A stretch of DNA of 64,000 nucleotides from Escherichia coli (lineage in GTDB: Bacteria > Pseudomonadota > Gammaproteobacteria > Enterobacterales > Enterobacteriaceae): NCBI RefSeq assembly GCF_013315695.1, contig NZ_CP054356.1. One strand, written 5' to 3'. The translations under genes were made by a program, and so were the position numbers. The notes beneath the pieces are model-generated. The model did not search any database. It was not told where the DNA came from and saw only the letters and a list, made by a program, of their open reading frames with translations. Shown here one piece after another: positions 1-64,000 of this stretch (positions within the stretch are counted from its first letter, which is position 1; the number at the start of each line of letters is the position of its first letter).

Positions 1-2
1 AT

Positions 3-389
3 TATATTGATGATGAAGATTACCGCCGGCGCATTCTGACCCAGCTTAATCGGGGAGAAAGTCGCCATGCCGTTGCCAGAGCCATCTGTCACGGTCAAAA
101 AGGTGAGATAAGAAAACGATATACCGACGGTCAGGAAGATCAACTGGGCACACTGGGGCTGGTCACTAACGCCGTCGTGTTATGGAACACTATTTATATG
201 CAGGCAGCCCTGGATCATCTCCGGGCGCAGGGTGAAACACTGAATGATGAAGATATCGCACGCCTCTCCCCGCTTTGCCACGGACATATCAATATGCTCG
301 GCCATTATTCCTTCACGCTGGCAGAACTGGTGACCAAAGGACATCTGAGACCATTAAAAGAGGCGTCAGAGGCAGAAAACGTTGCTTAA
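3..389 (+). CDS. tnpA: Tn3-family transposase TnpA, C-terminal fragment (5' part lies outside window)
   Basis: Open frame from window edge to stop at 387-389; C-terminal peptide (..LWNTIYMQAALDHLRAQGETLNDEDIARL..) matches recalled Tn3 TnpA C-terminus; followed directly by the Tn3 terminal IR. Confidence 0.8.
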   Translation, partial: YIDDEDYRRRILTQLNRGESRHAVARAICHGQKGEIRKRYTDGQEDQLGTLGLVTNAVVLWNTIYMQAALDHLRAQGETLNDEDIARLSPLCHGHINMLGHYSFTLAELVTKGHLRPLKEASEAENVA

Positions 390-422
390 CGTGAGTTTTC
401 GTTCCACTGAGCGTCAGACCCC
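385..422. mobile_element. Tn3-type 38-bp terminal inverted repeat (tnpA-proximal end of transposon)
   Basis: CTTAACGTGAGTTTTCGTTCCACTGAGCGTCAGACCCC is the reverse complement of the canonical Tn3 IR GGGGTCTGACGCTCAGTGGAACGAAAACTCACGTTAAG. Confidence 0.85.
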
Positions 423-956
423 GTTTTCATTCTAATGGTGTAGTAGTTTCACGTCACGCGCACGTGCATATTCTTCGAAAGCTTCGGCGTTAGCCGGTCA
501 ACCAGGGGTTTGAGGCCCAACCGTACGAGATCGTACGCTAAGTTCATTTTTTGAGCAGAAGAGGTGAGTAAAGAAAACGAGGGTTTTATTTACTCTTCCC
601 GTCAATGCCAGTAGCCATGCGGTTTCAGGGACTTTCAGTGTTAATAAACTCGGTAATCAAATCAACGTAAACCTGCCTAACAACGCCACGACTTTATTGA
701 CTTAAAATCATATAGTTAGCTTCTTAGCGTACGTTTCCGCTCCATTGGGCTTCAAACCCCACACCCAATGACATGAGAAAAGCTGGATCTGATTCTCAAA
801 ATGCTGGGATACCCATCGAGATGGAGAACTCAGTCAATGTTCCATTCTTTCTGAAATATGTGTGGGGACACTGATCTGTCGGGAGCCGGATGCGGTAGTT
901 CCGCAGGTCCGGTTCTGAGGAGGGGCCCGTCCGGGCAACCGGCGGGTCTACTCACC

Positions 957-1520
957 TCATCCCCCTACAACCACTCCCATTCGTTTAAGTATTTTTAAAC
1001 CTGCTTCCTGTGGTATCTTTATAGATAAGATCCTGTTTATCTCAGGATTTATATCGAGACCTTCTGTCATTGAAAAATCACAGTGAGACAAATCAGAATG
1101 TCTGAACTCTGTATTATTAAACTCCGAACCAGTAAAATCAGATTTACGAAGGTCTGTTTCCTCAAATAAACAATCACGGAAGCGACAGGATAAAAAAATA
1201 GATTTCTGTAACCGTAAACTAATAAAATCAACAAATCTCAAATCACAATTTACAAGAGAAAAAGTACAGGGAAACATAATGTCTGCTGCATTTACTCCTT
1301 GTAATAAACAATCTTTGAATTCACAGTCAATAAGTTTAAAAAAATTAAGTTTTAAATTCTTTATTGAGCAGTTTACGAAGCGACATTTTTCGAACTCACA
1401 ATCGCGAAAGTTAAAGTTGTCAAGCTGTATTCGTTCAAATATACAATTGTAATAATTTACACCTGATAATTCACTTTCACTGAGGTGTCGTTTTGTGATT
1501 CTTTTTTCTATTATATCCAT
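957..1520 (-). CDS. mcbG: Microcin B17 immunity protein McbG (pentapeptide-repeat protein)
   Basis: 187 aa, runs of pentapeptide repeats (..CEFEKCRFVNCSIKNLKLNFFKLIDCEFKDC..); last gene of mcbABCDEFG order. Confidence 0.9.
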   Translation of the reverse strand: MDIIEKRITKRHLSESELSGVNYYNCIFERIQLDNFNFRDCEFEKCRFVNCSIKNLKLNFFKLIDCEFKDCLLQGVNAADIMFPCTFSLVNCDLRFVDFISLRLQKSIFLSCRFRDCLFEETDLRKSDFTGSEFNNTEFRHSDLSHCDFSMTEGLDINPEINRILSIKIPQEAGLKILKRMGVVVGG

Positions 1521-1523
1521 GTG

Positions 1524-2255
1524 TCAGTCTCCTGTTCCCATAACTTCTTTAATAAATGCCTTTTCTGGAGTTGTTTCATTATTGGATTGAATAAAATCAC
1601 TCATATCAGAATAACGATTTATACTATTTTTTGAAAGCATATAGAAGGGGATTTTATCTCTTGTTAATTCATCAAAAATATGAGTTGAGAAAAATACCGT
1701 TTTCCCGTCAGCGGTGATCTTATTTATCAGTTCCCATAACATCATTCTGTACTGAATATCAATGCCTACAGTTGGTTCATCCAGTAAAAATAAACGGGCA
1801 TTTTTGCAAAGCGTTAGCATCAAAGATATGATAAGCCAACGCTTCTCTCCATAACTTACCGTGTAAGTCCTTTTACGTCTTATTTTATCATAGCGAATGA
1901 AAAAATTATCATTCCATTTATGATTAAGCTCTGTCCATGCCTGTTTTTTAGTTAACTTATTGAAGCAGCAAATCAAATCAAGAACCTCCTCATTCCTTAG
2001 TGTACCTGAAAGATTTATGACTTGAGGTAGACTTACTAATTCTCCACCAGAGAAATTTCGCTTGAGGGTCCCTTCATAATTACTGACTCCGCCCCTGATA
2101 AGGTTAAAAAGAGTGGTCTTCCCGGCTCCATTTTCTCCAAGCAGACCTATCAACTCTCCCTGCTCAATCTTAAGCGACAGATTATTGAAAACAGGGGGTA
2201 AATTTACTTTATATGAAAAGCTCAGAGAGTTGATTTCTAAAAGAGGTATGGTCAT
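1524..2255 (-). CDS. mcbF: Microcin B17 export/immunity ABC transporter ATP-binding protein McbF
   Basis: Walker A GENGAGKTT, ABC signature-like SGGE, Walker B LFLLDEP; position in operon. Confidence 0.9.
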   Translation of the reverse strand: MTIPLLEINSLSFSYKVNLPPVFNNLSLKIEQGELIGLLGENGAGKTTLFNLIRGGVSNYEGTLKRNFSGGELVSLPQVINLSGTLRNEEVLDLICCFNKLTKKQAWTELNHKWNDNFFIRYDKIRRKRTYTVSYGEKRWLIISLMLTLCKNARLFLLDEPTVGIDIQYRMMLWELINKITADGKTVFFSTHIFDELTRDKIPFYMLSKNSINRYSDMSDFIQSNNETTPEKAFIKEVMGTGD

Positions 2256-2977
2256 TGAGAACTCCAGACTGGCTCAGTTTTGAAGGTTAGTGCTGAAATA
2301 ATACTTATGATTAACATTATACTATAGAAAAATATCGTCATCAGAGACAACTCCTGGTCTGACTGGAGTATTGTAGAATAGATGGCGATAGGATTAACCT
2401 GATTTATCCAGTAAACGATCCCCTCATTATATTTTAATGATACAATTCCTGATACCATACAGACAGTTATTAATACAGAATAGATAGTGCTGGCTGTTTG
2501 GAATGTGACTCTGAACGATGCCATGAAAGTGAGTGAAACCATCATAAATGCATTTATGTATATCGATTTTAAAATAATCATTACTATTTGATAATCTGGA
2601 CTTGCCTGGAATCCTGTTAGTACGACTAAAATGAAAAAAAACACATACAAAATAGACATGATAAGTGAGGCTATTAATTGAGAACGAATAAATAATAGTC
2701 GACCATCCATATTATGCACGAAGGTAGCAATAAAACCACTTTCTCTTCTTCCGACCAGATACAGACAGTAATTAAACAGAACAACAGAAAAAGAAATGTA
2801 GCCTACAAACCATGATATTTGTTTTCCGAGCCATGCTGTATCACCATAATGAAGTTCAATTTCATTGAAATGAAGGAAAAAGAACAACACTGTAGGTGAC
2901 ATAATTGTCCATATTAAGCTGAAAGGGGTTCTGATTTGTTCCATCAGAAAAATTATCGCCATTTTTAATGTAACCAT
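2252..2977 (-). CDS. mcbE: Microcin B17 export/immunity ABC transporter permease McbE
   Basis: 241 aa highly hydrophobic multi-TM protein, translationally coupled to mcbF. Confidence 0.85.
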   Translation of the reverse strand: MVTLKMAIIFLMEQIRTPFSLIWTIMSPTVLFFFLHFNEIELHYGDTAWLGKQISWFVGYISFSVVLFNYCLYLVGRRESGFIATFVHNMDGRLLFIRSQLIASLIMSILYVFFFILVVLTGFQASPDYQIVMIILKSIYINAFMMVSLTFMASFRVTFQTASTIYSVLITVCMVSGIVSLKYNEGIVYWINQVNPIAIYSTILQSDQELSLMTIFFYSIMLIISIISALTFKTEPVWSSQ

Positions 2978-2986
2978 TTGTTATCC

Positions 2987-4177
2987 TTATGGGAATGGTA
3001 CCATCTTTGATTCTCTGACTTTAATACCGTCCCCGGTATGGTAAATTTTATTATTAATGTTTATTGCACCTGAGTTATTCATATGAAGGAAAAAATCAGG
3101 GCTTACTATTTTTGTGTACCAGACAAGGCTGTTACTTACTCTTTCCCTGGCATAGTAAACAAAAATATTATCAGAAATTTGTTGAAGATAGTTTAATAAA
3201 TTTGTGTCTGACGTAATATTTTCCTCAAGCGTTAACTTGACATCATCAGACAGTAGTACCGTATTTTCACACAAATCCGTAAACGACTCGTACTTGTTGC
3301 ATGACATAAAGTGACGCTGGTAACTATCAATAATGTCATCATCAGTATAACCGCCAATAAGAAAGTTGTGCAGGCATATATACGATTGCCACAATTCCAC
3401 TACGGATTTACAAAGTGCTTTTTTCAGACTATTAGCATAGGATAATCCGGTACTGTATTTTATTCGACTGATTTTGTTTTTTGTGCCATACAGGGTTAGT
3501 ACTGCGTGTCCAGGAGCTCCGGGCAGGGTGATATCGAAAATCCTGATATCTCCTTCTGACCTGAGAGCCAGTAAAATCTCATCTATATGATTTATGCCTG
3601 TTACTATTTCACTGGATATTTCAGTATTGGCTTTTCCCTGTAACCAGTAAAGAAGGAGGGACTGTCTCTCCATAAATTCACACAAGGAACCTTCTATGGC
3701 ATCGTTCAAACTACCATGAAAGCTACATCCGCATGTATCTCTGTCAGGATAAAATTTCAGATCATCTGCAGCGGTTATATTGTCGAGTGCAATTATGACT
3801 GCAGGTATTTCTTGTTGTTCAAGGCTAAACAGATTAAAGGCTCTGACCGTTTTAAATTTATGGGTTATGATTTCATCGCGGGTCAGTGATGAGATCTGAA
3901 AAAATGCTTCGGTAAAAGCCTTTGCAGCAGATGGAGGCATCATCTCATATAATGTTTTCTGACCACCGGTGACTATCTCATTAAAAAAATGACGGCGTTC
4001 AAAATATTCACCTATTGCCCCCTGAATTGACTTCAGAGTTTCACCGGCCGCGCTGGCTGGTGTAATACGCTCATAGTCCCATATCTGAGAAAACGTTGGC
4101 ATATTTCTGTTCAGTTTTGGACTCATGGCCATTGTGGCCGGCCATGCGGACATAAGGTTACTGTAGACATTTATCAT
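2987..4177 (-). CDS. mcbD: Microcin B17 synthetase subunit McbD (YcaO-type cyclodehydratase)
   Basis: 396 aa, operon position between mcbC and mcbE; size matches McbD. Confidence 0.85.
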   Translation of the reverse strand: MINVYSNLMSAWPATMAMSPKLNRNMPTFSQIWDYERITPASAAGETLKSIQGAIGEYFERRHFFNEIVTGGQKTLYEMMPPSAAKAFTEAFFQISSLTRDEIITHKFKTVRAFNLFSLEQQEIPAVIIALDNITAADDLKFYPDRDTCGCSFHGSLNDAIEGSLCEFMERQSLLLYWLQGKANTEISSEIVTGINHIDEILLALRSEGDIRIFDITLPGAPGHAVLTLYGTKNKISRIKYSTGLSYANSLKKALCKSVVELWQSYICLHNFLIGGYTDDDIIDSYQRHFMSCNKYESFTDLCENTVLLSDDVKLTLEENITSDTNLLNYLQQISDNIFVYYARERVSNSLVWYTKIVSPDFFLHMNNSGAININNKIYHTGDGIKVRESKMVPFP

Positions 4178-4976
4178 CGTTTACATCTCCAAAAAACTGA
4201 ACGATCAGTGGCGCTACAGTCCTCTGATCCAGATTCATTGTTTTTGCTACGTATGAATCGGTATATCCCGCCCATACCCGGTTTTTCAGTCCTATTTGAT
4301 CTGCAACCAATACTGCGTTCTGATACATCGAACCTGTTTCCATTAAGGCCATCCGGTATCCTCTGTAGCGATATTTGAACAAAGCTTTTTCAAAAATAAT
4401 GCAATAGACGAGAGCAAAATGGGGTTTACCAAGACGTTCCGAATCCCCACCGGACAGGCTTCGGTAGAGTGACTGAGTATTACATGTAGCAACAGGTTCC
4501 AGTGCCTGACTTAGCGGCAGGTAGTGATAAACATTAGTTCCTGCCTGCCAGTTTTCTGTATTTTCAGATAATCTGCATAAAAAAACTTCAATCGGGTACA
4601 ATGCCCCCCCAGAAGGATAAGGTCTTCTTACAGAGCCAGGATCAGGTGAGCTGAATGCATTGACTAATAACTTTTCAATAGTACGAATGGAAAGTTTATT
4701 TTTGTCGCAAAAGTTTATTCCTGATGGGAGCCTTTCACGACTAAAATTATGTGATGAGGATATGTTTATTACGGAGCTGAAACCTGGCCTGAAGAGAACT
4801 TCTTTATTTTCAAATTTCTCCAGATGGGCAAGAGGTACCGCGGACACGAAAGTTCGTTCAGCAAATTCGGGGAGGGAAGCAAAGTTACCTCTGACATGAA
4901 AATCTTTAACAATGGCCAGAACTTCAGGATCTGTGTAATGCGTTACTTCCACTAAAGAGAGTTCGTGTTTTGACAT
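4158..4976 (-). CDS. mcbC: Microcin B17 synthetase subunit McbC (FMN-dependent dehydrogenase)
   Basis: 272 aa, operon position; size matches McbC. Confidence 0.85.
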   Translation of the reverse strand: MSKHELSLVEVTHYTDPEVLAIVKDFHVRGNFASLPEFAERTFVSAVPLAHLEKFENKEVLFRPGFSSVINISSSHNFSRERLPSGINFCDKNKLSIRTIEKLLVNAFSSPDPGSVRRPYPSGGALYPIEVFLCRLSENTENWQAGTNVYHYLPLSQALEPVATCNTQSLYRSLSGGDSERLGKPHFALVYCIIFEKALFKYRYRGYRMALMETGSMYQNAVLVADQIGLKNRVWAGYTDSYVAKTMNLDQRTVAPLIVQFFGDVNDDKCLQ

Positions 4977-4977
4977 G

Positions 4978-5865
4978 TTATCTCTCCAGACAGCTGCAAG
5001 CCTGCCAGTGAATTACCGGCTCTTTACATAAAATACAGGTGATTAAATCAGCGCTAACAGATGACATAAAGTTATCGACATGACTTTTAACCAGTGAAGT
5101 ACCTGTCAACTCCTGAAGTCGCCGTTTTATTAAATGATAGCTGAATCCTCTTTCTGATTCGCCTAAAGCCAATGCTGGTAGTGTCATTTGGTATTTTTTC
5201 AGTAACTGAAGTAAGTTTGCCCAGGACATTTCGTTACGTCTGAAGCTTTTTTCTTCCCTGCTCAGCCATCTCTCTATATGACAAAAATGGCAGGGAGTAC
5301 CAAGATCAGGTGAATATACTCCATCTATCCTGAATGACTCCTTTAGGTAGTAGCTTTGGATGAAGGCAACACCAGGGTTACTTTCAAATTTTGAATAGAT
5401 TCTTTTTACAATGTCTGAATGATAGTTTTCGAGATGTAACCAGATTAGTGTTGAATCGCTCACATTAATATTATTATCTTTTATATCAATGATATGAGAA
5501 ACAAAAACACCATCAGATTTCCATTGTTCCCGGGCATTACTGAAAAGATGTGGAACATCGCTTATTATGACTGAGTTTACCCAGAGAGGTGATGTTTTCG
5601 TTTTATTTATCACGCCTGTGGTAATAAGAAACTCTTTGCCCTTGTCTTTATCAATAAGCGATTCGTCCAGTAGTTTATCAAGGAGGTATTCAGAAATAAT
5701 ACCCTGTTTGGATCGTAGGCTTTCGAGTACTTTTTTCATTCCCTCATGTGTAATGTCTACTGAAGAAATGTAGGTAATAAGCAGGGTCTTTGTATTTCTG
5801 GAAATTATCTCAAACGGCAGAATATTGATCATATCTTTTCCTTTTTTAATATCAGGGAGCACCAT
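4978..5865 (-). CDS. mcbB: Microcin B17 synthetase subunit McbB (zinc-binding scaffold)
   Basis: 295 aa, Cys-rich C-terminus (CHFCH..CILC..C.C), directly downstream of mcbA. Confidence 0.85.
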   Translation of the reverse strand: MVLPDIKKGKDMINILPFEIISRNTKTLLITYISSVDITHEGMKKVLESLRSKQGIISEYLLDKLLDESLIDKDKGKEFLITTGVINKTKTSPLWVNSVIISDVPHLFSNAREQWKSDGVFVSHIIDIKDNNINVSDSTLIWLHLENYHSDIVKRIYSKFESNPGVAFIQSYYLKESFRIDGVYSPDLGTPCHFCHIERWLSREEKSFRRNEMSWANLLQLLKKYQMTLPALALGESERGFSYHLIKRRLQELTGTSLVKSHVDNFMSSVSADLITCILCKEPVIHWQACSCLER

Positions 5866-5891
5866 GCTCCCTGAACGGTTAATTCAACGTA

Positions 5892-6101
5892 TCAGATATG
5901 TGAACCACTTCCGCCGCTGCCACCGTTTCCACCACTACAACCGTTGCTGCAACCACCACAACCGCCACCTTGACCACCGCAGCTACCGCCGCCGCCGCCG
6001 CCGCCACCACCACCAATGCCAACACCTAATGGAGACTGGCGTGATAATTTAAGAGCATCAACGGACAAAACTACACCAAATTCACTCGCTTTTAATTCCA
6101 T
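5892..6101 (-). CDS. mcbA: Microcin B17 precursor peptide McbA
   Basis: 69 aa MELKASEFGVVLSVDALKLSRQSPLGVGIGGGGGGGGGGSCGGQGGGCGGCSNGCSGGNGGSGGSGSHI; matches recalled McbA with leader plus Gly/Ser/Cys core. Confidence 0.97.
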   Translation of the reverse strand: MELKASEFGVVLSVDALKLSRQSPLGVGIGGGGGGGGGGSCGGQGGGCGGCSNGCSGGNGGSGGSGSHI

Positions 6102-6320
6102 AAGGACTCCTTTTTTAAGGGAAATTAATGCTTATGACATCTGAATAGTATGTTGGCCAACACTAGTTACTTGCCGTCATTAACTATATTTTGCAATGAT
6201 AATTTGAACTAAATTTGTACGCCTGTTAAATATTTAATAATAATATCAGTTGGTTATGTTTATGCTGTTATTGTTTTTTTACAAAAATTAATATTGTGTT
6301 TACATTTTGCTTTCAGTTGC
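6102..6320 (-). promoter_or_regulatory. mcbA upstream promoter region (AT-rich; expected site of the OmpR-dependent stationary-phase Pmcb promoter)
   Basis: AT-rich 200 bp directly 5' of mcbA on the minus strand; exact -35/-10 not assigned. Confidence 0.4.
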
Positions 6321-6630
6321 TGTCAGGATGTCACACTACCCCTTTAAGCCCCCACTGGTCTGGCAGGGCCGGGGGTGGGTAAGGTGAAACCTGTCAATCA
6401 GTACCGGCTTACGCCGGTATCATATGCAACAACTGAGTGCCGCCTTCCATATCATATCATTTGCCCGTTTCCCGCCGTGCAGATCCGGTTTCCGGCTGAA
6501 GTGGATCCAGACCTGATTTGTTGCTGAGTATCGGTAAAAGAGCGGCTTATAATCTATTCTGAAACATGGCAAGTGAATCTGGGCTGTATAATTCCGGCAA
6601 GTGTCATCTGTATTTAAAGGTCGTGTGAGT

Positions 6631-7083
6631 ATGAAATTTATGGAATGTGCTGTCCGGGATGTGATTTATGGGACCAATGTCCGTATTGTCAAACCGGTCA
6701 ACATTTATGAATGTGAACTCAGGGACAATGTGTTTGTCGGCCCCTTCGTTGAGATACAGAAAGGCTGTGTCATTGGTAGTGGAAGCCGGATACAGTCGCA
6801 CACGTTTATTTGTGAGAACGTAACACTGGGGGAGAACTGCTTCATTGGTCATAACGTGACGTTCGCCAACGATCTGTTTCGTTCAGGAGCACCAGATCCG
6901 TCACCGGATAACTGGATCAGCATTACCCTGGGGGATTCGGTTACTGTTGGCAGTGGAGCCATTATTCTGTCTCCGTATATATGCAGCGGAGCTGTTATTG
7001 GTGCGGGGGCAGTTGTAGTAAAACCGATTGAGAACAAAGGCATTTATGCAGGAAACCCGGCAAGACTGATCAGAATATTATGA
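6631..7083 (+). CDS. Hexapeptide-repeat (left-handed beta-helix) acyl/acetyltransferase
   Basis: Repeated [LIV]-G-x-x-x-x hexapeptides (IGHNVTF, LGDSVTVGSGAIILS, IGAGAVVV); ORF track starts at alternative GTG 6601, ATG at 6631 more likely. Confidence 0.75.
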   Translation: MKFMECAVRDVIYGTNVRIVKPVNIYECELRDNVFVGPFVEIQKGCVIGSGSRIQSHTFICENVTLGENCFIGHNVTFANDLFRSGAPDPSPDNWISITLGDSVTVGSGAIILSPYICSGAVIGAGAVVVKPIENKGIYAGNPARLIRIL

Positions 7084-7091
7084 AAAAGAAA

Positions 7092-7116
7092 AGGGCCGTT
7101 ACTGGCCCTTTTTATC
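7092..7116 (+). terminator. Rho-independent terminator after acyltransferase gene
   Basis: GGGCCGTTACTGGCCC hairpin followed by T-run just after stop codon. Confidence 0.55.
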
Positions 7117-7485
7117 AGAGGTAGGTCTGTGAATACGGCAGGTGTACAGAAATCGACTGCCGGGGATCGATTTCCAGGGCCGCCCGGTATTCTGCGTCAG
7201 TGATATCACCTTTTTTCAGTAAATAACCGAGAGCATCGTTTCCCAGCCCTGACAGTATGCGTATTCTGGCGATCCGGACTGGCAAATAACCCATCAAAAA
7301 CGTTATTGCCAGACATTGCGAACTCACCAATTTTGATTATTGGAGCCACTTTTTCATAAGTTCCGTGAAATTATTTCATAATAACGACCCTGTTTATTTT
7401 ATGTAATGACTGGCAATAAAATAACTTGATTAAGTTCCCTTTATCCAGCCTGATAGTGGATAAAGGAAACTCAATCATAATTTAA

Positions 7486-7839
7486 TTAGTTTATTAACTT
7501 CATCGCATTCTTTTTTGTCTCCTCATCACTTTTTTGCTCCGATTGTGAAGAGGACTGAATGATTGTTGAAGAATTTAAATCGGCCATCTCTTTTGGAAAT
7601 AGCGATCTCAATATATTCACGATATCTGAAAATGTGGTTTCTTTCGTCAGCAGTTCACATAAAAGGAAAGGGGCCCTGGGATCTTGTCTGTATAAGGCCA
7701 GACCTGCCGTCAGTGCAGCCCGGTTAAGGCGGCTGCGTTCCCCTTGCGGGATACTGTCCAGTGTATCACAAACAATTTTATCTGTTTGATTTACATCTGG
7801 ATTTAGCTTAAAGGCAATGGTTCTGCGCTTGTCCATCAT
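7486..7839 (-). CDS. parR: Plasmid partition adaptor ParR (StbB)
   Basis: 117 aa [47 protein letters not shown].. matches recalled R1/R100 ParR. Confidence 0.92.
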   Translation of the reverse strand: MMDKRRTIAFKLNPDVNQTDKIVCDTLDSIPQGERSRLNRAALTAGLALYRQDPRAPFLLCELLTKETTFSDIVNILRSLFPKEMADLNSSTIIQSSSQSEQKSDEETKKNAMKLIN

Positions 7840-8801
7840 TAATTACCTATGAGATACATACCGTTAACTAAATCATATTGAGAGTTATTGGTTTTAAAAA
7901 AACGTTCATCACGAATCTGTGTGTGTTTTTTTACTGCATCGCATATTAATTCTGCGCCACCACCTATAACCATAACATGAGTATAACCAGAAAATTCATT
8001 GAGTGTATTTAATACACGTTGCTCAAGTTTACGAAGTGCTTCATTCATTGCTTCGGTGACTATTGATATTTTATTCTCATCATTAATTCGTTGCTTCAGA
8101 TAGTTATTATCTTTTCTGTGAATAATTATATCGTCAGCAAGATAGCTACTTCCTTTTGTTCTCGCAAGAGAAAGGGCATCTTTTACTGCAGATGTGACCA
8201 GAGATACACCAAGAGATGAGTCTCCGTATATTTTACTGATTCCCGATAATTTCCCCATTACCTGAGAAATATCTAATGTGGTGCCCCCGAGATCTATAAT
8301 TAATAAAGAATCTAACTCATCCAGTTCTTGTAGAACTTCATAACCTGCCGGTATAGATTCAGGCATGACTTTTACATCTTTTATTGTGAATGTATCCCCA
8401 CCATTTAATGTAATTTTTTTCCGGAAGTTTGCTTTCTTACGCTCAATATTTTCCGTATTGGGTTGGTTATTCCTGTCGTAATACTCTGTCAGAGGAAGTG
8501 TGCAAACAATATCCACTTCGCTTACCGGCAGACCACTGGTCAGTAAGGCGTGGTGCACCGCAACGACATTAACGTCGCTGTATTGCCATGCGATATTGGT
8601 TGTGACTACAGCATCCGGGCTGATTGGATCAAATGAATACTGTTCGCCGTTCAGTGTGTAGTTAAAGACCTTTTTATCACCAAAAGAAACTGCCCACTCG
8701 CGTTTGAAGCTGTTCGGGCTAATGTGCTGTTTAATTGTTCCGTCGCTTTCCTGCCACTGTAGTTTGATGTTTGTTGAACCGTCATCAATGAATACCAACA
8801 T
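7839..8801 (-). CDS. parM: Plasmid partition actin-like ATPase ParM (StbA)
   Basis: 320 aa [25 protein letters not shown].. matches recalled R1 ParM. Confidence 0.95.
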
Positions 8802-8809
8802 TTATAAAA

Positions 8810-8975
8810 CTCCTTATGGTGTTTTTTTTGGTGTTTGTTTGGGTGTGTTTTGGGTTTTAAGTGGGTTTATTTGTCAAGTTTACCCCATTTTAACTATCAA
8901 TCAATGATTATTTGTCTTGTTTTGGTGTTTTATTGGGTTTGGAGTGGGTTGTTTTTGGGTTTTGTTTGGCGGATA
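8810..8975. promoter_or_regulatory. parC: parC centromere/promoter region (iterated ~11-bp repeats)
   Basis: Directly upstream of parM: multiple direct repeats of GGGTGTGTTTT / GGGTTTTAAGT / GGTGTTTTATT type flanking an AT-rich core. Confidence 0.7.
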
Positions 8976-8980
8976 ACAAA

Positions 8981-9290
8981 AGATGTCGCCGGGCTCCTCT
9001 TTTTACTGCGCCGGCTGACGCGGCGCGGCAGGAACGCTGCCTGTGGTCAGTGTCCCGCGTCCGGCCGGGCACGGGACGGGCGCTTTTACCGCTCCCGGCT
9101 GGCGTCGGTGACAGTGTACGCCAGCCCGTCGCCCTTTTCTGATGAGCGCCCTTCAAGCCGCTTTCGCGGCATAGCCTTGCCGTCAAAAAGACGACGGCTG
9201 CGGTATTCCACGGTCGGCCTGACCCGTTACCGGGCGCGGTGAACAGCCCACAGGCAGCGGGGAACGGGCGCCACAGGGGCGCCCTCCCGA
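8981..9290 (+). repeat. Leading-region structured repeat, family A copy 1 (Frpo/ssi-like candidate ssDNA promoter)
   Basis: About 310 bp nearly identical to 10288-10598; GC-rich with nested inverted repeats; sits directly upstream of an operon start. Confidence 0.6.
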
Positions 9291-9312
9291 TGCTCCTGTG
9301 AGGATAATTCCC

Positions 9313-10239
9313 ATGCCAAACTGGTGCTCGAATCGTATGTATTTTTCTGGTGAACCGGCACAGATCGCTGAGATTAAACGACTGGCCAGCGGTGCAGTCA
9401 CACCGTTTTATCGCCGCGCCACAAATGAAGGTATTCAGCTGTTTCTGGCCGGAAGTGCCGGACTTCTGCAGACCACTGAAGATGTGCGGTTTGAACCATG
9501 CCCCGGACTGACGGCTGCCGGACGTGGTGTTTTATCGCCGGAGAATATCACGTTCACCCGCTGGCTGAAGCACCTGCAGGACGGTGTACTGCTGGATGAG
9601 CAAAACTGCCTGATGCTGCATGAACTCTGGCTGCAGAGCGGTACTGGACAGCGTCGCTGGGAAGGGTTACCGGATGATGTCAGGGAAACTATCACTGTGC
9701 ATTTCACCGCAAAAAGAGGTGACTGGTGTGACATCTGGGGTAACGAGGATGTATCGGTGTGGTGGAACCGTCTGTGTGACAACGTACTGCCGGAAAAAAC
9801 CATGCCGTTTGACCTGCTGACGGTTTTGCCGACCCGCCTGGATATTGAAGTGAATGGCTTTAACGGCGGTGTTCTGAACGGTGTTCCTTCTGCATATCAC
9901 TGGTATACAGAACGGTATGGCGTGAAGTGGCCTTGTGGGTATGACCTGAATATCAGCAGTCAGGGGGAAAACTTCATTCAGGTAGATTTCGACACGCCGT
10001 GGTGTCAGCCGGAAAGCGACGTTGTTGCAGAATTAAGCCGCCGTTTCGGCTGCACGCTGGAGCACTGGTACGCCGAACAGGGCTGCAATTTCTGTGGCTG
10101 GCAGTTGTATGAGCGCGGAGAGCTTGTTGATGTGCTGTGGGGGGAACTGGAATGGTCTTCCCCGACAGATGACGATGAGCTGCCGGAAGTCACCGGACCT
10201 GCGTGGATAGTCGACAATGTGGCGCATTATGGCGGATGA
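9313..10239 (+). CDS. Hypothetical Trp/Cys-rich leading-region protein (about 308 aa)
   Basis: ORF with SD AGGA upstream of ATG 9313 (track gives alternative GTG 9298); motifs PNWCSNRMYF, WCDIWGNEDVSVWWNRLCDN, GCNFCGWQL; no family recognised with confidence. Confidence 0.6.
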   Translation: MPNWCSNRMYFSGEPAQIAEIKRLASGAVTPFYRRATNEGIQLFLAGSAGLLQTTEDVRFEPCPGLTAAGRGVLSPENITFTRWLKHLQDGVLLDEQNCLMLHELWLQSGTGQRRWEGLPDDVRETITVHFTAKRGDWCDIWGNEDVSVWWNRLCDNVLPEKTMPFDLLTVLPTRLDIEVNGFNGGVLNGVPSAYHWYTERYGVKWPCGYDLNISSQGENFIQVDFDTPWCQPESDVVAELSRRFGCTLEHWYAEQGCNFCGWQLYERGELVDVLWGELEWSSPTDDDELPEVTGPAWIVDNVAHYGG

Positions 10240-10287
10240 AGTATGACGGAGACGGGCGGGCAACCGCCCGTTTCTTTTCCGGTAAAG

Positions 10288-10598
10288 GATGTCGCCGTGC
10301 TCCTCTTTTTACTGCGCCGGCTGACGCGGCGCGGCATAAACGCTGCCTGTGGTCAGTGTCCCGCGTCCGGTGGGCACGGGACGGGCGCTTTTACCGCTCC
10401 CGGCTGGCGTCGGTGACAGTGTACGCCAGCCTGTCGCCCTTTTCTGATGAACGCCCTTCAAGCCGCTTTCGCGGCATAGCCTTGCCGTCAGAAAGACGAC
10501 GGCTGCGGTATTCCACGGTCGGCCTGACCCGTTACCGGACGCGGTGAACAGCCCACAGGCAGCGGGGAACGGGCACCACAGGGGTGCCCTCCCGGTGC
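10288..10598 (+). repeat. Leading-region structured repeat, family A copy 2 (Frpo/ssi-like)
   Basis: Near-identical to 8981-9290; ends just before RBS of methyltransferase gene. Confidence 0.6.
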
Positions 10599-10622
10599 CC
10601 TCTGTAAGAGAAGGAGTTTTGT

Positions 10623-11306
10623 ATGTCCCGTTTTGTCCTCGGTAACTGCATCGATGTTATGGCCCGTATTCCTGATAACGCCATTGATTTCATACTGACT
10701 GACCCGCCGTACCTCGTCGGTTTCCGTGACCGTTCCGGGCGCACCATTGCCGGTGATGTTAATGATGACTGGCTGCAACCTGCCAGCAATGAGATGTACC
10801 GCGTACTCAAAAAAGACGCGCTGATGGTCAGCTTCTACGGCTGGAACCGTGTCGATCGCTTTATGGCCGCCTGGAAACGCGCCGGATTCAGCGTGGCAGG
10901 GCACCTCGTGTTCACCAAAAACTACACATCCAAATCTGCGTATGTCGCGTACCGTCACGAATGCGCTTACATCCTGGCAAAGGGCAGTCCGGCCCGGCCC
11001 CGTAACCCTCTGCCGGATGTGCTGGGCTGGAAATATTCAGGCAATCGTCATCACCCGACGGAAAAGCCCGTTACCAGCCTGCAACCACTGATTGAGAGCT
11101 TCACACATCCGAACGCGATTGTGCTGGACCCGTTTGCAGGCAGCGGCTCAACCTGCGTCGCTGCCCTCCAGTCCGGACGCCGGTATATCGGTATCGAGCT
11201 GCTTGAACAGTATCACCGTGCCGGACAGCAACGACTGGCCGCCGTGCAACGGGCCATGCAGCAGGGGGCCGCGAATGATAACTGGTTTGAACCGGAGGCT
11301 GCGTAA
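10623..11306 (+). CDS. Orphan DNA methyltransferase (N6-adenine/N4-cytosine type, beta-class)
   Basis: Motif IV TDPPY precedes motif I DPFAGSGST; 227 aa; typical leading-region orphan MTase. Confidence 0.85.
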   Translation: MSRFVLGNCIDVMARIPDNAIDFILTDPPYLVGFRDRSGRTIAGDVNDDWLQPASNEMYRVLKKDALMVSFYGWNRVDRFMAAWKRAGFSVAGHLVFTKNYTSKSAYVAYRHECAYILAKGSPARPRNPLPDVLGWKYSGNRHHPTEKPVTSLQPLIESFTHPNAIVLDPFAGSGSTCVAALQSGRRYIGIELLEQYHRAGQQRLAAVQRAMQQGAANDNWFEPEAA

Positions 11307-11528
11307 ATGAACTATGCCGGACACGAAAAACTTCGCGCCGACGTGGCGGAGGTGGCCAACACCATGTGTGACCTTCGGGCCAGGCTGAACGATATGGAGC
11401 ATCGCTGTCGCTTTGATTCCGATGTGCTTGTTGAACGCCTGACACGCCAGACGCTGTATCGCGCCAATCGCCTGTTCATGGAGGCGTATACCGAAATTCT
11501 GGAACTGGATTCCTGCTTCAAAGATTGA
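11307..11528 (+). CDS. Hypothetical small protein (73 aa)
   Basis: ATG overlaps methyltransferase stop (TAAATG); operon context only. Confidence 0.5.
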   Translation: MNYAGHEKLRADVAEVANTMCDLRARLNDMEHRCRFDSDVLVERLTRQTLYRANRLFMEAYTEILELDSCFKD

Positions 11529-11541
11529 GAAGGAGACGAGA

Positions 11542-11976
11542 ATGTACGGAACATGCGAAACGCTATGCCGGGAGCTGGCAGCAAAGTATTCGGGAGACAC
11601 GCCACTGATGCTGGTTATCTGGTCCCCGGAAGAAATTCAGGCCCTCTCTGACGGAATGGATATTGCCCTGACCGATCATGAAATCAGGACTGTCCTGGCG
11701 CGCCTGGAGGACATCCCGGAAGACCAGCGGACTGAATCCGGTATTTCTTCCGGCGTGGCGATGGAGATCATCAATAACGTGAGCGAAAACCGCCAGGTGA
11801 CTGTCCCTGCTGAACTGCTGGCGTCCCTGATTCAGACCGCTGAACAGGCATTGTGGAAACGTGAATGGGCCGCCCGGGATCATGGCCTCGCCGTCCCGGA
11901 ATGCGTCACCCGCCGTCAGGCGGTGGTTAATCAGGTCCGCATCCTGCTGAAAAACAACACACACGAAAACGACTGA
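11542..11976 (+). CDS. Hypothetical leading-region protein, paralog of 13679-14098 (possibly DUF1380-type)
   Basis: Good RBS GAGAAGGAG; shares MY(G/C)T start and R-x-VTVPA-x-LL motif with ORF 13679. Confidence 0.6.
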   Translation: MYGTCETLCRELAAKYSGDTPLMLVIWSPEEIQALSDGMDIALTDHEIRTVLARLEDIPEDQRTESGISSGVAMEIINNVSENRQVTVPAELLASLIQTAEQALWKREWAARDHGLAVPECVTRRQAVVNQVRILLKNNTHEND

Positions 11977-12020
11977 TGTTATCGCCGCCTCCGGGCGGCG
12001 ATACAGGGAGTTCATGAATT

Positions 12021-12791
12021 ATGAATGAAATGCTGAATGCACTGATTTATCGCCACGCCAGCAACCTGTTGCTGGCGCAGGGCTGGCCGGAAGAGACGGA
12101 TGTTGACCAGCGTAACCCGAAGTATCCGGGCTGGATCAGCATTTACGTGCGGCTGGATGCGCCCCGGCTGGCGACGTTACTTATCAAGCGTCACGGCGGC
12201 GTACTGCCGCCGCTCCTGGCCTCTGCCATTCAGAAACTGACCGGAACCGGAGCGGAACTTGTTCTGTCCGGCAGTCAGTGGCAGTCGCTGCCGGTACTTC
12301 CGGCAGACGGAACGCAGGTGTCTTTCCCGTATGCCGGTGAGTGGCTGGCAGAGGACGAAATCAGGGCCGTTCTTGGTGCGGTACGCGATGCAGTATGCAG
12401 TGTCAGTTACCAGGTGGCAGAAGATGCGCGGCGTATCCGTGCGGCGCTGACCACCACCGGTCAGACGTTGCTGACCCGCCAGACGCGCCGCTTTCGCCTG
12501 GTGGTGAAGGAAAGCGATCACCCCTGCTGGCTCGATGAAGACGACGAAAACCTGCCCGTGGTGCTCGATGCCATCCTGAACCGGGGCGCTCGTTTTTCGT
12601 CGGTGGAAATGTATCTGGTCAGTGAGTGTGTGGAGCATATCCTGTCCAGTGGGCTGGCCTGCGATATGCTGCGTATACCGGATGAACCGCCCCGCCGCTG
12701 GTTTGACCGTGGTGTTCTGCGGGAGGTGGTCCGGGAAGCCCGGAACGAAATCCGCAGCATGGCGGATGCCCTGGCAAAAATCCGGAAATGA
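12021..12791 (+). CDS. Hypothetical protein (256 aa)
   Basis: RBS AGGGAG 10 nt upstream; codon usage consistent with neighbours; no family recognised. Confidence 0.55.
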
Positions 12792-12847
12792 TGACGCTGG
12801 CGGGGAAAAATCTCCGCCTTTTCCAGTCGGTCCCCGGAAAGAGCAAA

Positions 12848-13200
12848 AGGATGTCGCCGCAGGCTCCTCTTTACCCGGCCATGTGGGGCATGGCCTTGTG
12901 GGTTTTCAGTTATGTGGCCTCAGCGTCGTGTGCGGGCTGTGCCGTGCCTCCATCGTAGCCGGGCTTCTGCGGGCGGGTTGCAAGGTAAGGTGAACCGCTG
13001 CGGTCACCCGGTCCCTCCTTCCCGTCTGCCGTGATTTTCCGGTCGTTCACCCGCTCAGATTTCGCGGTCTCACCCTTCAACTCCCGTCAGCCGTGCGCGT
13101 CAGGCTGCGGCTTCCCTTGCGCCCTTGCAACCCTGCAGGCCCGGCAAAGATGGAGGCACGGCACCGCCCGGTGTCGCGGAATATGTGAACAACGGAGGAA
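12848..13200 (+). repeat. Divergent family-A-related structured element upstream of klcA
   Basis: Begins with the same AAGGATGTCGCCG..GCTCCTCTTT motif as family A copies, then diverges; GC-rich with inverted repeats. Confidence 0.45.
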
Positions 13201-13206
13201 AACATC

Positions 13207-13632
13207 ATGCAATATGCGAAACCTGTCACTCTGAACGTTGAAGAGTGTGACCGTCTCTCCTTTCTGCCTTACCTGTTTGGCAACGATTTTCTGTATGCCG
13301 AGGCGTATGTGTACGCGCTGGCGCAAAAAATGATGCCGGAATATCAGGGAGGCTTCTGGCATTTCATCCGCCTGCCGGACGGTGGCGGTTACATGATGCC
13401 GGATGGCGACCGTTTTCATCTGGTCAACGGTGAAAACTGGTTTGACCGCACTGTGAGTGCTGATGCCGCAGGTATCATCCTGACTTCCCTTGTGATTAAC
13501 CGCCAGTTGTGGCTGTACCACGACAGCGGGGATGCGGGACTGACACACCTTTACCGGATGCGCGATGCGCAGTTGTGGAGCCACATCGAATTTCACCCCG
13601 AATGCAATGCGATTTACGCGGCACTTGACTGA
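13207..13632 (+). CDS. klcA: Antirestriction protein KlcA/ArdB family
   Basis: 141 aa; size, leading-region position and motifs ([21 protein letters not shown]) consistent with recalled KlcA/ArdB. Confidence 0.65.
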
Positions 13633-13678
13633 TTAACGGACGGGGCGGCGATGCCGCCCCTGTAAAGGAGACGAGAAC

Positions 13679-14098
13679 ATGTACTGTACTGTTAAAGAAA
13701 TTATCCGCGAAGTGCTGGATACAGACGTGCCGGACAGTGAATGCGTTTTTGCCGTGGTGCTGACCCGTGGGGATGTGCGTCACATAGCCCAGGACTGGAG
13801 TCTGACAGACGATGAGCTGGAAACCGTCATGCAGCGGCTGGACGATGCCTTTGAGCATGGTGCTGATGTCAGCATTGTTCACGACGTTGTTCGTGAACTG
13901 ATGGAGGAAAAGCGCGTAAACCGTCTTGTAACAGTCCCTGCGGTGCTGCTGGAAAAAGTGATGGTGATGGCTGGTAGTGAAATTTATCGCCTCCATGCTG
14001 TAGGGAGCGAGAACGGGGGCGACGGTGACGCATTTGTCAGGGAAGAACGTGAGATTATGCGGGTGATGCGTCAGGCGCTGGACGGGGAGAATGGGTAA
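13679..14098 (+). CDS. Hypothetical leading-region protein, paralog of 11542-11976
   Basis: RBS AAAGGAGA; shared motifs with ORF 11542 (VTVPAVLLEKV). Confidence 0.6.
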   Translation: MYCTVKEIIREVLDTDVPDSECVFAVVLTRGDVRHIAQDWSLTDDELETVMQRLDDAFEHGADVSIVHDVVRELMEEKRVNRLVTVPAVLLEKVMVMAGSEIYRLHAVGSENGGDGDAFVREEREIMRVMRQALDGENG

Positions 14099-14289
14099 TG
14101 AATATCAGCAAGGAAACCCGCGAAATTCTGCGTAATTACAGGGCCGTGATTAATGCGCGGCGTCGTGAAATGGGGCAGAAACCGCTCACCACCGCGCAGA
14201 TTGTTGATGAAATATGTGATTTTGTGGTGAATCAGCAGGCTGTTTTCCTCGGTGGTCACTACATCCTTCAGGGCAGCAGGCACAGGTGA
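14098..14289 (+). CDS. Hypothetical small protein (63 aa)
   Basis: ATG overlaps previous stop (TAATG); operon context. Confidence 0.45.
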   Translation: MNISKETREILRNYRAVINARRREMGQKPLTTAQIVDEICDFVVNQQAVFLGGHYILQGSRHR

Positions 14290-14490
14290 TACAGGGCAGG
14301 CGGTGGAGGCCGCCTGTCAGCCCGCGCGAAAACCCCTGGCAGGCTGGCGCCTGCCGGAAGGGAAGCGGGCCACGCTGGCGCGTCGCCCGTTACCCTTCCC
14401 GTTTGTGATGTGTCCGGAATGTTTTTTCCTGATGTTATGTTTCTGTGGTTACTGTTCTTCTTCTTCCTCTTCTTTCCGTTCCTCTCCTGT

Positions 14491-15025
14491 TTATGCCTTT
14501 TCCGGGCGTCCCCCTGGCGGGGCGGGCTGTCGTGAACGGAGCCAGCGGAGCTGTCTCCGCCCTGGCGGGCTTCCATCCCTGACGCAAAACCCCGGGTTTG
14601 CAGCGACCGGAACGGTCGCGCCACCCCTGTCGCGCCGTGGCCTGCGCTCCCGGCATCCCGGCAAAAAGACGCCGGGATGTAAGGAGCAACGCCGTTTCGC
14701 AAACCGCGCTTCACGTCGTTGCAGCGGGTCCCTGCTCATTGCCTGCCGGGTGCCACACACCCGTATGAGTCCCTGTCGCCGGGGGCATAGACAGCCACAA
14801 CCTGCCGCACTGACTGTCCAGGGTAAATGAACAGCCCACAAAATTTTTTACCTAAAACCCGGTAAAAAATTTTGCGTTCTGCCCAGGACAGGTGCGTCAG
14901 GCCGTGGCAGTGATGCCCCTTGCGGCGAAGGTTCTCAAACGGGTGAAGTTCATACCACAGGGAATACAGCAGCAGGTTCCCGCGAAACGTCAAAACCGCG
15001 GCTCCCGAAACTCAACGGGTGATGT
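14491..15025 (+). repeat. Leading-region structured repeat, family B copy 1 (Frpo/ssi-like candidate ssDNA promoter)
   Basis: About 530 bp repeated at 17774-18300 and 23191-23740; contains perfect 14-bp inverted repeat CAAAATTTTTTACC/GGTAAAAAATTTTG (about 14839-14874). Confidence 0.6.
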
Positions 15026-15256
15026 TCTTTAAAAATCAGGATTTATTTCAGGCTCCGGCAATACGCATTTATGTGTTCTGTCAGTCATCCGGCTGGCAGG
15101 TAATGAAAACGCAGGAACAGAAGGAGGAAAACACCGGAAAGCGTCAGATGCAGATATGAAAAAAAGCAGGTCAGGGACCTGCTTAATCCACGCCGTAAGA
15201 ATTGTGCGACCAATTTTGACGGCATTGTTAACCAATTTGTCATAAGGAATCCATTT

Positions 15257-15487
15257 ATGACTGTAAGCATTGTTTCACCTTCCGCAGCGGCTGTAAAGCC
15301 CCGCCGTCATCCCCGTTTCAGACGCGAAGACATCCCCGCGCCGGAACTTGACCCCGTGCTGAAAGCCTTCGGGCGACACATTGCCCGGAGTTTTCGCCGG
15401 GGGCGTGGTGTACACATCCCCGCCATGAAAAACACGGCCTTCGGGCAGGTGCTCCGCACACTCGAACTGAAACGCGCTTTTAACTGA
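15257..15487 (+). CDS. Hypothetical small basic protein (76 aa, Arg-rich)
   Basis: RBS AAGGAA; first gene after family B copy 1; RRHPRFRRED..RSFRRGRG. Confidence 0.5.
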   Translation: MTVSIVSPSAAAVKPRRHPRFRREDIPAPELDPVLKAFGRHIARSFRRGRGVHIPAMKNTAFGQVLRTLELKRAFN

Positions 15488-15538
15488 TGAGGTGAGCCGC
15501 CCCGCGAGGGGCGGCAACAGACGGAAGGAGAACATTTT

Positions 15539-16900
15539 ATGACATTAGCAGCAATCACCATGACCGCCCCGGAAGCCGCCAGCCCTGTGCAGATGTACCG
15601 CGCGACCTACTCACCGGATGACAACAAACTGCGCCTGTATGCCGTGTCACGTCTTGACCCGGAGACGTATAAAAAAGTGCATGATGCCGGTTTTCGCTGG
15701 GCACCAGAACAGGCGCTGTTTGTGGCTCCAGCCTGGACACCGGGCCGGGAAGACGTGCTCCTCTCACTTGCCGGAGAGATTGAGGATGAAGACAGCACGC
15801 TCGCTGAACGTCAGGAAGCACGGGCGGAGCGGTTTACCGGATACAGCGGAAAGCGGGCCAGTGAATCCGCACAGGCACTTGATGAAGTGGAAAGACTGGC
15901 CGCGATGATCCCGCCCGGTCAGCCCATTCTTGTGGGGCATCACAGCGAACGCCGCGCCCGTCGTGATGCGCAGCGTATTGAAAACGGCATGAAACGTGCC
16001 GTGATGCTCTTTGAACGTGCGGAATACTGGGAAGAACGTGCGCGGTCGGCACTGCTTCACGCGAAGTATAAAGAACGTCCGGACGTTCGCTGGCGTCGTA
16101 TCAAAAAAATCGAAGCTGATTTGCGCAAGGCTGAAAAGACCATCGCACAGTCGCAGAAATATCTGACGATGTGGCGGGCTGAATCGCTGGATCTGAATAT
16201 GGCAAAACTCATCAGCAGTCATGACCATATCAGCGCCTGTTTCCCGCTGGATACGTATCCGCGCCCGGCAGAAAAAAGCCAGTATGAAGGAAGTCGATCG
16301 TTATGGTCGGCCCTGGATGATGACATCATCACCACGGAGCAGGCCCGCGAAATTGCGATCCGCTGTCATGAACGGCAGATTCAGCATCAGCAACGCTGGG
16401 TTAACCACTATCAGAACCGCCTGATCTATGAGCGTGCCATGCTGGACGAAAGCGGCGGCGTGGTTACCCGGACACAGGATTTTGAGCCGGGCGGACAGGT
16501 TTTCAGCCGGGGCGAGTGGCTGACCATCATCCGCGTGAACAAAAGCAACGGGGCGGTGAGTTCAGTCACAACGCCGAATTACAGTTTTCTCGGGTACAGC
16601 GGCACGATGAAAGTGACGCCCGATCGCATCACGGACTACAAAGCACCATCGGCAGAAGAGGCTGCCGTCGCCAGCCAGGCCGCGAAGCGTCCGCCGGTAG
16701 TCAACTATCCGGGGGAAGGTTTCCGGGAAATGACAAAGGCGCAGTGGGCCGCCCTGCCCCGGGACTGTAAGGCCGTGCGCAGTGTGGCAGAGACAGAAGA
16801 CCACGGGGCATACCGCTACCGCCGCACAATGGACAATAATTTCCGCCTGGTGAATGTGTATATCACCGACATGAAAATCACGGAAATCCCGCAGAAATAA
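15539..16900 (+). CDS. Hypothetical leading-region protein (453 aa)
   Basis: Strong RBS GAAGGAGA; long ORF with Arg/Glu-rich helical central region; no family assigned with confidence. Confidence 0.65.
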   Translation: MTLAAITMTAPEAASPVQMYRATYSPDDNKLRLYAVSRLDPETYKKVHDAGFRWAPEQALFVAPAWTPGREDVLLSLAGEIEDEDSTLAERQEARAERFTGYSGKRASESAQALDEVERLAAMIPPGQPILVGHHSERRARRDAQRIENGMKRAVMLFERAEYWEERARSALLHAKYKERPDVRWRRIKKIEADLRKAEKTIAQSQKYLTMWRAESLDLNMAKLISSHDHISACFPLDTYPRPAEKSQYEGSRSLWSALDDDIITTEQAREIAIRCHERQIQHQQRWVNHYQNRLIYERAMLDESGGVVTRTQDFEPGGQVFSRGEWLTIIRVNKSNGAVSSVTTPNYSFLGYSGTMKVTPDRITDYKAPSAEEAAVASQAAKRPPVVNYPGEGFREMTKAQWAALPRDCKAVRSVAETEDHGAYRYRRTMDNNFRLVNVYITDMKITEIPQK

Positions 16901-16946
16901 GGTATATCCCCCCGGGAAATCCCCGGGGGATGACGGAGATAATGAT

Positions 16947-17510
16947 ATGCACAGTCAGTTAAAAGAACGTATCCGGCTGATGCGCGCAAGGCTGGATAAC
17001 GCCGCGCCGGTTGCTGAAATCCGGGCTGAATCTCAGCTTTTTGTGACTCCTGCCCCGGTCTGTGATCGCCTGGTGACGCTGGCGGAGATCAGCAACCGTG
17101 ATCACATTCTGGAACCCTCTGCCGGCACCGGGGCCATACTGCGGGCGATTCGTCATGTCGCGCCGGGGGCCATGTGTGATGCGGTGGAGATTAACAGCGG
17201 GCTGGTCCGGTATCTGCGGGATAATTTTAACGGTGTCAGGGTTCAGTGTGGCGACTTCATGGAATGGCAGCCGGTGCAGTATTACAGCCGGATTATCATG
17301 AATCCGCCGTTCAGTCACGGGCAGGATATCCGGCATATCCTGCGGGCTTTTTCCCTGTTGCGTCCGGGTGGTGTGCTGGTTGCCGTCTGTCTGAACGGGC
17401 CGCGCCAGCAGGAGAAGCTGTTACCGTTTTCTGATGTCCGCGAGGTGCTGCCGTGCGGCACATTTGCTTATACCCGTGTTCCGACGATGATTATTCGTCT
17501 GCGTGCCTGA
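16947..17510 (+). CDS. Small orphan SAM-dependent DNA methyltransferase (N6-adenine type)
   Basis: Motif I EPSAGTGA and motif IV NPPF; 187 aa; RBS GGAG. Confidence 0.7.
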   Translation: MHSQLKERIRLMRARLDNAAPVAEIRAESQLFVTPAPVCDRLVTLAEISNRDHILEPSAGTGAILRAIRHVAPGAMCDAVEINSGLVRYLRDNFNGVRVQCGDFMEWQPVQYYSRIIMNPPFSHGQDIRHILRAFSLLRPGGVLVAVCLNGPRQQEKLLPFSDVREVLPCGTFAYTRVPTMIIRLRA

Positions 17511-17687
17511 TGACTCCGGGCAGGCGGGAGGATAAATGCCCGTCTGCCCGCGCCGGGAAAAGACCGCGCGCCGGTGGCGCTGAAAGGGGCCGCGCTTACG
17601 CGCCGCCCCTTTCATTACGCGGACGTTCTGCTGTGGGCTTCTGTCTTTTCAGACCTGTCATTTGCCTGTTACTGATGATGTTGTTGT

Positions 17688-17722
17688 TCCTGCTACTGCT
17701 ACTGCTACTGCTACTGCTACTG
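17688..17722. repeat. Tandem hexanucleotide repeat (TGCTAC)n, about 5 units
   Basis: CTGCTACTGCTACTGCTACTGCTACTGCTACTG in pyrimidine-rich tract preceding family B copy 2. Confidence 0.8.
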
Positions 17723-17773
17723 TTCTTCTTTTTTCTGCTGCTCTGATTACTGTCTGTTTTGTTGTTCTCCTGC

Positions 17774-18300
17774 TTATGCCTTTTCCGGGCGTCCCCCTGG
17801 CGGGGCGGGCTGTCGTGAACGGAGCCAGCGGAGCTGTCTCCGCCCTGGCGGGCTTCCATCCCTGACGCAAAAACCCGGGTTTGCAGCGACCGGAACGGTC
17901 GCGCCACCCTTGTCGCGCCGTGGCCTGCGCTCCCGGCATCCCGGCAAAAGACGCCGGGATGTAAGGAGCAACGCTGTTTCGCAAACCGCGCTTCACGTCG
18001 TTGCGGCGGGTCCCTGCCCGTTGTTCTGTCCGGTGCCATTCACCTGTTTAAGCCCCTGTCGCCGGGGGCTGATACAGCCACAACCTGCCGCACTGACTGT
18101 CCAGGGTAAATGAACAGCCCACAAAATTTTTTACCCAAAACCCGGTAAAAAATTTTGCGTTCTGCCCAGGACAGGTGCGTCAGGCCGTGGCAGTGATGCC
18201 CCATGCGGCGAAGGTTCTCAAACAGGTGATGGTGAATACCGGAGGGAACAAAAGGCAGGTCCCCGCAAAACGTCAAAACCGCGGCTCCCGAAACTCAACA
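17774..18300 (+). repeat. Leading-region structured repeat, family B copy 2 (Frpo/ssi-like), upstream of ssb
   Basis: Near-identical to 14491-15025 and 23191-23740. Confidence 0.6.
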
Positions 18301-18340
18301 GATGATGGGGGCTGAAAACATCAACAGAAGGAGACACATC

Positions 18341-18868
18341 ATGGCAGTTCGTGGCATTAACAAGGTCATTCTTGTCGGTCGTCTGGGAAAAGATCCGGAA
18401 GTCCGTTACATCCCCAACGGGGGCGCAGTGGCAAACCTGCAGGTGGCCACGTCAGAAACCTGGCGCGACAAACAGACGGGGGAAATGAAGGAGCAGACGG
18501 AATGGCACCGCGTGGTGCTGTTCGGCAAGCTCGCGGAAGTGGCAGGTGAATATCTGCGTAAGGGGGCGCAGGTCTACATTGAAGGCCAGCTTCGCACCCG
18601 TAGCTGGGAAGATAACGGTATTACCCGTTACGTCACCGAAATCCTTGTTAAAACCACGGGCACCATGCAGATGCTGGGGAGTGCACCACAGCAGAACGCT
18701 CAGGTGCAACCGCAGCCTCAGCAGAATGGTCAGTCACAGAGTGCTGACGCGACGAAAAAAGGGAGCGCGAAAACGAAAGGCCGTGGACGTAAGGCTGCGC
18801 AGCCGGAGCCTCAGCCGCAACCACCGGAGGGGGAGGATTACGGGTTTTCAGACGATATCCCGTTCTGA
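18341..18868 (+). CDS. ssb: Plasmid single-stranded DNA-binding protein SSB
   Basis: [23 protein letters not shown].. OB-fold N-terminus and acidic C-terminal tail DDIPF; track ORF extended to upstream ATG 18302. Confidence 0.95.
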
Positions 18869-18886
18869 CTGGCCTGACTGTGATAA

Positions 18887-19159
<273 letters not shown>

Positions 19160-19219
19160 GAGAGGTGCCGGACGGGGATCACGTCCGGCAGACATTAACT
19201 ACACAATAAGGGGATAGTC

Positions 19220-21184
19220 ATGTCAGTAACAAAGTCTGAACCAAAATCTACCCGTAAAGCAAGCCGTAAACCTGCAAAAACGCAGGAAACTGTCCTGTCT
19301 GCCCTGCTGGCGCAGACGGAGGAAGTGAGCGTGCCGCTGGCCTCGCTGATTAAGTCACCACTGAATGTGCGCACGGTGCCGTATTCTGCGGAGTCCGTCA
19401 GCGAACTGGCTGATTCCATTAAGGGGGTCGGCCTGCTGCAGAATCTGGTTGTTCATGCCCTGCCAGGTGACCGCCACGGTGTCGCCGCAGGTGGTCGCCG
19501 ACTGGCAGCACTCAACATGCTGGCAGAGCGTGGCATCATTCCGGCTGACTGGCCTGTCCGCGTGAAAATTATTCCGCAGGAACTGGCGACGGCCGCATCG
19601 ATGACCGAGAACGGTCATCGTCGGGATATGCACCCAGCCGAACAGATTGCCGGATTCTGTGCAATGGCGCAGGAAGGCAAAACACCTGCACAAATCGGTG
19701 ATTTGCTGGGCTATTCACCCCGCCACGTTCAGCGAATGCTGAAACTGGCTGACCTTGCGCCTGTCATCCTCGATGCGCTGGCAGAAGACCTCATCACCAC
19801 CGAGCACTGTCAGGCGCTGGCGCTGGAGAACGACACCGCGCGTCAGGTGCAGGTGTTTGAAGCCGCCTGTCAGTCGGGATGGGGCGGTAAACCGGAAGTA
19901 CAGACCATTCGTCGTCTGGTGACCGAAAGTGAAGTGGCGGTGGCAGGGAACAGTAAATTCCGCTTCGTGGGGGCTGATGCCTTCTCGCCAGATGAACTGC
20001 GCACTGACCTGTTCAGCGACGACGAGGGTGGCTATGTGGACTGCGTGGCGCTCGATGCCGCCCTGCTGGAAAAACTCCAGGCTGTTGCTGAACACCTTCG
20101 GGAAGCCGAAGGCTGGGGATGGTGCGCCGGACGCATGGAGCCTGTCGGTGAGTGCCGTGAGGATGCCGGAACATACCGCTGTCTGCCGGAGCCGGAAGCG
20201 GTGCTGACGGAGGCGGAAGAAGAACGTCTGAACGAACTGATGACGCGTTACGACGCGCTGGAAAACCAGTGTGAGGAATCTGACCTGCTGGAAGCAGAAA
20301 TGAAGCTGATGCGCTGCATGGCGAAGGTCAGGGCGTGGACGCCGGAGATGCGTGCCGGAAGCGGTGTGGTGGTGTCCTGGCGTTATGGCAACGTGTGTGT
20401 CCAGCGTGGTGTGCAGTTGCGCAGCGAGGATGATGCGGCTGACGACGCTGACCGCACGGAACAGGTGCAGGAGAAAGCGCCCGTGGAGGAAATCAGTCTG
20501 CCACTGCTGACGAAAATGTCTTCCGAACGCACGCTGGCAGTCCAGGCAGCACTGATGCAGCAACCGGACAAATCCCTGGCACTGCTGGCATGGACGCTCT
20601 GCCTGAATGTGTTTGGCAGCGGAGCGTACAGTAAACCAGCACAAATCAGCCTGGAATGTAAACATTATTCGCTGACCAGCGATGCGCCATCGGGGAAGGA
20701 CGGTGCCGCATTCCTGGCGCTGATGGCAGAAAAAGCCCGTCTTGCAGCCCTGTTACCGGAGGGATGGTCACGGGATATGACGACGTTCCTGTCACTCAGC
20801 CAGGAGGTACTGTTATCCCTGCTCAGTTTCTGCACCGCGTGCAGCATCCACGGCGTTCAGACCCGCGAGCATGGTCACACGTCACGCAGTCCGCTGGACT
20901 CGCTGGAGAGCGCTATCGGATTCCACATGCGCGACTGGTGGCAGCCGACGAAAGCAAACTTCTTCGGACACCTGCAAAAGCCGCAGATTATCGATGCCCT
21001 GAATGATGCCGGACTGTCCGGTGCTGCGCGGGACGCGGAGAAAATGAAGAAAGGCGATGCCGCTGAACATGCAGAGTTCCACATGAAAGACAACCGCTGG
21101 GTGCCTGGCTGGATGTGTACACCACGTCCACAGGCAGAGACGGAAACCACGGAGTACCGTGACGACCAGGCAGAAGCCGCCTGA
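19220..21184 (+). CDS. ParB-like nuclease domain protein (leading-region ParB/Srx homolog)
   Basis: 654 aa; N-terminal ParB-type region (..GLLQNLVVH.. GGRRLAALN..); conserved position between ssb and psiB. Confidence 0.7.
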
Positions 21185-21252
21185 CCGCCAGTCATAAACC
21201 ATTTATCACGCCGCCCTGCCGGAGACGGGGCGGCAGCAAGGGAGATACCGTG

Positions 21253-21687
21253 ATGAAAACTGAACTGACCCTGAATGTATTACAGACCATGAGCGCACAG
21301 GAATATGAAGATATCCGGGCTGCCGGAAGTGATGAACGTCGTGAACTCACACATGCCGTGATGCGGGAGCTGGATGCGCCGGATAACTGGACGATGAACG
21401 GCGAGTATGGCAGCGAGTTCGGCGGCTTTTTCCCCGTCCAGGTCCGTTTCACGCCTGCCCACGAACGTTTTCACCTGGCGTTATGTTCACCGGGCGATGT
21501 CTCTCAGGTCTGGGTGCTGGTTCTGGTGAATGCCGGTGGTGAGCCGTTTGCGGTGGTTCAGGTACAGCGGCGGTTTGCACCGGAAGCCGTCAGCCATTCA
21601 CTGGCACTGGCGGCGTCACTGGACGCGCAGGGGTACAGCGTCAGTGACATCATCCATATCCTGATGGCGGAAGGAGGTCAGGCATGA
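21253..21687 (+). CDS. psiB: Plasmid SOS inhibition protein PsiB
   Basis: [40 protein letters not shown].. matches recalled PsiB; ATG at 21253 (track starts at GTG 21250). Confidence 0.95.
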
Positions 21688-22403
21688 GCGCACGTTCACA
21701 GGCACTGGTTCCCCTCAGCGCAGAGCAACAGGCCGCATGGCGGGCGGTGGCGGAGACAGAAAAACGCCGCCACCAGGGAAACACGCTGGCGGAATATCCG
21801 TATGCGGGGGCGTTTTTCCGCTGTCTGAACGGAAGCCGCAGGATATCGCTGTCTGACCTGCGATTTTTCATGCCGTCCCTGACCGCAGAAGAACTGCGCG
21901 GCAACCGTTCTCAGTGGCTGTATGCCGTCGATGTGCTGATTGAAACTCAGGGCGAGGTCTGCCTTCTTCCCCTTCCCGGCGATGCAGCAGAGCGGCTGTT
22001 CCCGTCGGTGCGGTTCCGTGTCAGGGAGCGCAGTCGCCACAAATCCGCACTGGTCATGCAAAAGTACAGCCGCCAGCAGGCGAGGGAGGCAGAGCAGAAA
22101 GCCCGTGCGTACCAGGCGCTGGTCGCTCAGGCTGAAATCGAACTGGCATTCCATTCGCCGGAAACAGTCGGAAGCTGGCATGCCCGCTGGAGTGACCGGG
22201 TGGCAGAGCATGACCTGGAAACCCTGTTCTGGCAGTGGGGTGAGCGTTTTCCGTCACTGGCCGGAATGGAACGCTGGCAGTGGCAGGATATGCCGTTCTG
22301 GCAGGTTATTGCGGAAGCCAGTCTTGCAGCAAGAGAGGCCGGTCACGCTGTCCGTGAGATGGAGCGGTGGATGGTGCCGAACAAACTCCGGGAGGCGGCG
22401 TGA
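21684..22403 (+). CDS. psiA: Plasmid SOS inhibition protein PsiA
   Basis: 239 aa immediately downstream of and overlapping psiB stop. Confidence 0.85.
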
Positions 22404-22559
22404 TGCGGCAACAATCGCACAGATTACCCGTAAACAGCCTGAATGAGCGGGTTATTTTCAGGAAAAGTGAGTGTGGTCAGCGTGCAGGTATATGGGCTAT
22501 GATGTGCCCGGCGCTTGAGGCTTTCTGCCTCATGACGTGAAGGTGGTTTGTTACCGTGT

Positions 22560-22640
22560 TGTGTGGCAGAAAGAAGATAGCCCCGTAGTAAGTTAATTTT
22601 CATTAACCACCACGAGGCATCCCTATGTCTAGTCCACATC
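22560..22640 (-). ncRNA. Putative sok/flmB-type antisense RNA (approximate)
   Basis: Inferred from hok/mok architecture: antisense to mok leader; boundaries not determined. Confidence 0.3.
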
Positions 22641-22837
22641 AGGATAGCCTCTTACCGCGCTTTGCGCAAGGAGAAGAAGGCCATGAAACTACCACGAAGT
22701 TCCCTTGTCTGGTGTGTGTTGATCGTGTGTCTCACACTGTTGATATTCACTTATCTGACACGAAAATCGCTGTGCGAGATTCGTTACAGAGACGGACACA
22801 GGGAGGTGGCGGCTTTCATGGCTTACGAATCCGGTAA
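22625..22837 (+). CDS. mok: mok-like modulator-of-killing reading frame overlapping hok
   Basis: 70-aa ORF overlapping the hok frame, as in hok/sok and flm loci. Confidence 0.6.
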
Positions 22838-22841
22838 GTAG
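22683..22841 (+). CDS. hok: Hok/Gef-family membrane toxin (FlmA/Hok-like), 52 aa; below ORF-track size cut-off
   Basis: Translation [52 protein letters not shown] matches recalled Hok; TAG stop at 22839-22841. Confidence 0.92.
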
Positions 22842-22850
22842 CAACCTGGA

Positions 22851-22872
22851 GGCGGGCGCAGGCCCGCCTTTT
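22851..22872 (+). terminator. Rho-independent terminator of hok mRNA
   Basis: GGCGGGCGCAGGCCCGCC hairpin followed by TTTT. Confidence 0.7.
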
Positions 22873-23190
22873 CAGGGCTGATGCTGGTCTGACTGCACTG
22901 AAGCGCCTTTATAAAGGGGCTGCTGGTTCGCCGGTGGCCCCTTTCTCCTTGCTGGCATTGTACGGGCATGAACAACCAGACTGCCAGGAAGGCCGTTTCC
23001 CTCCGGGAACGGGGATGAACGTGCGCCTGCGGCGCCCGTTCTTTTCCCCCGCCTTCTCTGTTTATGACTTACCAGAAATCACATCACCTTCCCTTTGATT
23101 ATTCTCTTTTTCCTCCTGCTCTGACTCTGATTACTGCTCTGACTCTGATTACTGCTGCCCTGATTATTGTCTGTTTTGTTGTTCTCCTGC

Positions 23191-23740
23191 TTATGCCTTT
23201 TCCGGGCGTCCCCCTGGCGGGGCGGGCTGTCGTGAACGGAGCCAGCGAAGCTGTCTCCGCCCTGGCGGGCTTCCATCCCTGACGCAAAACCCCCGGCTTG
23301 CAGCGACTGTTCCGGTCGCGCCGCCTCTGTCGCGCCGTGGCCTGCGCTCCTGGCATCCCGGCAAAAGGCCGCCGGGATGTAAGGCGCAACGCCGTTTCGC
23401 AAACCGCGCTTCACGTCGTTGCGGCGGGTCCCTGCCCGTTGTTGTGTCCGGTGCCATTCACCTGTTTAAGCCCTGTCGCCGGGGCTGATAGTTGATACAA
23501 CCTGCCGCACTGACTGTCCGGTAAAATGAACAGCCCACAAAATTTTTTACCCAAAACCCGGTAAAAATTTTGCGTTCTGCTCCAGACAGGTGCGTCAGGC
23601 CGTGGCAGGTGATGCCCCTGCGGCGAAGGTTCTCAAACAGGTGATGGTGAATACCGGAGGAACAAAAGGCAGGTCCCCGCAAAACGTCAAAACCGCGGCT
23701 CCCGAAACTCAACAGATGATGGGGGCTGAAAACATCAGAT
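23191..23740 (+). repeat. Leading-region structured repeat, family B copy 3 (Frpo/ssi-like)
   Basis: Near-identical to copies 1 and 2; 3' end shares the ssb leader sequence up to about 10 nt before the RBS. Confidence 0.6.
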
Positions 23741-23752
23741 ACAGGAGGAATT

Positions 23753-24049
23753 ATGAGCGCATTTTCTTTTAACACCACTTATCAGCCAACAGGCGATCAG
23801 CAGAAAGACGCAATCGCACAAATCGGGATCATGCAGAATCGTGCTGTTCAGGCAAATCTTGCATATCAGAGCTGCCGGGATTCTGGTGCACTCTTTAAGG
23901 TGCTCCACCAGGTCAATAATGAGCTGCATGACTTACTGGATAGCCTGGAGAATCATACTCCTCTTGTCAGAAAAAACGCTGATGAGTTGATCGCGCTGTT
24001 ACTGCTTTTCACTCGGCAGGTTGGTCAGTCCCGAACTGACCTGATTTGA
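23753..24049 (+). CDS. Hypothetical protein (98 aa)
   Basis: RBS AGGAGG; first gene after family B copy 3. Confidence 0.5.
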   Translation: MSAFSFNTTYQPTGDQQKDAIAQIGIMQNRAVQANLAYQSCRDSGALFKVLHQVNNELHDLLDSLENHTPLVRKNADELIALLLLFTRQVGQSRTDLI

Positions 24050-24159
24050 TGGTCCTTCCCCTCGGAATTGTTGTCTTTTTGTTAACGATAACCGAGGGGG
24101 GATGATATTAAGCGAAAAAACTTTTATTAATTTTATGCCTTCATAAAGGAGTTACTGTT

Positions 24160-24981
24160 ATGCGATTAGCTTCCCGTTTTGGTCGATATAATTCTATTCG
24201 CCGTGAGCGCCCGTTAACGGATGACGAATTAATGCAGTTTGTTCCATCTGTCTTTTCTGGTGATAAACATGAATCCCGGAGTGAGCGTTATACATATATC
24301 CCAACCATCAATATCATCAATAAGTTACGTGATGAAGGTTTCCAGCCATTCTTTGCCTGTCAGAGTCGGGTTCGTGATTTGGGACGCCGCGAATACAGTA
24401 AACATATGTTACGTCTTCGCAGGGAAGGGCATATTAACGGGAAAGAAGTTCCTGAAATTATCCTGCTTAATTCACATGATGGTTCATCCAGTTATCAGAT
24501 GATCCCAGGAATTTTTCGTTTTGTCTGCACAAATGGCCTGGTGTGTGGGAATAATTTTGGCGAAATCCGCGTTCCACATAAAGGTGATATTGTCGGGCAG
24601 GTTATTGAGGGAGCGTATGAAGTGCTCGGTGTCTTTGATAAAGTCACTGAAAATATGGAGACAATGAAAGAGATACATCTTAACAGTGACGAACAACATT
24701 TATTTGGCAGAGCTGCATTGATGGCCAGGTACGAAGATGAAAATAAAACGCCAGTGACGCCAGAACAAATAATTACTCCCCGCCGTTGGGAGGATAAACA
24801 GAACGATCTCTGGACAACCTGGCAGCGGGTTCAGGAGAATATGATAAAAGGTGGATTATCGGGGCGAAGTGCCTCCGGTAAAAATACCAGAACAAGAGCC
24901 ATTACAGGCATTGACGGTGATATCCGAATCAACAAAGCATTATGGATGATTGCCGAACAGTTCAGGGAGTGGAAGTCATGA
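24160..24981 (+). CDS. Conserved leading-region protein (DUF932-like)
   Basis: 273 aa; conserved position next to orf169/oriT in F-like plasmids; family name from memory only. Confidence 0.5.
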   Translation: MRLASRFGRYNSIRRERPLTDDELMQFVPSVFSGDKHESRSERYTYIPTINIINKLRDEGFQPFFACQSRVRDLGRREYSKHMLRLRREGHINGKEVPEIILLNSHDGSSSYQMIPGIFRFVCTNGLVCGNNFGEIRVPHKGDIVGQVIEGAYEVLGVFDKVTENMETMKEIHLNSDEQHLFGRAALMARYEDENKTPVTPEQIITPRRWEDKQNDLWTTWQRVQENMIKGGLSGRSASGKNTRTRAITGIDGDIRINKALWMIAEQFREWKS

Positions 24982-25030
24982 TAATATAAGTAAAGCCCCG
25001 AAAAATTTTTCGGGGCTTTACTTATATTAT
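24981..25030. terminator. Perfect 50-bp palindrome (bidirectional terminator candidate) between convergent genes
   Basis: ATAATATAAGTAAAGCCCCGAAAAA / TTTTTCGGGGCTTTACTTATATTAT. Confidence 0.65.
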
Positions 25031-25277
25031 CATCCTGCGGCATTGCTGTGTCGTCTGATATGCCTCAATTTCATCAACTGGCTTTTCGGTAGTCTGTAAA
25101 TATTGTGCCCGCGAAAAATGGTCTGGCAGGAGGCTGCACAGTTACCGGATATATATAAGATGGGATCCCGCTTTGCGGGGCTTCGGCCAGTCAGCATTAT
25201 CACTCATATGATATTTTTGTGTGTGGCCTTCCATGCCGCTGTCGCGGCATAACCGGTATTTGACAATGTATACAATA

Positions 25278-25787
25278 TTAATTTTTCTGCACACTGTTAA
25301 TTTGGGAAAGTGATTTCTTCGTGGTCGGAACCCGGATGCCTTTACTGCTCTTTATCCAGGTATAAATCCGGTAAACCTCTGATGCGTAGGCAAGACGTCT
25401 CTGGTTCTGGCGTTCGGTCTTCCTGAATCCGGCATTGTATGCACCAACGGCCTCCCAGGAGACGCCCCATTTTTTAAAGGCTATTGCCAGATAATAAGCA
25501 CCGGTATAAATGTTCATGCAGGGATCTGTTGTCAGATGTTCCGGCTTAATTCCATAGCGGGCCAGTTCGTTAAAATGCTGGGAATCTACCTGCATCAGTC
25601 CGCTGCCATATCCCGTTACCGGATTAATACCGATGGCATTAACCCGGTAACGGGATTCTTTCCATGATATCGCTCTCAGTAAATCCGGGTCTATTTTGTA
25701 ATCCCGACCTGCAAGATCAAAGCAATCGGCGGCTTCGCAGATCCCATTTATAAACATCAGGCAGATTGCTAACATCCATTTTTTCAT
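25278..25787 (-). CDS. Lytic transglycosylase (F orf169/gene X-like)
   Basis: 169 aa with signal peptide and transglycosylase motifs (..ISWKESRY.. GLMQV.. AYNAG..); transcribed away from oriT. Confidence 0.85.
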
Positions 25788-25789
25788 TT

Positions 25790-26195
25790 TTCCACCTCTG
25801 GTGACTTTATCCGTAAATAATTTAACCTACTCCACAAAAAGGCTCAACAGGTTGGTGGTTCTCACCACCAAAAGCACCACACCCCACGCAAAAACAATTT
25901 TTTGCTGATTTTTCTTTATAAATAGAGTGTTATGAAAAATTAGTTTCTCTTACTCTCTTTATGATATTTAAAAAAGCGGTGTCGGCGCGGCTACAACAAC
26001 GCGCCGACACCGCTTTGTAGGGGTGGTACTGACTATTTTTATAAAAAACATCATTTTATATTAGGGGCGCTGCTAGCGGCGCGGTGTGTTTTTTTATAGG
26101 ATACCGCTAGGGGCGCTGCTAGCGGTGCGTCCCTGTTTGTATTATGAATTTTAGTGTTCCGAAATTAACTTTATTTTATGTTCAAAAAAGGTAAT
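25790..26195 (-). other. oriT: Origin of transfer oriT (F/R100-type); nic predicted on minus strand near 25878/25879
   Basis: Plus strand carries reverse complement of the F nic region (..CCAAAAGCACC|ACACCCCACGC..), adjacent inverted repeat GGTGGTTCTCACCACC, A/T-rich tracts, hairpin GCGGTGTCGGCGCG..CGCGCCGACACCGC, repeated AGGGGCGCTGCTAGCGG motifs (TraM-site candidates). Confidence 0.8.
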
Positions 26196-26200
26196 CTCTA

Positions 26201-26584
26201 ATGGCTAAGGTGAACCTGTATATCAGCAATGATGCCTATGAAAAAATAAATTCGATTATTGAGAAGCGTCGACAGGAAGGGGCAAGGGAAAAAGATGTCA
26301 GTTTTTCAGCAACAGCTTCAATGCTTCTTGAACTGGGGCTTCGTGTATATGAGGCTCAGATGGAGCGTAAAGAGTCTGCATTTAATCAGACTGAGTTTAA
26401 TAAATTGCTTCTTGAATGCGTTGTAAAAACACAATCATCAGTAGCGAAAATTTTGGGTATTGAGTCTCTCAGTCCTCATGTCTCCGGAAATCCAAAGTTT
26501 GAATATGCCAATATGGTTGAAGATATCAGGGAGAAGGTATCATCTGAGATGGAACGATTTTTTCCAAAAAATGATGATGAATAA
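26201..26584 (+). CDS. traM: Relaxosome protein TraM
   Basis: 127 aa MAKVNLYISNDAYEKINSIIEKRRQEGAREKDVSFSATASMLLELGL.. matches TraM. Confidence 0.95.
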   Translation: MAKVNLYISNDAYEKINSIIEKRRQEGAREKDVSFSATASMLLELGLRVYEAQMERKESAFNQTEFNKLLLECVVKTQSSVAKILGIESLSPHVSGNPKFEYANMVEDIREKVSSEMERFFPKNDDE

Positions 26585-26692
26585 AAGAAATTTGACTTCG
26601 TTCAAATATCAGAGTTTTTATGATTTAAAAAGGTGACAGTACGAAAGATAATTAGTATATTAATTACGTGGTTAATGCCACGTTAAAATTTG

Positions 26693-26775
26693 AATTTGAA
26701 AATCGCCGATGCAGGGAGTTCTCTCCTCCCCGCATCGACTGTCCATAGAATCCTTTGTGAGGAGGTTCCTATGTA
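26693..26775 (-). ncRNA. finP: FinP antisense RNA (approximate)
   Basis: Antisense to traJ leader/RBS; two stem-loops (e.g. CGATGCAGGGAG..CTCCCCGCATCG) and minus-strand U-tail (plus GAATTTGAAAATC). Confidence 0.6.
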
Positions 26776-27460
26776 TCCGATGGATCGTATTCAACAAAAA
26801 CATGCTCGTCAAATAGATCTGCTGGAAAATCTGACGGCAGTTATTCAGGATTATCCAAATCCAGCCTGTATCAGGGACGAAACTGGAAAATTTATTTTTT
26901 GCAATACGCTGTTTCATGAGTCATTTCTTACACAAGATCAAAGTGCTGAAAAATGGCTTCTGTCGCAGAGAGATTTTTATGAATTGATCTCTGTCACAGA
27001 GATGGAAGCATACAGGAATGAGCATACGCATCTTAATCTTGTAGAGGATGTTTTTATTCAGAACAGATTCTGGACAATATCTGTCCAGTCATTTCTTAAT
27101 GGACACAGAAATATTATTCTGTGGCAATTTTATGATGCTGCTCATGTTCGTCATAAAGACAGTTATAATCAAAAAACGATTGTCAGTGATGATATCAGAA
27201 ATATAATCAGAAGAATGAGTGATGATTCTTCTGTATCATCATATGTAAATGATGTATTTTACTTATATAGCACCGGAATCAGTCATAATGCTATAGCAAG
27301 AATATTAAACATATCCATCTCCACATCAAAGAAACACGCATCTCTGATATGCGACTACTTCTCTGTTTCTAATAAAGATGAGTTAATCATCTTACTCTAC
27401 AATAAAAAGTTTATTCATTATTTATACGAGAAGGCTATGTGTATCATAAATATGCGTTAA
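26771..27460 (+). CDS. traJ: Transfer operon activator TraJ
   Basis: ATG with RBS GAGGAGG; MYPMDRIQQKHARQIDLLENL..; track ORF extends upstream to 26690. Confidence 0.85.
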   Translation: MYPMDRIQQKHARQIDLLENLTAVIQDYPNPACIRDETGKFIFCNTLFHESFLTQDQSAEKWLLSQRDFYELISVTEMEAYRNEHTHLNLVEDVFIQNRFWTISVQSFLNGHRNIILWQFYDAAHVRHKDSYNQKTIVSDDIRNIIRRMSDDSSVSSYVNDVFYLYSTGISHNAIARILNISISTSKKHASLICDYFSVSNKDELIILLYNKKFIHYLYEKAMCIINMR

Positions 27461-27558
27461 TAAAGTGTTAATAAAATATAGACTTTCCGTCTATTTACCT
27501 TTTCTGATTATTCTGCAAACATAAGTGGTAACCAGAAGATAAACAGCGGGAGGTGTTA

Positions 27559-27954
27559 TTGAAAAGATTTGGTACACGTTCTGCAACAGGTAAGATGGTA
27601 AAACTAAAATTACCTGTAGATGTGGAAAGTCTATTAATTGAGGCAAGTAACAGAAGCGGAAGAAGTCGATCGTTTGAGGCAGTAATAAGACTTAAAGATC
27701 ATCTTCACCGCTATCCAAAGTTTAACAGGGCAGGAAATATCTATGGTAAGTCGCTGGTTAAGTATCTGACAATGCGTCTGGATGATGAAACTAACCAGCT
27801 ACTTATTGCAGCAAAAAATCGTAGTGGATGGTGTAAAACAGATGAGGCTGCAGACAGAGTTATTGATCATTTGATCAAGTTTCCTGATTTTTATAACTCG
27901 GAGATATTCAGGGAGGCAGATAAAGAGGAAGATATAACATTTAATACACTCTAG
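27559..27954 (+). CDS. traY: Relaxosome accessory protein TraY
   Basis: Ribbon-helix-helix protein (..FGTRSATGKMVKLKLPVDVESLL..); probable TTG start at 27559 after RBS GGGAGG (track: 27553). Confidence 0.85.
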   Translation: MKRFGTRSATGKMVKLKLPVDVESLLIEASNRSGRSRSFEAVIRLKDHLHRYPKFNRAGNIYGKSLVKYLTMRLDDETNQLLIAAKNRSGWCKTDEAADRVIDHLIKFPDFYNSEIFREADKEEDITFNTL

Positions 27955-27986
27955 TTTTATTCATTTATCCGAAATTGAGGTAACTT

Positions 27987-28346
27987 ATGAATACTGTTTT
28001 AAGTGTTCAGGGTGCTTCTGCGCCCGTCAAAAAGAAATCGTTTTTTTCTAAATTCACTCGTCTGAATATGCTTCGCCTGGTTCGTGCAGTGATCCCGGTT
28101 GCTGTTCTGATGATGTTGTTCCCTGAGTTAGCTATGGCTGCTGGTAAAGGCGACCTGATGGCTAAAGGTAACGATACGGTTAAGGCGACCTTCGGTAAGG
28201 ACTCCAGTATCGTTAAATGGGTTGTTCTGGCTGAGGTGCTGGTCGGTGCGGTCATGTACATGATGACCAAAAACGTCAAGTTCCTGGTCGGCTTTGCCAT
28301 CATCTCTGTATTTATTGCTGTGGGTATGAGCGTCGTTGGCCTCTGA
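27987..28346 (+). CDS. traA: F-pilin precursor TraA
   Basis: 119 aa propilin with long leader and hydrophobic mature pilin. Confidence 0.9.
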
Positions 28347-28360
28347 CAGGAAATAAAACG

Positions 28361-28672
28361 ATGTCGGGAGACGAGAATAAACTTAAGAAATATCGTTTCC
28401 CGGAAACACTGACCAACCAGAGCCGCTGGTTTGGCCTGCCACTGGATGAACTGATCCCCGCAGCAATCTGTGTTGGCTGGGGTATCACAACATCGAAATA
28501 TCTGTTCGGTATTGGTGCAGCGGTTCTGGTTTATTTCGGGATTAAAAAACTGAAAAAAGGGCGGGGCAGTTCCTGGTTACGTGACCTGATTTACTGGTAT
28601 ATGCCAACAGCCCTGCTGCGCGGTATTTTTCATAATGTTCCCGATTCGTGTTTCCGGCAGTGGATTAAATAG
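28361..28672 (+). CDS. traL: Pilus assembly protein TraL
   Basis: Size and order in tra operon. Confidence 0.85.
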
Positions 28673-28693
28673 AACTGATACCAGGATTGTTAT

Positions 28694-29260
28694 ATGGAAC
28701 ACGGTGCCCGTTTAAGTACCAGTCGTGTAATGGCCATCGCCTTTATATTTATGTCAGTGCTTATTGTTCTCAGCCTCTCTGTTAACGTCATTCAGGGGGT
28801 GAATAACTACCGCCTTCAGAATGAGCAACGCACTGCCGTGACGCCAATGGGATTTAATGTGCCCTTTGCCGTGTCACAGAACAGTGCCGATGCCTCTTAT
28901 TTGCAGCAGATGGCGCTGTCATTTATTGCCCTCCGTCTGAATGTCTCACCGGAAATCGTCGATGCCTCACATCAGGCGCTTCTGCAATATATCCGCCCGG
29001 GCGCACAGAACCAGATGAAAGTTATTCTGGCTGAAGAAGCGAAACTCATTAAAAAAGATAACGTGAATTCTGCTTTTTTCCAGACCAGTGTCCGTGTCTG
29101 GCCTCAGTATGGTCGTGTGGAAATCCGTGGAATTCGGAAAACATGGATTGGTAACTCCGAACCTTTTACTGATATCAAACATTACATCCTTATTCTGAAG
29201 CGGGAAAACGGGGTGACCTGGCTGGATAATTTCGGGGAAACAGACGATGAGAAAAAATAA
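28694..29260 (+). CDS. traE: Pilus assembly protein TraE
   Basis: Size and order. Confidence 0.85.
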
Positions 29261-29975
29261 TACGGCAATAATATTCGGCGGCCTGTTTTTTTCCTGCAGC
29301 GTGATGGCCGCAAACGGTACGCTGGCCCCCACTGTGGTGCCAATGGTGAACGGTGGTCAGGCCAGTATTGCCATCAGCAATACCAGCCCGAATCTGTTTA
29401 CCGTTCCCGGTGACCGGATTATCGCCGTGAACAGTCTGGATGGTGCCCTGACCAATAATGAGCAGACCGCCTCCGGCGGTGTGGTGGTGGCCACCGTCAA
29501 CAAAAAGCCCTTTACGTTCATTCTGGAAACAGAGCGTGGTCTGAACCTTTCCATTCAGGCTGTTCCCCGTGAAGGCGCGGGGCGTACCATTCAGCTGGTC
29601 AGTGACCTGCGCGGAACCGGAGAAGAAGCCGGAGCGTGGGAAACGTCCACGCCTTACGAATCCCTGCTTGTGACCATCAGCCAGGCTGTCCGTGGCGGAA
29701 AATTACCTGCAGGCTGGTATCAGGTTCCTGTGACAAAGGAAACCCTGCAGGCCCCGGCGGGGCTGTCTTCAGTGGCAGATTCCGTATGGACGGGGAATCA
29801 CCTGAAGATGGTCCGCTTTGCCGTGGAAAATAAAACGCTGTCTGCCCTGAATATCCGGGAAAGTGATTTCTGGCAGCCGGGAACCCGTGCCGTGATGTTC
29901 AGCCAGCCTGCCAGCCAGTTACTGGCAGGTGCGCGCATGGATGTGTATGTCATCCGTGACGGGGAGGGCAACTGA
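29247..29975 (+). CDS. traK: Type IV secretion secretin-like protein TraK
   Basis: Size and order; signal peptide. Confidence 0.85.
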
Positions 29976-31426
29976 TGGCCAGTATCAATACCATTGTGAA
30001 ACGCAAGCAGTACCTGTGGCTGGGGATTGTGGTTGTCGGTGCAGCCTCCGCGATTGGTGGGGTACTGTATCTGTCTGATGTGGACATGTCCGGTAACGGT
30101 GAGGCGGTGGCTGAACAGGAGCCTGTGCCGGATATGACAGGTGTGGTGGATACGACCTTTGATGACAAGGTGCGTCAGCATGCCACCACAGAGATGCAGG
30201 TGACGGCAGCGCAGATGCAGAAGCAGTATGAGGAAATCCGTCGTGAACTGGATGTCCTGAACAAACAGCGCGGTGATGACCAGCGTCGTATTGAAAAGCT
30301 GGGACAGGACAATGCCGCCCTGGCAGAGCAGGTAAAAGCCCTGGGTGCTAATCCCGTCACGGCGACCGGTGAGCCTGTACCTCAGATGCCTGCCTCACCG
30401 CCCGGGCCGGAAGGCGAACCACAGCCAGGAAACACCCCCGTATCCTTCCCGCCGCAGGGCAGCGTTGCTGTTCCACCGCCGACGGCGTTTTATCCCGGGA
30501 ATGGTGTCACGCCACCACCACAGGTGACGTACCAGTCTGTGCCGGTGCCTAACCGGATACAGCGTAAGGTGTTTACCCGTAATGAGGGAAAACAGGGACC
30601 ATCGCTGCCGTACATTCCGTCAGGAAGTTTTGCGAAAGCCATGCTGATTGAAGGGGCGGATGCCAATGCCTCAGTCACCGGTAATGAATCCACGGTGCCG
30701 ATGCAGTTGCGTATCACCGGCCTGGTGGAAATGCCGAACAGCAAGACGTATGACGCAACGGGATGTTTTGTGGGGCTGGAAGCCTGGGGGGATGTGTCCA
30801 GTGAACGTGCCATTGTACGCACCCGCAATATCAGTTGCCTGAAGGACGGCAAAACTATTGATATGCCGATTAAGGGGCATGTCAGCTTCCGGGGTAAAAA
30901 CGGTATCAAGGGCGAAGTGGTGATGCGTAACGGCAAAATCCTCGGCTGGGCATGGGGCGCGGGATTTGTTGACGGTATCGGTCAGGGAATGGAGCGCGCC
31001 TCCCAACCGGCTGTCGGGCTGGGTGCCACAGCCGCTTACGGGGCTGGTGATGTCCTGAAAATGGGTATCGGTGGCGGCGCATCGAAAGCCGCACAGACGC
31101 TCAGTGACTACTACATCAAACGTGCCGAACAGTATCACCCGGTGATACCGATTGGTGCGGGCAACGAAGTGACCGTGGTGTTCCAGGACGGCTTCCAGCT
31201 GAAAACCGTGGAGGAAATGGCGCTGGAGCAGTCACAGAGTACAGCGGAAGAGGGTAACCCGGAAAGCCCGGTGCCGAATCCTCCCTCGGCAGAAAGCCAC
31301 CTGAACGGTTTTAACACCGACCAGATGCTGAAACAGCTGGGCAATCTGAATCCGCAGCAGTTTATGTCCGGAGACAAGAACCCGCTGGGCGGGGATGCCG
31401 GCAAGGAGGGCGGAAATGGCGGGTGA
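29975..31426 (+). CDS. traB: Type IV secretion protein TraB (VirB10-like)
   Basis: 483 aa with Pro-rich region and VirB10-like C-terminus; order. Confidence 0.85.
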   Translation: MASINTIVKRKQYLWLGIVVVGAASAIGGVLYLSDVDMSGNGEAVAEQEPVPDMTGVVDTTFDDKVRQHATTEMQVTAAQMQKQYEEIRRELDVLNKQRGDDQRRIEKLGQDNAALAEQVKALGANPVTATGEPVPQMPASPPGPEGEPQPGNTPVSFPPQGSVAVPPPTAFYPGNGVTPPPQVTYQSVPVPNRIQRKVFTRNEGKQGPSLPYIPSGSFAKAMLIEGADANASVTGNESTVPMQLRITGLVEMPNSKTYDATGCFVGLEAWGDVSSERAIVRTRNISCLKDGKTIDMPIKGHVSFRGKNGIKGEVVMRNGKILGWAWGAGFVDGIGQGMERASQPAVGLGATAAYGAGDVLKMGIGGGASKAAQTLSDYYIKRAEQYHPVIPIGAGNEVTVVFQDGFQLKTVEEMALEQSQSTAEEGNPESPVPNPPSAESHLNGFNTDQMLKQLGNLNPQQFMSGDKNPLGGDAGKEGGNGG

Positions 31427-31982
31427 TGCACTGACATTCCGTGTGGCGTTTGTCGTTCGCTGGCTGCTGTGGGTCGTCAGGTTTGTGGTTATCTGGCCGC
31501 TGGCCACAATGGCCCTGATGGCTCTGTTTGTTTTATGGAAGGACAACACCACGCCGGGGAAATTACTGGTTAAGGAGATTAACTTCGTAAGACAAACAGC
31601 ACCTGCCGGACAGTTCCCGGTCAGTGAATGCTGGTTTTCTTCCTCTGATTCTTCAGGCAGATCAGAAATACAGGATATCTGCCATTACCGCGCGGCTGAT
31701 GCTGCAGATTATGTCAGGGAGACTGACCGGTCACTGATGCAACTGGTCACCGCATTCTGGGCAACGCTGGCACTGATGTATATGTCGTTTGCGGCAGGCA
31801 CCGGGAAATATCCGATGTGGCCCGGAAAAATGAAATGTGTCCGGGTGGGAACCGCAGATGAACATCTGAAGGAAGTTTATACGGAAGACGCTTCCCTGCC
31901 GGAAAAAATCAGGAAATGCCCTGTTTATTTCCATGATGACAGAACAAACAGAAGCAACGGAGATAAAAATGAACATGCGTAA
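31416..31982 (+). CDS. traP: Conjugal transfer protein TraP
   Basis: Order after traB; MAGDALTFRV.. start inferred (track 31395). Confidence 0.7.
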   Translation: MAGDALTFRVAFVVRWLLWVVRFVVIWPLATMALMALFVLWKDNTTPGKLLVKEINFVRQTAPAGQFPVSECWFSSSDSSGRSEIQDICHYRAADAADYVRETDRSLMQLVTAFWATLALMYMSFAAGTGKYPMWPGKMKCVRVGTADEHLKEVYTEDASLPEKIRKCPVYFHDDRTNRSNGDKNEHA

Positions 31983-32286
31983 TATTAATGTTATTACTGC
32001 CCGCGCTGTGCCGGATAAAAACGTATCAGATGATTTTATGCATGCTGTTCTCAGTAACTGCACCACAAGAATCGCACTTCCTGCGCCGAAGAAATTCAGT
32101 TCTGAATCATTGCCGCACAATTTTAATATGGCTGCTGTCGGAGTGATGAAGAAGGGTATGTCGATGAGTTTATTTTCTTCTCCGGGAAATACAGTAGTCT
32201 CCGGACAACCCTGTGCAGGAAAAACAAATCTGACAGTAGAGTTAATTTCTGCTGTTGTGGAGAGTAATAAAAAAGGAGAAGGGTAA
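31969..32286 (+). CDS. Small transfer-region protein in trbD/trbG position
   Basis: ORF between traP and traV; exact equivalence to F trbD/trbG not established. Confidence 0.5.
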   Translation: MNMRNINVITARAVPDKNVSDDFMHAVLSNCTTRIALPAPKKFSSESLPHNFNMAAVGVMKKGMSMSLFSSPGNTVVSGQPCAGKTNLTVELISAVVESNKKGEG

Positions 32287-32801
32287 TGAAACAGATTTCT
32301 TTATTTATTCCTCTGCTGGGAACCTTATTACTTTCCGGCTGTGCAGGAACGAACTCTGATTTTGAGTGTGATGCCACCACGTCAGATACCTGTATGACGA
32401 TGGAGCAGGCTAATGAGAAGGCCAAAAAACTGGAGCAGTCCTCAGAAGCAAAGCCGGTTGCGGCATCACTGCCGCGCCTGGCTGAAGGGAACTTCCGGAC
32501 CACGTCGGTGCAGGCCGTTGCGGCGACAACGCCGTCCCGCAGCAGGCCTGCGGTGACAGCACATCCGGAGCAGAAACTGCTGGCACCACGCCCGCTGTTT
32601 ACCGCTGCCCGGGAAGTGAAAACGGTTGTTCCGGTCAGTTCAGTTGCGCCGGTAACACCTCCCCGTCCGCTAAGAACGGGTGAGCAGACGGCTGCATTAT
32701 GGATAGCGCCTTATATTGATAATCAGGATGTTTATCATCAGCCATCCAGTGTGTTTTTTGTTATTAAACCGTCTGCGTGGGGAAAACCACGTATTAATTA
32801 A
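32286..32801 (+). CDS. traV: Outer-membrane lipoprotein TraV
   Basis: MKQISLFIPLLGTLLLSGCAGT.. lipobox and recalled TraV sequence. Confidence 0.92.
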   Translation: MKQISLFIPLLGTLLLSGCAGTNSDFECDATTSDTCMTMEQANEKAKKLEQSSEAKPVAASLPRLAEGNFRTTSVQAVAATTPSRSRPAVTAHPEQKLLAPRPLFTAAREVKTVVPVSSVAPVTPPRPLRTGEQTAALWIAPYIDNQDVYHQPSSVFFVIKPSAWGKPRIN

Positions 32802-32935
32802 CTGGCCCTGAAGTTGTATATCAGCCGGCAATGCCGGCGGGCTTTCTGTATTCAAAATCTGCCTGTAAAACGAGTGCCCTGTGCGTGAAAAGGGATGGGC
32901 GGTAGCGTGTCAGAACATGTCGGGAGGAATATTCC

Positions 32936-33157
32936 GTGAGTGATGAAGCCGATGAAGCATATTCAGTGACAGAACAACTGACCATGACAGGAATAAACCG
33001 GATACGCCAGAAAATAAATGTTCATGGTATTCCTGTTTATCTCTGTGAAGCATGCGGAAATCCTATTCCGGAAGCCCGGAGGAAAATATTTCCCGGTGTG
33101 ACGTTGTGCGTTGAATGTCAGGCGTATCAGGAAAGGCAGAGGAAACACTATGCATAA
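32936..33157 (+). CDS. traR: TraR (DksA-like zinc-finger protein)
   Basis: 73 aa with CEACGNPIPEARRK..CVEC four-Cys motif. Confidence 0.9.
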   Translation: MSDEADEAYSVTEQLTMTGINRIRQKINVHGIPVYLCEACGNPIPEARRKIFPGVTLCVECQAYQERQRKHYA

Positions 33158-33165
33158 ATCAGAAA

Positions 33166-33627
33166 ATGAAAAAAATAGATTTTATTCTGGATGAGCATGA
33201 GCAGATATTCAGAAAACAGGGTTCTTTGTGTATGGCACTGGGTAAGGGCTTTTTAGTTATAGCTATTCTTTGTGGTGTTGCCACATTCTGTGTTTCTGGC
33301 CTGTATCTGAAATCCCTGTGCCTGTCCGTTGCCTGCTGTTGTGGGGTATTCAGTCGTATTTTTAATTATTACAGCGTACCGGAGGAATCACGCATGGTAC
33401 TCAGTCGTCAGGAATTACTCCGGCTTATGCGTCTGACTGAAGACGTACCAGATGTGAGACAGGAACTGCTTAACCGTTTGTTGTCCGGTAAAAAACTGAC
33501 TGGTCGGGATGAACAGGATATCCGGCGTCTCTGGCAGGAGAAAGTGGATGCAATGCAGGAGTCTGCCACCCGTCAGCGTGAACAGGATACTATTCGGAAG
33601 TTTACTGAAGGGAATAAATCCGAATGA
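33166..33627 (+). CDS. Hypothetical membrane protein (accessory ORF between traR and traC)
   Basis: ATG 33166 (MKKIDFIL..), TM segment, charged C-terminus; AT-rich relative to flanking tra genes. Confidence 0.5.
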   Translation: MKKIDFILDEHEQIFRKQGSLCMALGKGFLVIAILCGVATFCVSGLYLKSLCLSVACCCGVFSRIFNYYSVPEESRMVLSRQELLRLMRLTEDVPDVRQELLNRLLSGKKLTGRDEQDIRRLWQEKVDAMQESATRQREQDTIRKFTEGNKSE

Positions 33628-33706
33628 GAATCTGCAGTGTTTTATGACCTCATAAGTTAACTGAAGGGATATTCAGTGATTAATATACAAGCGGAGATAA
33701 TAAAGA

Positions 33707-33925
33707 ATGCATACCTTTATTTTTCTTGTGCTGATAAAAAATATTAACGGTGGCGGAAGCTGGAATATTACACCCATGCCAAATACGGACGTATGCGTGC
33801 AGGTTCTTCGGACAATCGAAGCACATGGCGGCAGGGGCTTTGGAAATACAGGGGAGTGTATTGAAGTTAAAACAAATGAACCTTTGAACAGCGTGATGGA
33901 AACACTAAATGGTGGTGGGCAATGA
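33707..33925 (+). CDS. Hypothetical small protein (72 aa)
   Basis: ORF with N-terminal hydrophobic segment in traR-traC insert. Confidence 0.4.
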   Translation: MHTFIFLVLIKNINGGGSWNITPMPNTDVCVQVLRTIEAHGGRGFGNTGECIEVKTNEPLNSVMETLNGGGQ

Positions 33926-34300
33926 GTGCTTACTGCTTCGAAGGAAAATGAAATGAAGTCGATATATTTAAAATCTGTTCTGGCTTTTATATTTGTTGGC
34001 GTTATGGCTATGATTGTATGTATTCCTTTTTACATCGTTTACCTTGCGCAACAACCTGCAACACCAGAACAACTGACAGAGATTTTACAGGAAACTCCCT
34101 GTGCAGCAGAAGCATTTCAGGAGACACTTAATTATCAGTCTGAACCTTTAACACTTGGTAAGGCAAATAAAATCGCATCAGAATGCAGAAAAAGAAACGA
34201 AATGGCAGAGGTGAAACGTGTAAGAGAAAATGAGCGCAATAAGATTCGCGAAAAACAAATTCAGGCATTAAATGATGCTCATTCAGTAAAGGAACGTTAA
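33926..34300 (+). CDS. Hypothetical membrane protein (124 aa)
   Basis: ORF with TM segment and Lys/Arg/Glu-rich C-terminus in traR-traC insert. Confidence 0.45.
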   Translation: MLTASKENEMKSIYLKSVLAFIFVGVMAMIVCIPFYIVYLAQQPATPEQLTEILQETPCAAEAFQETLNYQSEPLTLGKANKIASECRKRNEMAEVKRVRENERNKIREKQIQALNDAHSVKER

Positions 34301-34425
34301 TCCTGGTTTCCTGTTAAAAGCCTCCATCTCTTATTTGTGCTGTGGTTTCAGGAATGGCACTGCGTGATATATCCACGGCCACAGACTGATATTTTCCTTT
34401 TTTAAACGCACTAAGGAATACTCAT

Positions 34426-37056
34426 ATGAGTAATAACCCACTTGAGGCCGTCACTCAGGCGGTTAACTCCCTCGTCACAGCACTGAAACTGCCTGACGAA
34501 TCCGCAAAGGCCAATGAAGTTCTGGGCGAAATGAGCTTCCCGCAGTTCAGCCGTCTGCTGCCGTACCGTGATTACAACCAGGAATCCGGTCTGTTCATGA
34601 ATGACACCACGATGGGCTTTATGCTGGAAGCCATTCCCATCAATGGGGCGAATAAGTCCATTGTGGAGGCACTCGATCACATGCTGCGCACCAAACTGCC
34701 GCGCGGTATTCCGTTGTGTATCCATCTGATGTCCAGTCAGCTGGTTGGTGACAGGATTGAATACGGGCTGCGTGAGTTCTCCTGGTCAGGTGAACAGGCT
34801 GAACGGTTTAACGCCATTACCCGTGCCTATTATATGAAAGCGGCAGCGACACAGTTCCCGCTGCCGGAGGGGATGAATCTGCCCCTGACCCTGCGCCATT
34901 ACCGGGTGTTTATCTCGTACTGTTCTCCCTCGAAGAAAAAAAGCCGGGCTGACATTCTGGAAATGGAAAATCTGGTGAAAATCATCCGTGCCTCTTTTCA
35001 CGGCGCAAAAATCACCACACAGACAGTGGATGCACAGGCTTTCATCGAGATTGTCGGGGAGATGATTAACCATAATCCGGACTCTCTGTACCCGAAAAGA
35101 CGTCAGCTGGACCCGTATTCTGATCTGAATTATCAGTGTGTGGAGGACAGTTTTGACCTGAATGTCCGGGCTGATTACCTGACGCTGGGCCTGCGTGAGA
35201 ACGGCAGGAACAGCACGGCCCGCATCCTGAATTTCCATCTGGCCCGTAACCCGGAAATCGCCTTCCTGTGGAACATGGCCGACAACTACAGCAATCTGCT
35301 GAACCCGGAAATGTCCATTTCCTGCCCGTTCATCCTGACGCTGACTCTGGTGGTGGAAGACCAGGTGAAAACCCACAGCGAAGCCAACCTGAAGTACATG
35401 GACCTGGAGAAGAAGTCGAAGACCTCCTATGCCAAATGGTTTCCGTCCGTGGAGAAAGAGGCGAAGGAGTGGGGGGAACTGCGCCAGCGGCTGGGCTCCG
35501 GCCAGTCTTCTGTCGTGTCCTACTTCCTCAACATCACAGCCTTCTGCAAGGACAATAATGAAACGGCACTGGAAGTGGAGCAGGACATCCTGAACAGCTT
35601 CCGTAAAAACGGTTTTGAGCTGATTTCACCGCGCTTTAACCACATGCGCAATTTCCTGACCTGCCTGCCCTTTATGGCCGGGAAAGGGCTGTTTAAACAG
35701 CTGAAAGAGGCCGGTGTGGTTCAGCGCGCAGAGAGCTTTAATGTGGCCAACCTGATGCCGTTAGTGGCGGATAACCCCCTGACACCGGCAGGTCTGCTGG
35801 CGCCCACCTACCGTAACCAGCTGGCGTTTATCGATATCTTCTTTAAGGGGATGAATAACACCAACTACAACATGGCGGTCTGTGGCACCTCCGGGGCCGG
35901 TAAAACCGGACTGATACAGCCACTTATCCGCAGCGTGCTGGACTCCGGGGGCTTTGCCGTGGTGTTCGACATGGGGGATGGCTACAAGTCCCTGTGTGAG
36001 AACATGGGGGGCGTATATCTGGACGGTGAAACCCTGCGTTTTAACCCGTTTGCGAACATCACCGATATCGACCAGTCAGCGGAGCGTGTCCGCGACCAGT
36101 TGTCGGTGATGGCCAGCCCCAACGGTAACCTGGATGAAGTGCATGAAGGTCTGCTGCTGCAGGCGGTCAAAGCCTCCTGGCTGGCCAAAAAGAATCAGGC
36201 GCGCATTGATGATGTGGTGAATTTCCTGAAAAACGCCAGTGACAGCGAGCAGTATGCCGGGTCACCGACCATCCGCAGCCGTCTGGATGAAATGATTGTG
36301 CTGCTTGACCAGTACACTGCCAACGGCACTTATGGCCGGTATTTTAACTCTGATGAGCCGTCCCTGCGGGATGATGCCAGAATGGTGGTGCTGGAGCTGG
36401 GTGGGCTGGAAGACCGTCCGTCCCTGCTTGTTGCGGTGATGTTCTCCCTTATTATCTACATCGAGAACAGGATGTACCGCACGCCGCGTACTCTCAAGAA
36501 ACTGAACGTCATTGATGAAGGCTGGCGTCTGCTGGACTTCAAAAATCGTAAAGTCGGTGAGTTTATTCAAAAAGGTTACCGCACCTGTCGCCGCCATACC
36601 GGTGCCTATATCACCATCACACAGAACATCGTCGACTTTGACTCTGACAAGGCCTCCAGTGCGGCCCGTGCGGCATGGGGTAACTCCTCCTACAAAATTA
36701 TCCTCAAACAGAGTGCGAAGGAGTTCGCGAAATATAACCAGTTATTCCCGGATCAGTTCCAGCCACTGCAGCGCGACATGATTGGCAAGTTTGGTGCGGC
36801 CAAAGACCAGTGGTTCAGTTCCTTCCTGCTGCAGGTGGAAAACCATTCCTCCTGGCACCGTCTGTTTGTGGACCCGTTAAGCCGCGCCATGTACAGCTCT
36901 GACGGCCCGGATTTTGAGTTTGTGCAGCAGAAACGCAGGGAGGGCCTGAGTATTCATGAGGCGGTGTGGCAGCTGGCGTGGAAGAAGTCAGGGCCGGAGA
37001 TGGCTTCGCTGGAAGCCTGGCTGGAAGAACATGAGAAATACAGGAGTGTTGCATGA
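34426..37056 (+). CDS. traC: Type IV secretion ATPase TraC (VirB4-like)
   Basis: 876 aa; Walker A GTSGAGKT; order. Confidence 0.95.
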   Translation: MSNNPLEAVTQAVNSLVTALKLPDESAKANEVLGEMSFPQFSRLLPYRDYNQESGLFMNDTTMGFMLEAIPINGANKSIVEALDHMLRTKLPRGIPLCIHLMSSQLVGDRIEYGLREFSWSGEQAERFNAITRAYYMKAAATQFPLPEGMNLPLTLRHYRVFISYCSPSKKKSRADILEMENLVKIIRASFHGAKITTQTVDAQAFIEIVGEMINHNPDSLYPKRRQLDPYSDLNYQCVEDSFDLNVRADYLTLGLRENGRNSTARILNFHLARNPEIAFLWNMADNYSNLLNPEMSISCPFILTLTLVVEDQVKTHSEANLKYMDLEKKSKTSYAKWFPSVEKEAKEWGELRQRLGSGQSSVVSYFLNITAFCKDNNETALEVEQDILNSFRKNGFELISPRFNHMRNFLTCLPFMAGKGLFKQLKEAGVVQRAESFNVANLMPLVADNPLTPAGLLAPTYRNQLAFIDIFFKGMNNTNYNMAVCGTSGAGKTGLIQPLIRSVLDSGGFAVVFDMGDGYKSLCENMGGVYLDGETLRFNPFANITDIDQSAERVRDQLSVMASPNGNLDEVHEGLLLQAVKASWLAKKNQARIDDVVNFLKNASDSEQYAGSPTIRSRLDEMIVLLDQYTANGTYGRYFNSDEPSLRDDARMVVLELGGLEDRPSLLVAVMFSLIIYIENRMYRTPRTLKKLNVIDEGWRLLDFKNRKVGEFIQKGYRTCRRHTGAYITITQNIVDFDSDKASSAARAAWGNSSYKIILKQSAKEFAKYNQLFPDQFQPLQRDMIGKFGAAKDQWFSSFLLQVENHSSWHRLFVDPLSRAMYSSDGPDFEFVQQKRREGLSIHEAVWQLAWKKSGPEMASLEAWLEEHEKYRSVA

Positions 37057-37439
37057 CCACAACGCAAAAAACGACTGATGTTACAGCCCCCCGACGCAGC
37101 CACTGGTGGTGGACGGTGCCGGGATGCCTGGCAATGGTGTTACTGAACGCAGCCGTCAGTTACGGCATTGTCAGACTGAACGCACCGGTGACTGCCGCCT
37201 TCAACATGAAACAGACTGTGGATGCATTTTTTGACAGCGCCAGTCAGAAACAACTGTCAGAAGCACAGTCAAAAGCCCTTTCAGCGCGTTTTAACACGGC
37301 ACTGGAAGCCAGCCTGCAGGCGTGGCAGCAGAAACACCACGCGGTCATTCTGGTGTCGCCTGCCGTGGTACAGGGGGCTCCGGATATCACCCGGGAAATC
37401 CAGCAGGATATTGCCCGGCGAATGAGAGCGGAACCATGA
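37053..37439 (+). CDS. trbI: Conjugal transfer protein TrbI
   Basis: Size and order. Confidence 0.8.
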   Translation: MTTTQKTTDVTAPRRSHWWWTVPGCLAMVLLNAAVSYGIVRLNAPVTAAFNMKQTVDAFFDSASQKQLSEAQSKALSARFNTALEASLQAWQQKHHAVILVSPAVVQGAPDITREIQQDIARRMRAEP

Positions 37440-38068
37440 GATGCCGGGGGCTGATTGCCCTGCTGATATGGGGGCAGAGTGTGGCCGCCGCCGATCTTGG
37501 CACCTGGGGCGATCTGTGGCCGGTAAAGGAGCCGGACATGCTGACGGTGATCATGCAGCGCCTGACGGCACTGGAGCAGTCCGGTGAGATGGGCCGGAAA
37601 ATGGATGCCTTTAAGGAGCGGGTGATCCGCAACAGTCTGCGGCCCCCTGCCGTGCCCGGTATCGGACGCACGGAGAAATACGGCAGCCGGTTGTTTGACC
37701 CGTCCGTCAGACTGGCTGCGGATATCCGGGATAACGAAGGGCGGGTGTTTGCCCGTCAGGGTGAAGTGATGAATCCGCTGCAGTATGTGCCTTTTAACCA
37801 GACGCTGTATTTCATCAATGGCGATGATCCGGCGCAGGTGGCCTGGATGAAACGCCAGACGCCGCCCACACTGGAGAGCAAAATTATCCTCGTGCAGGGC
37901 AGTATCCCGGAGATGCAGAAGTCTCTGGACAGCCGTGTTTACTTTGACCAGAACGGTGTGCTCTGCCAGCGCCTCGGCATTGATCAGGTCCCGGCACGGG
38001 TGAGCGCCGTTCCCGGCGATCGCTTCCTGAAGGTGGAATTTATTCCGGCAGAGGAGGGCAGAAAATGA
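37436..38068 (+). CDS. traW: Pilus assembly protein TraW
   Basis: ATG overlapping trbI stop (ATGA); signal peptide MRCRGLIALLIWGQSVAAA; track ORF starts upstream at 37322. Confidence 0.85.
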   Translation: MRCRGLIALLIWGQSVAAADLGTWGDLWPVKEPDMLTVIMQRLTALEQSGEMGRKMDAFKERVIRNSLRPPAVPGIGRTEKYGSRLFDPSVRLAADIRDNEGRVFARQGEVMNPLQYVPFNQTLYFINGDDPAQVAWMKRQTPPTLESKIILVQGSIPEMQKSLDSRVYFDQNGVLCQRLGIDQVPARVSAVPGDRFLKVEFIPAEEGRK

Positions 38069-39057
38069 AGCGAAGCCTGTGGCTGCTGATGTTATTCCTT
38101 CTCGCCGGTCATGTCCCTGCAGCGTCTGCGGATTCTGCCTGTGAGGGGCGTTTTGTAAACCCGATCACGGATATCTGCTGGAGCTGTATTTTCCCGCTCT
38201 CGCTGGGCAGTGTCAAAGTCAGTCAGGGTAAGGTCCCCGACACGGCGAACCCGTCGATGCCCATTCAGATTTGTCCGGCACCGCCGCCGCTGTTCAGGCG
38301 TATCGGGCTGGCCATTGGTTACTGGGAGCCGATGGCGCTGACGGACGTCACCCGGTCACCGGGATGCATGGTTAACCTGGGCTTCAGCCTGCCGGCTTTT
38401 GGTAAAACGGCACAGGGAACGGCGAAAAAGGATGAGAAGCAGGTGAACGGGGCGTTCTATCACGTTCACTGGTACAAATACCCGCTGACGTACTGGCTGA
38501 ACATCATCACATCGCTGGGCTGTCTGGAAGGTGGTGACCTGGATATCGCTTATCTTTCTGAAATTGACCCCACCTGGACGGACAGCAGCCTGACCACCAT
38601 TCTCAATCCGGAAGCTGTCATCTTTGCCAATCCGATAGCACAGGGGGCCTGTGCAGCAGATGCCATTGCCAGCGCCTTTAATATGCCTCTCGATGTTCTG
38701 TTCTGGTGTGCCGGTTCGCAGGGAAGTATGTACCCGTTCAATGGCTGGGTGAGTAATGAGTCCAGTCCGTTGCAGTCCTCCCTGCTGGTCAGTGAACGCA
38801 TGGCGTTCAAACTACACCGTCAGGGCATGATTATGGAAACCATCGGGAAAAATAACGCCGTCTGTAATGAATATCCGTCCCCAATCCTGCCCAAAGAACG
38901 CTGGCGTTATCAGATGGTGAATATGTATCCGGACAGCGGGCAGTGCCATCCGTTCGGGCGCAGTGTGATGCGCTGGGAGACGGGAAAAAATCCGCCCAAC
39001 ACAAAGAAAAACTTCGGCTACCTGATGTGGCGTAAACGTAACTGTGTATTCCTGTAA
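38065..39057 (+). CDS. traU: Pilus assembly protein TraU
   Basis: 330 aa with signal peptide; order. Confidence 0.9.
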   Translation: MKRSLWLLMLFLLAGHVPAASADSACEGRFVNPITDICWSCIFPLSLGSVKVSQGKVPDTANPSMPIQICPAPPPLFRRIGLAIGYWEPMALTDVTRSPGCMVNLGFSLPAFGKTAQGTAKKDEKQVNGAFYHVHWYKYPLTYWLNIITSLGCLEGGDLDIAYLSEIDPTWTDSSLTTILNPEAVIFANPIAQGACAADAIASAFNMPLDVLFWCAGSQGSMYPFNGWVSNESSPLQSSLLVSERMAFKLHRQGMIMETIGKNNAVCNEYPSPILPKERWRYQMVNMYPDSGQCHPFGRSVMRWETGKNPPNTKKNFGYLMWRKRNCVFL

Positions 39058-39080
39058 ATCATTTTAATGAATAAGAGGAA

Positions 39081-39392
39081 ATGAAAATGGCAACAATGGA
39101 CAGTAAATATATTCAGCACCTCAGGAAAATAAGTGCTGTGCTGCTCAGGCTGATAAGCAGAACATTAAAATTATTTCCTTTTGGTCTTGTAATGGTGCCC
39201 GTTATATTATTTTATTTTGCACCTGACAGTTTTCTCGCTGAAATTATTCATGAATGGAAGAAGGCAGATATATCAGAACAAGTGACACTTGTCAGATTAT
39301 ATCTGAAGGTGACATTTACATGTGCGTTTATGGCTGTTTTTCTCAATTATCTTTTTTCTGATGAGTTCATGCCTGTAAATAGCAGAAAGTGA
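39081..39392 (+). CDS. Hypothetical small membrane protein between traU and trbC
   Basis: 103 aa, RBS AGAGGAAATGAAA, two hydrophobic segments. Confidence 0.45.
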   Translation: MKMATMDSKYIQHLRKISAVLLRLISRTLKLFPFGLVMVPVILFYFAPDSFLAEIIHEWKKADISEQVTLVRLYLKVTFTCAFMAVFLNYLFSDEFMPVNSRK

Positions 39393-40039
39393 GAAATATC
39401 ATGAACCGGAAAATATTTGCACTTTTTGCTCTGACAGCAGGGATGCATCTTGCTGTTCATGCTTCAGAAAATGTGAACACACCTGAAAACCGCCAGTTCC
39501 TGAAGCAGCAGGAAAATTTAAGCAGACAACTGCGAGAGAAACCTGACCATCAGCTGAAAGCCTGGGCGGAGAAACAGGTGCTGGAAAACCCCCTTCAGCG
39601 TTCAGATAACCATTTTCTGGATGAGCTGGTTCGTAAACAGCAGGCTTCGCAGGACGGGAAACCCCGGCAGGGTGCCCTGTATTTTGTGTCGTTTTCCATT
39701 CCCGAAGAGGGGCTGAAACGGATGCTGGGCGAAACCCGGCACTACGGTATTCCGGCCACACTGCGGGGCATGGTGAACAATGACCTGAAGACCACCGCTG
39801 AAGCCGTGCTGTCCCTGGTGAAAGACGGCGCGACTGATGGTGTTCAGATCGACCCGACGCTGTTTTCACAGTACGGCATTCGCAGTGTACCGGCACTGGT
39901 GGTGTTCTGCAGTCAGGGATACGACATCATCCGGGGAAACCTGCGGGTCGGCCTGGCGCTGGAGAAAGTGGCCGCCACGGGTGACTGCCGGCAGGTGGCT
40001 CATGATTTACTGGCAGGGAAAGGAGATTCCGGGAAATGA
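39389..40039 (+). CDS. trbC: Pilus assembly protein TrbC
   Basis: Size, signal peptide, order. Confidence 0.85.
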   Translation: MRNIMNRKIFALFALTAGMHLAVHASENVNTPENRQFLKQQENLSRQLREKPDHQLKAWAEKQVLENPLQRSDNHFLDELVRKQQASQDGKPRQGALYFVSFSIPEEGLKRMLGETRHYGIPATLRGMVNNDLKTTAEAVLSLVKDGATDGVQIDPTLFSQYGIRSVPALVVFCSQGYDIIRGNLRVGLALEKVAATGDCRQVAHDLLAGKGDSGK

Positions 40040-41886
40040 AACGTATTTTACCTCTGATACTGGCTCTGGTTGCCGGCATGGCACAGGCTGACAGCAACAG
40101 TGATTACCGGGCCGGTTCTGATTTTGCCCGTCAGATTCAGGGGCAGGGTACAGGCAGTATTCAGGGCTTTAAGCCACAGGAGAGTATCCCCAGCTATAAC
40201 GCGAATCCGGACGAGACAAAATATTACGGTGGCGTGACTGCCGGCGGGGATGGCGGCCTGAAAAATGACGGCACCACGGAATGGGCGACCGGTGAAACCG
40301 GAAAAACCATCACAGAGTCCTTCATGAACAAGCCGAAAGACATTCTGTCACCGGATGCACCGTTCATTCAGACCGGCAGGGATGTGGTGAACCGGGCTGA
40401 CAGCATTGTGGGAAACACCGGGCAGCAGTGCAGTGCGCAGCAGATAAACCGCAGTGAGTTCACAAACTATACCTGTGAGCGGGACACGATGGTGGAGGAG
40501 TACTGCACACGGACTGCCAGTATCACCGGGGACTGGAAATACACGGATGAATATCGTGAAGTGACGATACCGCACTCACAGTTCCGGTTCAGTATGAACG
40601 GGCTGAAACTGGTGTTCAGTGTCACGGCTCCGGTAACCGGTACAGTGGAAAGTGCATCATTGTCTGTATACGCCGCTTTTTTCTTCCTGAACTCCCGTTA
40701 TACCTTCATGAATACAACCTTTAATGTCGGCCTGGCAAACGGGCAGTCGGATACTTACCCCCTGTCCGGGGCGACAGGTTTGCAGGTGACACAGGGGCAG
40801 GTTCTGACCGGTAGTGGCTGTACTGCTAACGGTAATTGCCTCCCGCACGGGAATGGTGACAGGAAAGTCTATGAATCGCTTGTCAGTGGTGCTTCCACCT
40901 TTACGCTGAAACTCAGGATGAAGGTCCGTGATAAAGAATGGGTTCCCCGGGTGGAGTGGGTGGAGAGTTGTCCGTTTAATAAAGCGGATGGCGTGCTGAC
41001 AGGCACTGAGTGTTCAGAGCCGGGTGGTACGAAAACCGGAGTGATGGAAGGTAAACCCTGGAACATCACACAGGCATGCTGGGCATACCGGGATAAATAT
41101 GTCACTCAGTCCGCAGATAACGGCACCTGTCAGAAATATGTCGATAATCCGGCCTGTACGCTGGCCTCACGTCAGTGCGCGTTTTATTCCGATGAGGGAA
41201 CCTGTCTGCATGAGTACGCCACGTACTCCTGCGAGTCCAGAACATCAGGAAAAGTGATGGTCTGTGGTGGTGATGTCTTCTGCCTTGACGGTGAATGCGA
41301 TAAGGCACAGAGCGGAAAAAACAGTGATTTTGGTGAAGCAGTATCACAGCTGGCTGCGCTTGCCGCCGCAGGTAAGGATGTTGCCGCCCTGAATGGTGTG
41401 GATGTCAGGGCTTTCACGGGTGAGGCGAAATTCTGCCGTAAGGCCGCAGCCGGCTTCAGTAACTGCTGTAAGGATGGCGGCTGGGGTCAGGATGTGGGGC
41501 TGGCGAAGTGCAACAGTGAAGAAAAGGCGCTGGGAAAGGCAAAGGACAACAAACTGACGGTGAGTGTGGGCGAGTTCTGCTCCCGGAAAGTGCTGGGTGT
41601 CTGTCTGCAGAAAAAGCGCAGCTACTGCCAGTTTGATTCGAAGCTGGCGCAGATAGTCCAGCAGCAGGGGCGTAACGGGCAGTTGCGTATCAGTTTTGGC
41701 AGTGCGAAGCATCCTGACTGTCGGGGGATTACGGTTGATGAGCTGCAGAAAATTCAGTTCGACAGACTGGATTTCACTAACTTCTACGAAGACCTGATGA
41801 ATAACCAGAAAATCCCGGACAGTGGCGTTCTGACGCAGAAAGTGAAAGAGCAGATTGCTGACCAGCTGAAACAGGCAGGACAGTAA
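40036..41886 (+). CDS. traN: Mating-pair stabilisation protein TraN
   Basis: 616 aa Cys-rich outer-membrane protein; order. Confidence 0.9.
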   Translation: MKRILPLILALVAGMAQADSNSDYRAGSDFARQIQGQGTGSIQGFKPQESIPSYNANPDETKYYGGVTAGGDGGLKNDGTTEWATGETGKTITESFMNKPKDILSPDAPFIQTGRDVVNRADSIVGNTGQQCSAQQINRSEFTNYTCERDTMVEEYCTRTASITGDWKYTDEYREVTIPHSQFRFSMNGLKLVFSVTAPVTGTVESASLSVYAAFFFLNSRYTFMNTTFNVGLANGQSDTYPLSGATGLQVTQGQVLTGSGCTANGNCLPHGNGDRKVYESLVSGASTFTLKLRMKVRDKEWVPRVEWVESCPFNKADGVLTGTECSEPGGTKTGVMEGKPWNITQACWAYRDKYVTQSADNGTCQKYVDNPACTLASRQCAFYSDEGTCLHEYATYSCESRTSGKVMVCGGDVFCLDGECDKAQSGKNSDFGEAVSQLAALAAAGKDVAALNGVDVRAFTGEAKFCRKAAAGFSNCCKDGGWGQDVGLAKCNSEEKALGKAKDNKLTVSVGEFCSRKVLGVCLQKKRSYCQFDSKLAQIVQQQGRNGQLRISFGSAKHPDCRGITVDELQKIQFDRLDFTNFYEDLMNNQKIPDSGVLTQKVKEQIADQLKQAGQ

Positions 41887-41909
41887 GGTATGGAAAATAA
41901 CCGGGGGAA

Positions 41910-42170
41910 ATGATGAAAGTCATATTCACGTCGAACCGTTTTATTGATTTTCTTATCCGGCTTTTGATTACAGCGATTGTCATTTCCCCGGTAATTATCT
42001 GGTCGTGGGATACGGTAAAAGAAACCACTGCAGGTGAGATGCTTGCTGCTTGTTTTGTTATTTTTTACTCCGGTGTGCTCCTGTTTATTCTGTATTTTTG
42101 TTTTTCTGCCCTGACTGGCCTGCAGAAAGATGATGAAAGAAAAAATGATGAAAGGAATGAAGATGAATAA
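41910..42170 (+). CDS. trbE: Conjugal transfer protein TrbE
   Basis: 86 aa membrane protein; order. Confidence 0.8.
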   Translation: MMKVIFTSNRFIDFLIRLLITAIVISPVIIWSWDTVKETTAGEMLAACFVIFYSGVLLFILYFCFSALTGLQKDDERKNDERNEDE

Positions 42171-42906
42171 AGCATTACTGCCACTGTTACTCTGCTGCTT
42201 TATTTTTCCGGCGTCAGGGAAAGATGCAGGCTGGCAGTGGTATAACGAGAAAATAAATCCGAAGGAAAAAGAAAATAAACCTGTACCTGCAGCCCCCCGT
42301 CAGGAGCCGGATATTATGCAGAAACTGGCCGCGCTGCAGACGGCAACAAAGCGGGCGCTGTACGAAGCCATTCTGTATCCCGGCGTGGATAATTTTGTGA
42401 AATATTTCCGGCTGCAGAATTACTGGACTCAGCAGGCCGGGCTTTTCACCATGAGTGCTAAAAAGGCCATGCTGGCACATCCCGAACTGGACTATAACCT
42501 GCAGTACAGCCATTACAACGGCACGGTACGGAACCAGCTGGCGGCAGACCAGGCGCAGCAGCGACAGGCCATTGCGAAACTGGCTGAACACTACGGCATC
42601 ATGTTTTTTTACCGGGGGCAGGACCCCATCGACGGGCAACTGGCGCAGGTCATTAATGGCTTCCGGGATACGTATGGTCTGAGTGTTATTCCCGTTTCCG
42701 TGGATGGCGTGATTAATCCGCTGTTGCCGGATTCCCGGACTGACCAGGGGCAGGCGCAGCGCCTCGGCGTGAAATATTTCCCGGCCATGATGCTGGTTGA
42801 CCCGAAACAGGGCAGTGTTCGCCCGTTATCATACGGCTTTATTTCGCAGGACGACCTGGCAAAACAATTCCTGAACGTTTCTGAAGATTTTAAACCGAAT
42901 TTTTAA
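42163..42906 (+). CDS. traF: Pilus assembly protein TraF (thioredoxin-like fold)
   Basis: MNKALLPLLLCCFIFPASG signal peptide; track ORF starts upstream at 42130. Confidence 0.85.
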   Translation: MNKALLPLLLCCFIFPASGKDAGWQWYNEKINPKEKENKPVPAAPRQEPDIMQKLAALQTATKRALYEAILYPGVDNFVKYFRLQNYWTQQAGLFTMSAKKAMLAHPELDYNLQYSHYNGTVRNQLAADQAQQRQAIAKLAEHYGIMFFYRGQDPIDGQLAQVINGFRDTYGLSVIPVSVDGVINPLLPDSRTDQGQAQRLGVKYFPAMMLVDPKQGSVRPLSYGFISQDDLAKQFLNVSEDFKPNF

Positions 42907-42919
42907 CCAAAGGTTATAT

Positions 42920-43264
42920 ATGCATACAGGGGATTTGTGTTTTTTTACAGGTGCCAGCCTGTTTATCGTGGGGGTTGTTGGTTATTTCTTTACAGGACCA
43001 AATAATAAAGGAGTTTATCTGCTGAGCTCGTTTGTCTTCTTTGTAGTAAATGTCATAAGTGTATGTATGCTGCCAGATAATTTCTTGTTTCTTTGTGGTG
43101 CGGTTATGAATCAGTGTGCCGTACCGGTTGTTTCAATGGCAGTCAGTACCATACCGGTTATCACGAAGTTTGACAGTTTCAGAAGGATGTTTGTTTGTAT
43201 TATGTTGTCATCAGCATGGTCCGGAGTGATGTGGTTTTTTATAAGGGGGCTTATGACAGGCTAA
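42920..43264 (+). CDS. trbA: Conjugal transfer protein TrbA
   Basis: 114 aa membrane protein in trbA position. Confidence 0.7.
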   Translation: MHTGDLCFFTGASLFIVGVVGYFFTGPNNKGVYLLSSFVFFVVNVISVCMLPDNFLFLCGAVMNQCAVPVVSMAVSTIPVITKFDSFRRMFVCIMLSSAWSGVMWFFIRGLMTG

Positions 43265-43382
43265 GTCATATAAAACGGTAATAAAAACCATACAAAATAA
43301 TGAGGTTGATCTGATTAATATCACACAAACGCGAATATTACAGACATGAATACTCTCATGTAAATAATAACCGGAGTTTAAC

Positions 43383-43667
43383 ATGATAAGTAAACGCAGA
43401 TTCTCTTTACCACGGCTTGATATTACGGGAATGTGGGTATTTTCCCTGGGTGTCTGGTTTCATATCGTCGCCCGTCTTGTTTACAGCAAACCCTGGATGG
43501 CTTTTTTTCTGGCGGAGTTGATTGCGGCCATCCTTGTGCTGTTCGGCGCATACCAGGTGCTGGATGCATGGATTGCACGTGTCAGCCTGGAAGAGCGTGA
43601 GGCACTGGAAGCCAGGCAACAGGCCATGATGGAAGGGCAGCAGGAGGGCGGACATGTCTCTCACTAA
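43383..43667 (+). CDS. traQ: Pilin chaperone TraQ
   Basis: 94 aa membrane protein; size and order. Confidence 0.8.
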   Translation: MISKRRFSLPRLDITGMWVFSLGVWFHIVARLVYSKPWMAFFLAELIAAILVLFGAYQVLDAWIARVSLEEREALEARQQAMMEGQQEGGHVSH

Positions 43668-44199
43668 ATTACTGCCGGTCATTTTGTTGATGATGGCCAC
43701 AGGTGTGCAGGCCTCCACCCGGGATGAAATTGAACGACTCTGGAATCCGCAGGGTATGGCCGTGCAGCCTGCACAACCGGCAGCAGACACATCAGCCAGA
43801 ACAGAAAAGCCGGCTCCCCGCTGGTTCCGCCTCAGCAACGGCAGGCAGGTTAACCTGGCCGACTGGAAGGTGGTGCTGTTTATGCAGGGGCATTGCCCTT
43901 ACTGTCACCAGTTTGACCCGGTACTGAAACAGCTGGCACAGCAGTACGGCTTTTCCGTTTTTCCCTACACCCTGGATGGTCAGGGGGATACCGCCTTTCC
44001 GGAAGCATTACCGGTGCCACCGGACGTGATGCAGACCTTCTTCCCGAATATCCCGGTGGCCACACCGACCACCTTCCTGGTCAACGTCAACACACTTGAG
44101 GCATTACCGCTTTTGCAGGGGGCAACGGATGCCGCCAGTTTTATGGCGCGGATGGATACCGTTCTGCAGATGTACGGAGAGGAAAAAGGTACGAAATAA
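43654..44199 (+). CDS. trbB: Periplasmic disulfide isomerase-like TrbB
   Basis: Thioredoxin motif CPYC; signal peptide. Confidence 0.85.
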   Translation: MSLTKLLPVILLMMATGVQASTRDEIERLWNPQGMAVQPAQPAADTSARTEKPAPRWFRLSNGRQVNLADWKVVLFMQGHCPYCHQFDPVLKQLAQQYGFSVFPYTLDGQGDTAFPEALPVPPDVMQTFFPNIPVATPTTFLVNVNTLEALPLLQGATDAASFMARMDTVLQMYGEEKGTK

Positions 44200-44203
44200 G
44201 CAG

Positions 44204-44476
44204 GTGGTGTTACTCATTGCCGGAATATCCGGCATCGCGACGGGAATAATCGTCAGCCTGAATATCCCCTTTATCCGTCAGGGGCTTTTTTATCCCGCCA
44301 GCCCTGTGGAAATTGTCGTTTCGCTGTGTCTTACCTTTTCTGTTTCTGTTGTGTTTTTTGTGGGGGCAATTGTGGGATGGATTTCGGTGTCTGAAATATA
44401 TTACAGCCGCATGAACGGCCTGAATGAATCATCGGAAATATCAGAGGAAACTTATAATGAAAGAAAAAAGAAATGA
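44204..44476 (+). CDS. trbJ: Conjugal transfer protein TrbJ
   Basis: Probable GTG start just after trbB stop; about 90 aa membrane protein; track ORF 44096 is in the same frame. Confidence 0.6.
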   Translation: MVLLIAGISGIATGIIVSLNIPFIRQGLFYPASPVEIVVSLCLTFSVSVVFFVGAIVGWISVSEIYYSRMNGLNESSEISEETYNERKKK

Positions 44477-44849
44477 TGCGGAACTAAAAAACAGAAAAAC
44501 TAAACGGGATTATGATTATGAACGCAGGGTTTCTGATATATATTTTGATCTGTTTTTTGTGTTCGTTGCTGCCGGAACTTTTTTATGGGTGATTATGCAT
44601 AGTATTTTTGATGCCTGTATTGATTCGTGGAAAGCTGACCCGGAATTAAATAATTTTCGTTATATGTGGAACATCCTGATGTATGTCATTCCGTATACGT
44701 TATGGGCGTTTGCAGGTGGATTTCTTATCGTATACGTCAGGAACCCTTTAAATGAATTAATAAACGGGGGGATCAGAATATTCCGGCTGAAACGCCGTAT
44801 GCGCCGGGAGAACAAATTAAGGGAGGGTGGCAATAATGCTTCGCATTAA
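44457..44849 (+). CDS. trbF: Conjugal transfer protein TrbF
   Basis: ATG 44457 (MKEKRNDAEL..), membrane protein; order. Confidence 0.65.
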   Translation: MKEKRNDAELKNRKTKRDYDYERRVSDIYFDLFFVFVAAGTFLWVIMHSIFDACIDSWKADPELNNFRYMWNILMYVIPYTLWAFAGGFLIVYVRNPLNELINGGIRIFRLKRRMRRENKLREGGNNASH

Positions 44850-46209
44850 ACCTCTTCTGGTTCTTTGTGCCGCTTTACTGACGGTCACACCCGCAGCGTC
44901 AGCGGATGTGAACAGCGACATGAATCAGTTCTTTAATAAGCTGGGATTTGCTTCCAATACCACACAACCGGGCGTCTGGCAGGGGCAGGCCGCCGGGTAT
45001 GCCTATGGTGGCTCCCTGTATGCCCGCACCCAGGTCAAAAATATCCAGCTGATTTCCATGACGCTGCCGGATATCAATGCCGGATGTGGCGGCATCGACG
45101 CCTATCTCGGCTCGTTCAGTTTTATTAATGGCGATCAGTTGCAGCGTTTTGTTAAGCAGATTATGAGCAACGCTGCCGGTTACTTTTTTGACCTTGCCCT
45201 GCAGGCAACGGTGCCGGAAATCAAAACCGCAAAAGACTTCCTGCAGAAAATGGCAAGCGACATTAACAGTATGAACCTCAGCTCCTGTCAGGTGGCGCAG
45301 GGGATTGTCGGAGGATTATTTCCTCAGACTCAGGTGTCACAGCAGAAGGTCTGTCAGGACATTGCCGGTGAGAGCAATATTTTTGCTGACTGGGCCGCGT
45401 CCCGTCAGGGCTGCACGGTCGGAGGACAGTCATCGTCTGTTCGTGACAAGGCCAGTGACAAAGATAAGGAACGGGTGCTGAAGAACATCAATATCATCTG
45501 GGACTCGCTGTCCAAAAACAGGATGCTTGATGGTAACAAAGAACTGAAAGAATTTATTATGACGCTCACCGGTACGCTGATTTTTGGGGAAGACAGCGAG
45601 ATTACCCCCCTGCCGGCGCGTACCACTGACCGCGATATCCTCCGGGCGATTATGGAGGGGGGAACGGCAAAAGTTTATCACTGCAACGATTCGGACAAGT
45701 GTCTGAAGGTGGTGGCGGATGCAAATGTGACCATCGCCCGGGATAAAGCCCTGAAATCACAGATTACAAAACTGCTCACCAGTATTCAGAATAAAGCGGT
45801 GAGTGATACTCCACTGGATGACAGGGAAAAAGGCTTCATTTCCAGCACCACCGTCCCCGTCTTTAAATATCTTATTGACCCGCAGATGCTCGGTGTGTCC
45901 AGCAGCGTGGTTTACCAGCTGACGGACTATATCGGCTACGACATCATGCTCCAGTACATTCAGGAACTGCTTCAGCAGGCCCGGGCCATGATTGCCACCG
46001 GGAACTATCCACAGACCGTGCTGGACAGTGTGCTGGAGAATCTGAATCAGGCACAGCAACAGATTGCGGTTTTCCAGGGGCAGGTAAAGGTCCAGCAGGA
46101 TGCATTGCTGGTTGTTGACCGTCAGATGAGCTACATGCGCCAGCAGCTTTCCGCCCGCATGCTCAGCCGTTACCAGAACAACTATCACTTCGGAGGGAGC
46201 ACGCTGTGA
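44836..46209 (+). CDS. traH: Pilus assembly protein TraH
   Basis: MLRIKPLLVLCAALLTVTPAASA signal peptide; 457 aa. Confidence 0.9.
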   Translation: MLRIKPLLVLCAALLTVTPAASADVNSDMNQFFNKLGFASNTTQPGVWQGQAAGYAYGGSLYARTQVKNIQLISMTLPDINAGCGGIDAYLGSFSFINGDQLQRFVKQIMSNAAGYFFDLALQATVPEIKTAKDFLQKMASDINSMNLSSCQVAQGIVGGLFPQTQVSQQKVCQDIAGESNIFADWAASRQGCTVGGQSSSVRDKASDKDKERVLKNINIIWDSLSKNRMLDGNKELKEFIMTLTGTLIFGEDSEITPLPARTTDRDILRAIMEGGTAKVYHCNDSDKCLKVVADANVTIARDKALKSQITKLLTSIQNKAVSDTPLDDREKGFISSTTVPVFKYLIDPQMLGVSSSVVYQLTDYIGYDIMLQYIQELLQQARAMIATGNYPQTVLDSVLENLNQAQQQIAVFQGQVKVQQDALLVVDRQMSYMRQQLSARMLSRYQNNYHFGGSTL

Positions 46210-49028
46210 ATGAAGTCTATGTGATTGCCGGTGGTGAGTGGTTAAGCAATAACCTGAACGCCATTGCCGCCTTTATGGGGACCCGGACGTGGGATTCCAT
46301 CGAAAAAATTGCGCTCACATTGTCTGTTCTCGCGGTGGCCGTGATGTGGGTACAGCGGCACAACGTGATGGATTTGCTGGGCTGGGTGGCCGTGTTTGTG
46401 CTTATCAGCCTGCTGGTTAATGTCCGTACATCGGTGCAGATTATTGATAACAGTGACCTGGTCAAAGTTCACCGGGTGGATAATGTGCCGGTCGGACTGG
46501 CGATGCCACTTTCACTGACGACCCGTATCGGGCATGCAATGGTGGCCAGTTACGAGATGATATTCACCCAGCCGGACAGTGTCACCTACAGCAAAACGGG
46601 GATGCTGTTCGGCGCAGAACTGGTATCAAAAAGCACCGACTTTTTGTCCCGCAATCCGGAAATCGCCAATCTTTTTCAGGATTATGTGCAGAACTGTGTG
46701 ATGGGGGATATTTACCTGAACCACAAATACACGCTGGAGGAGCTGATGGCCTCCGCTGATCCCTACACGCTGATTTTTTCCCGCCCCAGTCCGCTGCGGG
46801 GCGTTTACGACAGCAATAATAATTTCGTGACCTGTAAGGACGCGTCGGTTTCGCTGAAAGACAAGCTGAATCTGGACACACAGAGTGGCGGAAAAACCTG
46901 GCATTATTATGCCCAGCAGTTATTTGGTGGTCGCCCTGATCCGAACCTGTTGTTCAGTACGCTGATTGGCGACAGTTACAGTTACTTCTATGGCTCAAGT
47001 AAATCAGCCAGCCAGATCATCCGCCAGAATGTCACCATCAATGCGCTGAAGGAGGGGATCACCAGTTATGCCGCACGTAATGGTGATTCGGCCAGCCTGG
47101 TGAATCTGGCCACCACATCATCGATGGAGAAGCAACGTCTGGCACATGTCTCCATCGGTCATGTGGCGATGCGGACACTGCCCATGACGCAGACCATCCT
47201 GACGGGGATCGCCATCGGTATTTTCCCGCTCCTGGTACTGGCGGCTGTCTTCAACAAACTGACGCTGTCCGTCCTGAAAGGCTATGTGTTTGCCCTGATG
47301 TGGTTGCAGTCATGGCCAATGTTGTACGCCATTCTGAACAGTGCCATGACATTTTATGCGAAGCAGAACGGTGCACCGGTGGTGCTCTCAGAAATTTCAC
47401 AGATACAGCTGAAATACTCCGATCTGGCTTCCACTGCCGGGTATCTTTCCATGATGATCCCGCCATTATCCTGGATGATGGTCAGGGGACTCGGGGCCGG
47501 ATTTTCCAGTGTGTACAGCCATTTCGCTTCCTCTGCTATCAGCCCGACCGCCAGTGCGGCAGGCAGTGTGGTTGACGGTAATTACTCCTACGGCAACATG
47601 CAGACGGAAAACGTGAACGGCTTCAGCTGGAGCACCAACAGCACCACGTCGTTTGGTCAGATGATGTACCAGACCGGCAGTGGCGCAACTGCCACACAGA
47701 CCCGTGACGGTAATATGGTGATGGATGCGAGCGGGGCGATGTCCCGGTTACCGGTTGGTATCAATGCAACGCGTCAGATTGCAGCGGCACAACAGGAAAT
47801 GGCCCGGGAGGCGTCGAACAGAGCAGAAAGCGCCCTGCATGGGTTCAGCAGCAGTATTGCCAGTGCCTGGAACTCGCTCAGCCAGTTTGGTTCTAACCGG
47901 GGGAGCAGTGATTCTGTCACAGGTGGTGCTGACAGCACGATGAGCGCACAGGACTCCATGATGGCCAGCCGTATGCGCAGTGCAGTGGAAAGCTATGCGA
48001 AGGCGCATAATATCAGTAATGAGCAGGCGACTCAGGAACTGGCATCCAGAAGTACGAGAACTTCTGCCGGGATGTATGGAGATGCTCATGCTGAATGGGG
48101 GGTTAAACCTAAAATTCTTGGTGTTGGTGGAGGATTAGGCGTTAGAGGTGGTGGTCGGGCTGGTATTGATTGGGAAGATAATGATGCGCATACGGCAAGT
48201 AGTAATACTCAGTCGAGCCATAATGCTCGTCATGATATCGATGCCAGAGCTACACAAGACTTTAAAGAGGCCAGCGATTACTTTACCAGTCGCAAGGTCA
48301 GTGAGTCCGGCAGCCATACTGACAATAATGCTGATTCCCGTGTGGATCAGTTGTCTGCAGCCCTGAATTCAGCGAAGCAGAGTTACGACCAGTACACGAC
48401 GAATATGACCCGCAGCCATGAATATGCTGAAATGGCATCCCGTACTGAAAGCATGAGTGGGCAGATGAGTGAAGACCTGTCGCAACAGTTTGCACAGTAT
48501 GTAATGAAACACGCGCCACAGGATGCAGAAGCTATTCTGACAAACACCAGTTCACCGGAGATTGCAGAACGTCGTCGGGCGATGGCCTGGTCTTTTGTGC
48601 AGGAACAGGTACAGCCTGGTGTTGATAATGCCTGGCGGGAATCCCGTGGTGATATTGGTAAAGGAATGGAGAGCGTACCTTCGGGTGGTGGCAGTCAGGA
48701 TATTATTGCTGACCATCAGGGACATCAGGCCATTATTGAGCAAAGAACGCAGGACAGTAATATCCGTAATGATGTAAAACATCAGGTTGATAATATGGTC
48801 ACAGAATATAAAGGGAATATAGGTGATACTCAGAACAGCGTACGTGGCGAGGAAAATATTGTAAGAGGACAGTATTCTGAACTGCAGAATCACCATAAAA
48901 CAGAGGCATTATCTCAGAATAATAAATATAATGAAGAAAAGTCGGCTCAGGAAAGAATGCCCGGGGCTGACAGTCCACAGGAACTTATGAAAAGGGCAAA
49001 GGAATATCAGGATAAGTATAAGCAATAA
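46206..49028 (+). CDS. traG: Mating-pair stabilisation / entry-exclusion protein TraG
   Basis: 940 aa, N-terminal multi-TM domain and large periplasmic domain. Confidence 0.92.
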   Translation: MNEVYVIAGGEWLSNNLNAIAAFMGTRTWDSIEKIALTLSVLAVAVMWVQRHNVMDLLGWVAVFVLISLLVNVRTSVQIIDNSDLVKVHRVDNVPVGLAMPLSLTTRIGHAMVASYEMIFTQPDSVTYSKTGMLFGAELVSKSTDFLSRNPEIANLFQDYVQNCVMGDIYLNHKYTLEELMASADPYTLIFSRPSPLRGVYDSNNNFVTCKDASVSLKDKLNLDTQSGGKTWHYYAQQLFGGRPDPNLLFSTLIGDSYSYFYGSSKSASQIIRQNVTINALKEGITSYAARNGDSASLVNLATTSSMEKQRLAHVSIGHVAMRTLPMTQTILTGIAIGIFPLLVLAAVFNKLTLSVLKGYVFALMWLQSWPMLYAILNSAMTFYAKQNGAPVVLSEISQIQLKYSDLASTAGYLSMMIPPLSWMMVRGLGAGFSSVYSHFASSAISPTASAAGSVVDGNYSYGNMQTENVNGFSWSTNSTTSFGQMMYQTGSGATATQTRDGNMVMDASGAMSRLPVGINATRQIAAAQQEMAREASNRAESALHGFSSSIASAWNSLSQFGSNRGSSDSVTGGADSTMSAQDSMMASRMRSAVESYAKAHNISNEQATQELASRSTRTSAGMYGDAHAEWGVKPKILGVGGGLGVRGGGRAGIDWEDNDAHTASSNTQSSHNARHDIDARATQDFKEASDYFTSRKVSESGSHTDNNADSRVDQLSAALNSAKQSYDQYTTNMTRSHEYAEMASRTESMSGQMSEDLSQQFAQYVMKHAPQDAEAILTNTSSPEIAERRRAMAWSFVQEQVQPGVDNAWRESRGDIGKGMESVPSGGGSQDIIADHQGHQAIIEQRTQDSNIRNDVKHQVDNMVTEYKGNIGDTQNSVRGEENIVRGQYSELQNHHKTEALSQNNKYNEEKSAQERMPGADSPQELMKRAKEYQDKYKQ

Positions 49029-49043
49029 TGCTGTTTTTGGGAG

Positions 49044-49529
49044 ATGATAATGAGATGTTTAACCCATATTACTCTGGTAACGGTGATACAGTTTATCGCC
49101 TGTTATCTGGCTGGTTGGGGGAATGCCGAAACAATTTTTATGCTGTTCTTCATAGTACTATGGCAGGGACTGTTTATATGGTTGTTCTCTCAAATACGAA
49201 AAAAACGGAATGTGTCGGATGAGTTTAAGTTTAGTAAAGGCGTTTGGTATATAACGATGCCAGTATCTTCCTTACTCTCTCCATTATTAAGCCTGATGGT
49301 TTTTATCATTGGTACACTATACGAATTAAGGCGAGTTAGTGGTTGTGTAAGCGTAAGAGAATGGATGCAATCTCAGGTAAATGAACAAACTAATGAAGAT
49401 TTGCATCTGGATTTTGATAATATGGATTTTCATCGTACTAATCCTGCAACAGGGTTACCTATGTCAGGTATTGGTGTGGATATCGGTGGTAATTCATATG
49501 GTTATAGTTCAAAACGATATGATGAGTGA
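49044..49529 (+). CDS. traS: Entry exclusion protein TraS
   Basis: Hydrophobic inner-membrane protein directly after traG. Confidence 0.75.
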   Translation: MIMRCLTHITLVTVIQFIACYLAGWGNAETIFMLFFIVLWQGLFIWLFSQIRKKRNVSDEFKFSKGVWYITMPVSSLLSPLLSLMVFIIGTLYELRRVSGCVSVREWMQSQVNEQTNEDLHLDFDNMDFHRTNPATGLPMSGIGVDIGGNSYGYSSKRYDE

Positions 49530-49574
49530 ATCTTAATTTGTATATTATGACGTTTTATTCAATATGAAGGAACA

Positions 49575-50309
49575 TTGATGAAAATGAAAAAATTGATGAT
49601 GGTTGCACTGGTCAGTTCCACTCTGGCCCTTTCAGGGTGTGGTGCGATGAGCACAGCAATCAAGAAGCGTAACCTTGAGGTGAAGACTCAGATGAGTGAG
49701 ACCATCTGGCTTGAACCCGCCAGCGAACGCACGGTATTTCTGCAGATCAAAAACACGTCTGATAAAGACATGAGTGGGCTGCAGGGCAAAATTGCTGATG
49801 CTGTGAAAGCAAAAGGATATCAGGTGGTGACTTCTCCGGATAAAGCCTACTACTGGATTCAGGCGAATGTGCTGAAGGCTGATAAGATGGATCTGCGGGA
49901 GTCTCAGGGATGGCTGAACCGTGGTTATGAAGGCGCAGCTGTTGGTGCAGCGTTAGGTGCCGGTATTACCGGCTATAACTCAAATTCTGCCGGTGCCACA
50001 CTCGGTGTAGGCCTTGCTGCTGGTCTGGTGGGTATGGCTGCAGATGCGATGGTGGAAGATGTGAACTATACCATGATCACGGATGTACAGATTGCAGAGC
50101 GTACTAAGGCAACGGTGACAACGGATAATGTTGCCGCCCTGCGTCAGGGCACATCAGGTGCGAAAATTCAGACCAGTACTGAAACAGGTAACCAGCATAA
50201 ATACCAGACCCGTGTGGTTTCAAATGCGAACAAGGTTAACCTGAAATTTGAAGAGGCGAAGCCTGTTCTCGAAGACCAACTGGCCAAATCAATCGCAAAT
50301 ATTCTCTGA
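49575..50309 (+). CDS. traT: Surface exclusion / serum-resistance lipoprotein TraT
   Basis: [21 protein letters not shown] lipobox; matches TraT. Confidence 0.95.
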
Positions 50310-50511
50310 ACCTCGTCAGGAGGCTGATCTGACCGGCCTCCTTGCTGACGCCTCGCGTTGCTCGTTGTCCAACCCCGGGATGTAACAAAATAAATTTTGT
50401 CACCTCCCGGCGTTTCCGAAATAAATATGAAAACACTGAGCGGTTGTGCAAATTCTTTGTGCGACCGTGAAGTGTTGCCGGCGAAGCCGGGATCTTCCGG
50501 AGAAAGTCATT

Positions 50512-51249
50512 ATGACATCAGACAATATCGCTGAATATGTTGGTGAGAATAATCAATTTACTGAGAAGCCTGTAACTGAATACCCCCCGGTGATACAGGA
50601 TAATACAGTGACCACTAAAGACTATCTGTACAGCAATAATATTGATACTGACCTTTTAGTGGTTATCGGAGGGCTTATTGTTATATTGTTTCTCATGATG
50701 CTTATCATGTACTTTATTAATTCTCTCAGGCATAAGGAATTAACTGAAATACTGGAAAAAATATCTTTTCCTGAAAAATCCGGGAGCAATTTGCTTAAAC
50801 CGGAGGCGGTCAGCTGTAATTTGTTGTCCCTGTGTGTGCTGGCACCGGTACTCTGTACACCCAGAAAGCTGGCAGAAGTCTCCAGGGAGATCATCGTGGC
50901 GAGTGCGCAGGAAATTGCATGGACGCCGGGGAGCAGTCGTATTGATGGTCATCAGGGCGAAAATATTACCTGGTCTCTGTCATCGCAGTCTCCTGCCGAT
51001 AAGTATGATCTCATCAATAAAACCTCCCGTGTTTCTCCTGACAGTGGCCGTTTTTATGAACCGGACACAGTTCTGGATCACCGTGAACGGGTACGCCTTT
51101 TTATTCAGATCCAGTTTCCGCACGGGAGTGACTGGTCTGAAGTATTGCGACTGACTGACATTGTTACAGAGAAGGTCTCTTCCGGCAGGGCTGCAGGCGG
51201 GTATCACCACCGGCATACAGGGTACACCTGGTCTGTTTCTGTGAATTAA
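50512..51249 (+). CDS. Hypothetical membrane-anchored protein inserted between traT and traD
   Basis: RBS GGAG before ATG 50512; one TM helix ([22 protein letters not shown]); AT-rich. Confidence 0.5.
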
Positions 51250-51299
51250 CCCCACATCATCCTTTTCTGCCCTGTTCCAGATTTTCCCGGAGTTTCATC

Positions 51300-53525
51300 A
51301 TGAGTTTTAACGCAAAGGATATGACCCAGGGCGGTCAGATTGCGTCCATGCGTATCCGCATGTTCAGCCAGATCGCCAATATCATGCTTTACTGCCTGTT
51401 TATTTTTTTCTGGATACTCGTTGGTCTGATTTTATGGGTAAAAATAAGCTGGCAGACGTTTGTGAACGGCTGTATTTACTGGTGGTGTACCACGCTGGAA
51501 GGCATGCGGGATTTAATCAAGTCCCAGCCAGTATATGAGATCCAGTATTACGGCAAAACCTTCCGGATGAACGCTGCCCAGGTACTGCATGATAAATATA
51601 TGATCTGGTGCGGAGAGCAGCTATGGTCCGCATTCGTTCTGGCCACAGTTGTGGCACTGGTTATTTGCCTGATCACCTTCTTTGTTGTCTCCTGGATTCT
51701 GGGGCGTCAGGGTAAACAACAGAGCGAAAATGAAGTCACAGGTGGTCGTCAGCTGACAGACAATCCGAAAGACGTTGCCCGGATGCTGAAAAAAGACGGC
51801 AAGGACTCCGATATCCGGATTGGCGACCTGCCGATTATCCGGGATTCCGAAATCCAGAACTTCTGTCTGCACGGCACGGTCGGGGCCGGTAAGTCGGAGG
51901 TTATCCGTCGTCTGGCCAACTATGCCCGTCAGCGCGGTGATATGGTGGTGATTTATGACCGTTCAGGGGAATTTGTTAAAAGTTACTATGATCCCTCCAT
52001 CGATAAAATCCTGAATCCGCTGGATGCCCGCTGTGCCGCATGGGATTTGTGGAAGGAGTGCCTGACACAGCCGGATTTTGATAATACCGCAAATACTCTG
52101 ATCCCTATGGGTACAAAAGAGGACCCGTTCTGGCAGGGTTCAGGACGTACCATTTTTGCGGAAGCGGCGTACCTGATGCGTAATGACCCCAACCGCAGCT
52201 ACAGCAAACTGGTGGACACACTGCTTTCCATCAAAATTGAAAAACTGCGTACCTTCCTGCGTAATTCACCGGCAGCCAACCTGGTGGAAGAGAAAATTGA
52301 GAAAACGGCGATTTCCATCCGTGCTGTGCTGACCAACTACGTGAAAGCCATCCGTTACCTGCAGGGGATTGAGCATAACGGTGATCCCTTCACCATCCGT
52401 GACTGGATGCGTGGTGTCCGGGAAGATCAGAAAAACGGCTGGCTGTTTATTTCGTCGAACGCCGACACCCATGCCTCCCTGAAGCCTGTGATCTCCATGT
52501 GGCTGTCCATTGCCATTCGTGGTCTGCTGGCAATGGGAGAAAACCGTAACCGTCGTGTGTGGTTTTTCTGTGATGAGTTACCCACGTTACACAAACTGCC
52601 GGATCTGGTGGAGATCCTGCCGGAAGCCCGTAAGTTCGGTGGCTGTTATGTGTTTGGTATCCAGTCCTATGCCCAGCTGGAAGATATCTACGGTGAGAAA
52701 GCGGCGGCCACGCTGTTTGACGTCATGAACACCCGTGCTTTTTTCCGTTCCCCGAGCCATAAGATTGCAGAGTTCGCTGCCGGTGAGATTGGTGAGAAAG
52801 AGCACCTGAAAGCCAGCGAGCAGTATTCCTACGGTGCTGACCCGGTACGTGACGGGGTATCGACCGGTAAGGATATGGAGCGTCAGACGCTGGTCAGTTA
52901 TTCCGACATTCAGTCTCTGCCGGATCTGACCTGCTATGTCACTCTGCCCGGACCGTATCCGGCAGTCAAACTCTCTCTGAAATATCAGGCACGACCGAAG
53001 GTCGCTCCGGAGTTTATTCCGCGTGACATCAACCCGGAAATGGAGAACCGTCTGAGTGCCGTACTTGCCGCAAGGGAAGCAGAAGGTCGTCAGATGGCCA
53101 GCCTCTTTGAACCGGAGGTTGCCTCCGGAGAAGATGTGACTCAGGCTGAACAGCCACAACAGCCACAACAGCCACAACAGCCACAACAGCCACAACAGCC
53201 ACAACAGCCACAACAGCCACAACAGCCACAACAGCCACAACAGCCAGTGTCTTCTGTCATCAATGATAAGAAGTCAGATGCAGGTGTGAGTGTTCCGGCA
53301 GGGGGGATCGAGCAGGAGCTGAAAATGAAACCGGAAGAAGAGATGGAACAGCAACTGCCACCCGGGATCAGTGAATCCGGTGAAGTGGTGGATATGGCCG
53401 CTTATGAGGCATGGCAACAGGAAAATCATCCGGACATCCAGCAGCATATGCAGCGTCGTGAAGAGGTGAACATTAATGTGCACCGGGAGCGCGGGGAGGA
53501 TGTTGAGCCGGGAGATGATTTCTGA
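51300..53525 (+). CDS. traD: Type IV coupling protein TraD
   Basis: 741 aa; Walker A GTVGAGKS; C-terminal QPQ repeats. Confidence 0.95.
53151..53246 (+). repeat. Tandem 9-bp repeat (CAGCCACAA)x10 encoding (QPQ)n in TraD C-terminal tail
   Basis: Ten perfect tandem units visible at 53151-53240. Confidence 0.9.
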
Positions 53526-56500
53526 TGTTGAGTTTCAGCGTTGTTAAATCGGCAGGCAGTGCCGGAAACTATTACACCGACAAGGATAATTACTATGTGC
53601 TGGGCAGCATGGGAGAACGCTGGGCTGGTCAGGGGGCTGAACAGCTTGGGCTGCAGGGCAGCGTCGATAAGGATGTTTTTACCCGTCTTCTGGAGGGCAG
53701 GCTGCCGGACGGGGCGGATTTAAGCCGCATGCAGGATGGCAGTAATAAGCATCGTCCCGGCTACGACCTGACCTTCTCCGCCCCCAAAAGTGTCTCCATG
53801 ATGGCCATGCTCGGGGGGGATAAACGTCTTATTGATGCACATAACCAGGCCGTGGATTTTGCTGTCCGTCAGGTGGAGGCGCTGGCTTCCACACGGGTGA
53901 TGACGGACGGACAGTCAGAAACGGTGCTGACCGGTAATCTGGTGATGGCACTGTTTAACCATGACACCAGTCGCGATCAGGACCCACAGTTACACACGCA
54001 TGTAGTGGTGGCTAATGTCACGCAGCATAACGGCGAGTGGAAGACACTGAGCAGTGACAAAGTGGGGAAAACCGGATTTTCCGAGAACGTGCTAGCGAAC
54101 CGGATTGCGTTCGGGAAAATATATCAGAGTGAGTTACGTCAGCGCGTTGAGGCGCTGGGTTATGAAACCGAAGTGGTCGGTAAGCACGGTATGTGGGAGA
54201 TGCCGGGCGTACCGGTGGAGGCCTTTTCCAGTCGTTCACAGGCTATCAGGGAGGCCGTCGGTGAAGACGCCTCGCTGAAATCCCGGGATGTGGCGGCACT
54301 GGATACGCGAAAATCCAAACAGCACGTCGATCCGGAAATCAGAATGGCTGAATGGATGCAGACGCTGAAGGAAACCGGGTTCGACATCCGGGCATATCGT
54401 GACGCGGCGGATCAGCGTGCGGAGATCCGCACGCAGGCGCCCGGGCCTGCTTCACAGGACGGGCCGGATGTGCAGCAGGCGGTGACACAGGCGATTGCCG
54501 GATTAAGTGAACGAAAAGTGCAGTTCACGTATACGGACGTGCTGGCCAGGACGGTCGGCATACTGCCGCCGGAAAATGGTGTGATTGAACGGGCACGCGC
54601 CGGTATCGATGAGGCCATCAGCCGTGAGCAGCTTATCCCCCTCGACCGTGAGAAGGGGCTGTTCACATCAGGAATTCATGTGCTCGATGAGCTGTCCGTC
54701 CGGGCACTCAGTCGTGACATCATGAAACAGAACCGGGTGACCGTACATCCGGAGAAAAGTGTCCCCCGGACGGCTGGTTACAGCGATGCGGTCAGTGTTC
54801 TGGCACAGGACCGTCCGTCGCTGGCCATTGTGTCCGGGCAGGGCGGTGCAGCCGGGCAGCGTGAGCGGGTGGCTGAACTGGTCATGATGGCCCGGGAGCA
54901 GGGGCGGGAGGTGCAGATTATCGCTGCTGACCGTCGCTCGCAGATGAACCTGAAGCAGGATGAACGGCTGTCCGGTGAGCTGATAACCGGACGTCGTCAG
55001 CTGCAGGAGGGCATGGTCTTCACGCCGGGCAGTACTGTTATCGTCGACCAGGGCGAAAAACTCTCCCTGAAAGAGACGTTAACCCTGCTGGACGGTGCCG
55101 CACGTCATAACGTACAGGTCCTGATAACCGACAGCGGGCAGCGAACCGGTACAGGCAGTGCGCTGATGGCCATGAAGGATACCGGGGTGAACACGTATCG
55201 CTGGCAGGGCGGAGAACAGCGACCGGCAACCATCATCAGTGAACCGGACCGGAATGTCCGCTATGACCGGCTGGCCGGAGATTTTGCGGCCAGCGTGAAA
55301 GCCGGAGAAGAGAGCGTGGCACAGGTCAGCGGGGTACGGGAACAGGCCATACTGACACAGGCCATTCGCAGTGAGCTGAAAACACAGGGCGTGCTCGGAC
55401 ACCCGGAGGTGACCATGACCGCCCTGTCACCGGTCTGGCTGGACAGCCGGAGCCGTTATCTGCGGGATATGTACCGACCGGGGATGGTGATGGAGCAGTG
55501 GAACCCGGAGACACGCAGTCATGACCGCTATGTTATCGACCGGGTGACGGCGCAGAGTCACAGCCTGACCCTGCGGGATGCGCAGGGCGAAACGCAGGTG
55601 GTGCGTATTTCCTCCCTGGACAGCAGCTGGTCGCTGTTCCGGCCGGAAAAAATGCCGGTGGCAGACGGCGAGCGACTGAGGGTGACAGGGAAAATTCCCG
55701 GACTCCGCGTCTCCGGCGGTGACCGCCTGCAGGTGGCATCCGTCAGTGAAGATGCGATGACGGTTGTTGTGCCGGGGCGGGCTGAACCGGCCACCCTGCC
55801 TGTGGCTGATTCACCGTTCACGGCACTGAAGCTGGAGAACGGCTGGGTGGAAACGCCCGGGCATTCCGTCAGTGACAGTGCGACGGTGTTTGCCTCCGTC
55901 ACACAGATGGCAATGGACAACGCCACCCTGAACGGTCTGGCCCGCAGCGGTCGTGATGTCCGGCTGTATTCCTCACTGGATGAAACCCGTACTGCGGAAA
56001 AACTTGCCCGCCATCCCTCCTTTACGGTGGTTTCTGAGCAGATAAAGGCGCGGGCCGGTGAGACATCGCTGGAAACCGCTATCAGTCTGCAGAAAACCGG
56101 GCTGCACACGCCGGCACAGCAGGCCATTCATCTGGCCCTTCCTGTGCTGGAAAGTAAAAACCTGGCCTTCAGCATGGTGGACCTGCTGACAGAGGCGAAG
56201 TCGTTTGCTGCAGAAGGAACCGGTTTTACTGAACTGGGAGGGGAAATCAATGCGCAGATAAAACGCGGTGACTTACTGTATGTGGATGTGGCAAAAGGCT
56301 ATGGCACAGGCCTGCTGGTTTCCCGTGCGTCGTATGAGGCAGAAAAAAGTATTCTTCGCCATATTCTCGAAGGTAAGGAGGCGGTCACGCCGCTGATGGA
56401 GAGAGTACCCGGCGAACTCATGGAGACGTTAACGTCGGGACAGCGTGCCGCCACCCGTATGATACTGGAAACGTCCGACCGTTTCACGGTGGTACAGGGT

Positions 56501-58795
56501 TATGCCGGTGTGGGTAAGACCACACAGTTCCGGGCGGTGATGTCAGCCGTGAACATGCTGCCGGCGAGTGAGCGTCCCCGAGTTGTGGGGCTGGGGCCCA
56601 CGCACCGTGCGGTCGGTGAGATGCGCAGCGCCGGCGTGGATGCACAGACGCTGGCGTCCTTTCTGCATGACACGCAGCTGCAGCAGCGCAGCGGAGAAAC
56701 GCCGGATTTCAGCAACACGCTGTTCCTGCTCGATGAGAGCTCAATGGTGGGCAATACCGACATGGCACGGGCATACGCCCTGATTGCGGCCGGTGGCGGT
56801 CGTGCCGTGGCCAGTGGTGACACGGACCAGCTGCAGGCCATCGCGCCCGGTCAGCCTTTCCGTCTCCAGCAGACGCGCAGTGCTGCCGATGTGGTCATCA
56901 TGAAGGAGATTGTGCGTCAGACGCCGGAACTGCGGGAGGCGGTATACAGCCTGATTAACCGGGATGTGGAAAGGGCACTGTCCGGGCTTGAGAGTGTGAA
57001 ACCGTCTCAGGTTCCCCGTCAGGAGGGCGCATGGGCACCGGAGCACTCCGTGACGGAGTTCAGTCACAGCCAGGAAGCGAAACTGGCAGAAGCGCAGCAG
57101 AAGGCGATGCTGAAAGGTGAGACTTTTCCGGATGTCCCCATGACACTGTATGAAGCCATTGTCCGCGACTATACCGGCAGGACACCGGAAGCACGGGAGC
57201 AGACGCTGATTGTCACGCACCTGAATGAGGACCGGCGCGTACTGAACAGCATGATTCATGATGCACGGGAAAAGGCCGGTGAGCTGGGGAAAGAGCAGGT
57301 CATGGTGCCTGTCCTGAACACAGCGAATATACGTGACGGGGAGCTGCGTCGTCTCTCCACCTGGGAGAATAACCCGGATGCCCTTGCCCTGGTGGATAGT
57401 GTGTATCACCGGATTGCCGGTATCAGCAAGGATGACGGGCTGATAACCCTGGAGGATGCGGAAGGTAACACGCGGCTGATTTCGCCCCGGGAGGCGGTGG
57501 CTGAAGGTGTCACACTGTACACCCCGGACAAAATCCGGGTGGGGACCGGCGACCGGATGCGCTTCACGAAGAGTGACCGGGAGCGCGGTTATGTGGCCAA
57601 CAGCGTCTGGACGGTGACAGCGGTTTCCGGTGACAGTGTCACGCTGTCAGACGGACAGCAGACCCGGGTGATTCGCCCCGGCCAGGAGCGGGCAGAGCAA
57701 CATATTGACCTGGCTTATGCCATCACCGCCCACGGTGCGCAGGGGGCGAGTGAAACCTTTGCCATCGCGCTTGAAGGCACGGAAGGTAACCGGAAACTGA
57801 TGGCCGGCTTTGAGTCAGCCTACGTGGCCCTGTCGCGTATGAAGCAGCATGTGCAGGTGTACACCGATAACCGTCAGGGCTGGACGGATGCCATTAACAA
57901 TGCCGTACAGAAAGGAACTGCCCACGATGTGCTGGAGCCGAAACCGGACCGGGAGGTCATGAATGCGCAGCGGCTGTTCAGTACGGCACGGGAACTGCGG
58001 GACGTGGCGGCAGGCCGTGCCGTTCTCCGTCAGGCAGGGCTGGCCGGGGGAGACAGCCCTGCACGGTTTATTGCACCGGGACGTAAATATCCGCAGCCGT
58101 ATGTGGCACTGCCGGCGTTTGACCGTAACGGCAAGTCAGCTGGTATCTGGCTGAACCCACTGACCACGGATGACGGAAACGGGCTGCGGGGATTCAGTGG
58201 TGAAGGACGGGTGAAAGGCAGCGGGGATGCGCAGTTCGTGGCCCTGCAGGGCAGCCGTAACGGAGAGAGCCTGCTGGCTGATAATATGCAGGATGGCGTC
58301 CGGATTGCCCGTGATAATCCTGACAGCGGTGTGGTGGTGAGAATTGCCGGTGAAGGTCGTCCGTGGAATCCCGGTGCCATCACCGGTGGCCGCGTGTGGG
58401 GGGATATCCCGGATAACAGCGTCCAGCCGGGGGCCGGAAATGGCGAACCGGTCACGGCAGAGGTACTGGCACAGCGGCAGGCTGAAGAGGCCATCCGCCG
58501 TGAAACGGAACGCCGCGCAGATGAAATTGTCAGGAAAATGGCAGAGAACAAACCTGACCTGCCGGATGGCAAAACAGAGCTGGCTGTCAGGGATATTGCC
58601 GGACAGGAGCGTGACCGGTCTGCCATATCTGAACGGGAAACCGCACTGCCGGAGAGTGTGCTGCGTGAATCACAACGGGAGCGGGAAGCGGTCCGGGAGG
58701 TTGCCCGGGAAAATCTGCTGCAGGAGCGTCTGCAGCAGATGGAGCGGGATATGGTTCGTGACCTGCAGAAAGAGAAAACCCTGGGCGGAGACTGA
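53525..58795 (+). CDS. traI: Relaxase/helicase TraI
   Basis: 1756 aa; N-terminal relaxase (..SAGSAGNYYTDKDNYYVLGS.. HTHVVVANV), helicase Walker A GYAGVGKT; matches recalled F TraI. Confidence 0.97.
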   Translation: MLSFSVVKSAGSAGNYYTDKDNYYVLGSMGERWAGQGAEQLGLQGSVDKDVFTRLLEGRLPDGADLSRMQDGSNKHRPGYDLTFSAPKSVSMMAMLGGDKRLIDAHNQAVDFAVRQVEALASTRVMTDGQSETVLTGNLVMALFNHDTSRDQDPQLHTHVVVANVTQHNGEWKTLSSDKVGKTGFSENVLANRIAFGKIYQSELRQRVEALGYETEVVGKHGMWEMPGVPVEAFSSRSQAIREAVGEDASLKSRDVAALDTRKSKQHVDPEIRMAEWMQTLKETGFDIRAYRDAADQRAEIRTQAPGPASQDGPDVQQAVTQAIAGLSERKVQFTYTDVLARTVGILPPENGVIERARAGIDEAISREQLIPLDREKGLFTSGIHVLDELSVRALSRDIMKQNRVTVHPEKSVPRTAGYSDAVSVLAQDRPSLAIVSGQGGAAGQRERVAELVMMAREQGREVQIIAADRRSQMNLKQDERLSGELITGRRQLQEGMVFTPGSTVIVDQGEKLSLKETLTLLDGAARHNVQVLITDSGQRTGTGSALMAMKDTGVNTYRWQGGEQRPATIISEPDRNVRYDRLAGDFAASVKAGEESVAQVSGVREQAILTQAIRSELKTQGVLGHPEVTMTALSPVWLDSRSRYLRDMYRPGMVMEQWNPETRSHDRYVIDRVTAQSHSLTLRDAQGETQVVRISSLDSSWSLFRPEKMPVADGERLRVTGKIPGLRVSGGDRLQVASVSEDAMTVVVPGRAEPATLPVADSPFTALKLENGWVETPGHSVSDSATVFASVTQMAMDNATLNGLARSGRDVRLYSSLDETRTAEKLARHPSFTVVSEQIKARAGETSLETAISLQKTGLHTPAQQAIHLALPVLESKNLAFSMVDLLTEAKSFAAEGTGFTELGGEINAQIKRGDLLYVDVAKGYGTGLLVSRASYEAEKSILRHILEGKEAVTPLMERVPGELMETLTSGQRAATRMILETSDRFTVVQGYAGVGKTTQFRAVMSAVNMLPASERPRVVGLGPTHRAVGEMRSAGVDAQTLASFLHDTQLQQRSGETPDFSNTLFLLDESSMVGNTDMARAYALIAAGGGRAVASGDTDQLQAIAPGQPFRLQQTRSAADVVIMKEIVRQTPELREAVYSLINRDVERALSGLESVKPSQVPRQEGAWAPEHSVTEFSHSQEAKLAEAQQKAMLKGETFPDVPMTLYEAIVRDYTGRTPEAREQTLIVTHLNEDRRVLNSMIHDAREKAGELGKEQVMVPVLNTANIRDGELRRLSTWENNPDALALVDSVYHRIAGISKDDGLITLEDAEGNTRLISPREAVAEGVTLYTPDKIRVGTGDRMRFTKSDRERGYVANSVWTVTAVSGDSVTLSDGQQTRVIRPGQERAEQHIDLAYAITAHGAQGASETFAIALEGTEGNRKLMAGFESAYVALSRMKQHVQVYTDNRQGWTDAINNAVQKGTAHDVLEPKPDREVMNAQRLFSTARELRDVAAGRAVLRQAGLAGGDSPARFIAPGRKYPQPYVALPAFDRNGKSAGIWLNPLTTDDGNGLRGFSGEGRVKGSGDAQFVALQGSRNGESLLADNMQDGVRIARDNPDSGVVVRIAGEGRPWNPGAITGGRVWGDIPDNSVQPGAGNGEPVTAEVLAQRQAEEAIRRETERRADEIVRKMAENKPDLPDGKTELAVRDIAGQERDRSAISERETALPESVLRESQREREAVREVARENLLQERLQQMERDMVRDLQKEKTLGGD

Positions 58796-58814
58796 TACAG
58801 GAAGACAAACACTG

Positions 58815-59561
58815 ATGACAACGGATAACACGAACACGACACGTAACGATTCACTGGCTGCACGGACCGATACCTGGTTGCAGTCGTTTCTGGTCTGGTC
58901 ACCCGGACAGCGGGATATCATCAAAACGGTGGCGCTGGTGCTGATGGTACTGGACCACATCAATCTGATATTCCAGCTGAAGCAGGAATGGATGTTTCTG
59001 GCCGGGCGAGGAGCCTTTCCGCTGTTTGCCCTGGTGTGGGGGCTGAATCTGTCCCGTCATGCGCATATCCGGCAACCGGCCATTAACCGGCTGTGGGGAT
59101 GGGGAATTATTGCCCAGTTCGCATATTATCTGGCCGGCTTTCCCTGGTATGAGGGGAATATCCTGTTTGCCTTTGCAGTGGCGGCACAGGTGCTGACGTG
59201 GTGTGAAACGCGCAGTGGGTGGCGTACAGCAGCGGCCATTCTTCTGATGGCCCTGTGGGGGCCTTTGTCCGGCACCAGTTACGGCATTGCCGGGCTGCTG
59301 ATGCTGGCGGTCAGTTACCGACTGTACCGGGCGGAAGACAGAGCGGAACGTCTGGCGCTGGTCGCCTGCCTGCTGGCTGTTATTCCGGCGCTTAACCTTG
59401 CCACCAGTGATGCAGCGGCGGTGGCTGGTCTTGTGATGACGGTGCTGACCGTTGGTCTGGTGTCCTGTGCAGGAAAATCATTACCCCGTTTCTGGCCCGG
59501 GGATTTTTTCCCGGTATTCTACGCCTGTCATCTGGCTGTGCTGGGCGTTCTGGCGCTGTGA
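58815..59561 (+). CDS. traX: Pilin N-acetylase TraX
   Basis: ATG 58815 (MTTDNTNTTRNDSL..), multi-TM protein; track ORF begins upstream inside traI. Confidence 0.85.
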   Translation: MTTDNTNTTRNDSLAARTDTWLQSFLVWSPGQRDIIKTVALVLMVLDHINLIFQLKQEWMFLAGRGAFPLFALVWGLNLSRHAHIRQPAINRLWGWGIIAQFAYYLAGFPWYEGNILFAFAVAAQVLTWCETRSGWRTAAAILLMALWGPLSGTSYGIAGLLMLAVSYRLYRAEDRAERLALVACLLAVIPALNLATSDAAAVAGLVMTVLTVGLVSCAGKSLPRFWPGDFFPVFYACHLAVLGVLAL

Positions 59562-59615
59562 CGGGTGTGGTATCTTTGACCGTAACAGGATGATTCGTCA
59601 GAGGCAGAACACAGC

Positions 59616-60173
59616 ATGACAGAGCAGAAGCGACCGGTACTGACACTGAAGCGGAAAACGGAAGGGGAGACGCCTGTCCGCAGGCGGAAAACCATCATCA
59701 ATGTCACCACGCCACCAAAGTGGAAGGTGAAAAAGCAGAAGCTGGCCGAGAAAGCAGCCCGGGAAGCGGAGCTGGCGGCAAAAAAAGCGCAGGCCAGACA
59801 GGCGCTGTCCATTTATCTGACGCTGCCCTCGCTGGATGAGGCGGTGAACACTCTGAAACCCTGGTGGCCGGGATTGTTTGACGGTAACACGCCCAGGCTT
59901 CTTGCCTGTGGTATCCGGGAGGTTTTACTGGATGAGGTGTTTCAGCGGAATATCCCGCTCTCTCATAAAAAACTCAGCCGGGCGCTGAAAGCTATCACCC
60001 GTTCGGAAAGTTATCTGTGTGCAATGAAAGCCGGCGCCTGCCGCTATGATACGGAAGGCTATGTGACAGAACATATCACACAGGAAGAAGAACAGTATGC
60101 GCAGGCGCGCCTGGAAAAGGTGCGCAGACAGAACCGGATCAAGGATGAGCTGCGGGCGATCCTGGCGGAATAA
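59616..60173 (+). CDS. finO: Fertility inhibition RNA chaperone FinO (apparently intact)
   Basis: 185 aa basic protein [59 protein letters not shown].. Confidence 0.92.
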
Positions 60174-60324
60174 AAGAGCCCTCTGTATGACAGAGGGCAA
60201 CAGCGAGAAAAAATCGGGAAAACAGAAATCCAGAGTTTTGATGGAGAAAACACCCAACCGTTCAGGGATGTTTCAGAATGTTTCTGACATAATCCGGGAG
60301 CCGGGTCAAGAGGGGGGATAAAAA

Positions 60325-60528
60325 ATGGCTGTATCCAGTGGATTATCTGAGCACAGCGGTATTTATCGCTATCAGCGCGTGGGGCGTCATGCCGTCCGTC
60401 AGGAGATTCGTGGTTTTTTCAGGGAAGCCGCTGAGGCCTGGCAGAATGCGGCCCGGCTGGCACCCTGTGAAGCATGGCGGGATTTTGCCCTGAAGAGGGC
60501 ATCTGCATGCCGGTGTAAGTGCCGATAA
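60325..60528 (+). CDS. Hypothetical small protein (67 aa)
   Basis: ORF with RBS AGAGGGGGGA; no family assigned. Confidence 0.35.
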   Translation: MAVSSGLSEHSGIYRYQRVGRHAVRQEIRGFFREAAEAWQNAARLAPCEAWRDFALKRASACRCKCR

Positions 60529-61269
60529 AAATAACCCCCGTCGCGGAGCTCCGGGGGATCAGGCTTATATGGCAGATCGTTATTATTATAGTGGTGTAAG
60601 AAGGAGTTGCCCTGTCTTTCAAACGGACATCACAGAGTTAACATATTTCACATCCCGGGTAAGCCAGCAGGGATAAAAAATGTGATGAATTTCAAGAAGC
60701 AGAAGGTGACAGTAGCATGCATAACAGTACGGTTATGTCCGGTGAATCTGACAGACAGCCGGGCTGTATTCGCGGCAGGATAAAGAAAAACCGGGAGATG
60801 ACTCTCCCGGTCCGTCTTATCGCTAATCCCCTGAGCAGGGCATGTATGACTTATCTATGACCGTTATATTCAGCGCCACATCCGGTAGCCTGCGATATAA
60901 CACAGTTATCCTATCAGTAAGAGCAGGTATGATGAATACACGGAGATTAAAAATATAATCTCCGTCACATGTTACCCCCGGAAACCGGTAACGCCGTCAC
61001 GGGAAATACGTGACAGAAAAAGCAGCCTCCGTTACTCCAGGTATCAGAAGGCTGAATAATGCATGAGACTTTGTTTCTTATGTGTCTGGTCAGGCTGGCT
61101 GACCAGCGTTTTTAGTAACACATAGCCATATGTGTATTAAGCCACCTCATCTTATTTTGTCGAATTGATCACAATTCAACGGTTTATTTTTGGCGTGATA
61201 CGTGAGCCGTTATTCATCCCGGCATGGAATTCATGCAATCACGAAAAGTAATCAGTGACGGAGAGTAAA

Positions 61270-61731
61270 ATGAAGAAATATATACCAGTGGTATTATTTG
61301 TTTTTTCATGTCAGGTATTTTCTGCTGATATTCATGGACGGGTTGTGCGTGTTCTGGATGGTGATACCATTGACGTCATGTTATCTCAGCATCCGGTGCG
61401 TGTCCGTCTTGTTAATATTGATGCACCTGAAAAGAAACAGGACTATGGCCGGTGGTCTGAAAAAATAATGAAATCTCTGATTGCGGGAAAAACGGTTACT
61501 GTCACATATTTTCAGCGAGATCGTTATGGTCGTATTCTCGGGCAGGTTTATGCACCAGACGGAATGAATGTTAATCATTTTATGGTCCGTGCAGGCGCTG
61601 CATGGGTTTATGAGCAGTACAACACCGATCCTGTTCTTCCCGTCCTGCAGGGAGAAGCACGACAGCAGAAACGTGGTCTGTGGGCAGACAGCGCTCCTGT
61701 TCCGCCCTGGGTATGGCGCTCACGGAAATAA
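61270..61731 (+). CDS. nuc: Secreted thermonuclease-family (SNase-like) endonuclease
   Basis: Signal peptide MKKYIPVVLFVFSCQVFSA; motifs VRVLDGDTIDV, VRLVNIDAPE, RYGRILGQV, GLW typical of SNase fold. Confidence 0.85.
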   Translation: MKKYIPVVLFVFSCQVFSADIHGRVVRVLDGDTIDVMLSQHPVRVRLVNIDAPEKKQDYGRWSEKIMKSLIAGKTVTVTYFQRDRYGRILGQVYAPDGMNVNHFMVRAGAAWVYEQYNTDPVLPVLQGEARQQKRGLWADSAPVPPWVWRSRK

Positions 61732-61818
61732 TGATATTTCTGTGGCTATTGAGTTCTCATTGAAATGCGATATTTAAAAGCATGAAGCATATTACATTAT
61801 TAACTTATTTCTCTGTTA

Positions 61819-62218
61819 ATGAAAGGTGAACAAATGAACTATCAGGCAGTATCAGAATTAATCACATCGTCTAATCATAATGTTCTTATAGTGTGGGACT
61901 CAGCTTCTGAAGTTGATGGTTTTTTAAATAAACTGAATATCACTGATTATAAGTATTATGATTTCAGCCAGATTTACAGTTGTTCTGACAGAACATTAAA
62001 TGATTATGCGGTTATTTTTTATCAGGGATGCACTGAACGCCAGTGAGCATATTATTATTTTAAATTGTACAGGATGGCCTGATTTGAATAATGAATCTGC
62101 CGTCATGCAGTTTGCCAGAGTGGCACGAAAATCAGGAAAACAACTGATAGTCGCAGTAAGAGAACAGGATATGAAAAAAATGGAAGCAGAGTCTGGAAGG
62201 ATCATAAAAATCCACTGA
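61819..62218 (+). pseudogene. Frameshifted paralog of ORF 62371-62808 (two overlapping ORF fragments 61819-62046 and 62000-62218)
   Basis: Fragment 1 aligns to N-terminal half and fragment 2 to C-terminal half of the intact paralog (..SEHIIILNCTGWPDLNNESAVMQFARVARKSGKQLIVAV..); frame change near T-run around 62020. Confidence 0.6.
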
Positions 62219-62370
62219 CGCCTTCGCGTTGCTCAGTTGTCCAACCCCGGGGACGGGAAAAAGCAAGTTTTCCCCGTCCCCGGCGTTTCTGAATAAAAAC
62301 CGGGAAATGGTGGCACAGGGGGAAAGCCGGAACCACCTGTATCCAGATTTTATCTCATAATGGTGAATAT

Positions 62371-62808
62371 ATGAAATATGATGATGTGTCAGAATTGATG
62401 ATTAAATGTGAACACAACATTCTTATTGTTGGTAATACTTACTCCCGAGTTGATAATTTTTTTAAGGGGTATTCTGTACCAGATTCTAAATATTATGATT
62501 TCACTCAGATTAACAGTGATTCAGATGCAGAGAGAAATGATCATGCCGTCTCCTTTATCAGGGATGCAATGAATAGTGAAGAGCATATAATTATTTTTAA
62601 TTGTGTTGGGTGGCCTGATTTAGGTGGTGGATCAGCAGTATCGCAGTTTGCAATGATGGCCAGAAAATTTGGTAAACAACTTATTGTCGCTGTAAGTGAA
62701 AAGGATGCCATAAAATTAAAAGACAACTTTAATATTATTGGAACGTTGTCATATGGTAAAGAAAATTTTATTGCCATGAGCCATACGAAAAGCGAGTTCT
62801 GTAGTTAA
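62371..62808 (+). CDS. Hypothetical protein (145 aa), intact paralog of the upstream frameshifted gene
   Basis: ORF with conserved ..IIIFNCVGWPDLGGGSAVSQFAMMARKFGKQLIVAV.. core; AT-rich. Confidence 0.6.
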   Translation: MKYDDVSELMIKCEHNILIVGNTYSRVDNFFKGYSVPDSKYYDFTQINSDSDAERNDHAVSFIRDAMNSEEHIIIFNCVGWPDLGGGSAVSQFAMMARKFGKQLIVAVSEKDAIKLKDNFNIIGTLSYGKENFIAMSHTKSEFCS

Positions 62809-62950
62809 AAGCGGGAAATGGAGGTAATGGTCAGCAACAGGGAATGTGGTATTATCGCGGCGGGTGTCTGAGCCTTTCTGGTTCAGGCAAGACGCAGGTA
62901 CCAGAAATGCGAAGACCCCACTTGTTAATCCATTAACTCGTGAGGCCTGC

Positions 62951-63010
62951 ATGAAGTACGTAGCACTACTGATTGTAGCCTCTTCCTTGCAGAGAGGTCA
63001 AAGTTTATGA
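62951..63010 (+). CDS. pndC/mok-like leader reading frame (19 aa) translationally coupled to toxin gene
   Basis: ATG 62951; stop TGA overlaps toxin ATG (ATGA); architecture as in pnd/srnB loci. Confidence 0.5.
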   Translation: MKYVALLIVASSLQRGQSL

Positions 63011-63156
63011 CGAAATATACCCTTATCGGGTTGCTCGCCGTGTGCGCCACGGTGTTGTGTTTTTCACTGATATTCAGGGAACGGTTATGTGAGCTGAATA
63101 TTCACAGGGGAAATACAGTGGTGCAGGTAACTCTGGCCTACGAAGCACGGAAGTAA
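63007..63156 (+). CDS. pndA: Hok-family toxin PndA/SrnB-like, 49 aa; below ORF-track size cut-off
   Basis: Translation MTKYTLIGLLAVCATVLCFSLIFRERLCELNIHRGNTVVQVTLAYEARK; matches recalled PndA/SrnB core. Confidence 0.88.
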   Translation: MTKYTLIGLLAVCATVLCFSLIFRERLCELNIHRGNTVVQVTLAYEARK

Positions 63157-63440
63157 GCTGCCGGGCGGGGGCGGAAGTCCCCGCTTTCCGGAAGTGTGGG
63201 GTATTTCAGGGGCAGACACCCGACATGCCAGAAACCGCCGGTCCCGCCCGGGGCCGGCACACAGGTTAAGGCATTTCCTGTTTTTTCAGCCATTTCGCAA
63301 CAAAAATCACATTAAACAACAGTAATCAGACATGATTTGTGCGCCAACACAGATCTTCGTCACAATTCTCAAGTCGCTGATTTCAAAAAACTGTAGTATC
63401 CTCTGCGAAACGATCCCTGTCTGAGAAGAGAGGAGGCGAG

Positions 63441-63698
63441 ATGTCGCAGACAGTAAATGCAGAGACTTCCTCATCGGGAAAAAAACGACCTTACAGAAGG
63501 GGTAATCCTGTTCCTGCGAGAGAACGACAAAAAGCGTCTCTTGCAAGAAGGAGTGCCACTCATAAAGCGTTTCATGCCGTCATTCAGCTTCGACTGAAAG
63601 AAAAGTTAAGTGAGCTTGCTGATGAAGACGGGATCACTCAGGCACAGATGCTTGAGTGGCTGATAGAGTCAGAGGTTAAGCGCAGAAAATCTTTGTGA
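63441..63698 (+). CDS. copB: RepFII copy-number repressor CopB (RepA2)
   Basis: 85 aa [37 protein letters not shown].. resembles recalled CopB/RepA2. Confidence 0.85.
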
Positions 63699-63792
63699 AT
63701 ATTTGCGTTTCTTGCTGTTTCAGTGATGAGATGTTAGATTGCTGATCGTTTTAAGGAATTTTGTGGCTGGCCACGCCGTAAGGTGGCAGGGA

Positions 63793-63885
63793 ACTGGTTC
63801 TGATGTGGATTTACAGGAGCCAGAAAAGCAAAAACCCCGATAATCTTCTTCAACTTTGGCGAGTACGAAAAGATTACCGGGGCCC
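63793..63885 (-). ncRNA. copA: CopA antisense RNA of RepFII replicon (approximate)
   Basis: Target stem-loop on plus strand CCCCGATAATCTTCTTCAACTTTGGCGAGTACGAAAAGATTACCGGGG in repA leader; boundaries approximate. Confidence 0.5.
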
Positions 63886-63933
63886 ACTTAAACCGTATAG
63901 CCAACAATTCAGCTATGCGGGGAGTATAGTTAT

Positions 63934-64000
63934 ATGCCCGGAAAAGTTCAAGACTTCTTTCTGTGCTCGCTCCTTCTGCGCATTGTAAGTGCAGGATGGT
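63934..64000 (+). CDS. tap: RepA leader peptide Tap, 5' part (continues beyond window)
   Basis: ATG 63934; [22 protein letters not shown].. matches recalled R1/R100 tap. Confidence 0.7.

Follow-up and report, generated by a model that had tools for sequence, protein, structure and literature searches.

Single-stranded DNA promoters of the Frpo/ssi element class have already been described, and Frpo1/ssiD of F (D90178; Masai and Arai 1997) lies upstream of ygeA/ygeB. Sigma-70 transcription of the single-stranded form, resulting in early and transient expression, was published for both F and ColIb/pESBL (PMC11541004, PMC12672017). The ssi1-3 elements and the Frpos constitute class 1, which has the highest transcription rates among the classes, and 5' RACE provided start sites for each of the six ssDNA promoters of pESBL, the class-1 (ssi-type) ones included (PMC12672017). 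Published deletions of Frpo1 or Frpo2 abolished early expression of downstream reporters, and Frpo2 could be removed with no drop in transfer frequency. An Frpo-driven anti-CRISPR was protective for its plasmid only when sited in the transferred strand's leading region (PMC11541004). Evidence that Frpo transcripts prime in vivo was also presented (bioRxiv 10.64898/2026.01.09.698686).

In the light of these reports, three repeats found in the window (the whole stretch of 64,000 nucleotides that was analysed) are very probably class-1 single-stranded DNA promoters of the Frpo/ssi family (ssp1). Their identity rests here on homology, position, strand, fold and covariation, while promoter activity is taken from the literature. 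The window represents the leading region of an IncF plasmid and is 99.8% identical to conjugative IncF plasmids of ~72 kb. The order of genes, as read from the annotation of a 99.8% identical plasmid, is ardA-like, [copy 1], DUF3560, methyltransferase, [copy 2], ssb, psiB, psiA, hok/sok, [copy 3], DUF932, SLT, oriT and traM. The origin of transfer was recognized by sequence match and gene context:

25877-25887, minus strand: F-type oriT nick-site sequence GTGGGGTGTGG

The minus strand, which bears the nick sequence, is therefore the one transferred, and it serves as the template of the plus-strand leading genes. A repeat search, blastn and alignment delimited three direct repeats, about 545-598 bp each and 88-94% identical:

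14443-15040, minus strand: copy 1, whole unit, Frpo-type, upstream of the operon 15026-17510
17726-18323, minus strand: copy 2, whole unit, corresponding to F Frpo2 and lying ahead of ssb (ATG at 18341), DUF905, parB-like, psiB and psiA
23143-23737, minus strand: copy 3, whole unit, matching F Frpo1/ssiD in position and lying ahead of 23753-24049 and the DUF932 gene 24160-24981

The plus strand encodes the operon that follows each copy. That of copy 1 comprises two small ORFs and the genes of a DUF3560 protein and a SAM methyltransferase, and copy 3 precedes the ygeA/ygeB homologues. Each repeat lies in the part of the plasmid next to oriT, the leading region, and immediately precedes leading genes, with copies 2 and 3 placed as in F. 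No counterpart of F ssiE was found in the window.

The first-pass annotation had already noticed three repeats at roughly these coordinates. It called them near-identical, which overstates a high similarity, and the units extend ~40-50 bp further to the left than the starts it gave, which coincide with the ends of ORFs. Two families were returned by the repeat search, one at 14443-14741, 17726-18024 and 23143-23441, and the other at 14841-14969, 18124-18252 and 23539-23667. In pairwise alignment by blastn the similarity runs along the whole length, not just through low-complexity stretches, with identities of 92.8% over 544 nt (copies 1 and 2), 93.8% over 595 nt (copies 2 and 3) and 88.5% over 546 nt (copies 1 and 3); no fourth copy was detected by blastn in the 64-kb window. 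The earlier comparison of this identity with that of the flanking genes turned out to be empty, because those genes are unrelated to one another. The name Frpo/ssi did not appear in that annotation.

It had also been argued that the ORFs inside the repeats are not coding evidence, and we agree. A small conserved protein encoded on the minus strand, as suggested by the "hypothetical protein" entries of some plasmid records, could be considered, as an open frame of ~60 codons is common to all three copies and ORFs of this kind are called by PGAP in F and in further plasmids. However, the ORFs start and end at different points in the copies and 1-nt indels break their frames; none of five ORFs searched from within the repeats matched an NCBIfam model; distant copies carry 1-nt and 6-nt indels there, with no CDS called; and long chance ORFs are expected from GC-rich DNA. 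We therefore give such a protein next to no credence.

The earlier suggestions that selection acts on sequence or structure, and that the minus strand and IncF leading regions deserve attention, held up: the transferred minus strand of each copy folds into one imperfect hairpin of ~330 nt with an A/T palindrome at its tip:

14681-15015, minus strand: copy 1 hairpin, supported by covariation (free energy of the unit -160.4 kcal/mol, z -9.3; hairpin alone -101.5)
17964-18298, minus strand: copy 2 hairpin (-169.2 kcal/mol, z -10.4)
23381-23712, minus strand: copy 3 hairpin (-146.3 kcal/mol, z -6.9)

The mean for shuffled sequences was near -110 kcal/mol. Among 11 homologues from IncF, IncI, Serratia and a metagenome, pairing was retained in 91.8% of cells, versus 38-48% when the partners were slid, and 17 pairs had changes on both sides. 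The covariation score was matched by none of 500 shuffles, and covariation in the lower stem was seen also in nine IncF-like sequences. Wobble pairs on the transferred strand are strongly asymmetric (56 G·T against 9 A·C). These results support conservation of the ~330-nt hairpin as a structure, and its formation on the transferred strand.

The same data bear on two other readings of the repeats. The structure might work as RNA, in a 5' leader or a small RNA of plus-strand transcripts, rather than as folded DNA. The plus strand of copy 1 does fold well (-144.8 kcal/mol, z -7.1), and the right arm would fall partly in a 5' leader. Nevertheless, it folds less well than the minus strand, and the prevailing G·T wobbles would turn into C·A mismatches in plus-sense RNA. 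Moreover, the functional fragment is a truncated hairpin comprising the upper ~75 bp only, and at permissive thresholds no Rfam family matched within the three elements at E<=1; the matches in the region (sok, AS-pc01, FinP and the traJ 5' UTR) all lie outside them. A function at the RNA level is thus highly improbable. Selfish or neutral DNA, of the kind of MITEs or recombination scars and similar only through gene conversion, would account for copies that are mosaic and clearly recombine, and for their occurrence in at least 5000 plasmid records. It would not account for double changes that keep pairing across IncF, IncI, Serratia and metagenome copies, for strand-asymmetric wobbles, for a placement and orientation that stay constant with respect to oriT and the operons downstream, or for the published deletion phenotypes, and we consider it extremely improbable.

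The tip of the hairpin includes the inverted repeat of 14 bp reported previously as perfect. The motif CAAAATTTTTTACC-N8-GGTAAAAAATTTTG is exact at 14839-14874 in copy 1 and at 18122-18157 in copy 2; in copy 3 (23538-23573) a deletion leaves one arm 1 nt short, so that perfection is limited to the first two copies. The shuffled window contained 0.00 matches to it. On folding, the tips were placed as follows:

14837-14876, minus strand: copy 1 tip, an A/T-rich stem of 16 bp whose arms are 14837-14852 and 14861-14876, closed by a loop of 8 nt (14853-14860)
18120-18159, minus strand: copy 2 tip
23536-23574, minus strand: copy 3 tip, with the 1-nt deletion in one arm

In the Frpo2 fragment on which the experiments of PMC11541004 were done (supplement 11), the palindrome and the sequence flanking it are the same letter for letter, and following the label given there the palindrome is probably an UP element.

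Candidate promoter boxes could be proposed on the 3' arm:

14824-14831, minus strand: copy 1, conserved 8-nt bulge TTCATTTA between the tip stem and the -35-like hexamer
14815-14820, minus strand: copy 1, -35-like TGGACA, presumably on the non-template strand inside the hairpin
14786-14797, minus strand: copy 1, putative -10 zone with small internal loops and no secure hexamer
18098-18103, minus strand: copy 2, TGGACA
18069-18080, minus strand: copy 2, putative -10 zone
23515-23520, minus strand: copy 3, CGGACA
23486-23497, minus strand: copy 3, putative -10 zone, with TATCAA at 23492-23497

The conserved hexamer TGGACA matches the consensus at five of six positions, and the hairpin presents a better version of it than the duplex does. 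Its first T lacks a Watson-Crick partner, being mismatched or in a wobble pair, in 10 of 11 sequences (a count that includes F_Frpo1 by eye, as the alignment is shifted there), which means that the duplex form reads AGGACA or CGGACA. We infer that TGGACA on the 3' arm acts as the -35 and that the -10 lies in the mismatched zone ~17 effective nt beyond it. The hexamer at this effective 17-nt spacing is CTGTCT or CTGTAT, with TATCAA in copy 3 only, and our search of the hairpins for a convincing -10 hexamer found none. A scan for strict sigma-70 consensus sites detected nothing on either strand within the three elements, hairpin arms included, and reported a single site downstream of copy 1 (15297-15269). 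The lack of a consensus site in the duplex, like the changed first base of the hexamer there, fits a promoter specific to single strands. In this model, RNA 5' ends would be expected near 14918, 18201 and 23616, each +/-10. Copy 3 may be a weaker promoter because of its CGGACA, the 1-nt deletion at the tip and the weakest fold of the three.

Other assignments of the boxes were rejected. The bulge TTCATTTA could hardly be a -10, as by inspection its position 2 is variable and no -35 is present 17 nt upstream. Pairing TTGTGG/TTGCGG as -35 with TGGACA as -10 fails on inspection, as TGGACA lacks A-11 and T-7; it also sits in the most stable, invariant duplex. Inspection likewise spoke against a promoter directed from base to tip on the 5' arm (TTGAGA-17-CATCAC, or TTGACG at the base), which would have its hexamers unpaired in the functional truncated Frpo2 fragment.

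The promoter model leaves unexplained a conserved extension of ~200 nt located beside each hairpin and delimited by alignment:

14483-14680, minus strand: copy 1 extension, adjoining the hairpin on its 3' side in the transferred strand and containing small GC-rich hairpins
17766-17963, minus strand: copy 2 extension
23183-23380, minus strand: copy 3 extension

The 328-nt ssiD, as published, does not include it. Copies 1 and 2 are 97% identical in the extension, versus 76-86% in the lower stem; the extension contains small hairpins with covarying pairs and invariant G·T wobbles on the transferred strand, and it recurs with divergent hairpins in elements from Citrobacter, Enterobacter, Salmonella and a metagenome. 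That it forms a separate functional module of single-stranded DNA is a tentative idea, which we regard as doubtful. If functional, it might shield the promoter hairpin, in an ssp2-like manner, from complementary-strand synthesis or read-through coming from the 3' side, or alternatively provide a priming site.

In the proposed mechanism, transfer would begin at the oriT nick (~25880), with the 5' end of the minus strand leading the way into the recipient. On the arrival of each element, ~330 nt of it would snap back into an imperfect hairpin mimicking duplex promoter DNA, to which host sigma-70 RNA polymerase would bind, transcribing the transferred strand towards oriT. The mRNA of the downstream plus-strand operon would then be made before the complementary strand exists: two small ORFs, the DUF3560 protein and the methyltransferase from copy 1; ssb, parB-like, psiB and psiA from copy 2; and the ygeA/ygeB homologues from copy 3. 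In double-stranded DNA the hairpin would disappear and the promoter be switched off, and expression would be early and transient because the hairpin is lost at this point. The copies also serve as substrates of homologous recombination, by which whole operons are added or removed.

A separate possibility is that these sequences are mainly single-strand initiation signals, priming complementary-strand synthesis, and that mRNA is secondary. The original isolation of ssiD was as a signal for priming, and its RNA remains in an RNA-DNA hybrid that DNA polymerase III uses in vitro (PMC7690428); early conversion downstream of ssp1a and ssp1b in vivo is sensitive to rifampicin (bioRxiv 10.64898/2026.01.09.698686). 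On the other hand, every copy is immediately followed by a properly oriented operon, and the published deletions cost the early reporter expression while transfer frequency was kept upon loss of Frpo2. We find a mainly priming role unlikely. Priming and promoter roles are not mutually exclusive.

As promoters, the elements would allow genes for SOS inhibition, ssDNA binding, anti-restriction and methylation to be expressed within minutes of entry, before the DNA becomes double-stranded, and such early expression is central to the establishment of resistance plasmids in new hosts. For annotation, ORFs called within the repeats should be treated as spurious, and the repeats marked as regulatory elements defining three early operons. 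The current understanding is not changed by these results.

Among known systems, the sso of rolling-circle plasmids is likewise a folded ssDNA recognized by host RNA polymerase, which yields a primer RNA (PMC7690428); it differs in serving vegetative rolling-circle replication rather than as an mRNA promoter, and has no sequence relationship to the copies. The ssDNA promoters of classes 2 and 3 (ssp2/Frpo3 and ssp3; Wen et al. 2025, Fraikin et al. 2026) are also long hairpins of the transferred strand upstream of plus-strand leading genes, and ssp2 additionally blocks synthesis of the complementary strand, which has not been reported of class 1. Elements of the class 2/3 type are probably present in the window at 12841-13220, 8921-9460 and 10161-10660, the first of which has the same motif order (GTTCAC.TTACC, then a -35-like hexamer). 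Assignment of the three copies themselves to these classes, whose hairpins lie upstream of ardB/klcA or M.EcoGIX-type methylase genes, was rejected for want of overall sequence similarity; copy 1 gave no blastn match at E<0.01 to the window hairpins at 8900-9480, 10150-10680 and 12800-13230.

F ssiD (D90178) and ColIb-P9 ssi1-3 can be aligned with the copies along the hairpin. The class-1 elements ssi1-ssi3 of ColIb-P9 (IncI1) are, similarly, three dispersed copies in a leading region, and share the A/T palindromic tip, the bulge, the CCCTGGAC / GTCCGGGG core duplex and the covarying stem; their main hairpin is shorter (~240 nt), without the IncF lower stem, and the extension is shared only in part.

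The closest relatives are the two Frpo regions of F, with a mean column identity of 92% to the repeats. Frpo2 (ssp1b) precedes ssb, as does copy 2, and has 97-100% identity to that copy in the upper stem, palindrome, loop and gene-proximal arm; its hairpin is weaker (-85.7 versus -106.0 kcal/mol). It looks like a recombinant of copies 2 and 1, because its lower 3' arm and tail are copy-1-like (98% versus 86%). F is devoid of the 3283-bp module between copies 1 and 2, which carries the operon of the DUF3560 protein and methyltransferase, and copy 1 has no tested counterpart there. Frpo1/ssiD shares with copy 3 its position, its hairpin architecture and 92-98% identity in the lower stem, extension and tail, whereas in the upper stem and tip, which reads CAAAATCTTTGCC...GGCAAAAAGTTTTG in F, identity is only 57-66%. 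The upper stem of copy 3 is closer to its paralogues (80-84%), which indicates gene conversion. As the first-pass annotation had supposed, the mosaic sequences of the copies thus point to recombination or gene conversion between them. Compared with F, the repeats appear as recombination joints at which whole cassettes of early genes are gained or lost, as already seen in IncI plasmids.

The repeats described here belong to an already-known class of elements: all three copies are single-stranded DNA promoters of the IncF leading region, of the published Frpo/ssi type, class 1 (also ssp1), known since 1997 and intensively studied since 2023. The first-pass annotation, correct in its characterisation of the repeats as a whole, had reported three repeated elements, and these are real and not a product of chance. 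A repeat search of the window found direct-repeat families at 14443-14741, 17726-18024 and 23143-23441, continuing along each unit, together with an A/T inverted repeat in each copy. By blastn, identity was 92.8% between copies 1 and 2 (544 nt), 93.8% between copies 2 and 3 (595 nt) and 88.5% between copies 1 and 3 (546 nt), and no fourth copy was found in the window. Alignment of the three copies showed continuous similarity, and an explanation by low-complexity sequence was not borne out. The inverted repeat, described as a perfect 14-bp one, is exact in copies 1 and 2 (CAAAATTTTTTACC-N8-GGTAAAAAATTTTG at 14839-14874 and 18122-18157); in copy 3 (23538-23573) one arm is one base short. Matches to this pattern expected by chance, estimated from shuffles, amounted to 0.00. 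Open reading frames inside the repeats had been discounted as independent coding evidence, rightly so: they vary in extent between copies, have no NCBIfam match and resemble one another only to the extent that the underlying DNA is conserved, the N-terminus in copy 2 being frameshifted and the tails unrelated and low-complexity.

Repeat units (repeat search and blastn), predicted hairpins and left borders
14443-15040, minus strand: copy 1 unit
14681-15015, minus strand: copy 1 hairpin (unit dG -160.4 kcal/mol, z -9.3)
17726-18323, minus strand: copy 2 unit
17964-18298, minus strand: copy 2 hairpin (unit dG -169.2 kcal/mol, z -10.4)
23143-23737, minus strand: copy 3 unit
23381-23712, minus strand: copy 3 hairpin (unit dG -146.3 kcal/mol, z -6.9)
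14455-14474: left border of copy 1, (TTC)x6.7
17690-17722: left border of copy 2, (CTGCTA)x5.5
23116-23166: left border of copy 3, 18-mer x2.3-3

The pyrimidine-rich tandem repeats at the left borders differ from copy to copy, and read as purine-rich tails on the transferred strand.

The surrounding 14-kb region is 99.8% identical to conjugative IncF plasmids of about 72 kb and is matched by at least 5000 plasmid records. Its gene order was taken from ORF calls and the annotation of a matching plasmid.

Gene order and RNA features, in window coordinates
13207-13632: antirestriction gene, then DUF1380, a hypothetical ORF and copy 1
15161-15262, minus strand: AS-pc01 antisense RNA (Rfam), just downstream of copy 1
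Between copies 1 and 2: two small ORFs, DUF3560 (15539-16900), SAM methyltransferase (16947-17510)
Between copies 2 and 3: ssb, DUF905, parB-like, psiB, psiA and hok/sok, in that order
22509-22685: sok antitoxin RNA (Rfam), between copies 2 and 3
After copy 3: hypothetical ORF (23753-24049), DUF932 (24160-24981), SLT gene (minus strand), traM, traJ, traY
25877-25887, minus strand: F-type nick sequence GTGGGGTGTGG, between the SLT gene and traM
26666-26777: FinP and traJ 5' UTR (Rfam), adjoining oriT

During transfer of F, the 5' end of the nicked strand goes in first, and the leading region precedes the rest. Since the nick sequence lies on the minus strand, this is the transferred strand, and thus the template of every plus-strand leading gene. 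The AS-pc01 match scored 79.4 bits against a gathering score of 79; on the same (minus) strand there are a promoter-like TTTACA-17-AACAAT at 15297-15269 and a terminator-like hairpin at 15184-15164.

Structure prediction had been suggested for the minus strand. In single-stranded form this strand yields, in each copy, a single imperfect hairpin some 330 nt long that is tipped by the A/T palindrome (z -6.9 to -10.4; shuffled-sequence mean dG near -110 kcal/mol). For copy 1, the plus strand gives a weaker fold than the minus strand (-144.8 versus -160.4 kcal/mol), and when the minus strand was scanned over 6-27 kb in 300-nt folds, the three copies were all in the top six for hairpin strength in the leading region. 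Selection on sequence or structure had been suspected in the first-pass annotation, and covariation supports the hairpin. The three copies were aligned with both F copies, ssi1-3 of ColIb-P9 and Serratia and insect-metagenome sequences from supplement 4 of PMC11541004. In the main hairpin, 91.8% of cells pair, a share that falls to 38-48% once partners are slid; both-sided changes occur in 17 pairs, and the observed covariation was reached by none of 500 shuffles. The IncF-specific lower stem covaries too (nine sequences, Citrobacter and Enterobacter plasmids among them). On the transferred strand there are 56 G·T and 9 A·C pairs; as the former turn into C·A mismatches in the complement or in a plus-sense RNA, the strand under selection is the minus strand.

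Three further minus-strand hairpins were seen in the window. Those at 8921-9460 and 10161-10660 (-94.9 and -85.7 kcal/mol per 300 nt) share 95% identity over 326 nt, both overlap ORFs annotated as 'hypothetical protein', and the plus-strand genes downstream are DUF1281 and a DNA methylase (10623-11306); they probably represent another class of single-stranded DNA promoter. The third, at 12841-13220 (-78.2 kcal/mol), lies upstream of the antirestriction gene. Its 3' arm carries TTGCAA ... TACGAT, and the element as a whole resembles, by eye, Frpo' 4 of Samuel et al.; it is probably of the class 2 (ssp2/Frpo3) type.

The most invariant duplex of the family, helix 8 of the aligned homologues, pairs CTGTCC(G/T)GGG with CCCTGGACAG. 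Read from tip to base, its 3' arm gives TGGACA, matching five of six positions of the -35 consensus, and we infer that this is the putative -35 box. The first T faces a mismatch or forms a wobble pair in 10 of the 11 sequences (F Frpo1, shifted in the alignment, was counted by eye), and in duplex form the hexamer degrades to AGGACA or CGGACA, a weakening which fits a promoter active only when single-stranded. A promoter scan found no consensus promoter in duplex sequence within the three elements. Between the tip stem and TGGACA lies a conserved bulge of 8 nt, TTCATTTA, and the A/T palindrome, which follows another 11 bp or so upstream along the template arm, fits the UP-element label used by Samuel et al. 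(PMC11541004). Its core is invariantly A/T and pair 163/194 alternates between A-T and G-C; the palindrome is missing entirely from the insect-metagenome copies and is hence dispensable within the family. The same succession of motifs is seen in the hairpin at 12841-13220 and in Frpo' 4: GTTCAC.TTACC comes first, TTGCAA or TTGCAT second and TACGAT or TAAGAT last. This supports the -35 assignment and would place the -10 box in the mismatched zone downstream of TGGACA:

14786-14797, minus strand: expected -10 zone, copy 1
18069-18080, minus strand: expected -10 zone, copy 2
23486-23497, minus strand: expected -10 zone, copy 3

Candidate hexamers there are poor (CTGTCT, CTGTAT; TATCAA only in copy 3). 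In the TGGACA orientation the 5' hairpin arm would be the template, and RNA would start near 14918, 18201 and 23616 (each +/-10), proceeding into the operon downstream. The GenBank record of ssiD, D90178, departs from NC_002483 (plasmid F, 15419-16016) in several tip bases of the hairpin and at GGGGCATACTGCC versus GGGGCATCACTGCC; either strain variation or old sequencing errors may account for this, and the discrepancies bear on any -10 assignment taken from D90178.

D90178 stops just beyond the hairpin, and a further 200 nt or so of repeat unit follow 3' of it in transferred-strand sense (14483-14680, 17766-17963, 23183-23380). This extension, the sole aspect of the repeats with some potential for novelty, is 93-97% identical among the window copies and common to Citrobacter, Enterobacter, Salmonella and metagenome elements. 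Its fold is a set of small GC-rich hairpins. Five of their pairs covary, and they include G·T wobbles that stay invariant on the transferred strand; the fold excess is weak (z -2.2 minus, -1.3 plus). One such hairpin, GCGACCG-NNN-CGGTCGC (14606-14622 and equivalents; alignment columns 424-440), has the loop TTC in copies 1 and 2 and GAA in copy 3 and both F copies, i.e. an inverted loop on an unchanged stem.

The published work describes what such elements do. Summaries of in vitro studies (Couturier et al.; PMC7690428) describe a stem-loop in single-stranded Frpo that carries -35 and -10 boxes and recruits RNA polymerase, and the RNA made also primes DNA synthesis. In vivo, deletion of Frpo1 or Frpo2 abolished early expression of downstream fusions (Couturier et al.), and an anti-CRISPR under Frpo control gave the plasmid protection only when located in the transferred-strand leading region (PMC11541004). 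Wen et al. (PMC12672017) placed ssi1-3 and the Frpos in class 1, the class whose transcription rates are highest, and determined where transcription starts at each of the six pESBL promoters; according to in vivo evidence in a 2026 preprint (bioRxiv 10.64898/2026.01.09.698686), ssp1/Frpo transcripts serve as primers for the conversion to double-stranded DNA.

In plasmid F (NC_002483) the element occurs twice: as Frpo2, before ssb, in the position of copy 2, and as Frpo1/ssiD, before the ygeA/ygeB homologues, in that of copy 3; the Frpo2 fragment of PMC11541004 carries the same palindrome and flanks as the window elements. Segment identities show the copies to be mosaics. The lower 5' arm of F Frpo2 is 99% identical to copy 2 versus 75% to copy 1, its lower 3' arm 98% to copy 1 versus 86% to copy 2, and the F tail is nearest to copy 1 (78%, versus 55-59% for other copies). 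Both lower arms are different in copy 1 and copy 2, yet self-pairing is kept in each: the hairpins reach -101.5 and -106.0 kcal/mol, against -93.6 and -98.3 for arm-swapped chimeras of the two and -85.7 for F Frpo2, the natural hybrid. Copy 3 matches copies 1 and 2 at 80-84% and F Frpo1 at 57-66% in the upper stem, and F Frpo1 at 92-96% in the 3' arm of the lower stem, the extension and the tail; such mixed affinities indicate gene conversion, as the first-pass annotation had proposed. The simplest reading of these comparisons is that the F layout derived from a three-copy layout by recombination between copies 1 and 2, which would have taken out a 3283-bp module comprising the right part of copy 1, four genes and the left part of copy 2. 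Couturier et al. foresaw recombination of this kind for F and suggested that hok/sok counter-selects Frpo x Frpo deletions, and the same sort of event has been documented for IncI plasmids (PMC3817090).

Follow-up and report, generated by a model that had tools for sequence, protein, structure and literature searches.

A split DUF3560-methyltransferase pair in the leading region of IncF plasmids, predicted to modify incoming DNA

In E. coli and Klebsiella, resistance genes are carried mainly by IncF plasmids. M.EcoGIX, a methyltransferase encoded in a plasmid leading region, methylates DNA that enters as a single strand and shields it from restriction (PMC7736820). More broadly, the EcoKI/TaqI-like clade of adenine methylases comprises proteins delivered together with invading DNA, and an N-terminal helix capped by a TP motif has been described for this clade (Iyer 2017, PMC5512222). 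Expression from an entering strand also has precedents, since transcription initiation from single-stranded DNA and function in vivo have been demonstrated for Frpo1 and Frpo2 of the F plasmid (PMC9849209), and initiation from single-stranded DNA has been shown for ssi1-3 of pESBL (PMC12672017). Among leading-region genes, DUF3560 is the 28th-ranked family, abundant and uncharacterised (Samuel 2024 Supplementary Table 1). The families behind the two proteins considered below, YdbA and YdcA, are thus already catalogued as uncharacterised. A literature search found no experimental report on ydaB, ydbA or ydcA.

A three-gene cassette between single-strand promoter repeats

The window analysed here, a stretch of 64,000 nucleotides of Escherichia coli DNA, is an IncF leading region. 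It contains the following features.

14443-15040, minus strand: copy A of a repeat predicted to be a Frpo-type (class 1) single-strand promoter, 5′ of the cassette; assigned by direct repeat, F homology and fold
15161-15262, minus strand: AS-pc01 antisense RNA (Rfam RF02875); covariance-model match
15257-15487, plus strand: ydaB, small basic protein of 76 aa, pI 12
15539-16900, plus strand: ydbA, DUF3560 protein of 453 aa
16909-16929, plus strand: GC-rich stem-loop in the ydbA-ydcA spacer (-23.5 kcal/mol, z -2.7)
16947-17510, plus strand: ydcA, predicted gamma-class N6-adenine methyltransferase catalytic core of 187 aa, without a target-recognition domain
17517-17550 and 17581-17614, plus strand: two strong hairpins 3′ of ydcA (z -3.5)
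17726-18323, minus strand: copy B of the Frpo repeat, equivalent to Frpo2 of F; borders the cassette on the right and serves the ssb operon as promoter

The three open reading frames of the original prediction (76, 453 and 187 aa) were recovered at exactly the coordinates given there, all on the plus strand. The tight spacing and good ribosome binding sites it described were also found, with spacers of 51 nt (ydaB-ydbA) and 46 nt (ydbA-ydcA) and the Shine-Dalgarno-like sites AAGGA, GGAAGGAG and ACGGAG located 7-10 nt 5′ of the respective ATGs. Comparison with the homologues of a Klebsiella grimontii IncF plasmid (L011), which are 64-86% identical at a dS of ~1, revealed purifying selection on all three genes, with dN/dS (omega) values of 0.09 for ydaB, 0.12 for ydbA and 0.28 for ydcA. 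Because these values are low, all three open reading frames, including the 76-aa one, are real coding genes. The stem-loop in the second spacer lies directly 5′ of the ydcA Shine-Dalgarno sequence, and L011 carries a stem-loop of different sequence at the same position. Downstream of ydcA, the hairpin at 17581-17614 is terminator-like with a weak U tail; a consensus terminator scan made no call on either of the two hairpins. The three-gene cassette is genuine and very common among F-type resistance plasmids, with at least 5000 PLSDB plasmids carrying it.

Copies A and B start exactly 3283 nt apart and flank the cassette as direct repeats, which bears out its description as a module; a third direct-repeat copy (C) is found at 23143-23737. 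Copy A contains the direct-repeat families D1/D2/D4/D5 and aligns over its whole length with both Frpo1 and Frpo2 of the F plasmid. Its hairpin forms on the transferred (minus) strand, with the centre near 14852-14861, and the minus strand between 14700 and 15100 has a folding energy of -101 kcal/mol (z -8.4). By homology and hairpin, copy A is a predicted Frpo/ssi class 1 single-strand promoter. No duplex sigma-70 consensus was found on the plus strand 5′ of the cassette. The transferred strand is in the template orientation, as deduced from the opposite-strand SLT gene, from traM and from the published F data (PMC9849209). The genes therefore lie in the conjugative leading region as one co-oriented unit that follows a Frpo-type single-strand promoter, as expected from the proposal that they form an operon. 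The cassette is missing from the F plasmid, which lost it via recombination between Frpo repeats. Since F without the cassette still transfers at ~93% in the laboratory, the cassette is dispensable in F.

The module had been thought to hold these three genes only. All three are present, but the minus strand of the same interval also carries the gene for AS-pc01. The match scored 79.4 bits against an Rfam gathering score of 79 (E 2.7e-13) and spans the ydaB Shine-Dalgarno sequence, the ATG and ~95 nt of leader. A putative sigma-70-like promoter (15297->15269, with its -10 box at 15269-15274) and a terminator-like site (15184->15164) were flagged independently, the RNA folds into three stem-loops (z -4.1), and the element is kept at the same place in L011 (73.2 bits). 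AS-pc01 is transcribable only from double-stranded plasmid.

The first gene of the cassette encodes a lineage-specific basic protein, presumably accessory. YdaB has 233 homologues, of which those listed are 75-100% identical and mostly 76 aa long; it is confined to Enterobacterales and absent beside the fused DUF3560-methyltransferase forms described below. A weak partial match to Pfam HU-CCDC81_euk_1 was obtained (38 of 89 model positions, E 2.6e-4). Searches of PDB, NCBIfam and PADLOC gave no match, and PHROGs returned families of unknown function only. The largest leading-region family of Samuel is named YdaB/YdfB/YgdA; because no paralogue of the 76-aa protein was found within the window, that family is probably another small open reading frame.

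YdbA and YdcA are halves of a protein that is fused in most relatives

The original prediction saw no motif that it could place in the 453-aa protein. A Pfam profile search overturned this point, assigning YdbA to DUF3560/PF12083 (aa 89-206, E 1.1e-36, model positions 3-121 of 124), and the same domain was matched in 98 of 98 aligned relatives. At E <= 1e-30, DUF3560 comprises 684 clusters. The predicted structure of YdbA (AlphaFold2) is confident (pLDDT 93.9) and offered no informative solved relative except for a KOW/Tudor-like barrel. Sequence and profile searches of PDB, as well as NCBIfam and PADLOC, gave no match to YdbA, PHROGs returned unknown-function families only, and no similarity to HsdS, to the TaqI recognition domain or to any solved recognition domain in PDB was detected. 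Its DUF3560 helices carry the invariant arginines R91, R98, R187 and R196 in a segment with a pI of 10.2.

YdcA is a predicted TaqI/EcoKI/DarB-like N6-adenine methyltransferase core. Motifs I and IV, which had been read in the 187-aa protein, are indeed present as EPSAGTG (aa 56-62) and NPPF (aa 119-122). Motif I aligns with EPACAHG of M.TaqI and LEPSAGTG of DarB; motif IV, which aligns with NPPY of M.TaqI and reads MNPPF in the family consensus, follows motif I, as in the gamma order. A motif X was found at aa 30-35 (QLFVTP), aligned with ETP of M.TaqI and YYTP of DarB. YdcA matched the M.TaqI catalytic domain (E 2e-6) and aa 91-267 of P1 DarB (E 6e-6), the latter spanning the whole core, and it is similar to HsdM as well. 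In PADLOC it matched mad2 (3.5e-20) and type II methyltransferase models, and in PHROG the methyltransferase domains of 1259-3925-aa profiles. Its Pfam matches were MTS (top), Methyltransf_25, RrnaAD and N6_Mtase; PF01555 was not among them. The protein ends with the Rossmann core (187 aa compared to 421 aa for M.TaqI), and no known kind of target-recognition domain or specificity subunit was found. No SF2 (SWI2/SNF2) helicase was present in YdcA, YdbA or the 98 relatives scanned, and DUF3560 was the sole Pfam match N-terminal to the methylase, in a library that may or may not contain LPD36.

By sequence, the YdcA core scores equally on rRNA adenine methyltransferases and on DNA enzymes. An alternative is that the enzyme methylates adenines of host rRNA or tRNA, or else a protein of the host, and reprograms the new host instead of protecting the plasmid. 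We consider this quite unlikely. Its best NCBIfam matches were the rRNA adenine methyltransferases Erm and KsgA, and PrmC, and in profile comparison Dim1/KsgA came slightly above TaqI (Dim1, 6e-8; TaqI, 1e-6), but the NCBIfam scores are far under the family cut-offs (34 compared to 212 bits). The N-terminal QLFxTP helix is typical of HsdM/TaqI/Eco57I DNA enzymes and not of KsgA or Erm. Likewise, the top Pfam family, MTS, is of the RsmC/RsmD/HemK type, whereas the strongest profile matches overall were to DNA methyltransferase domains from phages and from defence systems, and the homology to DarB covers the entire core. KOW-like barrels such as that of YdbA are common in RNA- and ribosome-binding proteins, and for YfjB, which is also encoded in a leading region, reprogramming of the host has been reported (PMC13370423).

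The relationship between the two proteins became apparent from their homologues. A YdcA-like domain lies C-terminal to the YdbA-like part in 100 of the 150 best YdbA cluster representatives (50%-identity clusters), and among those of 600-800 aa the proportion rises to 83 of 84. YdbA aligns to residues 1-450 of these fused proteins of ~670 aa, which end in the methyltransferase domain. Because both parts are fused in these relatives, the IncF ydbA-ydcA pair is the product of fission of a ~670-aa DUF3560-methyltransferase. The suggestion of a functional unit is borne out in that the two proteins are one polypeptide in most relatives. The methyltransferase is short, as had been remarked, but it is not a stand-alone enzyme; it is the catalytic half of a split protein, and a need for the upstream gene would explain its incomplete look. 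MOBF/MPF_F plasmids of Acidovorax, Comamonas, Cupriavidus, Burkholderia and others carry fused genes, one of which adjoins ssb, DUF932, a C5-methylase and RadC. Acidovorax Ajs_4206 is one natural fused homologue. A second split pair, in L016, has halves that overlap by 4 nt. Here the spacer measures 46 nt and shifts the frame (+1), and in L011 it measures 48 nt and keeps the frame; since length and frame differ, it is non-coding. Programmed readthrough or frameshifting that would rejoin the halves is unlikely for the same reason. A decayed fusion or pseudogene was rejected, given an omega far below 1 in both halves, a ribosome binding site 5′ of ydcA and the recurrence of the split in almost every one of the 5000 PLSDB records to which the search was limited.

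We propose that YdbA takes no part in catalysis and that, within the split methyltransferase, it is the half that binds and targets DNA. It is also conceivable, though unlikely, that the pair protects without catalysis: it would coat or cap the entering strand, or titrate a nuclease or a defence sensor of the host, and the core would serve chiefly to bind by base flipping. DarA/DarB and ArdC have been described as binding transferred DNA and protecting it against restriction-modification (Iyer 2017, PMC5512222), the many invariant arginines on the DUF3560 helices would suit such a role, and an intact methyltransferase gene is missing from the neighbourhood of some DUF3560 genes (none in the flank in L017 and L018, at most an inverted remnant in L014 and L015). 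However, LEPSAGTG and MNPPF are retained both in the consensus of the family and in all of the fused sequences that were read, and YdcA is under purifying selection with the motif conservation expected of an active enzyme.

A proposed role in the newly entered recipient

We propose that YdbA and YdcA are the two subunits of an anti-restriction adenine DNA methyltransferase whose presence is transient, made early in the transconjugant and then shut off, a scheme to which we give about an even chance. In the enterobacterial IncF lineage, the single polypeptide of ~670 aa that is found in most conjugative elements would have been divided within its linker. YdcA would supply the AdoMet-dependent N6-adenine catalytic core without a DNA-recognition domain, and YdbA would provide DNA binding and targeting through its Arg-rich helical-hairpin region, its KOW/Tudor-like barrel and two small alpha/beta domains. 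The Frpo hairpin promoter would read the operon off the entering transferred strand and, because it does so, the enzyme would be present within minutes. Adenines of the incoming plasmid, as a single strand or nascent duplex, would then be methylated before host restriction enzymes cut, probably with loose specificity. Shut-off may occur in two ways: second-strand synthesis would destroy Frpo, and AS-pc01, for which only the duplex offers a template strand, would pair with the ydaB ribosome binding site. An anti-restriction role of the pair is plausible. If such an entry-phase methylase exists, these plasmids hold a second, mechanistically distinct modification system in their anti-restriction repertoire, and DUF3560 gains a function. 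A need for the upstream gene would also explain why methylome surveys of established strains are unlikely to assign a motif.

Several observations count against this model: F does without the cassette, some DUF3560 genes lack an intact methyltransferase nearby, YdcA resembles rRNA enzymes, and there is a vegetative RT-PCR signal. The latter refers to ydbA and ydcA transcripts, which are detectable by RT-PCR in vegetatively growing cells bearing pS88, so that expression of the cassette may not be strictly zygotic.

Methylation might instead mark or time the processing of plasmid DNA (strand discrimination, second-strand synthesis or early transcription) and have no part in blocking restriction, which we regard as very unlikely. 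Frpo hairpins double as replication roadblocks and primers (bioRxiv 10.64898/2026.01.09.698686; PMC12672017), M.EcoGIX works together with DNA polymerase I (PMC7736820), and regulatory roles of plasmid methylases have been noted (Dimitriu 2024). On the other hand, F copes without the cassette, and the relatives lie among anti-defence genes (RadC, Lar, C5-methylase).

A wider reading of the proposed two-subunit enzyme is possible but doubtful. YdbA/YdcA and the fused form may represent a new architectural class of DNA methyltransferase. A partner with a fold not seen before, built of a KOW/Tudor-like barrel and of DUF3560 helical hairpins that bear an invariant GHHS/Arg ladder, would load an adenine methylase core devoid of a recognition domain on the single strand as it enters. 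Whether the enzyme is made would depend on the strandedness of the gene itself, with production switched on via the Frpo hairpin and off via Frpo loss and the duplex-only AS-pc01.

Comparison with described systems

Copy A is a full-length homologue of the F promoters and shares the long transferred-strand hairpin of Frpo1/Frpo2 of F and ssi1-3 of ColIb-P9/pESBL. It differs from copies B and C, where the next gene follows within ~40 nt, in having a leader of ~215 nt and an antisense RNA gene.

Like M.EcoGIX and M.BceJIII (Fomenkov 2020, PMC7736820), ydcA is an orphan adenine methyltransferase gene in the leading region with the transferred strand as template. Those genes lie behind a single-strand hairpin promoter and are silent in established cells, a timing that the cassette would presumably share. 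The two known enzymes are single-strand-specific, methylation of the M.EcoGIX type falls on degenerate sites, and M.EcoGIX has been shown to guard entering DNA from restriction (PMC7736820). In contrast to M.EcoGIX, YdcA is gamma-class and TaqI/HsdM/DarB-like, has no PF01555 match, and is encoded in a two-gene arrangement with a large DUF3560 partner. A separate 'DNA methylase' gene, which we take to be the M.EcoGIX homologue, is found upstream in the closest plasmid and maps to ~10.6-11.3 kb of the window. That the plasmid already has a methylase of the M.EcoGIX type upstream counts against the model.

With the P1 DarB-type methylases (Iyer 2017, PMC5512222), YdcA shares the same EcoKI/TaqI-like core clade and the N-terminal TP helix, and both would be deployed by invading DNA on entry. 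DarB-type proteins carry an N-terminal LPD36 and a C-terminal SF2 helicase and are packaged in virions (PMC5512222), whereas YdbA/YdcA combine a DUF3560 partner with no helicase and are proposed to be synthesized in the recipient from a single-strand promoter. Finally, M.TaqI and type I HsdM have the same motif order, X (FxTP), I (ExxxGxG) and IV (NPPF/Y), and a similar Rossmann core. M.TaqI relies on its own C-terminal recognition domain and HsdM on HsdS; YdcA has neither, and its candidate partner YdbA is unrelated to both.

The cassette and its place in the leading region

We found all three open reading frames of the original prediction, which had described an uncharacterised early operon with a putative anti-restriction role, exactly where it had placed them on the plus strand. 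A Shine-Dalgarno-like sequence precedes each ATG, and the intergenic spacers measure 51 nt (ydaB-ydbA) and 46 nt (ydbA-ydcA).

15257-15487, plus strand: ydaB, 76 aa
15539-16900, plus strand: ydbA, 453 aa
16947-17510, plus strand: ydcA, 187 aa

Amino-acid identity to the homologues on an IncF plasmid of Klebsiella grimontii was 86% for ydaB, 78% for ydbA and 64% for ydcA. Because the corresponding dN/dS values were 0.09, 0.12 and 0.28 at a dS of about 1, we conclude that all three genes are real and subject to purifying selection.

The 4.2-kb stretch around the cassette shares 99.9% identity with E. coli IncF plasmids and has matches in at least 5000 PLSDB records, most of them conjugative. In the closest record the genes for a DNA methylase, DUF1380, a KlcA-like antirestriction protein and a second DUF1380 protein precede the cassette (annotated as hypothetical, DUF3560 and class I SAM methyltransferase), which is followed by ssb, DUF905, ParB-like, psiB, hok, DUF932, SLT (opposite strand), traM and traJ. 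This is the order of a classical leading region. Two genes served to orient the window:

25278-25787, minus strand: SLT gene
26201-26584, plus strand: traM

Their positions put oriT near 26 kb and the cassette therefore about 9-11 kb inside the leading region. The transferred strand is the template for leading genes, the opposite-strand SLT gene (ygfA) being the sole exception (PMC9849209); the minus strand of the window is therefore the transferred one.

Two further features of the surroundings were recorded. A 290-nt direct repeat (9000-9293 and 10306-10598), whose copies share 97% identity at a spacing of 1305-1306 nt, immediately precedes the genes for DUF1281 and an M.EcoGIX-type DNA methylase, as mapped from the closest plasmid. 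The minus strand of the second of these copies has a predicted fold of -96 kcal/mol (z -7.2), and the repeat may be the 'class 3' single-strand promoter described for M.EcoGIX, here in two copies. The closest plasmid also carries the microcin B17 (mcb) operon and the parM partition locus upstream of its leading region (positions 1-3900 of that record), and its probable counterpart in the window is the low-GC stretch at 1-9 kb (GC 0.32-0.43), mapping having put the mcb/parM region at about 2200-6100.

YdbA and YdcA as halves of a fused protein

The original prediction could place no motif in the 453-aa protein; a Pfam search now assigns DUF3560 (PF12083) to residues 89-206 (E 1e-36), while sequence searches of NCBIfam, PADLOC and PDB gave no match. 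An AlphaFold2 model built with 98 relatives in the alignment (pLDDT 93.9, pTM 0.82) predicts the following parts:

aa 20-85: small alpha/beta domain
aa 88-212 and 266-304: long helical hairpins
aa 320-360: five-stranded barrel
aa 366-442: C-terminal alpha/beta domain

Invariant or near-invariant residues include R91, R98, the GQPILVGHHS loop (127-136), W164, R187, R196, H290, R294 and E298. The DUF3560 segment is basic (pI 10.2).

For YdcA, Pfam returned generic class I methyltransferase matches only (best MTS, 5e-6). Among proteins of solved structure, the M.TaqI catalytic domain is closest to it in sequence (E 2e-6), in an alignment that reaches from the TP motif across EPSAGTG as far as NPPF; PADLOC matched mad2 (3.5e-20) along with numerous models of type II methyltransferases. 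The top matches of all (1e-30 to 1e-32) were PHROG families with profiles 1259-3925 positions long, and the phage homologues of the domain are embedded in very long ORFs, such as CDS 1-8223 of Shewanella phage X14, beside a tailspike gene. Residues 91-267 of P1 DarB likewise align with YdcA (23% identity, E 6e-6), in a match that extends from YYTP across LEPSAGTG as far as the C-terminal LPxGTF. Adenine methylases of the EcoKI/TaqI-like kind that carry a TP helix at the N-terminus form a clade found in proteins that enter the cell with invading DNA (Iyer 2017, PMC5512222). By these alignments YdcA is a complete Rossmann core devoid of a recognition domain. A non-catalytic role of the pair, shielding DNA or acting as a decoy, we consider unlikely. 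The rRNA adenine methyltransferases Erm, KsgA and Dim1 score about equal to DNA enzymes against YdcA, though far under their own family cut-offs; that the substrate is RNA or protein seems to us a little less likely still.

A full scan of 1.84 billion cluster representatives gave 3879 YdbA relatives. Among the best of these, at 43-57% identity, the majority have 630-730 aa and match YdbA over their first ~450 residues, and the C-terminal 160-190 residues of these long relatives are YdcA-like (QLFPTP ... LEPSAGTG ... MNPPF ... LVAICANGPRQ). By phmmer, 100 of the top 150 representatives have a YdcA-like domain; among those of 600-800 aa the figure is 83 of 84. Fused genes occur in MOBF/MPF_F conjugative plasmids of Acidovorax, Comamonas, Alicycliphilus, Cupriavidus, Burkholderia, Paraburkholderia and Pseudomonas. 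On Acidovorax pAOVO01 the fused gene stands in a co-oriented array with ssb, DUF932, C5-methylase, exonuclease and RadC, upstream of traD and trwC. The 590 nt immediately ahead of the fused gene (8400-8990 of that locus) fold far better than shuffles on the template strand, with z -6.5. This segment is non-coding, belongs to a 1.1-kb gap and holds a long imperfect hairpin, and it could serve as a single-strand promoter with no sequence relation to Frpo.

In IncF plasmids the split lies within the stretch that is a Pro/Ala-rich linker in fused proteins. The ydbA-ydcA spacer is 46 nt and frame-shifting in the window but 48 nt and in frame in K. grimontii, so that it must be non-coding and the halves translated separately. 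A metagenomic array (L016, 3658-5621) holds a second, independent split pair, of 456 aa and 198 aa with a 4-nt overlap, beside a gene for a Lar-type restriction-alleviation protein. A small number of DUF3560 genes have no intact methyltransferase gene in their neighbourhood; downstream of one of these (L015) lies an inverted YdcA-like gene fragment (5047-5406, minus strand). Since relatives carry both parts on one polypeptide, this Rosetta-stone pattern means that YdbA and YdcA are very likely partners, whether physically or functionally, and we hold with good confidence that the two work together. The same pattern explains why the 187-aa methyltransferase had struck the original prediction as unusually short: it is split from a fused protein whose other half is YdbA.

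YdaB is basic (pI 12) and has 233 homologues, of which those listed share 75-100% identity and mostly have 76 aa, the named ones coming from Enterobacterales. It has no similarity to a small acidic ORF preceding one fused gene. A partial Pfam match to an HU-type domain (E 2.6e-4) had no backing in NCBIfam, PADLOC or PDB. YdaB is a lineage-specific addition.

Single-strand promoters, an antisense RNA and cassette loss

Three long direct repeats, the first two spaced by exactly 3283 nt, align full-length with Frpo2 and Frpo1 of plasmid F:

14443-15040: copy A
17726-18323: copy B
23143-23737: copy C

The minus strand of copy A forms a hairpin of ~300 nt (-101 kcal/mol, z -8.4), and our scan flagged no duplex sigma-70 consensus on the plus strand ahead of the operon. 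Frpo elements are single-strand promoters, and in vivo they have been shown to give early, transient expression of the genes downstream (PMC9849209; also PMC12672017). A role of the YdbA/YdcA pair in marking or timing DNA processing we regard as very improbable.

Each copy starts with a variable CT-rich, trinucleotide-repeat-like tract of CTT/CTG runs (14400-14500, 17683-17780, 23100-23200) that differs among the copies and from F (alignment columns 1-100). The repeats also contain paralogous ORFs of 46-60 aa (14892-15032, 18175-18315, possibly 23590-23772), and no paralogue of the 76-aa YdaB was found in the window. The largest 'uncharacterised' leading-region family, family 1 with 4739 members, bears the names YdaB/YdfB/YgdA (Samuel 2024); it might consist of these repeat-borne ORFs rather than the 76-aa protein.

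The operon start is overlapped by a known antisense RNA:

15161-15262, minus strand: AS-pc01 (Rfam RF02875, 'antisense to pHK01_035'), 79.4 bits against a gathering score of 79
15297->15269: sigma-70-like site, the only one of the region
15184->15164: terminator

AS-pc01, which folds into three stem-loops, covers the Shine-Dalgarno sequence and ATG of ydaB and is kept in K. grimontii (5597-5692). Its template is the plus, non-transferred strand, which is absent in the recipient until the complement is synthesised, so AS-pc01 can be made only after duplex conversion. We infer that, once the duplex has formed, it serves as a second off-switch beside the loss of Frpo. Between the ydbA stop codon and the ydcA Shine-Dalgarno sequence sits a GC-rich stem-loop (16909-16929), with a counterpart of different sequence at the same position in K. 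grimontii (~7355-7385); it may tune ydcA translation or mRNA stability. Two strong hairpins directly follow ydcA.

In plasmid F the cassette is absent, and the DUF1380 gene and the small ORFs after it lead directly to Frpo2-ssb. At sites where copies A and B differ, Frpo2 of F (~10000-10650 of that locus) is like copy A up to alignment column 373 and like copy B from 390, almost without exception. This chimeric structure indicates that F lost ydaB-ydbA-ydcA by recombination between two Frpo copies. As F still transfers at ~93% (PMC9849209), the cassette is accessory.

A proposed two-subunit methyltransferase and its precedents

We propose that YdbA and YdcA would be two subunits of one N6-adenine DNA methyltransferase, YdbA supplying the DNA binding absent from YdcA, and that its transient expression from the entering strand would let it methylate the plasmid on arrival, ahead of the restriction enzymes. 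We give this chain, taken whole, even chances.

The three genes are already annotated in thousands of records, and our literature search found no functional study of them. Among leading-region families, DUF3560 has been listed as abundant and uncharacterised (family 28, 1913 members), with some of its structural hits named 'methyltransferase domain' (Samuel 2024), and CRISPR spacers reported from K. pneumoniae target both genes. New here are the fission of a fused DUF3560-methyltransferase, the placement of YdcA in the DarB/TaqI-like clade, the confidently predicted but orphan fold of YdbA, the loss of the cassette from F by recombination and the tie between AS-pc01 and the operon.

The closest functional precedent is M.EcoGIX, which is encoded in the leading region behind a single-strand promoter, methylates single-stranded DNA at SAY sites and confers protection from restriction (PMC7736820). 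M.EcoGIX belongs to a methyltransferase family other than that of YdcA, and its homologue lies upstream on the same plasmid type. YdbA/YdcA thus fits a known kind, the leading-region orphan methylase.

Follow-up and report, generated by a model that had tools for sequence, protein, structure and literature searches.

[quoted passage not shown] In R1, the -10 box of the hok promoter is TATGAT and spans positions -12 to -7, the nascent hok transcript adopts a transient 5' structure, the Shine-Dalgarno sequence of mok is GAGG (with G105 and A106) and nucleotides A70, G71, C72 and C74 act as its anti-Shine-Dalgarno, while mutation of G345 or C358 destroys the truncated hok mRNA (PMC9841398). The terminal 39 nt are removed from this mRNA, and the antisense partner Sok, 64 nt in length, has a stem-loop and, at its 5' end, a tail of 11 nt, and is transcribed from a promoter described as strong (PMC1635323). 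Two further described systems are close to the locus considered here, namely flm of plasmid F (flmA/flmB/flmC, parL; NC_002483) and the cassette of pMccB17, in which psiA is followed by sok (on the complement), mok, hok and yubO (PMC10912980).

The DNA analysed is a stretch of 64,000 nt from Escherichia coli (NZ_CP054356.1), referred to as the window. With a probability of about 0.96, its segment at about 22474-22950 is an intact type I hok/mok/sok toxin-antitoxin cassette of the plasmid-R1 allele type, situated in the leading region of a conjugative plasmid of F-like (pMccB17-like) type, where it most likely works as in R1. As such, it is an already known and extremely common plasmid-addiction element, and the copy in the window raises no new biological question. 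The cassette comprises the following features:

22474-22503, plus strand: hok promoter, with -35 TGGTCA at 22474-22479, an 18-nt spacer and -10 TATGAT at 22498-22503
22510-22907, plus strand: hok (mok-hok) mRNA at full length, nt 1-398, taken to the final base of fbi
22510-22519, plus strand: tac element GGCGCUUGAG, the 5' end of the mRNA (nt 1-10)
22516-22532, plus strand: metastable hairpin at the 5' end of the nascent RNA, formed by nt 7-12 and nt 18-23
about 22637-22572, minus strand: Sok antisense RNA gene, about 64-66 nt, with 5' tail, long imperfect hairpin and U-rich 3' tail; both ends are approximate
22579-22586, plus strand: ucb or anti-Shine-Dalgarno box, nt 70-77, masking the mok Shine-Dalgarno sequence
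22614-22617, plus strand: mok Shine-Dalgarno GAGG, G105-G108, placed by sequence and R1 numbering
22625-22837, plus strand: mok leader frame, ATG at 22625 to TAA at 22837, 70 aa, overlapping hok in another frame
22669-22641, minus strand: putative sok promoter, with -35 TTGCGC at 22669-22664, a 17-nt spacer and -10 TATCCT at 22646-22641
22668-22673, plus strand: hok Shine-Dalgarno AAGGAG, 9 nt 5' of the hok ATG and invariant in relatives
22683-22841, plus strand: hok toxin gene, ATG at 22683 to TAG at 22841, 52 aa plus stop, Pfam HOK_GEF
22849-22872, plus strand: 3' stem-loop of the truncated (translatable) hok mRNA, GGAGGCGGGC-GCAG-GCCCGCCUUUU, a G+C-rich hairpin followed by TTTT, from the fold
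22898-22907, plus strand: fbi element CUGAAGCGCC, pairing with tac in the minimum free energy (MFE) fold and by pair probabilities
22914-22950, plus strand: distal hairpin and T-run, AAAGGGGCUGCUGG-UUCG-CCGGUGGCCCCUUUCUCCUU, from the fold and kept in relatives

The identity of the toxin and of its leader frame can be read from the two proteins. The 52-aa Hok peptide, a small hydrophobic toxin, fits the Pfam profile PF01848 (HOK_GEF) with 76.5 bits against a cut-off of 22 (E=1.2e-21, profile positions 2-42 of 42), and the entry named 'Protein Hok' (HOK_ECOLX) has exactly this sequence, which occurs on at least 1000 contigs. The 70-aa Mok frame matches Pfam DUF5431, the Mok/FlmC family, over all of its 70 positions with 140 bits (E=2.6e-41); its exact sequence, on record as 'Protein FlmC homolog' (FLMC2_ECOLX), is likewise found on at least 1000 contigs. 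Both frames are uninterrupted, with mok starting upstream of hok and stopping near the hok stop codon (22837 vs 22841). These matches bear out a preliminary description of the same DNA, made without database searches, which had read a canonical Hok at 22683-22841 with a 70-aa mok frame overlapping it and had proposed a search for Hok/Gef family matches as the check. It had also attributed the absence of the locus from the open reading frame (ORF) track to a cut-off of 60 aa. This explanation holds for hok, which is missing because the mechanical ORF in its frame (59 aa from the TTG at 22662) falls under the limit; the mok frame, at 70 aa, lies above it. For annotation this means that a complete, presumably active addiction cassette escapes an ORF cut-off of 60 aa. 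In RefSeq/PGAP annotations of identical plasmids and of F, Hok is given as a 41-aa protein from an internal GTG at 22716 (22716-22841, plus strand), and mok and sok are mostly left unannotated.

The hok promoter reaches 9 of 12 consensus matches in the promoter scan, and a second promoter-like site called by the scan inside hok (22740-22767) is regarded as a chance occurrence. As the TATGAT box spans -12 to -7 in R1 (PMC9841398), the +1 position of the hok mRNA is placed at 22510. With this numbering, every one of the 15 R1-numbered positions of that study carries the stated base in the window (G4, C5, T6, G64, A70, G71, C72, C74, G105, A106, A169, T204, G311, G345 and C358). The agreement with the R1 locus (hok/mok/sok, parB) extends from the exact Hok and Mok sequences and the -10 box to the tac/fbi and ucb/mok Shine-Dalgarno pairings, the 3' stem-loop and the architecture of Sok, and no functional difference from R1 was detected in this comparison, which was made through the R1-numbered positions and the exact proteins.

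By analogy with R1, a weak constitutive promoter would give rise to a stable hok mRNA of about 400 nt, in which tac at the 5' end would pair with fbi at the 3' end while ucb hides the mok Shine-Dalgarno sequence, a closed form that would accept neither ribosomes nor Sok. Slow exonucleolytic trimming of about 39 nt from the 3' end would halt at the stem-loop at 22849-22872 and free tac, upon which the 5' region would refold through tac/ucb pairing and expose the translation start of mok. In plasmid-bearing cells, the short-lived Sok RNA from the minus strand would bind the refolded mRNA via its 5' tail and RNase III would cleave the duplex. In cells that have lost the plasmid, Sok would decay, mok would be translated and hok with it by coupling, and the 52-aa membrane toxin would kill the cell. 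Transcription, processing, RNase III cleavage, half-lives and killing are carried over to the window from the R1 literature and would be expected to apply here.

The predicted folds are consistent with such a switch. The first 30-40 nt of the hok RNA fold as a nascent hairpin of -13.7 kcal/mol. The MFE structure predicted for the 398-nt RNA joins tac to fbi by pairs of nt 1-7 with nt 392-398 and of nt 9-10 with nt 389-390, at probabilities of 0.976-1.0, and in it nt 71-77 of ucb pair with nt 103-109 through base pairs that are invariant in the relatives. The open form was modelled by enforcing the published tac/ucb pairs 4-72, 5-71 and 6-70. This costs +12.0 kcal/mol in the full-length RNA (nt 1-398; MFE -175.3, with the pairs enforced -163.3) and only +0.1 kcal/mol in the truncated RNA (nt 1-361; -147.6 and -147.5, respectively), whose ensemble contains the open form with a probability of about 0.22. 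The unconstrained MFE fold of the truncated RNA keeps the mok Shine-Dalgarno sequence paired, and the published open form was obtained in the constrained fold. It is therefore plausible from the modelled energies, which taken by themselves are no proof, that removal of fbi makes the translatable fold accessible as in the R1 model.

At the 3' end, the preliminary description had reported a strong terminator after hok. The G+C-rich hairpin with TTTT is indeed present at 22849-22872, but its stem (22851-22869) contains G345 and C358, and it is read as the exonuclease road-block of the processed mRNA and not as the end of the primary transcript. The distal hairpin at 22914-22950 probably serves as an intrinsic terminator for the primary transcript, a role suggested by its fold and by its retention in relatives. 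Neither hairpin was called by the terminator scan, and a 5-bp stem that a scan did call at 22725-22737 is regarded as chance. The full-length mRNA, which we take to be 398 nt long, would end at 22907; its 3' end may lie a few nucleotides further on (about 22909) or at the distal hairpin (about 22950). [quoted passage not shown] This span encloses both coding frames and one hairpin, but leaves outside the promoter and 5' untranslated region (22474-22624), fbi and the distal hairpin, so that the functional unit of about 22474-22950 is wider.

The antisense gene was sought on the minus strand, where TTGCGC, 17 nt and TATCCT precede an RNA that folds into the Sok hairpin, in agreement with the expectation that a sok promoter would be found. 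The assignment of these two boxes as the sok promoter is putative and follows from their position upstream of the Sok RNA; with 7 of 12 sigma-70 consensus matches, the site stays under the threshold of the promoter scan and was not called by it. The RNA has a predicted MFE of about -26.5 kcal/mol, with a single-stranded 5' tail, a hairpin and a CUUCUU end, in line with the published description of Sok (PMC1635323), and is complementary to nt 63-128 of the hok mRNA, thereby covering ucb, the mok Shine-Dalgarno sequence and the mok AUG. Transcription of Sok in the window is predicted, and its expression would follow that described for R1. An ORF of 71 aa on the minus strand (22424-22639), named 'protein sok' in one GenBank record, was rejected as a gene, Sok being an RNA and the name a legacy. 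The Rfam family sok (RF01794) matches at 22509-22685 with 88.9 bits against a gathering score of 59. The hits of this 'sok antitoxin' family, here and at 62862-63017, lie on the plus strand, that is, on the sense strand of the 5' untranslated region of the hok mRNA, and the alignment stops at the hok AUG. The match marks the locus and not the antisense transcript as such, the strand being the wrong one for the Sok RNA.

A similarity search retrieved related plasmid loci from E. coli, Klebsiella and Enterobacter, with identities ranging between 80% and 100%. In the most distant of these, the match begins at query position 40 or 41, the latter being 22510 and thus the +1 of the mRNA, and the alignment shows similarity ending just past the distal hairpin. 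As similarity is bounded by the transcription start on one side and the distal hairpin on the other, the conserved unit is the transcript and not the coding frames. The fold of the full-length mRNA was evaluated on an alignment of ten sequences (A2; the window and relatives L002-L010), in which 90% of cells are paired, compared with 35-45% when the partners are slid by 1-3 columns. Thirteen pairs have changed on both sides, compared with 0-5 in the slid controls, and none of 500 shuffles reaches the observed value. The compensatory changes are concentrated in a hairpin of the coding region (alignment columns 246-282) and in the 3' stem-loop at 22849-22872, in which both partners have changed in four pairs and 96.9% of cells are paired. 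The distal hairpin is kept in the Klebsiella and Enterobacter relatives with pair-preserving changes. The elements tac and fbi are invariant in all ten loci, and because it never varies there the tac/fbi helix is uninformative on its own in this alignment.

The surroundings of the cassette are those of an F-like leading region, with the following order of features:

18302-18868: SSB (Pfam)
18920-19159: DUF905 (Pfam)
19220-21184: ParB-like (Pfam)
21250-21687: PsiB (Pfam)
21684-22403: PsiA (Pfam)
22474-22950: hok locus, between PsiA and DUF932
24160-24981: DUF932 (Pfam)
25278-25787, minus strand: SLT transglycosylase (Pfam)
from 26201: traM and the tra operon

The order ssb, DUF905, ParB-like, psiB, psiA, hok, DUF932, SLT and traM is the same in F and in a RefSeq plasmid of 100% identity, and the Hok start of RefSeq follows the end of psiB by 1029 bp in the window and by 1024 bp in F. 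The earlier placement of the locus at the end of the ssb-psiB-psiA module, in the position of flm in F, is thus confirmed. The gene order also agrees with that of pMccB17 (PMC10912980), whose offsets of mok and hok from psiA correspond exactly to 22625-22837 and 22683-22841 in the window and whose sok annotation, complement(10748..10813), translates through the psiA, mok and hok offsets into 22572-22637 on the minus strand, the comparison being one of annotation offsets. Over the first 25 kb, the window is 99.7-99.9% identical to E. coli plasmids of about 72-77 kb that carry microcin B17 genes (McbB, YcaO-like), which agrees with the description of pMccB17. The best-matching plasmids also carry parM beside the McbB and YcaO-like genes. 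Further Rfam matches in the window are the traJ 5' untranslated region with FinP (26666-26777), AS-traI (56374-56450), AS-traG (46925-47010), AS-pc01 (15161-15262) and AS-pc02 (60951-61093), and they fit an F-like plasmid.

The leading region holds three copies of a repeat of about 600 bp (14443-15040, 17726-18323 and 23143-23737; 72-100% identity), each centred on the palindrome CAAAATTTTTTACC-CAAAACCC-GGTAAAAAATTTTG (at 14839, 18122 and 23538). One of them lies ahead of ssb and another comes immediately after hok/sok; as single-stranded DNA, the minus strand of the third copy folds with z = -3.9. The repeat fits one described for pMccB17 and is probably a single-strand promoter element of the Frpo/ssi type. 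Just downstream of the hok locus there is a perfect tandem duplication of the 18-bp unit CTGCTCTGACTCTGATTA (two copies, 23116-23151). The ORF of 72 aa that holds this duplication (23064-23282) was rejected as a part of the locus; it has no Pfam match and lies inside the repeated non-coding element.

In this position, the main selected role of the cassette could be an early action in the recipient after conjugation, or the exclusion of phages or competing plasmids, instead of segregational stability. The leading-region genes including hok all lie on the plus strand, in the direction of oriT and traM, and a repeat with single-strand hairpins of the kind proposed as promoters on single-stranded DNA occurs both at 23143-23737 and upstream of ssb. 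An enrichment of toxin-antitoxin genes in leading regions, with coding on the T-strand, has moreover been reported (PMC11541004), and a possible role in early establishment has been mentioned (bioRxiv 10.1101/2025.08.07.668861). Transcription of hok from single-stranded DNA, however, has no support here; the nearest copy of the repeat is located downstream of hok and not upstream, and post-segregational killing is the established function of this exact cassette. A predominantly early role is accordingly considered improbable, and it adds to the explanation by post-segregational killing rather than replacing it.

The question of which allele occupies the slot can be addressed by comparison with F, in which flm lies in the same place directly after psiA and shares 96% identity across some 520 bp. 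The two plasmids agree fully in the promoter, in tac and fbi and in both 3' hairpins, and most of the coding sequence is likewise the same. Hok residue 39 is Y (TAC) in F and H (CAC) in the window, and 20 of 67 positions of the antisense region (Sok or FlmB) differ, including indels and the 5' recognition tail, which reads GUGGACUAGACAU in the window and GUUGUCUAAGCAU in F. Of all 26 differences between the window and F, 20 fall inside the 67-nt Sok overlap (Fisher p = 2.5e-12; odds ratio about 23-fold). By comparison, a plasmid variant of 99% identity (CP059923) has the same Sok region as the window. The window differs from this variant in four small ways, namely A vs G at nt 44, G vs A at nt 368, TGCACTG vs T--ACTG (an indel of 2 nt) in the stretch from the 3' stem-loop to fbi, and one G/A difference in the distal hairpin. 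R1 itself presumably resembles the CP059923 variant. The Sok-region differences from F, H39 and the Sok region shared with the 99%-identical variant are the reasons why the locus is, as judged by its sequence, an R1-type hok/sok allele in the slot of flm. That it might instead be the flm allele of F is very improbable. The genomic slot, the overall identity and the common family and mechanism of Flm and Hok would all agree with flm, but residue 39, the record of the exact protein as HOK_ECOLX, the clustering of the differences within the Sok overlap and the divergent Sok 5' tails speak against it, and the FlmA protein and FlmB antisense RNA as they exist in F are not what the window contains. 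The distinction between flm and R1 hok/sok is in any case one of allele and name and not of kind.

Variation in the antisense region extends beyond the pair of the window and F. Six different Sok 5' tails are found among the ten plasmids of the alignment (positions 22571-22637 of the window and the corresponding parts of L002-L010), their cassettes being otherwise 80-100% identical, and this variety suggests a diversification of antisense specificity. The architecture of 5' tail, hairpin and U-tail is kept in all alleles of the set despite the sequence changes. Taken together with the orientation of the genes, the sequence pattern would permit a combined reading, in which the Sok region is the fast-evolving specificity determinant of near-identical cassettes and hok mRNA is produced from the T-strand ahead of any template for Sok and would thereby arm addiction during establishment. 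The second part is proposed because hok shares its orientation with leading-region genes thought to be transcribed from the incoming T-strand. This combination is unlikely on the present pattern; if true, co-resident or competing IncF plasmids would carry 'immunity types' that do not protect against one another.

Many E. coli plasmid records contain the 551-bp region at 22400-22950 with 100% identity. Matches to it were obtained in at least 5000 plasmid records, with 4017 of the matches listed being predicted conjugative, and well over a thousand sequenced plasmids carry exactly this hok/sok sequence. A decayed or silent hok-like remnant, no longer expressed or toxic, would have its precedent in the several chromosomal hok loci that are often inactive (literature summarised in bioRxiv 10.1101/2025.08.07.668861), but is scarcely credible for a locus in which all elements are intact, all 15 R1 positions are identical, both frames are open and neither an insertion sequence nor a truncation is found, and for which complete identity across many independent conjugative plasmids argues for purifying selection.

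The hok/sok cassette is not the only member of its family in the window. A second hok-family type I toxin-antitoxin locus is located at 62862-63221 on the plus strand, with a toxin ORF at 63007-63156, and we take it to be srnB-like. Together with this locus and the partition genes, the hok/sok cassette helps to explain the stable upkeep of the F-like plasmid. The toxin of the second locus, MTKYTLIGLLAVCATVLCFSLIFRERLCELNIHRGNTVVQVTLAYEARK (49 aa), matches Pfam HOK_GEF with E=4.1e-9 and also falls under the 60-aa cut-off. It is 39% identical to the Hok of the first locus over 41 aa, and the DNA of the two loci aligns poorly. The Rfam sok family matches at 62862-63017 with 93.1 bits. In the MFE fold, the 5' end GGGUGUCUG pairs with the 3' element CAGACACCC, and a G+C-rich 3' stem-loop is present. 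Since both partners of this end pairing have changed together relative to the first locus while the pairing itself is kept, the comparison supports the tac/fbi pairing of the hok mRNA. The second locus lies outside the leading region and next to the RepFII replicon, whose CopA antisense RNA (63826-63916) is found about 600 bp downstream of it.

Follow-up and report, generated by a model that had tools for sequence, protein, structure and literature searches.

The F plasmid (NC_002483) and R100 (NR1, NC_002134) are the described systems against which the locus presented here was compared. It lies in a stretch of 64,000 nucleotides from Escherichia coli (NCBI RefSeq assembly GCF_013315695.1, contig NZ_CP054356.1), which belongs to an IncF plasmid and is in the following referred to as the window. 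In the F family, the relaxase TraI becomes covalently attached to the 5' phosphate at nic, and it is this 5' end that passes into the recipient first (PMC3074121; Couturier et al.; PMC12117103). Cryo-EM of the relaxosome placed the trans-esterase (TE) site 5' of nic and the helicase site 3' of nic (PMC12117103), the TraI substrate used experimentally was 5'-TTTGCGTGGGGTGT^GGT-3' (PMC2504302), and the recognition motif of F TraM was given as A(G/C)CG(G/C)T (PMC3159463). As a general arrangement, genes of the leading region are oriented so that the transferred strand (T-strand) serves as template (PMC11541004). Two sites of F, Frpo2 upstream of ssb and Frpo1 upstream of ygeA, were reported to drive early expression of leading genes in vivo (Couturier et al.).

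F and R100 are told apart at nic by two bases, G145' and G147' in F versus T and A in R100. In vitro, discrimination between the F and R100 sites is roughly 1000-fold. On the side of the relaxase a small set of TraI residues is concerned, which, as cited in Lang et al. (2011), swapped F and R100 specificity (Harley & Schildbach, 2003, via Lang et al., 2011, PMC3245843).

Structure of the origin of transfer

The region 25790-26195, in which a sequence-only reading of the window had recognized an oriT, was found to be the entire intergenic oriT between gene X and traM, with the nick near its low-coordinate end. Compared with the oriT of F (NC_002483), 25788-26200 displayed a handful of mismatches over ~410 nt and was gap-free within oriT. 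A 601-nt query spanning 25700-26300 matched 4752 plasmid records, 2525 of which showed a query coverage of at least 80%. The following features were assigned:

25788..26200, unstranded: whole oriT, the gene X-traM intergenic region (alignment with F oriT)
25852..25878, minus strand: T-strand segment 3' of nic, the TraI helicase-loading site in F (same sequence in F and R100)
25852-25859 and 25864-25871: 8-bp inverted repeat TTGGTGGT/ACCACCAA inside the 3' nic segment
25878..25879, minus strand: nic, the bond predicted to be cleaved by TraI (match of the nic 23-mer and cleavage position of PMC2504302); in F numbering T25879 is T141' and G25878 is G140'
25879..25892, minus strand: TraI trans-esterase binding site, 5'-TTTGCGTGGGGTGT-3', directly 5' of nic on the T-strand (three-way alignment with F and R100, oligonucleotides of PMC2504302)
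25890-25972: AT-rich stretch, probably corresponding to the position of the IHF and TraY sites in F
25973..26016, unstranded: perfect 17-bp inverted repeat with two F-type TraM motifs A(G/C)CG(G/C)T, sbmC-like, named by position
26062-26083 and 26108-26129, unstranded: two 22-nt direct repeats TAGGGGCGCTGCTAGCGG(C/T)GCG, sbmB/sbmA-like by position

The nic core, the inverted repeat, which as in F-type oriTs lies directly 3' of nic on the T-strand (25852-25871), and the repeats with TraM sites are identical in F. Two further F-type TraM motifs at 26103 and 26121 adjoin traM, and their alignment columns are likewise identical in F. The resulting four sites in 413 nt amount to eight hits on both strands, as the motif is self-complementary, compared to 0.88 per 413 nt window-wide. 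Together with the traM and traY genes listed below, these predicted binding repeats probably represent the cognate combination of proteins and sites that belongs to an F-type oriT. A scan of oriT for promoters and terminators was uninformative, because hits were no commoner than in shuffles.

Nicking site and nicked strand

The 23-base nic motif of F, GTGGGGTGT^GGTGCTTTTGGTGG, is present in a single exact copy in 64 kb, on the minus strand from 25887 to 25865. When both strands of the 64 kb were searched with the pattern GTGGGGTGTGGTGCTTTTGGTGG, this position (minus strand, 25887..25865) was the one match, with zero mismatches, and in the alignment with F the recognition sequence 5'-GTGGGGTGT^GGTGCTTTT-3' is located on the transferred, minus strand. 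None of 100 dinucleotide-preserving shuffles matched the F nic pattern, even at three mismatches; the match is far above chance, and the observation is correct. A further nic site or a second oriT was not found on either strand of the 64-kb window at up to three mismatches. At the two bases which discriminate F from R100 (+ coordinates 25883 and 25885) the F state is present, and oriT displays the F-specific GGGG where R100 reads AGTG. Checked base by base, the experimental substrate TTTGCGTGGGGTGT^GGT of PMC2504302 maps to minus-strand 25892 to 25876, and the scissile bond is therefore predicted between T25879 and G25878.

An F-type nic, written as its reverse complement on the + strand, had been the starting point of the sequence-only reading, which had also proposed an alignment with the oriT of F and R100 as a check. 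Both the exact, unique match and the alignment bear this out, and at up to three mismatches all that could be aligned was the site on the minus strand.

Gene order and direction of transfer

The genes next to oriT are:

25278..25787, minus strand: gene X/orf169, lytic transglycosylase with SLT domain (Pfam SLT, E = 4.7e-22)
26201..26584, plus strand: traM, F-type allele (Pfam Tra_M, E = 8.4e-56; NCBIfam equivalog)
26666-26777: traJ 5' UTR and antisense RNA FinP (Rfam traJ_5, FinP)
26771..27460, plus strand: traJ, F-type allele (NCBIfam TraJ equivalog)
27553..27954, plus strand: traY, F-type long (two-RHH) form (Pfam TraY, two stretches)

This order, with gene X/SLT on the minus strand and traM, traJ and traY on the plus strand, is that of F and R100, and downstream follow traA and the remainder of an F-type tra operon. 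The annotations of F, R100 and pPA45B have gene X at the corresponding position, and colinearity with F and R100, and also with pPA45B, extends to both sides of oriT. The tra genes occupy the high-coordinate side, and ssb, psiB and psiA the low-coordinate one. With respect to leading region and tra genes, oriT is placed and oriented as in F: it separates gene X (SLT) from traM, and the tra operon lies where transfer would end. An Rfam scan of 8-30 kb recovered expected plasmid RNAs only.

Because the nick lies on the minus strand and TraI is held on the 5' end, the minus strand would be transferred 5' to 3' towards decreasing coordinates. G25878 is probably the TraI-linked 5' end and as such the first base to enter the recipient; a minus strand starting there at its 5' end continues with the inverted repeat 25852-25871 and then with gene X, the first T-strand gene into the recipient and the sole minus-strand gene on the leading side. 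This direction had been claimed before from the orientation of nic, and the strand of nic, the 5'-end polarity known from F and the colinearity with F agree in pointing to it. The accompanying claim, that the DNA from 25.8 kb down to 9 kb is the first in the recipient, is supported as well, with '9 kb' as a reasonable but conventional limit. The region concerned and its far end are made up as follows:

8978..25877, minus strand: leading region, ~16.9 kb, read on the T-strand (Pfam, Rfam sok, annotation of pPA45B, F and R100)
8811-8973: iterons, adjoining the conventional far end at ~8978
7486-8801, minus strand: parM/parR, beside the far end of the leading region

The predicted order of entry is:

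Start: gene X, DUF932 (24160-24981), ygeA-like (23753-24049), Frpo copy C, hok/sok
Middle: psiA (21684-22403), psiB (21250-21687), ParB-like (19220-21184), ssb (18302-18868)
After ssb: Frpo copy B, methyltransferase, DUF3560, Frpo copy A, DUF1380
End: antirestriction gene (13207-13632), DNA methylase, DUF1281

Pfam matches to SSB, PsiB, PsiA, Antirestrict and N6_N4_Mtase and an Rfam match to sok were obtained in this region, which adjoins nic on the 5' side of the T-strand and in ssb, psiB/psiA, antirestriction and toxin-antitoxin functions has the content of a leading region. All 15 identified leading-region genes between 9.3 and 25.0 kb are located on the + strand and thus have the minus strand as template; the arrangement in which the T-strand serves as template is thereby present, with gene X as the one exception. 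At 16.9 kb the leading region is longer than that of F (~13.5 kb), owing to an R100-like DUF3560/methyltransferase block and to local duplication.

Frpo homologues in the leading region

Three repeats of ~600 nt share 92.6-93.9% identity with the stretch that precedes ssb in F and 84-89% with the one that precedes ygeA:

23143..23737, minus strand: Frpo homologue C, upstream of the ygeA-like gene and DUF932, hairpin core 23458-23644; 93.0% and 89.0% identity with the two Frpo regions of F; folds at -50.4 (minus strand) and -43.6 kcal/mol (plus strand), z = -7.1 vs -5.2
17726..18323, minus strand: Frpo homologue B, upstream of ssb, hairpin core 18040-18229; 93.9% identity with the stretch that precedes ssb in F; -67.3 (minus) and -57.8 kcal/mol (plus)
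14443..15040, minus strand: Frpo homologue A, upstream of the DUF3560/methyltransferase block, hairpin core 14758-14945; 92.6% identical to the F Frpo2 region; -69.2 (minus) and -61.8 kcal/mol (plus)

With Frpo1 and Frpo2 of F (Masai & Arai, 1997; Couturier et al., 2023), to which the copies are 84-94% identical, they share the sites upstream of ssb and of the ygeA/ygeB homologues and a long imperfect hairpin on the transferred strand, whereas F possesses two copies and the window three, the third of them upstream of the DUF3560 block. In DNA folding of the ~190-nt hairpins the minus strand was the more stable one by 6.8 (C), 9.5 (B) and 7.4 kcal/mol (A). The copies thus combine homology and a place upstream of leading genes with a stabler hairpin on the strand that is transferred, as is characteristic of Frpo. 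As a candidate for the -35 and -10 hexamers, only CGGACA and TATCAA, 17 nt apart on the 3' arm of copy C, were picked by eye. Since a polymerase reads only towards the 5' end of its template, transcription from these sites would run towards oriT and into the + strand genes. The repeat pair 8978-9293 / 10284-10598 was considered as a further candidate for a single-stranded DNA promoter; in contrast to the three copies, it forms strong folds with little or no strand bias (-95.9 vs -91.4 and -91.6 vs -91.6 kcal/mol). The idea that the orientation of nic supports an interpretation of the repeats as single-stranded DNA promoters appears sound, given homology and the folding bias towards the minus strand.

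The agreement between the orientation of the leading genes and the folding of the Frpo copies supports transfer of the minus strand independently of nic. A nick on the + strand, or a transfer in which the tra genes enter first, would require a different picture: the recognition sequence is found on the minus strand only, the gene arrangement is colinear with that of F, a plasmid of established polarity, and both gene orientation and folding bias favour the minus strand. As no evidence in support of a + strand nick or of tra-first transfer was found, the probability of this explanation is regarded as negligible. Motif, strand, homology, gene layout and strand-biased folding, as observed in the window, leave little doubt that 25788-26200 is a canonical F-type (IncF, MOBF12) oriT, nicked on the minus strand, with the leading region going first.

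An F-type cassette in an R100-like backbone

In a sliding comparison, an F-type cassette of ~2.1 kb, reaching from ~25883 to ~27990, stood out from an R100-like backbone. It comprises traM, traJ/FinP and traY together with the recognition bases of nic and the protein-binding part of oriT, and is 98-99% identical to F, but 72-84% identical or unalignable to R100. The backbone is 97-100% identical to R100 from 18 to 25.9 kb and over most of 28-59 kb, with a few shorter patches at 84-96%. The proteins encoded in the cassette reflect the same origin: TraM agrees with F in 124/127 residues (97.6%) and with R100 in 114/127, TraJ is 98.7% identical to F and 29% to R100, and TraY is identical to F in 133/133 residues. 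R100 differs in its nic (GCGTAGTGTGT), in a short (75-aa) TraY and in unrelated TraJ and oriT protein-binding sequences, and F differs in its backbone, since the flanks of the cassette in the window are R100-like. TraI and TraD are 99.4% and 98.9% identical to R100, which also shares parM/parR and the DUF3560/methyltransferase insert, the latter absent from F.

Relaxase and nic belong to different alleles

The relaxase gene is located far downstream of the cassette:

53525..58795, plus strand: traI, relaxase/helicase (NCBIfam TraI equivalogs; TraI of F and R1 are the closest solved structures)

According to the alignment, the catalytic residues Y16, Y17, H146, H157 and H159 are all present. 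Overall identity is 99.4% to R100 TraI, as given above, and 96.2% to F TraI. In the relaxase domain, a single residue out of 330 differs from R100 TraI36. The specificity residues L2, D153, R193 and Q201 are of R100 type, while F possesses M, E, Q and R at these positions; where an F/R1-type nic would be matched by E153/Q193/R201, TraI of the window thus reads D153/R193/Q201. The window accordingly pairs an F-type nic, GCGTGGGGTGT, with an R100-type relaxase, a point which the sequence-only reading had not contained. Judged by its sequence this discordance is a real feature of the window, and the orientation of transfer is unaffected by it.

To place the discordance, the nic allele and TraI residues 153, 193 and 201 were typed in 22 other plasmids, 10 of them obtained by even-step sampling of BLAST rankings and the rest being top hits or references. 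Nic and TraI alleles were concordant in 22/22, and the window is the sole discordant case among the 23. All 12 plasmids with an F-type nic carried TraI with E/Q/R, i.e., F, pPA45B, pSCU-124-2, NZ_CP027536.1, NZ_CP074408.1, pMB1341_2, NZ_CP032165.1, pEcoUTI1d, NZ_OX030702.1 and three further plasmids, whose nic bases were deduced from an oriT identity of 98.1-98.3% to the window. D/R/Q was found in 10/10 plasmids with an R100-type nic (R100, pSCU-124-1, NZ_CP014112.1, CP054247.1, NZ_CP045714.1 and five others), which span at least three different TraM/TraJ/TraY allele sets.

Among the matches listed, the closest relatives are microcin-B17 IncF plasmids of E. coli of ~70 kb. pSCU-124-2 (NZ_CP051708.1), NZ_CP027536.1 and relatives are 100% identical to the window over 24500-29500 and therewith over the whole oriT cassette; in NZ_CP027536.1 and pSCU-124-2 the identity of 100% holds for 1-9000 (mcb, parMR) too, and in pSCU-124-2 for most of 19.5-47.5 kb. 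The two plasmids differ from the window in the relaxase domain, which is F-type (E153/Q193/R201) and matches their nic, whereas that of the window is R100-type. In both, the first ~900 nt of traI are 97-98% identical to F and ~90% to R100, and the gene is mostly R100-like beyond. Two F-type patches 25 kb apart in one backbone look like the result of selection for a matched pair, and the sequences of these sister plasmids suggest that nic and relaxase were selected together. The window possesses the oriT patch, but the F-type patch in the relaxase domain is absent.

One way to account for the discordance would be an assembly artefact, in which two co-resident, similar F-like plasmids were joined into a chimera within a shared tra stretch. 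For the tra region 30000-54900, neither PLSDB nor the complete E. coli genomes of RefSeq yielded a match above 98.9%; pSCU-124-2 agrees with the window at 100% across most of 19.5-47.5 kb and in 59.5-64 kb, but in 48-59 kb the window is R100/CP014112-like, and strain SCU-124 carries both kinds of plasmid, all of which would fit such a chimera. However, the block of 48-59 kb is a patchwork from several sources without a single clean switch, as is typical of natural IncF mosaics, many independent records contain the traG-traI block 46400-54600 at 100% identity, and the reading frames across the junctions are all intact. An artefact is considered improbable.

Because F-type nic bases meet an R100-type TraI, the efficiency of self-nicking is uncertain. 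The orientation might hold as described while oriT is a poor substrate for its own relaxase, so that self-transfer would be inefficient or a co-resident F-type TraI would be needed; we regard this as rather unlikely, though as a more serious alternative than a chimera. It would fit the residues L2/D153/R193/Q201 facing GCGTGGGGTGT, the strict covariation of alleles in the 22 typed plasmids (E/Q/R with an F-type nic, D/R/Q with an R100-type nic) and the fact that sister plasmids with an identical oriT cassette carry an F-type patch limited to the beginning of traI. On the other hand, TraM and TraY belong to the same F allele set as their sites, the C-terminal tail of TraD is conserved, and TraI of R100-1 is reportedly insensitive in vivo to the two-base difference in nic. 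Published mutants can be read in both directions: Lang et al. (2011, PMC3245843) constructed (M2L/)E153D/Q193R/R201Q with the aim of a lower affinity for an F/R1-type nic, and E153D/Q193R/R201Q failed to complement in the phage R17 assay with such a nic, yet cleavage by the mutant was said to be not completely eliminated. In the F system, moreover, a 1000- to 10000-fold loss of affinity between TraI and oligonucleotides usually left transfer at 10-30% (PMC2504302).

Discussion

A minus-strand oriT from which the leading region is transferred first is textbook F-plasmid biology. For the canonical F-type oriT, the course of events can be outlined by homology with F, from whose literature cleavage, export polarity and promoter activity are taken. 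IHF and TraY would bend the AT-rich part of oriT, with TraM bound to the repeats next to traM. The trans-esterase domain of TraI would bind the melted minus strand at 5'-TTTGCGTGGGGTGT-3', and Tyr16 would cut between T25879 and G25878 and remain linked to the 5' phosphate of G25878. A second TraI would load 3' of nic (25852-25878, including the inverted repeat) and unwind the plasmid. The minus strand would then be exported with its 5' end first into decreasing coordinates, so that the 16.9-kb leading region (25877 to ~8978) would come first into the recipient and the tra operon last. On the incoming minus strand, the Frpo hairpins may drive rightward transcription before the complementary strand is synthesized. 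The orientation of nic determines the strand that is transferred and thereby the genes that arrive first and the strand on which the Frpo hairpins would have to form, and it helps to interpret the repeats.

The nic allele and the specificity residues of TraI were co-inherited in the 22 typed plasmids, even across two separate patches, and it is this rule that the window breaks. Tentatively, and with slightly less than even confidence, the window may be seen as a natural experiment in relaxase specificity, in which an F-type nic cassette is combined with an R100-type trans-esterase domain of TraI. The mismatch offers a modest, testable lead for specialists in IncF mosaicism and in the specificity of relaxases. 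Should the plasmid be self-transmissible, an R100-type TraI tolerates an F-type nic in vivo. It would then illustrate how a stepwise exchange of specificity modules can take place, and the window would represent either a mismatched intermediate or a reversion to mismatch.

Mosaic structure of the transfer region

The transfer region includes an F-type cassette of 2.1 kb, around which the backbone is R100-like:

25883-27990, F-type cassette with the protein-binding half of oriT, traM, traJ/FinP and traY

Its left junction lies inside the conserved block around nic, the TraI cleavage site on the minus strand, and its right junction coincides with the traY/traA boundary. The block between nic and gene X was found to be invariant apart from a single window-specific base at position 25829, where the minus strand carries A (GGAGTAGGTTAA) vs G in F and R100 (GGAGTGGGTTAA). 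The microcin B17 plasmid pSCU-124-2 is otherwise identical to the window, but differs at 48000-59000 (end of traG, traS, traT, traD, traI), a patchwork in the window whose successive sub-blocks are nearest to R100, pSCU-124-1, pPA45B and NZ_CP014112.1.

Leading region and adjacent loci

957-7100, minus strand, microcin B17 operon
7486-8973, parM/parR (StbA/StbB; minus strand), then iterons
8978-9293 and 10284-10598, pair of GC-rich direct repeats of ~315 nt, 95-97% identical
14443-15040, third homologue of the ssDNA promoter Frpo (copy A), upstream of the DUF3560/methyltransferase block
15161-15262, minus strand, AS-pc01 ('Antisense to pHK01_035'; Rfam)
22509-22685, sok antitoxin RNA (Rfam) belonging to a hok/sok-type locus

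Whereas the F plasmid has only two Frpo copies, a third is present here, and directly downstream of it lies AS-pc01, the match of which (79.4 bits) barely reaches the Rfam gathering score of 79. The sok RNA is located between Frpo copy C and psiA. At the far end the two ~315-nt repeats flank a DUF1281 gene. Both form stable folds (-91 to -96 kcal/mol) that hardly differ, if at all, between the strands, and they could represent another ssi or promoter-type element. By convention the leading region ends at the iterons, of which there are about five, each 11 bp long (8811-8973). Judging by the annotation of 100%-identical plasmids, the segment at 957-7100 is the microcin B17 operon, comprising McbB, a SagB/ThcOx dehydrogenase, a YcaO-like protein, an ABC transporter and the immunity protein McbE.

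Alleles of nic and TraI

53525-54514, TraI relaxase domain with R100-type specificity residues

The window carries an F/R1-type nic (GCGTGGGGTGT^GG; recognition bases 25883-25885) alongside the R100-type TraI residues L2/D153/R193/Q201.

Both alleles were concordant in all other plasmids typed (22/22). In pSCU-124-2 (35174-36073) and NZ_CP027536.1 a second F-type patch covers only the first ~900 nt of traI, beyond which the gene is R100-like. Since these two sister plasmids, with an identical oriT cassette, carry F-type sequence at the 5' end of traI, the comparison suggests that nic and relaxase-domain alleles are co-selected.

Follow-up and report, generated by a model that had tools for sequence, protein, structure and literature searches.

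The FinOP fertility-inhibition circuit encoded in this DNA is complete and probably functional, as judged from the sequence. The window, that is, the whole stretch of 64,000 nucleotides of Escherichia coli DNA that was analysed (GCF_013315695.1, NZ_CP054356.1), contains the transfer region of an F-like IncFII plasmid at positions 26693-60173, and a match to CopA RNA at 63826-63916 (Rfam) marks an IncFII replicon. The plasmid is a classical F-like plasmid, IncFII, belonging to MOBF12 group A. A preliminary description of this region proposed that its transfer is probably repressed; everything that FinOP requires at the sequence level is found here, and "probably" is the right strength for this proposal. 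The presence, length, placement and conservation of the parts are seen in the sequence, from which we infer that repression operates and how strong it would be. The span 26693-60173 begins about 6 nt beyond the 3' end of FinP and ends at the stop codon of finO; the whole tra operon lies inside it, and the FinOP parts are confined to its two ends. DNA similar to the window is widespread: thousands of plasmids from Escherichia, Klebsiella, Salmonella and Shigella carry it, as do 3,650 of 5,426 complete E. coli genomes, the closest match in the plasmid and E. coli genome collections being 99.4% identical over 25 kb.

The mechanism of FinOP has been described (PMC8136791; PMC5102898). For F, which is without FinO, transfer is 100-1000 times higher than for R1, R100 or pSLT (PMC5102898), and donors escaping FinOP control have been estimated at about 1-10 in 1000 (PMC4010749). 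In the present plasmid, FinP, a 79-nt antisense RNA from a promoter within the start of traJ, would pair fully with the traJ leader, including the ribosome binding site. [quoted passage not shown] With little TraJ, the PY promoter would be mostly off, and thus only a small share of the cells would become donors. Transfer under such a working FinOP brake would be low and stochastic. New transconjugants would be transiently derepressed. A literature search found no paper on this transient derepression and no published transfer data for pHK01-like plasmids.

The stem-loops of finP and the traJ leader are present, in agreement with the preliminary description. Both RNAs are matched over the full length of their Rfam models: FinP (RF00107) at 26777-26699 on the minus strand (96.8 bits, E 2.3e-18, model positions 1-76/76) and traJ_5 (RF00243) at 26666-26776 on the plus strand (121.3 bits, E 2e-20, model positions 1-109/109). 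These scores are far beyond chance. The 79-nt FinP (26699..26777, minus strand) consists of a 5' GAUA, SLI (26773-26744), a GACA spacer (26743-26740), SLII (26739-26705) and a 3' tail, GAUUUU (26704-26699). Its MFE fold is the canonical arrangement of two hairpins, SLI-GACA-SLII-GAUUUU, with an energy of -37.8 kcal/mol, as compared with -37.6 kcal/mol for FinP of F and -37.5 kcal/mol for that of R100. On the opposite strand, the 5' untranslated leader of traJ mRNA, about 105 nt in length (26666..26770, plus strand; Rfam RF00243 and predicted fold), contains the counterparts of both hairpins, SLIIc (26705..26739, from the folds) and SLIc (26744..26773, from reading of the sequence and the folds). 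SLIc encloses the Shine-Dalgarno sequence of traJ, AGGAGG (26760-26765), and the ATG initiation codon at 26771. FinP and the traJ leader come from opposite strands of one DNA segment, which makes the complementarity of the two RNAs automatic.

A predicted finP promoter, TTGACG-17-TACGAT (26812..26784, minus strand; consensus scan and identity to F), is located 7 nt upstream of the 5' end of FinP and within the 5' end of traJ. The segment 26770-26830 including this promoter is identical to F at 61/61 positions. A GATC site overlaps the -10 hexamer, as it does in F; transcription of finP is controlled by Dam (PMC8136791), for which the GATC at -10 is the basis. A candidate for the traJ promoter PJ, GTGACA-17-TATATT (26633..26661, plus strand), agrees with the consensus at 10/12 positions and ends at 26661, 5 nt short of the Rfam traJ_5 match, which begins at 26666. 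The traM-traJ intergenic region is identical to that of F at 177/186 positions, with the differences mostly in the SLII loop, and the leader is nearly base-identical to that of F apart from this loop.

The other component, finO (59616..60173, plus strand), encodes an RNA chaperone of 185 amino acids. The full-length ORF of this size that had been claimed for it is confirmed: it starts with ATG, is uninterrupted and matches its family over positions 1-185/186 (NCBIfam FinO, NF010317, 347 bits). Both Pfam domains, FinO_N and ProQ/FinO (PF12602, PF04352), are found in the protein, and residues 33-183 of the crystallized FinO of R6-5 (PDB 1dvo) align with it without a gap (E 4.3e-86), with about 20 substitutions including R121S. 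It is 89% identical to FinO of R100, from which it differs also at the C-terminal end (AILAE* here and AVLDEQ* in R100; 185 and 186 amino acids). A 100% identical finO is found in at least 60 plasmid records, in nearly all of which it is annotated as FinO and in none of which it is marked as a pseudogene. The dN/dS ratio against finO of R100 is 0.13, indicating that the gene is under purifying selection. Being distal in the tra operon, finO starts 54 nt after the end of traX (59561). The dS value against R100 is 0.52 for finO and only 0.04 for the adjacent traX, so a recombination breakpoint lies between the two genes and finO derives from another lineage. In R100, orf286, an alpha/beta hydrolase gene, lies between traX and finO, whereas it is absent from the window; no paper on an effect of orf286 on finO expression was found in a literature search.

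In F, finO also follows traX with the same 54-nt gap, but it is cut by IS3, while it is whole here. The disruption in F, to which the preliminary description referred, is apparent in the F record (NC_002483), where the finO frame extends to residue 132, at which point the record ends, and an IS3 transposase stands at its beginning, and the disruption agrees with the published interruption of F finO by IS3 (PMC5102898). R100/NR1 (NC_002134), in which finO is intact, is naturally repressed, and it shares 95-100% identity with the window in the structural genes traA to traX.

An intact finO ORF and the stem-loops of finP are necessary but not sufficient for repression. The IncFII plasmid pHNSHP24, whose finO and finP are intact, is normally repressed, and an evolved A51G mutation, which reduces the SLIIc loop from 6 to 4 nt, raises its transfer about 1600-fold (PMC10470590). 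Since a single SLIIc base derepresses transfer to this extent with the genes intact, the phenotype is not readable from sequence, and since single bases of the SLII loop can cause derepression of more than 1000-fold, the loop size, the promoter and the contact residues of FinO should be checked in addition to the presence of the genes. For this reason, three departures from the reference plasmids were tested: Ser121 of FinO, the SLII loop and a base of the SLII stem at 26731. They bear on the main rival reading, in which FinOP is intact in structure but is weakened by R121S, by a G.U/A.C pair in the stem or by both, making the plasmid partly derepressed, a mild "superspreader". This reading is unlikely, and none of the three tests argues for derepression.

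Residue 121 of FinO is Ser in the window and Arg in R6-5. [quoted passage not shown] With the R75D mutation, RocC binds more than 100-fold less strongly and no longer represses (PMC9674577), and the R58A mutation of ProQ strongly reduces interaction with RNA (PMC7192607). The alternative correspondence of FinO residue 121 to Arg80 of ProQ is rejected, because ProQ Arg80 corresponds to the Arg of the "GACRYD" motif of FinO, which is conserved here.

However, position 121 varies naturally across FinO proteins. In a set of 120 FinO cluster representatives together with the window and R100, the residue is R in 73, I in 26, S in 16, C in 2, M in 1 and L in 1. In contrast, S116, K118, K119, R122, K125, R129, Y133 and R143 are invariant in the same 120 representatives, and all of them are kept here. 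From the set of RNA-contact residues, K46, K81, K125, R165 and K176 are present, as is W36, which is involved in chaperone activity, while R121 is replaced by Ser; R170 is likewise kept. The Salmonella virulence plasmid pSLT (NC_003277) provides a natural counterpart. Its finO is intact and lies directly after traX, and its FinO has Ile at position 121 with R122 kept. The protein has diverged further (Salmonella FinO clusters show an identity of about 75-78%), and the plasmid backbone is different. FinP is the main ligand of this FinO in vivo (PMC8136791), and pSLT is naturally repressed (PMC5102898). The natural variation at position 121 and the Ile of pSLT suggest that Arg121 is dispensable in FinO proteins. 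The cluster to which the S121 protein belongs, P0003, has 614 member sequences, and thus S121 is an established natural allele rather than a sporadic lesion. With R122 invariant and a working FinO carrying I121, R121S is rejected as strong evidence of a hidden loss of function, and the change to Ser121 is probably tolerated.

The SLII loop (26719-26725) is UUCUCUC on the traJ strand and GAGAGAA on the FinP strand. The traJ-strand loops of F (ACGUGAA) and of R100 (AGCGAC) are entirely different, and the SLI loop, UUGUGA, is of the F type, that of R100 being UUGAGA. In the predicted folds, the SLII loop is 7 nt in length and is unpaired with a probability of at least 0.98 in both the FinP and the traJ RNAs, and this open 7-nt loop differs from the 4-nt loop of the A51G mutant of pHNSHP24. 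The same loop allele is found in several hundred plasmid records. A 61-nt query gave 88 exact matches and 666 matches with 1-2 mismatches; two records of the latter band were sampled, both of which have the loop, and one of them has a TraJ accession identical to that of F. The non-F loop is therefore rejected as a derepressing mutation, because it is a common natural allele that occurs also beside an F-identical TraJ and that retains a loop of 7 nt. Its sequence would matter only for cross-talk with other F-like plasmids. As the loop is wholly different from that of F, FinP of F is unlikely to cross-repress this plasmid fully. The finP allele of the window could be the "type II" allele of ColB2/ColB4.

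The third feature is a minority variant of the SLII stem, T>C at 26731, which is the one difference from F in the stem and changes one pair to G.U in FinP and to A.C in traJ mRNA. The predicted energy of FinP SLII is -26.5 kcal/mol with C and -27.2 kcal/mol with T, and that of traJ SLIIc is -18.5 kcal/mol with C and -23.2 kcal/mol with T. Small changes in SLIIc can act very strongly (PMC10470590), which would favour a weakened FinOP, as would the linkage of this variant to S121 in one lineage: when the first 60 records listed for the finP stem variant (of 88) are compared with the first 60 listed for the exact finO allele (of 84), 44 are shared. On the other hand, R100, which is repressed by FinOP, natively carries the same G.U in FinP and the same A.C in traJ mRNA, and T>C at 26731 is accordingly rejected as a defect. 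Moreover, a more stable SLIIc accompanied higher expression of traJ in published work (PMC10470590), a trend from which a weaker SLIIc is not expected to derepress transfer.

The remainder of the circuit, on which an intact FinOP would act, is also preserved. traJ (26771..27460, plus strand) encodes the transfer activator, whose translation would be blocked by FinOP; the 229-aa protein matches its NCBIfam equivalog NF010275 over positions 1-229/229 with 535.9 bits. It is 98.7% identical to TraJ of F, with the three substitutions C70Y, Y216H and T228M, but only about 25% identical to TraJ of R100. TraM is 97.6% identical to that of F and is matched in NCBIfam over 127/127 positions. The predicted start of the TraJ-activated tra operon (27461..27954, plus strand) comprises the PY promoter region, where 91/92 positions of the intergenic sequence are identical to F, and traY (27553-27954), whose product is exactly that of F (NCBIfam, 131/131), whereas R100 has a short 75-aa form of TraY. 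The regulated output, the tra operon from traA to traX, occupies 27987..59561 on the plus strand. The transfer region is a mosaic: traM-traJ-traY are of the F type (98-100%), and from about 27835 on it is of the R100 type, mostly 99-100% identical. F has almost the same regulatory module, yet the tra genes of the window from traA on are of the R100 type and not of the F type. That FinOP is intact but irrelevant, with transfer blocked elsewhere, for example because oriT or one of the essential tra genes carries a missense defect, is highly unlikely: missense defects are possible despite intact ORFs and nothing specific speaks in favour of one, while all the TraA to TraX proteins of F and R100 find full-length matches here (tblastn; mostly 99-100% to R100), the oriT-traM upstream region is identical to F at 394/401 positions, and near-identical plasmids are in the majority typed as conjugative in PLSDB.

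An intact FinOP is already known as the textbook, normal state of F-like plasmids, to which F is the exception. In a survey of 256 MOBF12 plasmids, all group A plasmids except F were finO-positive (PMC5102898). Sequences identical to the finO and finP described here have already been deposited and annotated, and the importance of the present result beyond correct annotation is small. The state of FinOP predicts the rate at which F-like plasmids spread, and these plasmids often carry resistance or virulence genes; an intact FinOP leads to low, bursty transfer, as opposed to the constitutive transfer of F. The only mildly interesting leftover is the linked pair of S121 and the G.U variant on the mosaic F/R100 backbone. 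It is improbable that this pair represents a co-selected retuning of the strength of repression. If it did, the lineage would have a naturally "leaky" FinOP, combining an F-type traJ module with a non-F specificity of the SLII loop.

Judged from sequence comparison, the tra region is a mosaic of three parts. The traM/traJ/traY block (26201-27954) is F-type, with 98-100% amino acid identity, and changes over to R100-type near 27835; the block from traA to traX (27987-59561) is R100-type, mostly at 99-100%. The finO block (59616-60173) is assigned to a third lineage because dS relative to R100 (NC_002134), which is 0.04 in traX, climbs abruptly to 0.52 in finO. R100 orf286 is absent from the window. 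Downstream of finO, an ANR-family small regulator (60325-60528) has only 53% identity to its R100 counterpart and a thermonuclease-family protein (61255-61731) has 84%, and this divergence supports the view that the segment starting with finO derives from another lineage than the tra genes.

In the antisense RNA gene finP, the SLI loop is the same as that of F (NC_002483), whereas the SLII loop (26719-26725; UUCUCUC on the traJ strand, GAGAGAA in FinP) is unrelated to the F loop and resides on an F-type traJ module. Some plasmids that share the TraJ protein accession of F also carry this SLII loop, for example the sampled plasmid record L003. This loop may be the classical "type II" finP allele of ColB2/ColB4. 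The T>C variant of the finP stem at 26731 is present in 88 plasmid records; 84 records carry the identical finO allele, which has Ser at position 121 (codon at 59976-59978). The two are linked, with 44 records common to the first 60 listed for each, so that both variants mark one plasmid lineage. Many of the plasmids with these variants are IncFII plasmids of 67-75 kb from human E. coli.

TraN (616 aa, 40036-41886) has only 72% identity to F TraN, with which it was compared, while its neighbours reach 92-100%; recipient specificity is set by the variable tip of TraN. Where R100 has two adjacent paralogous hypothetical genes, the window has a single 170-aa ORF (33115-33627) matching both, with 97.6% identity to the first paralogue and 69.7% to the second. 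In F, a toxin-antitoxin pair of the vapBC type lies between traD and traI and is encoded on the opposite strand (29967-30592 of NC_002483), and pSLT, the Salmonella virulence plasmid (NC_003277), has an mvpA homologue at this site. The window resembles R100 in that the two genes adjoin directly, with the end of traD and the start of traI both at 53525.

Other RNA families are matched in the window. The sok antitoxin RNA of hok/sok-type loci (Rfam RF01794) has two separate matches, one in the leading region (22509-22685, 88.9 bits) and one near the replicon (62862-63017, 93.1 bits). Rfam also holds four families of antisense RNA that were defined on plasmid pHK01, and each has a match in the window at or barely over its gathering score, all on the minus strand: AS-traI (56374-56450), AS-traG (46925-47010), AS-pc01 (15161-15262) and, as a partial match, AS-pc02 (60951-61093).
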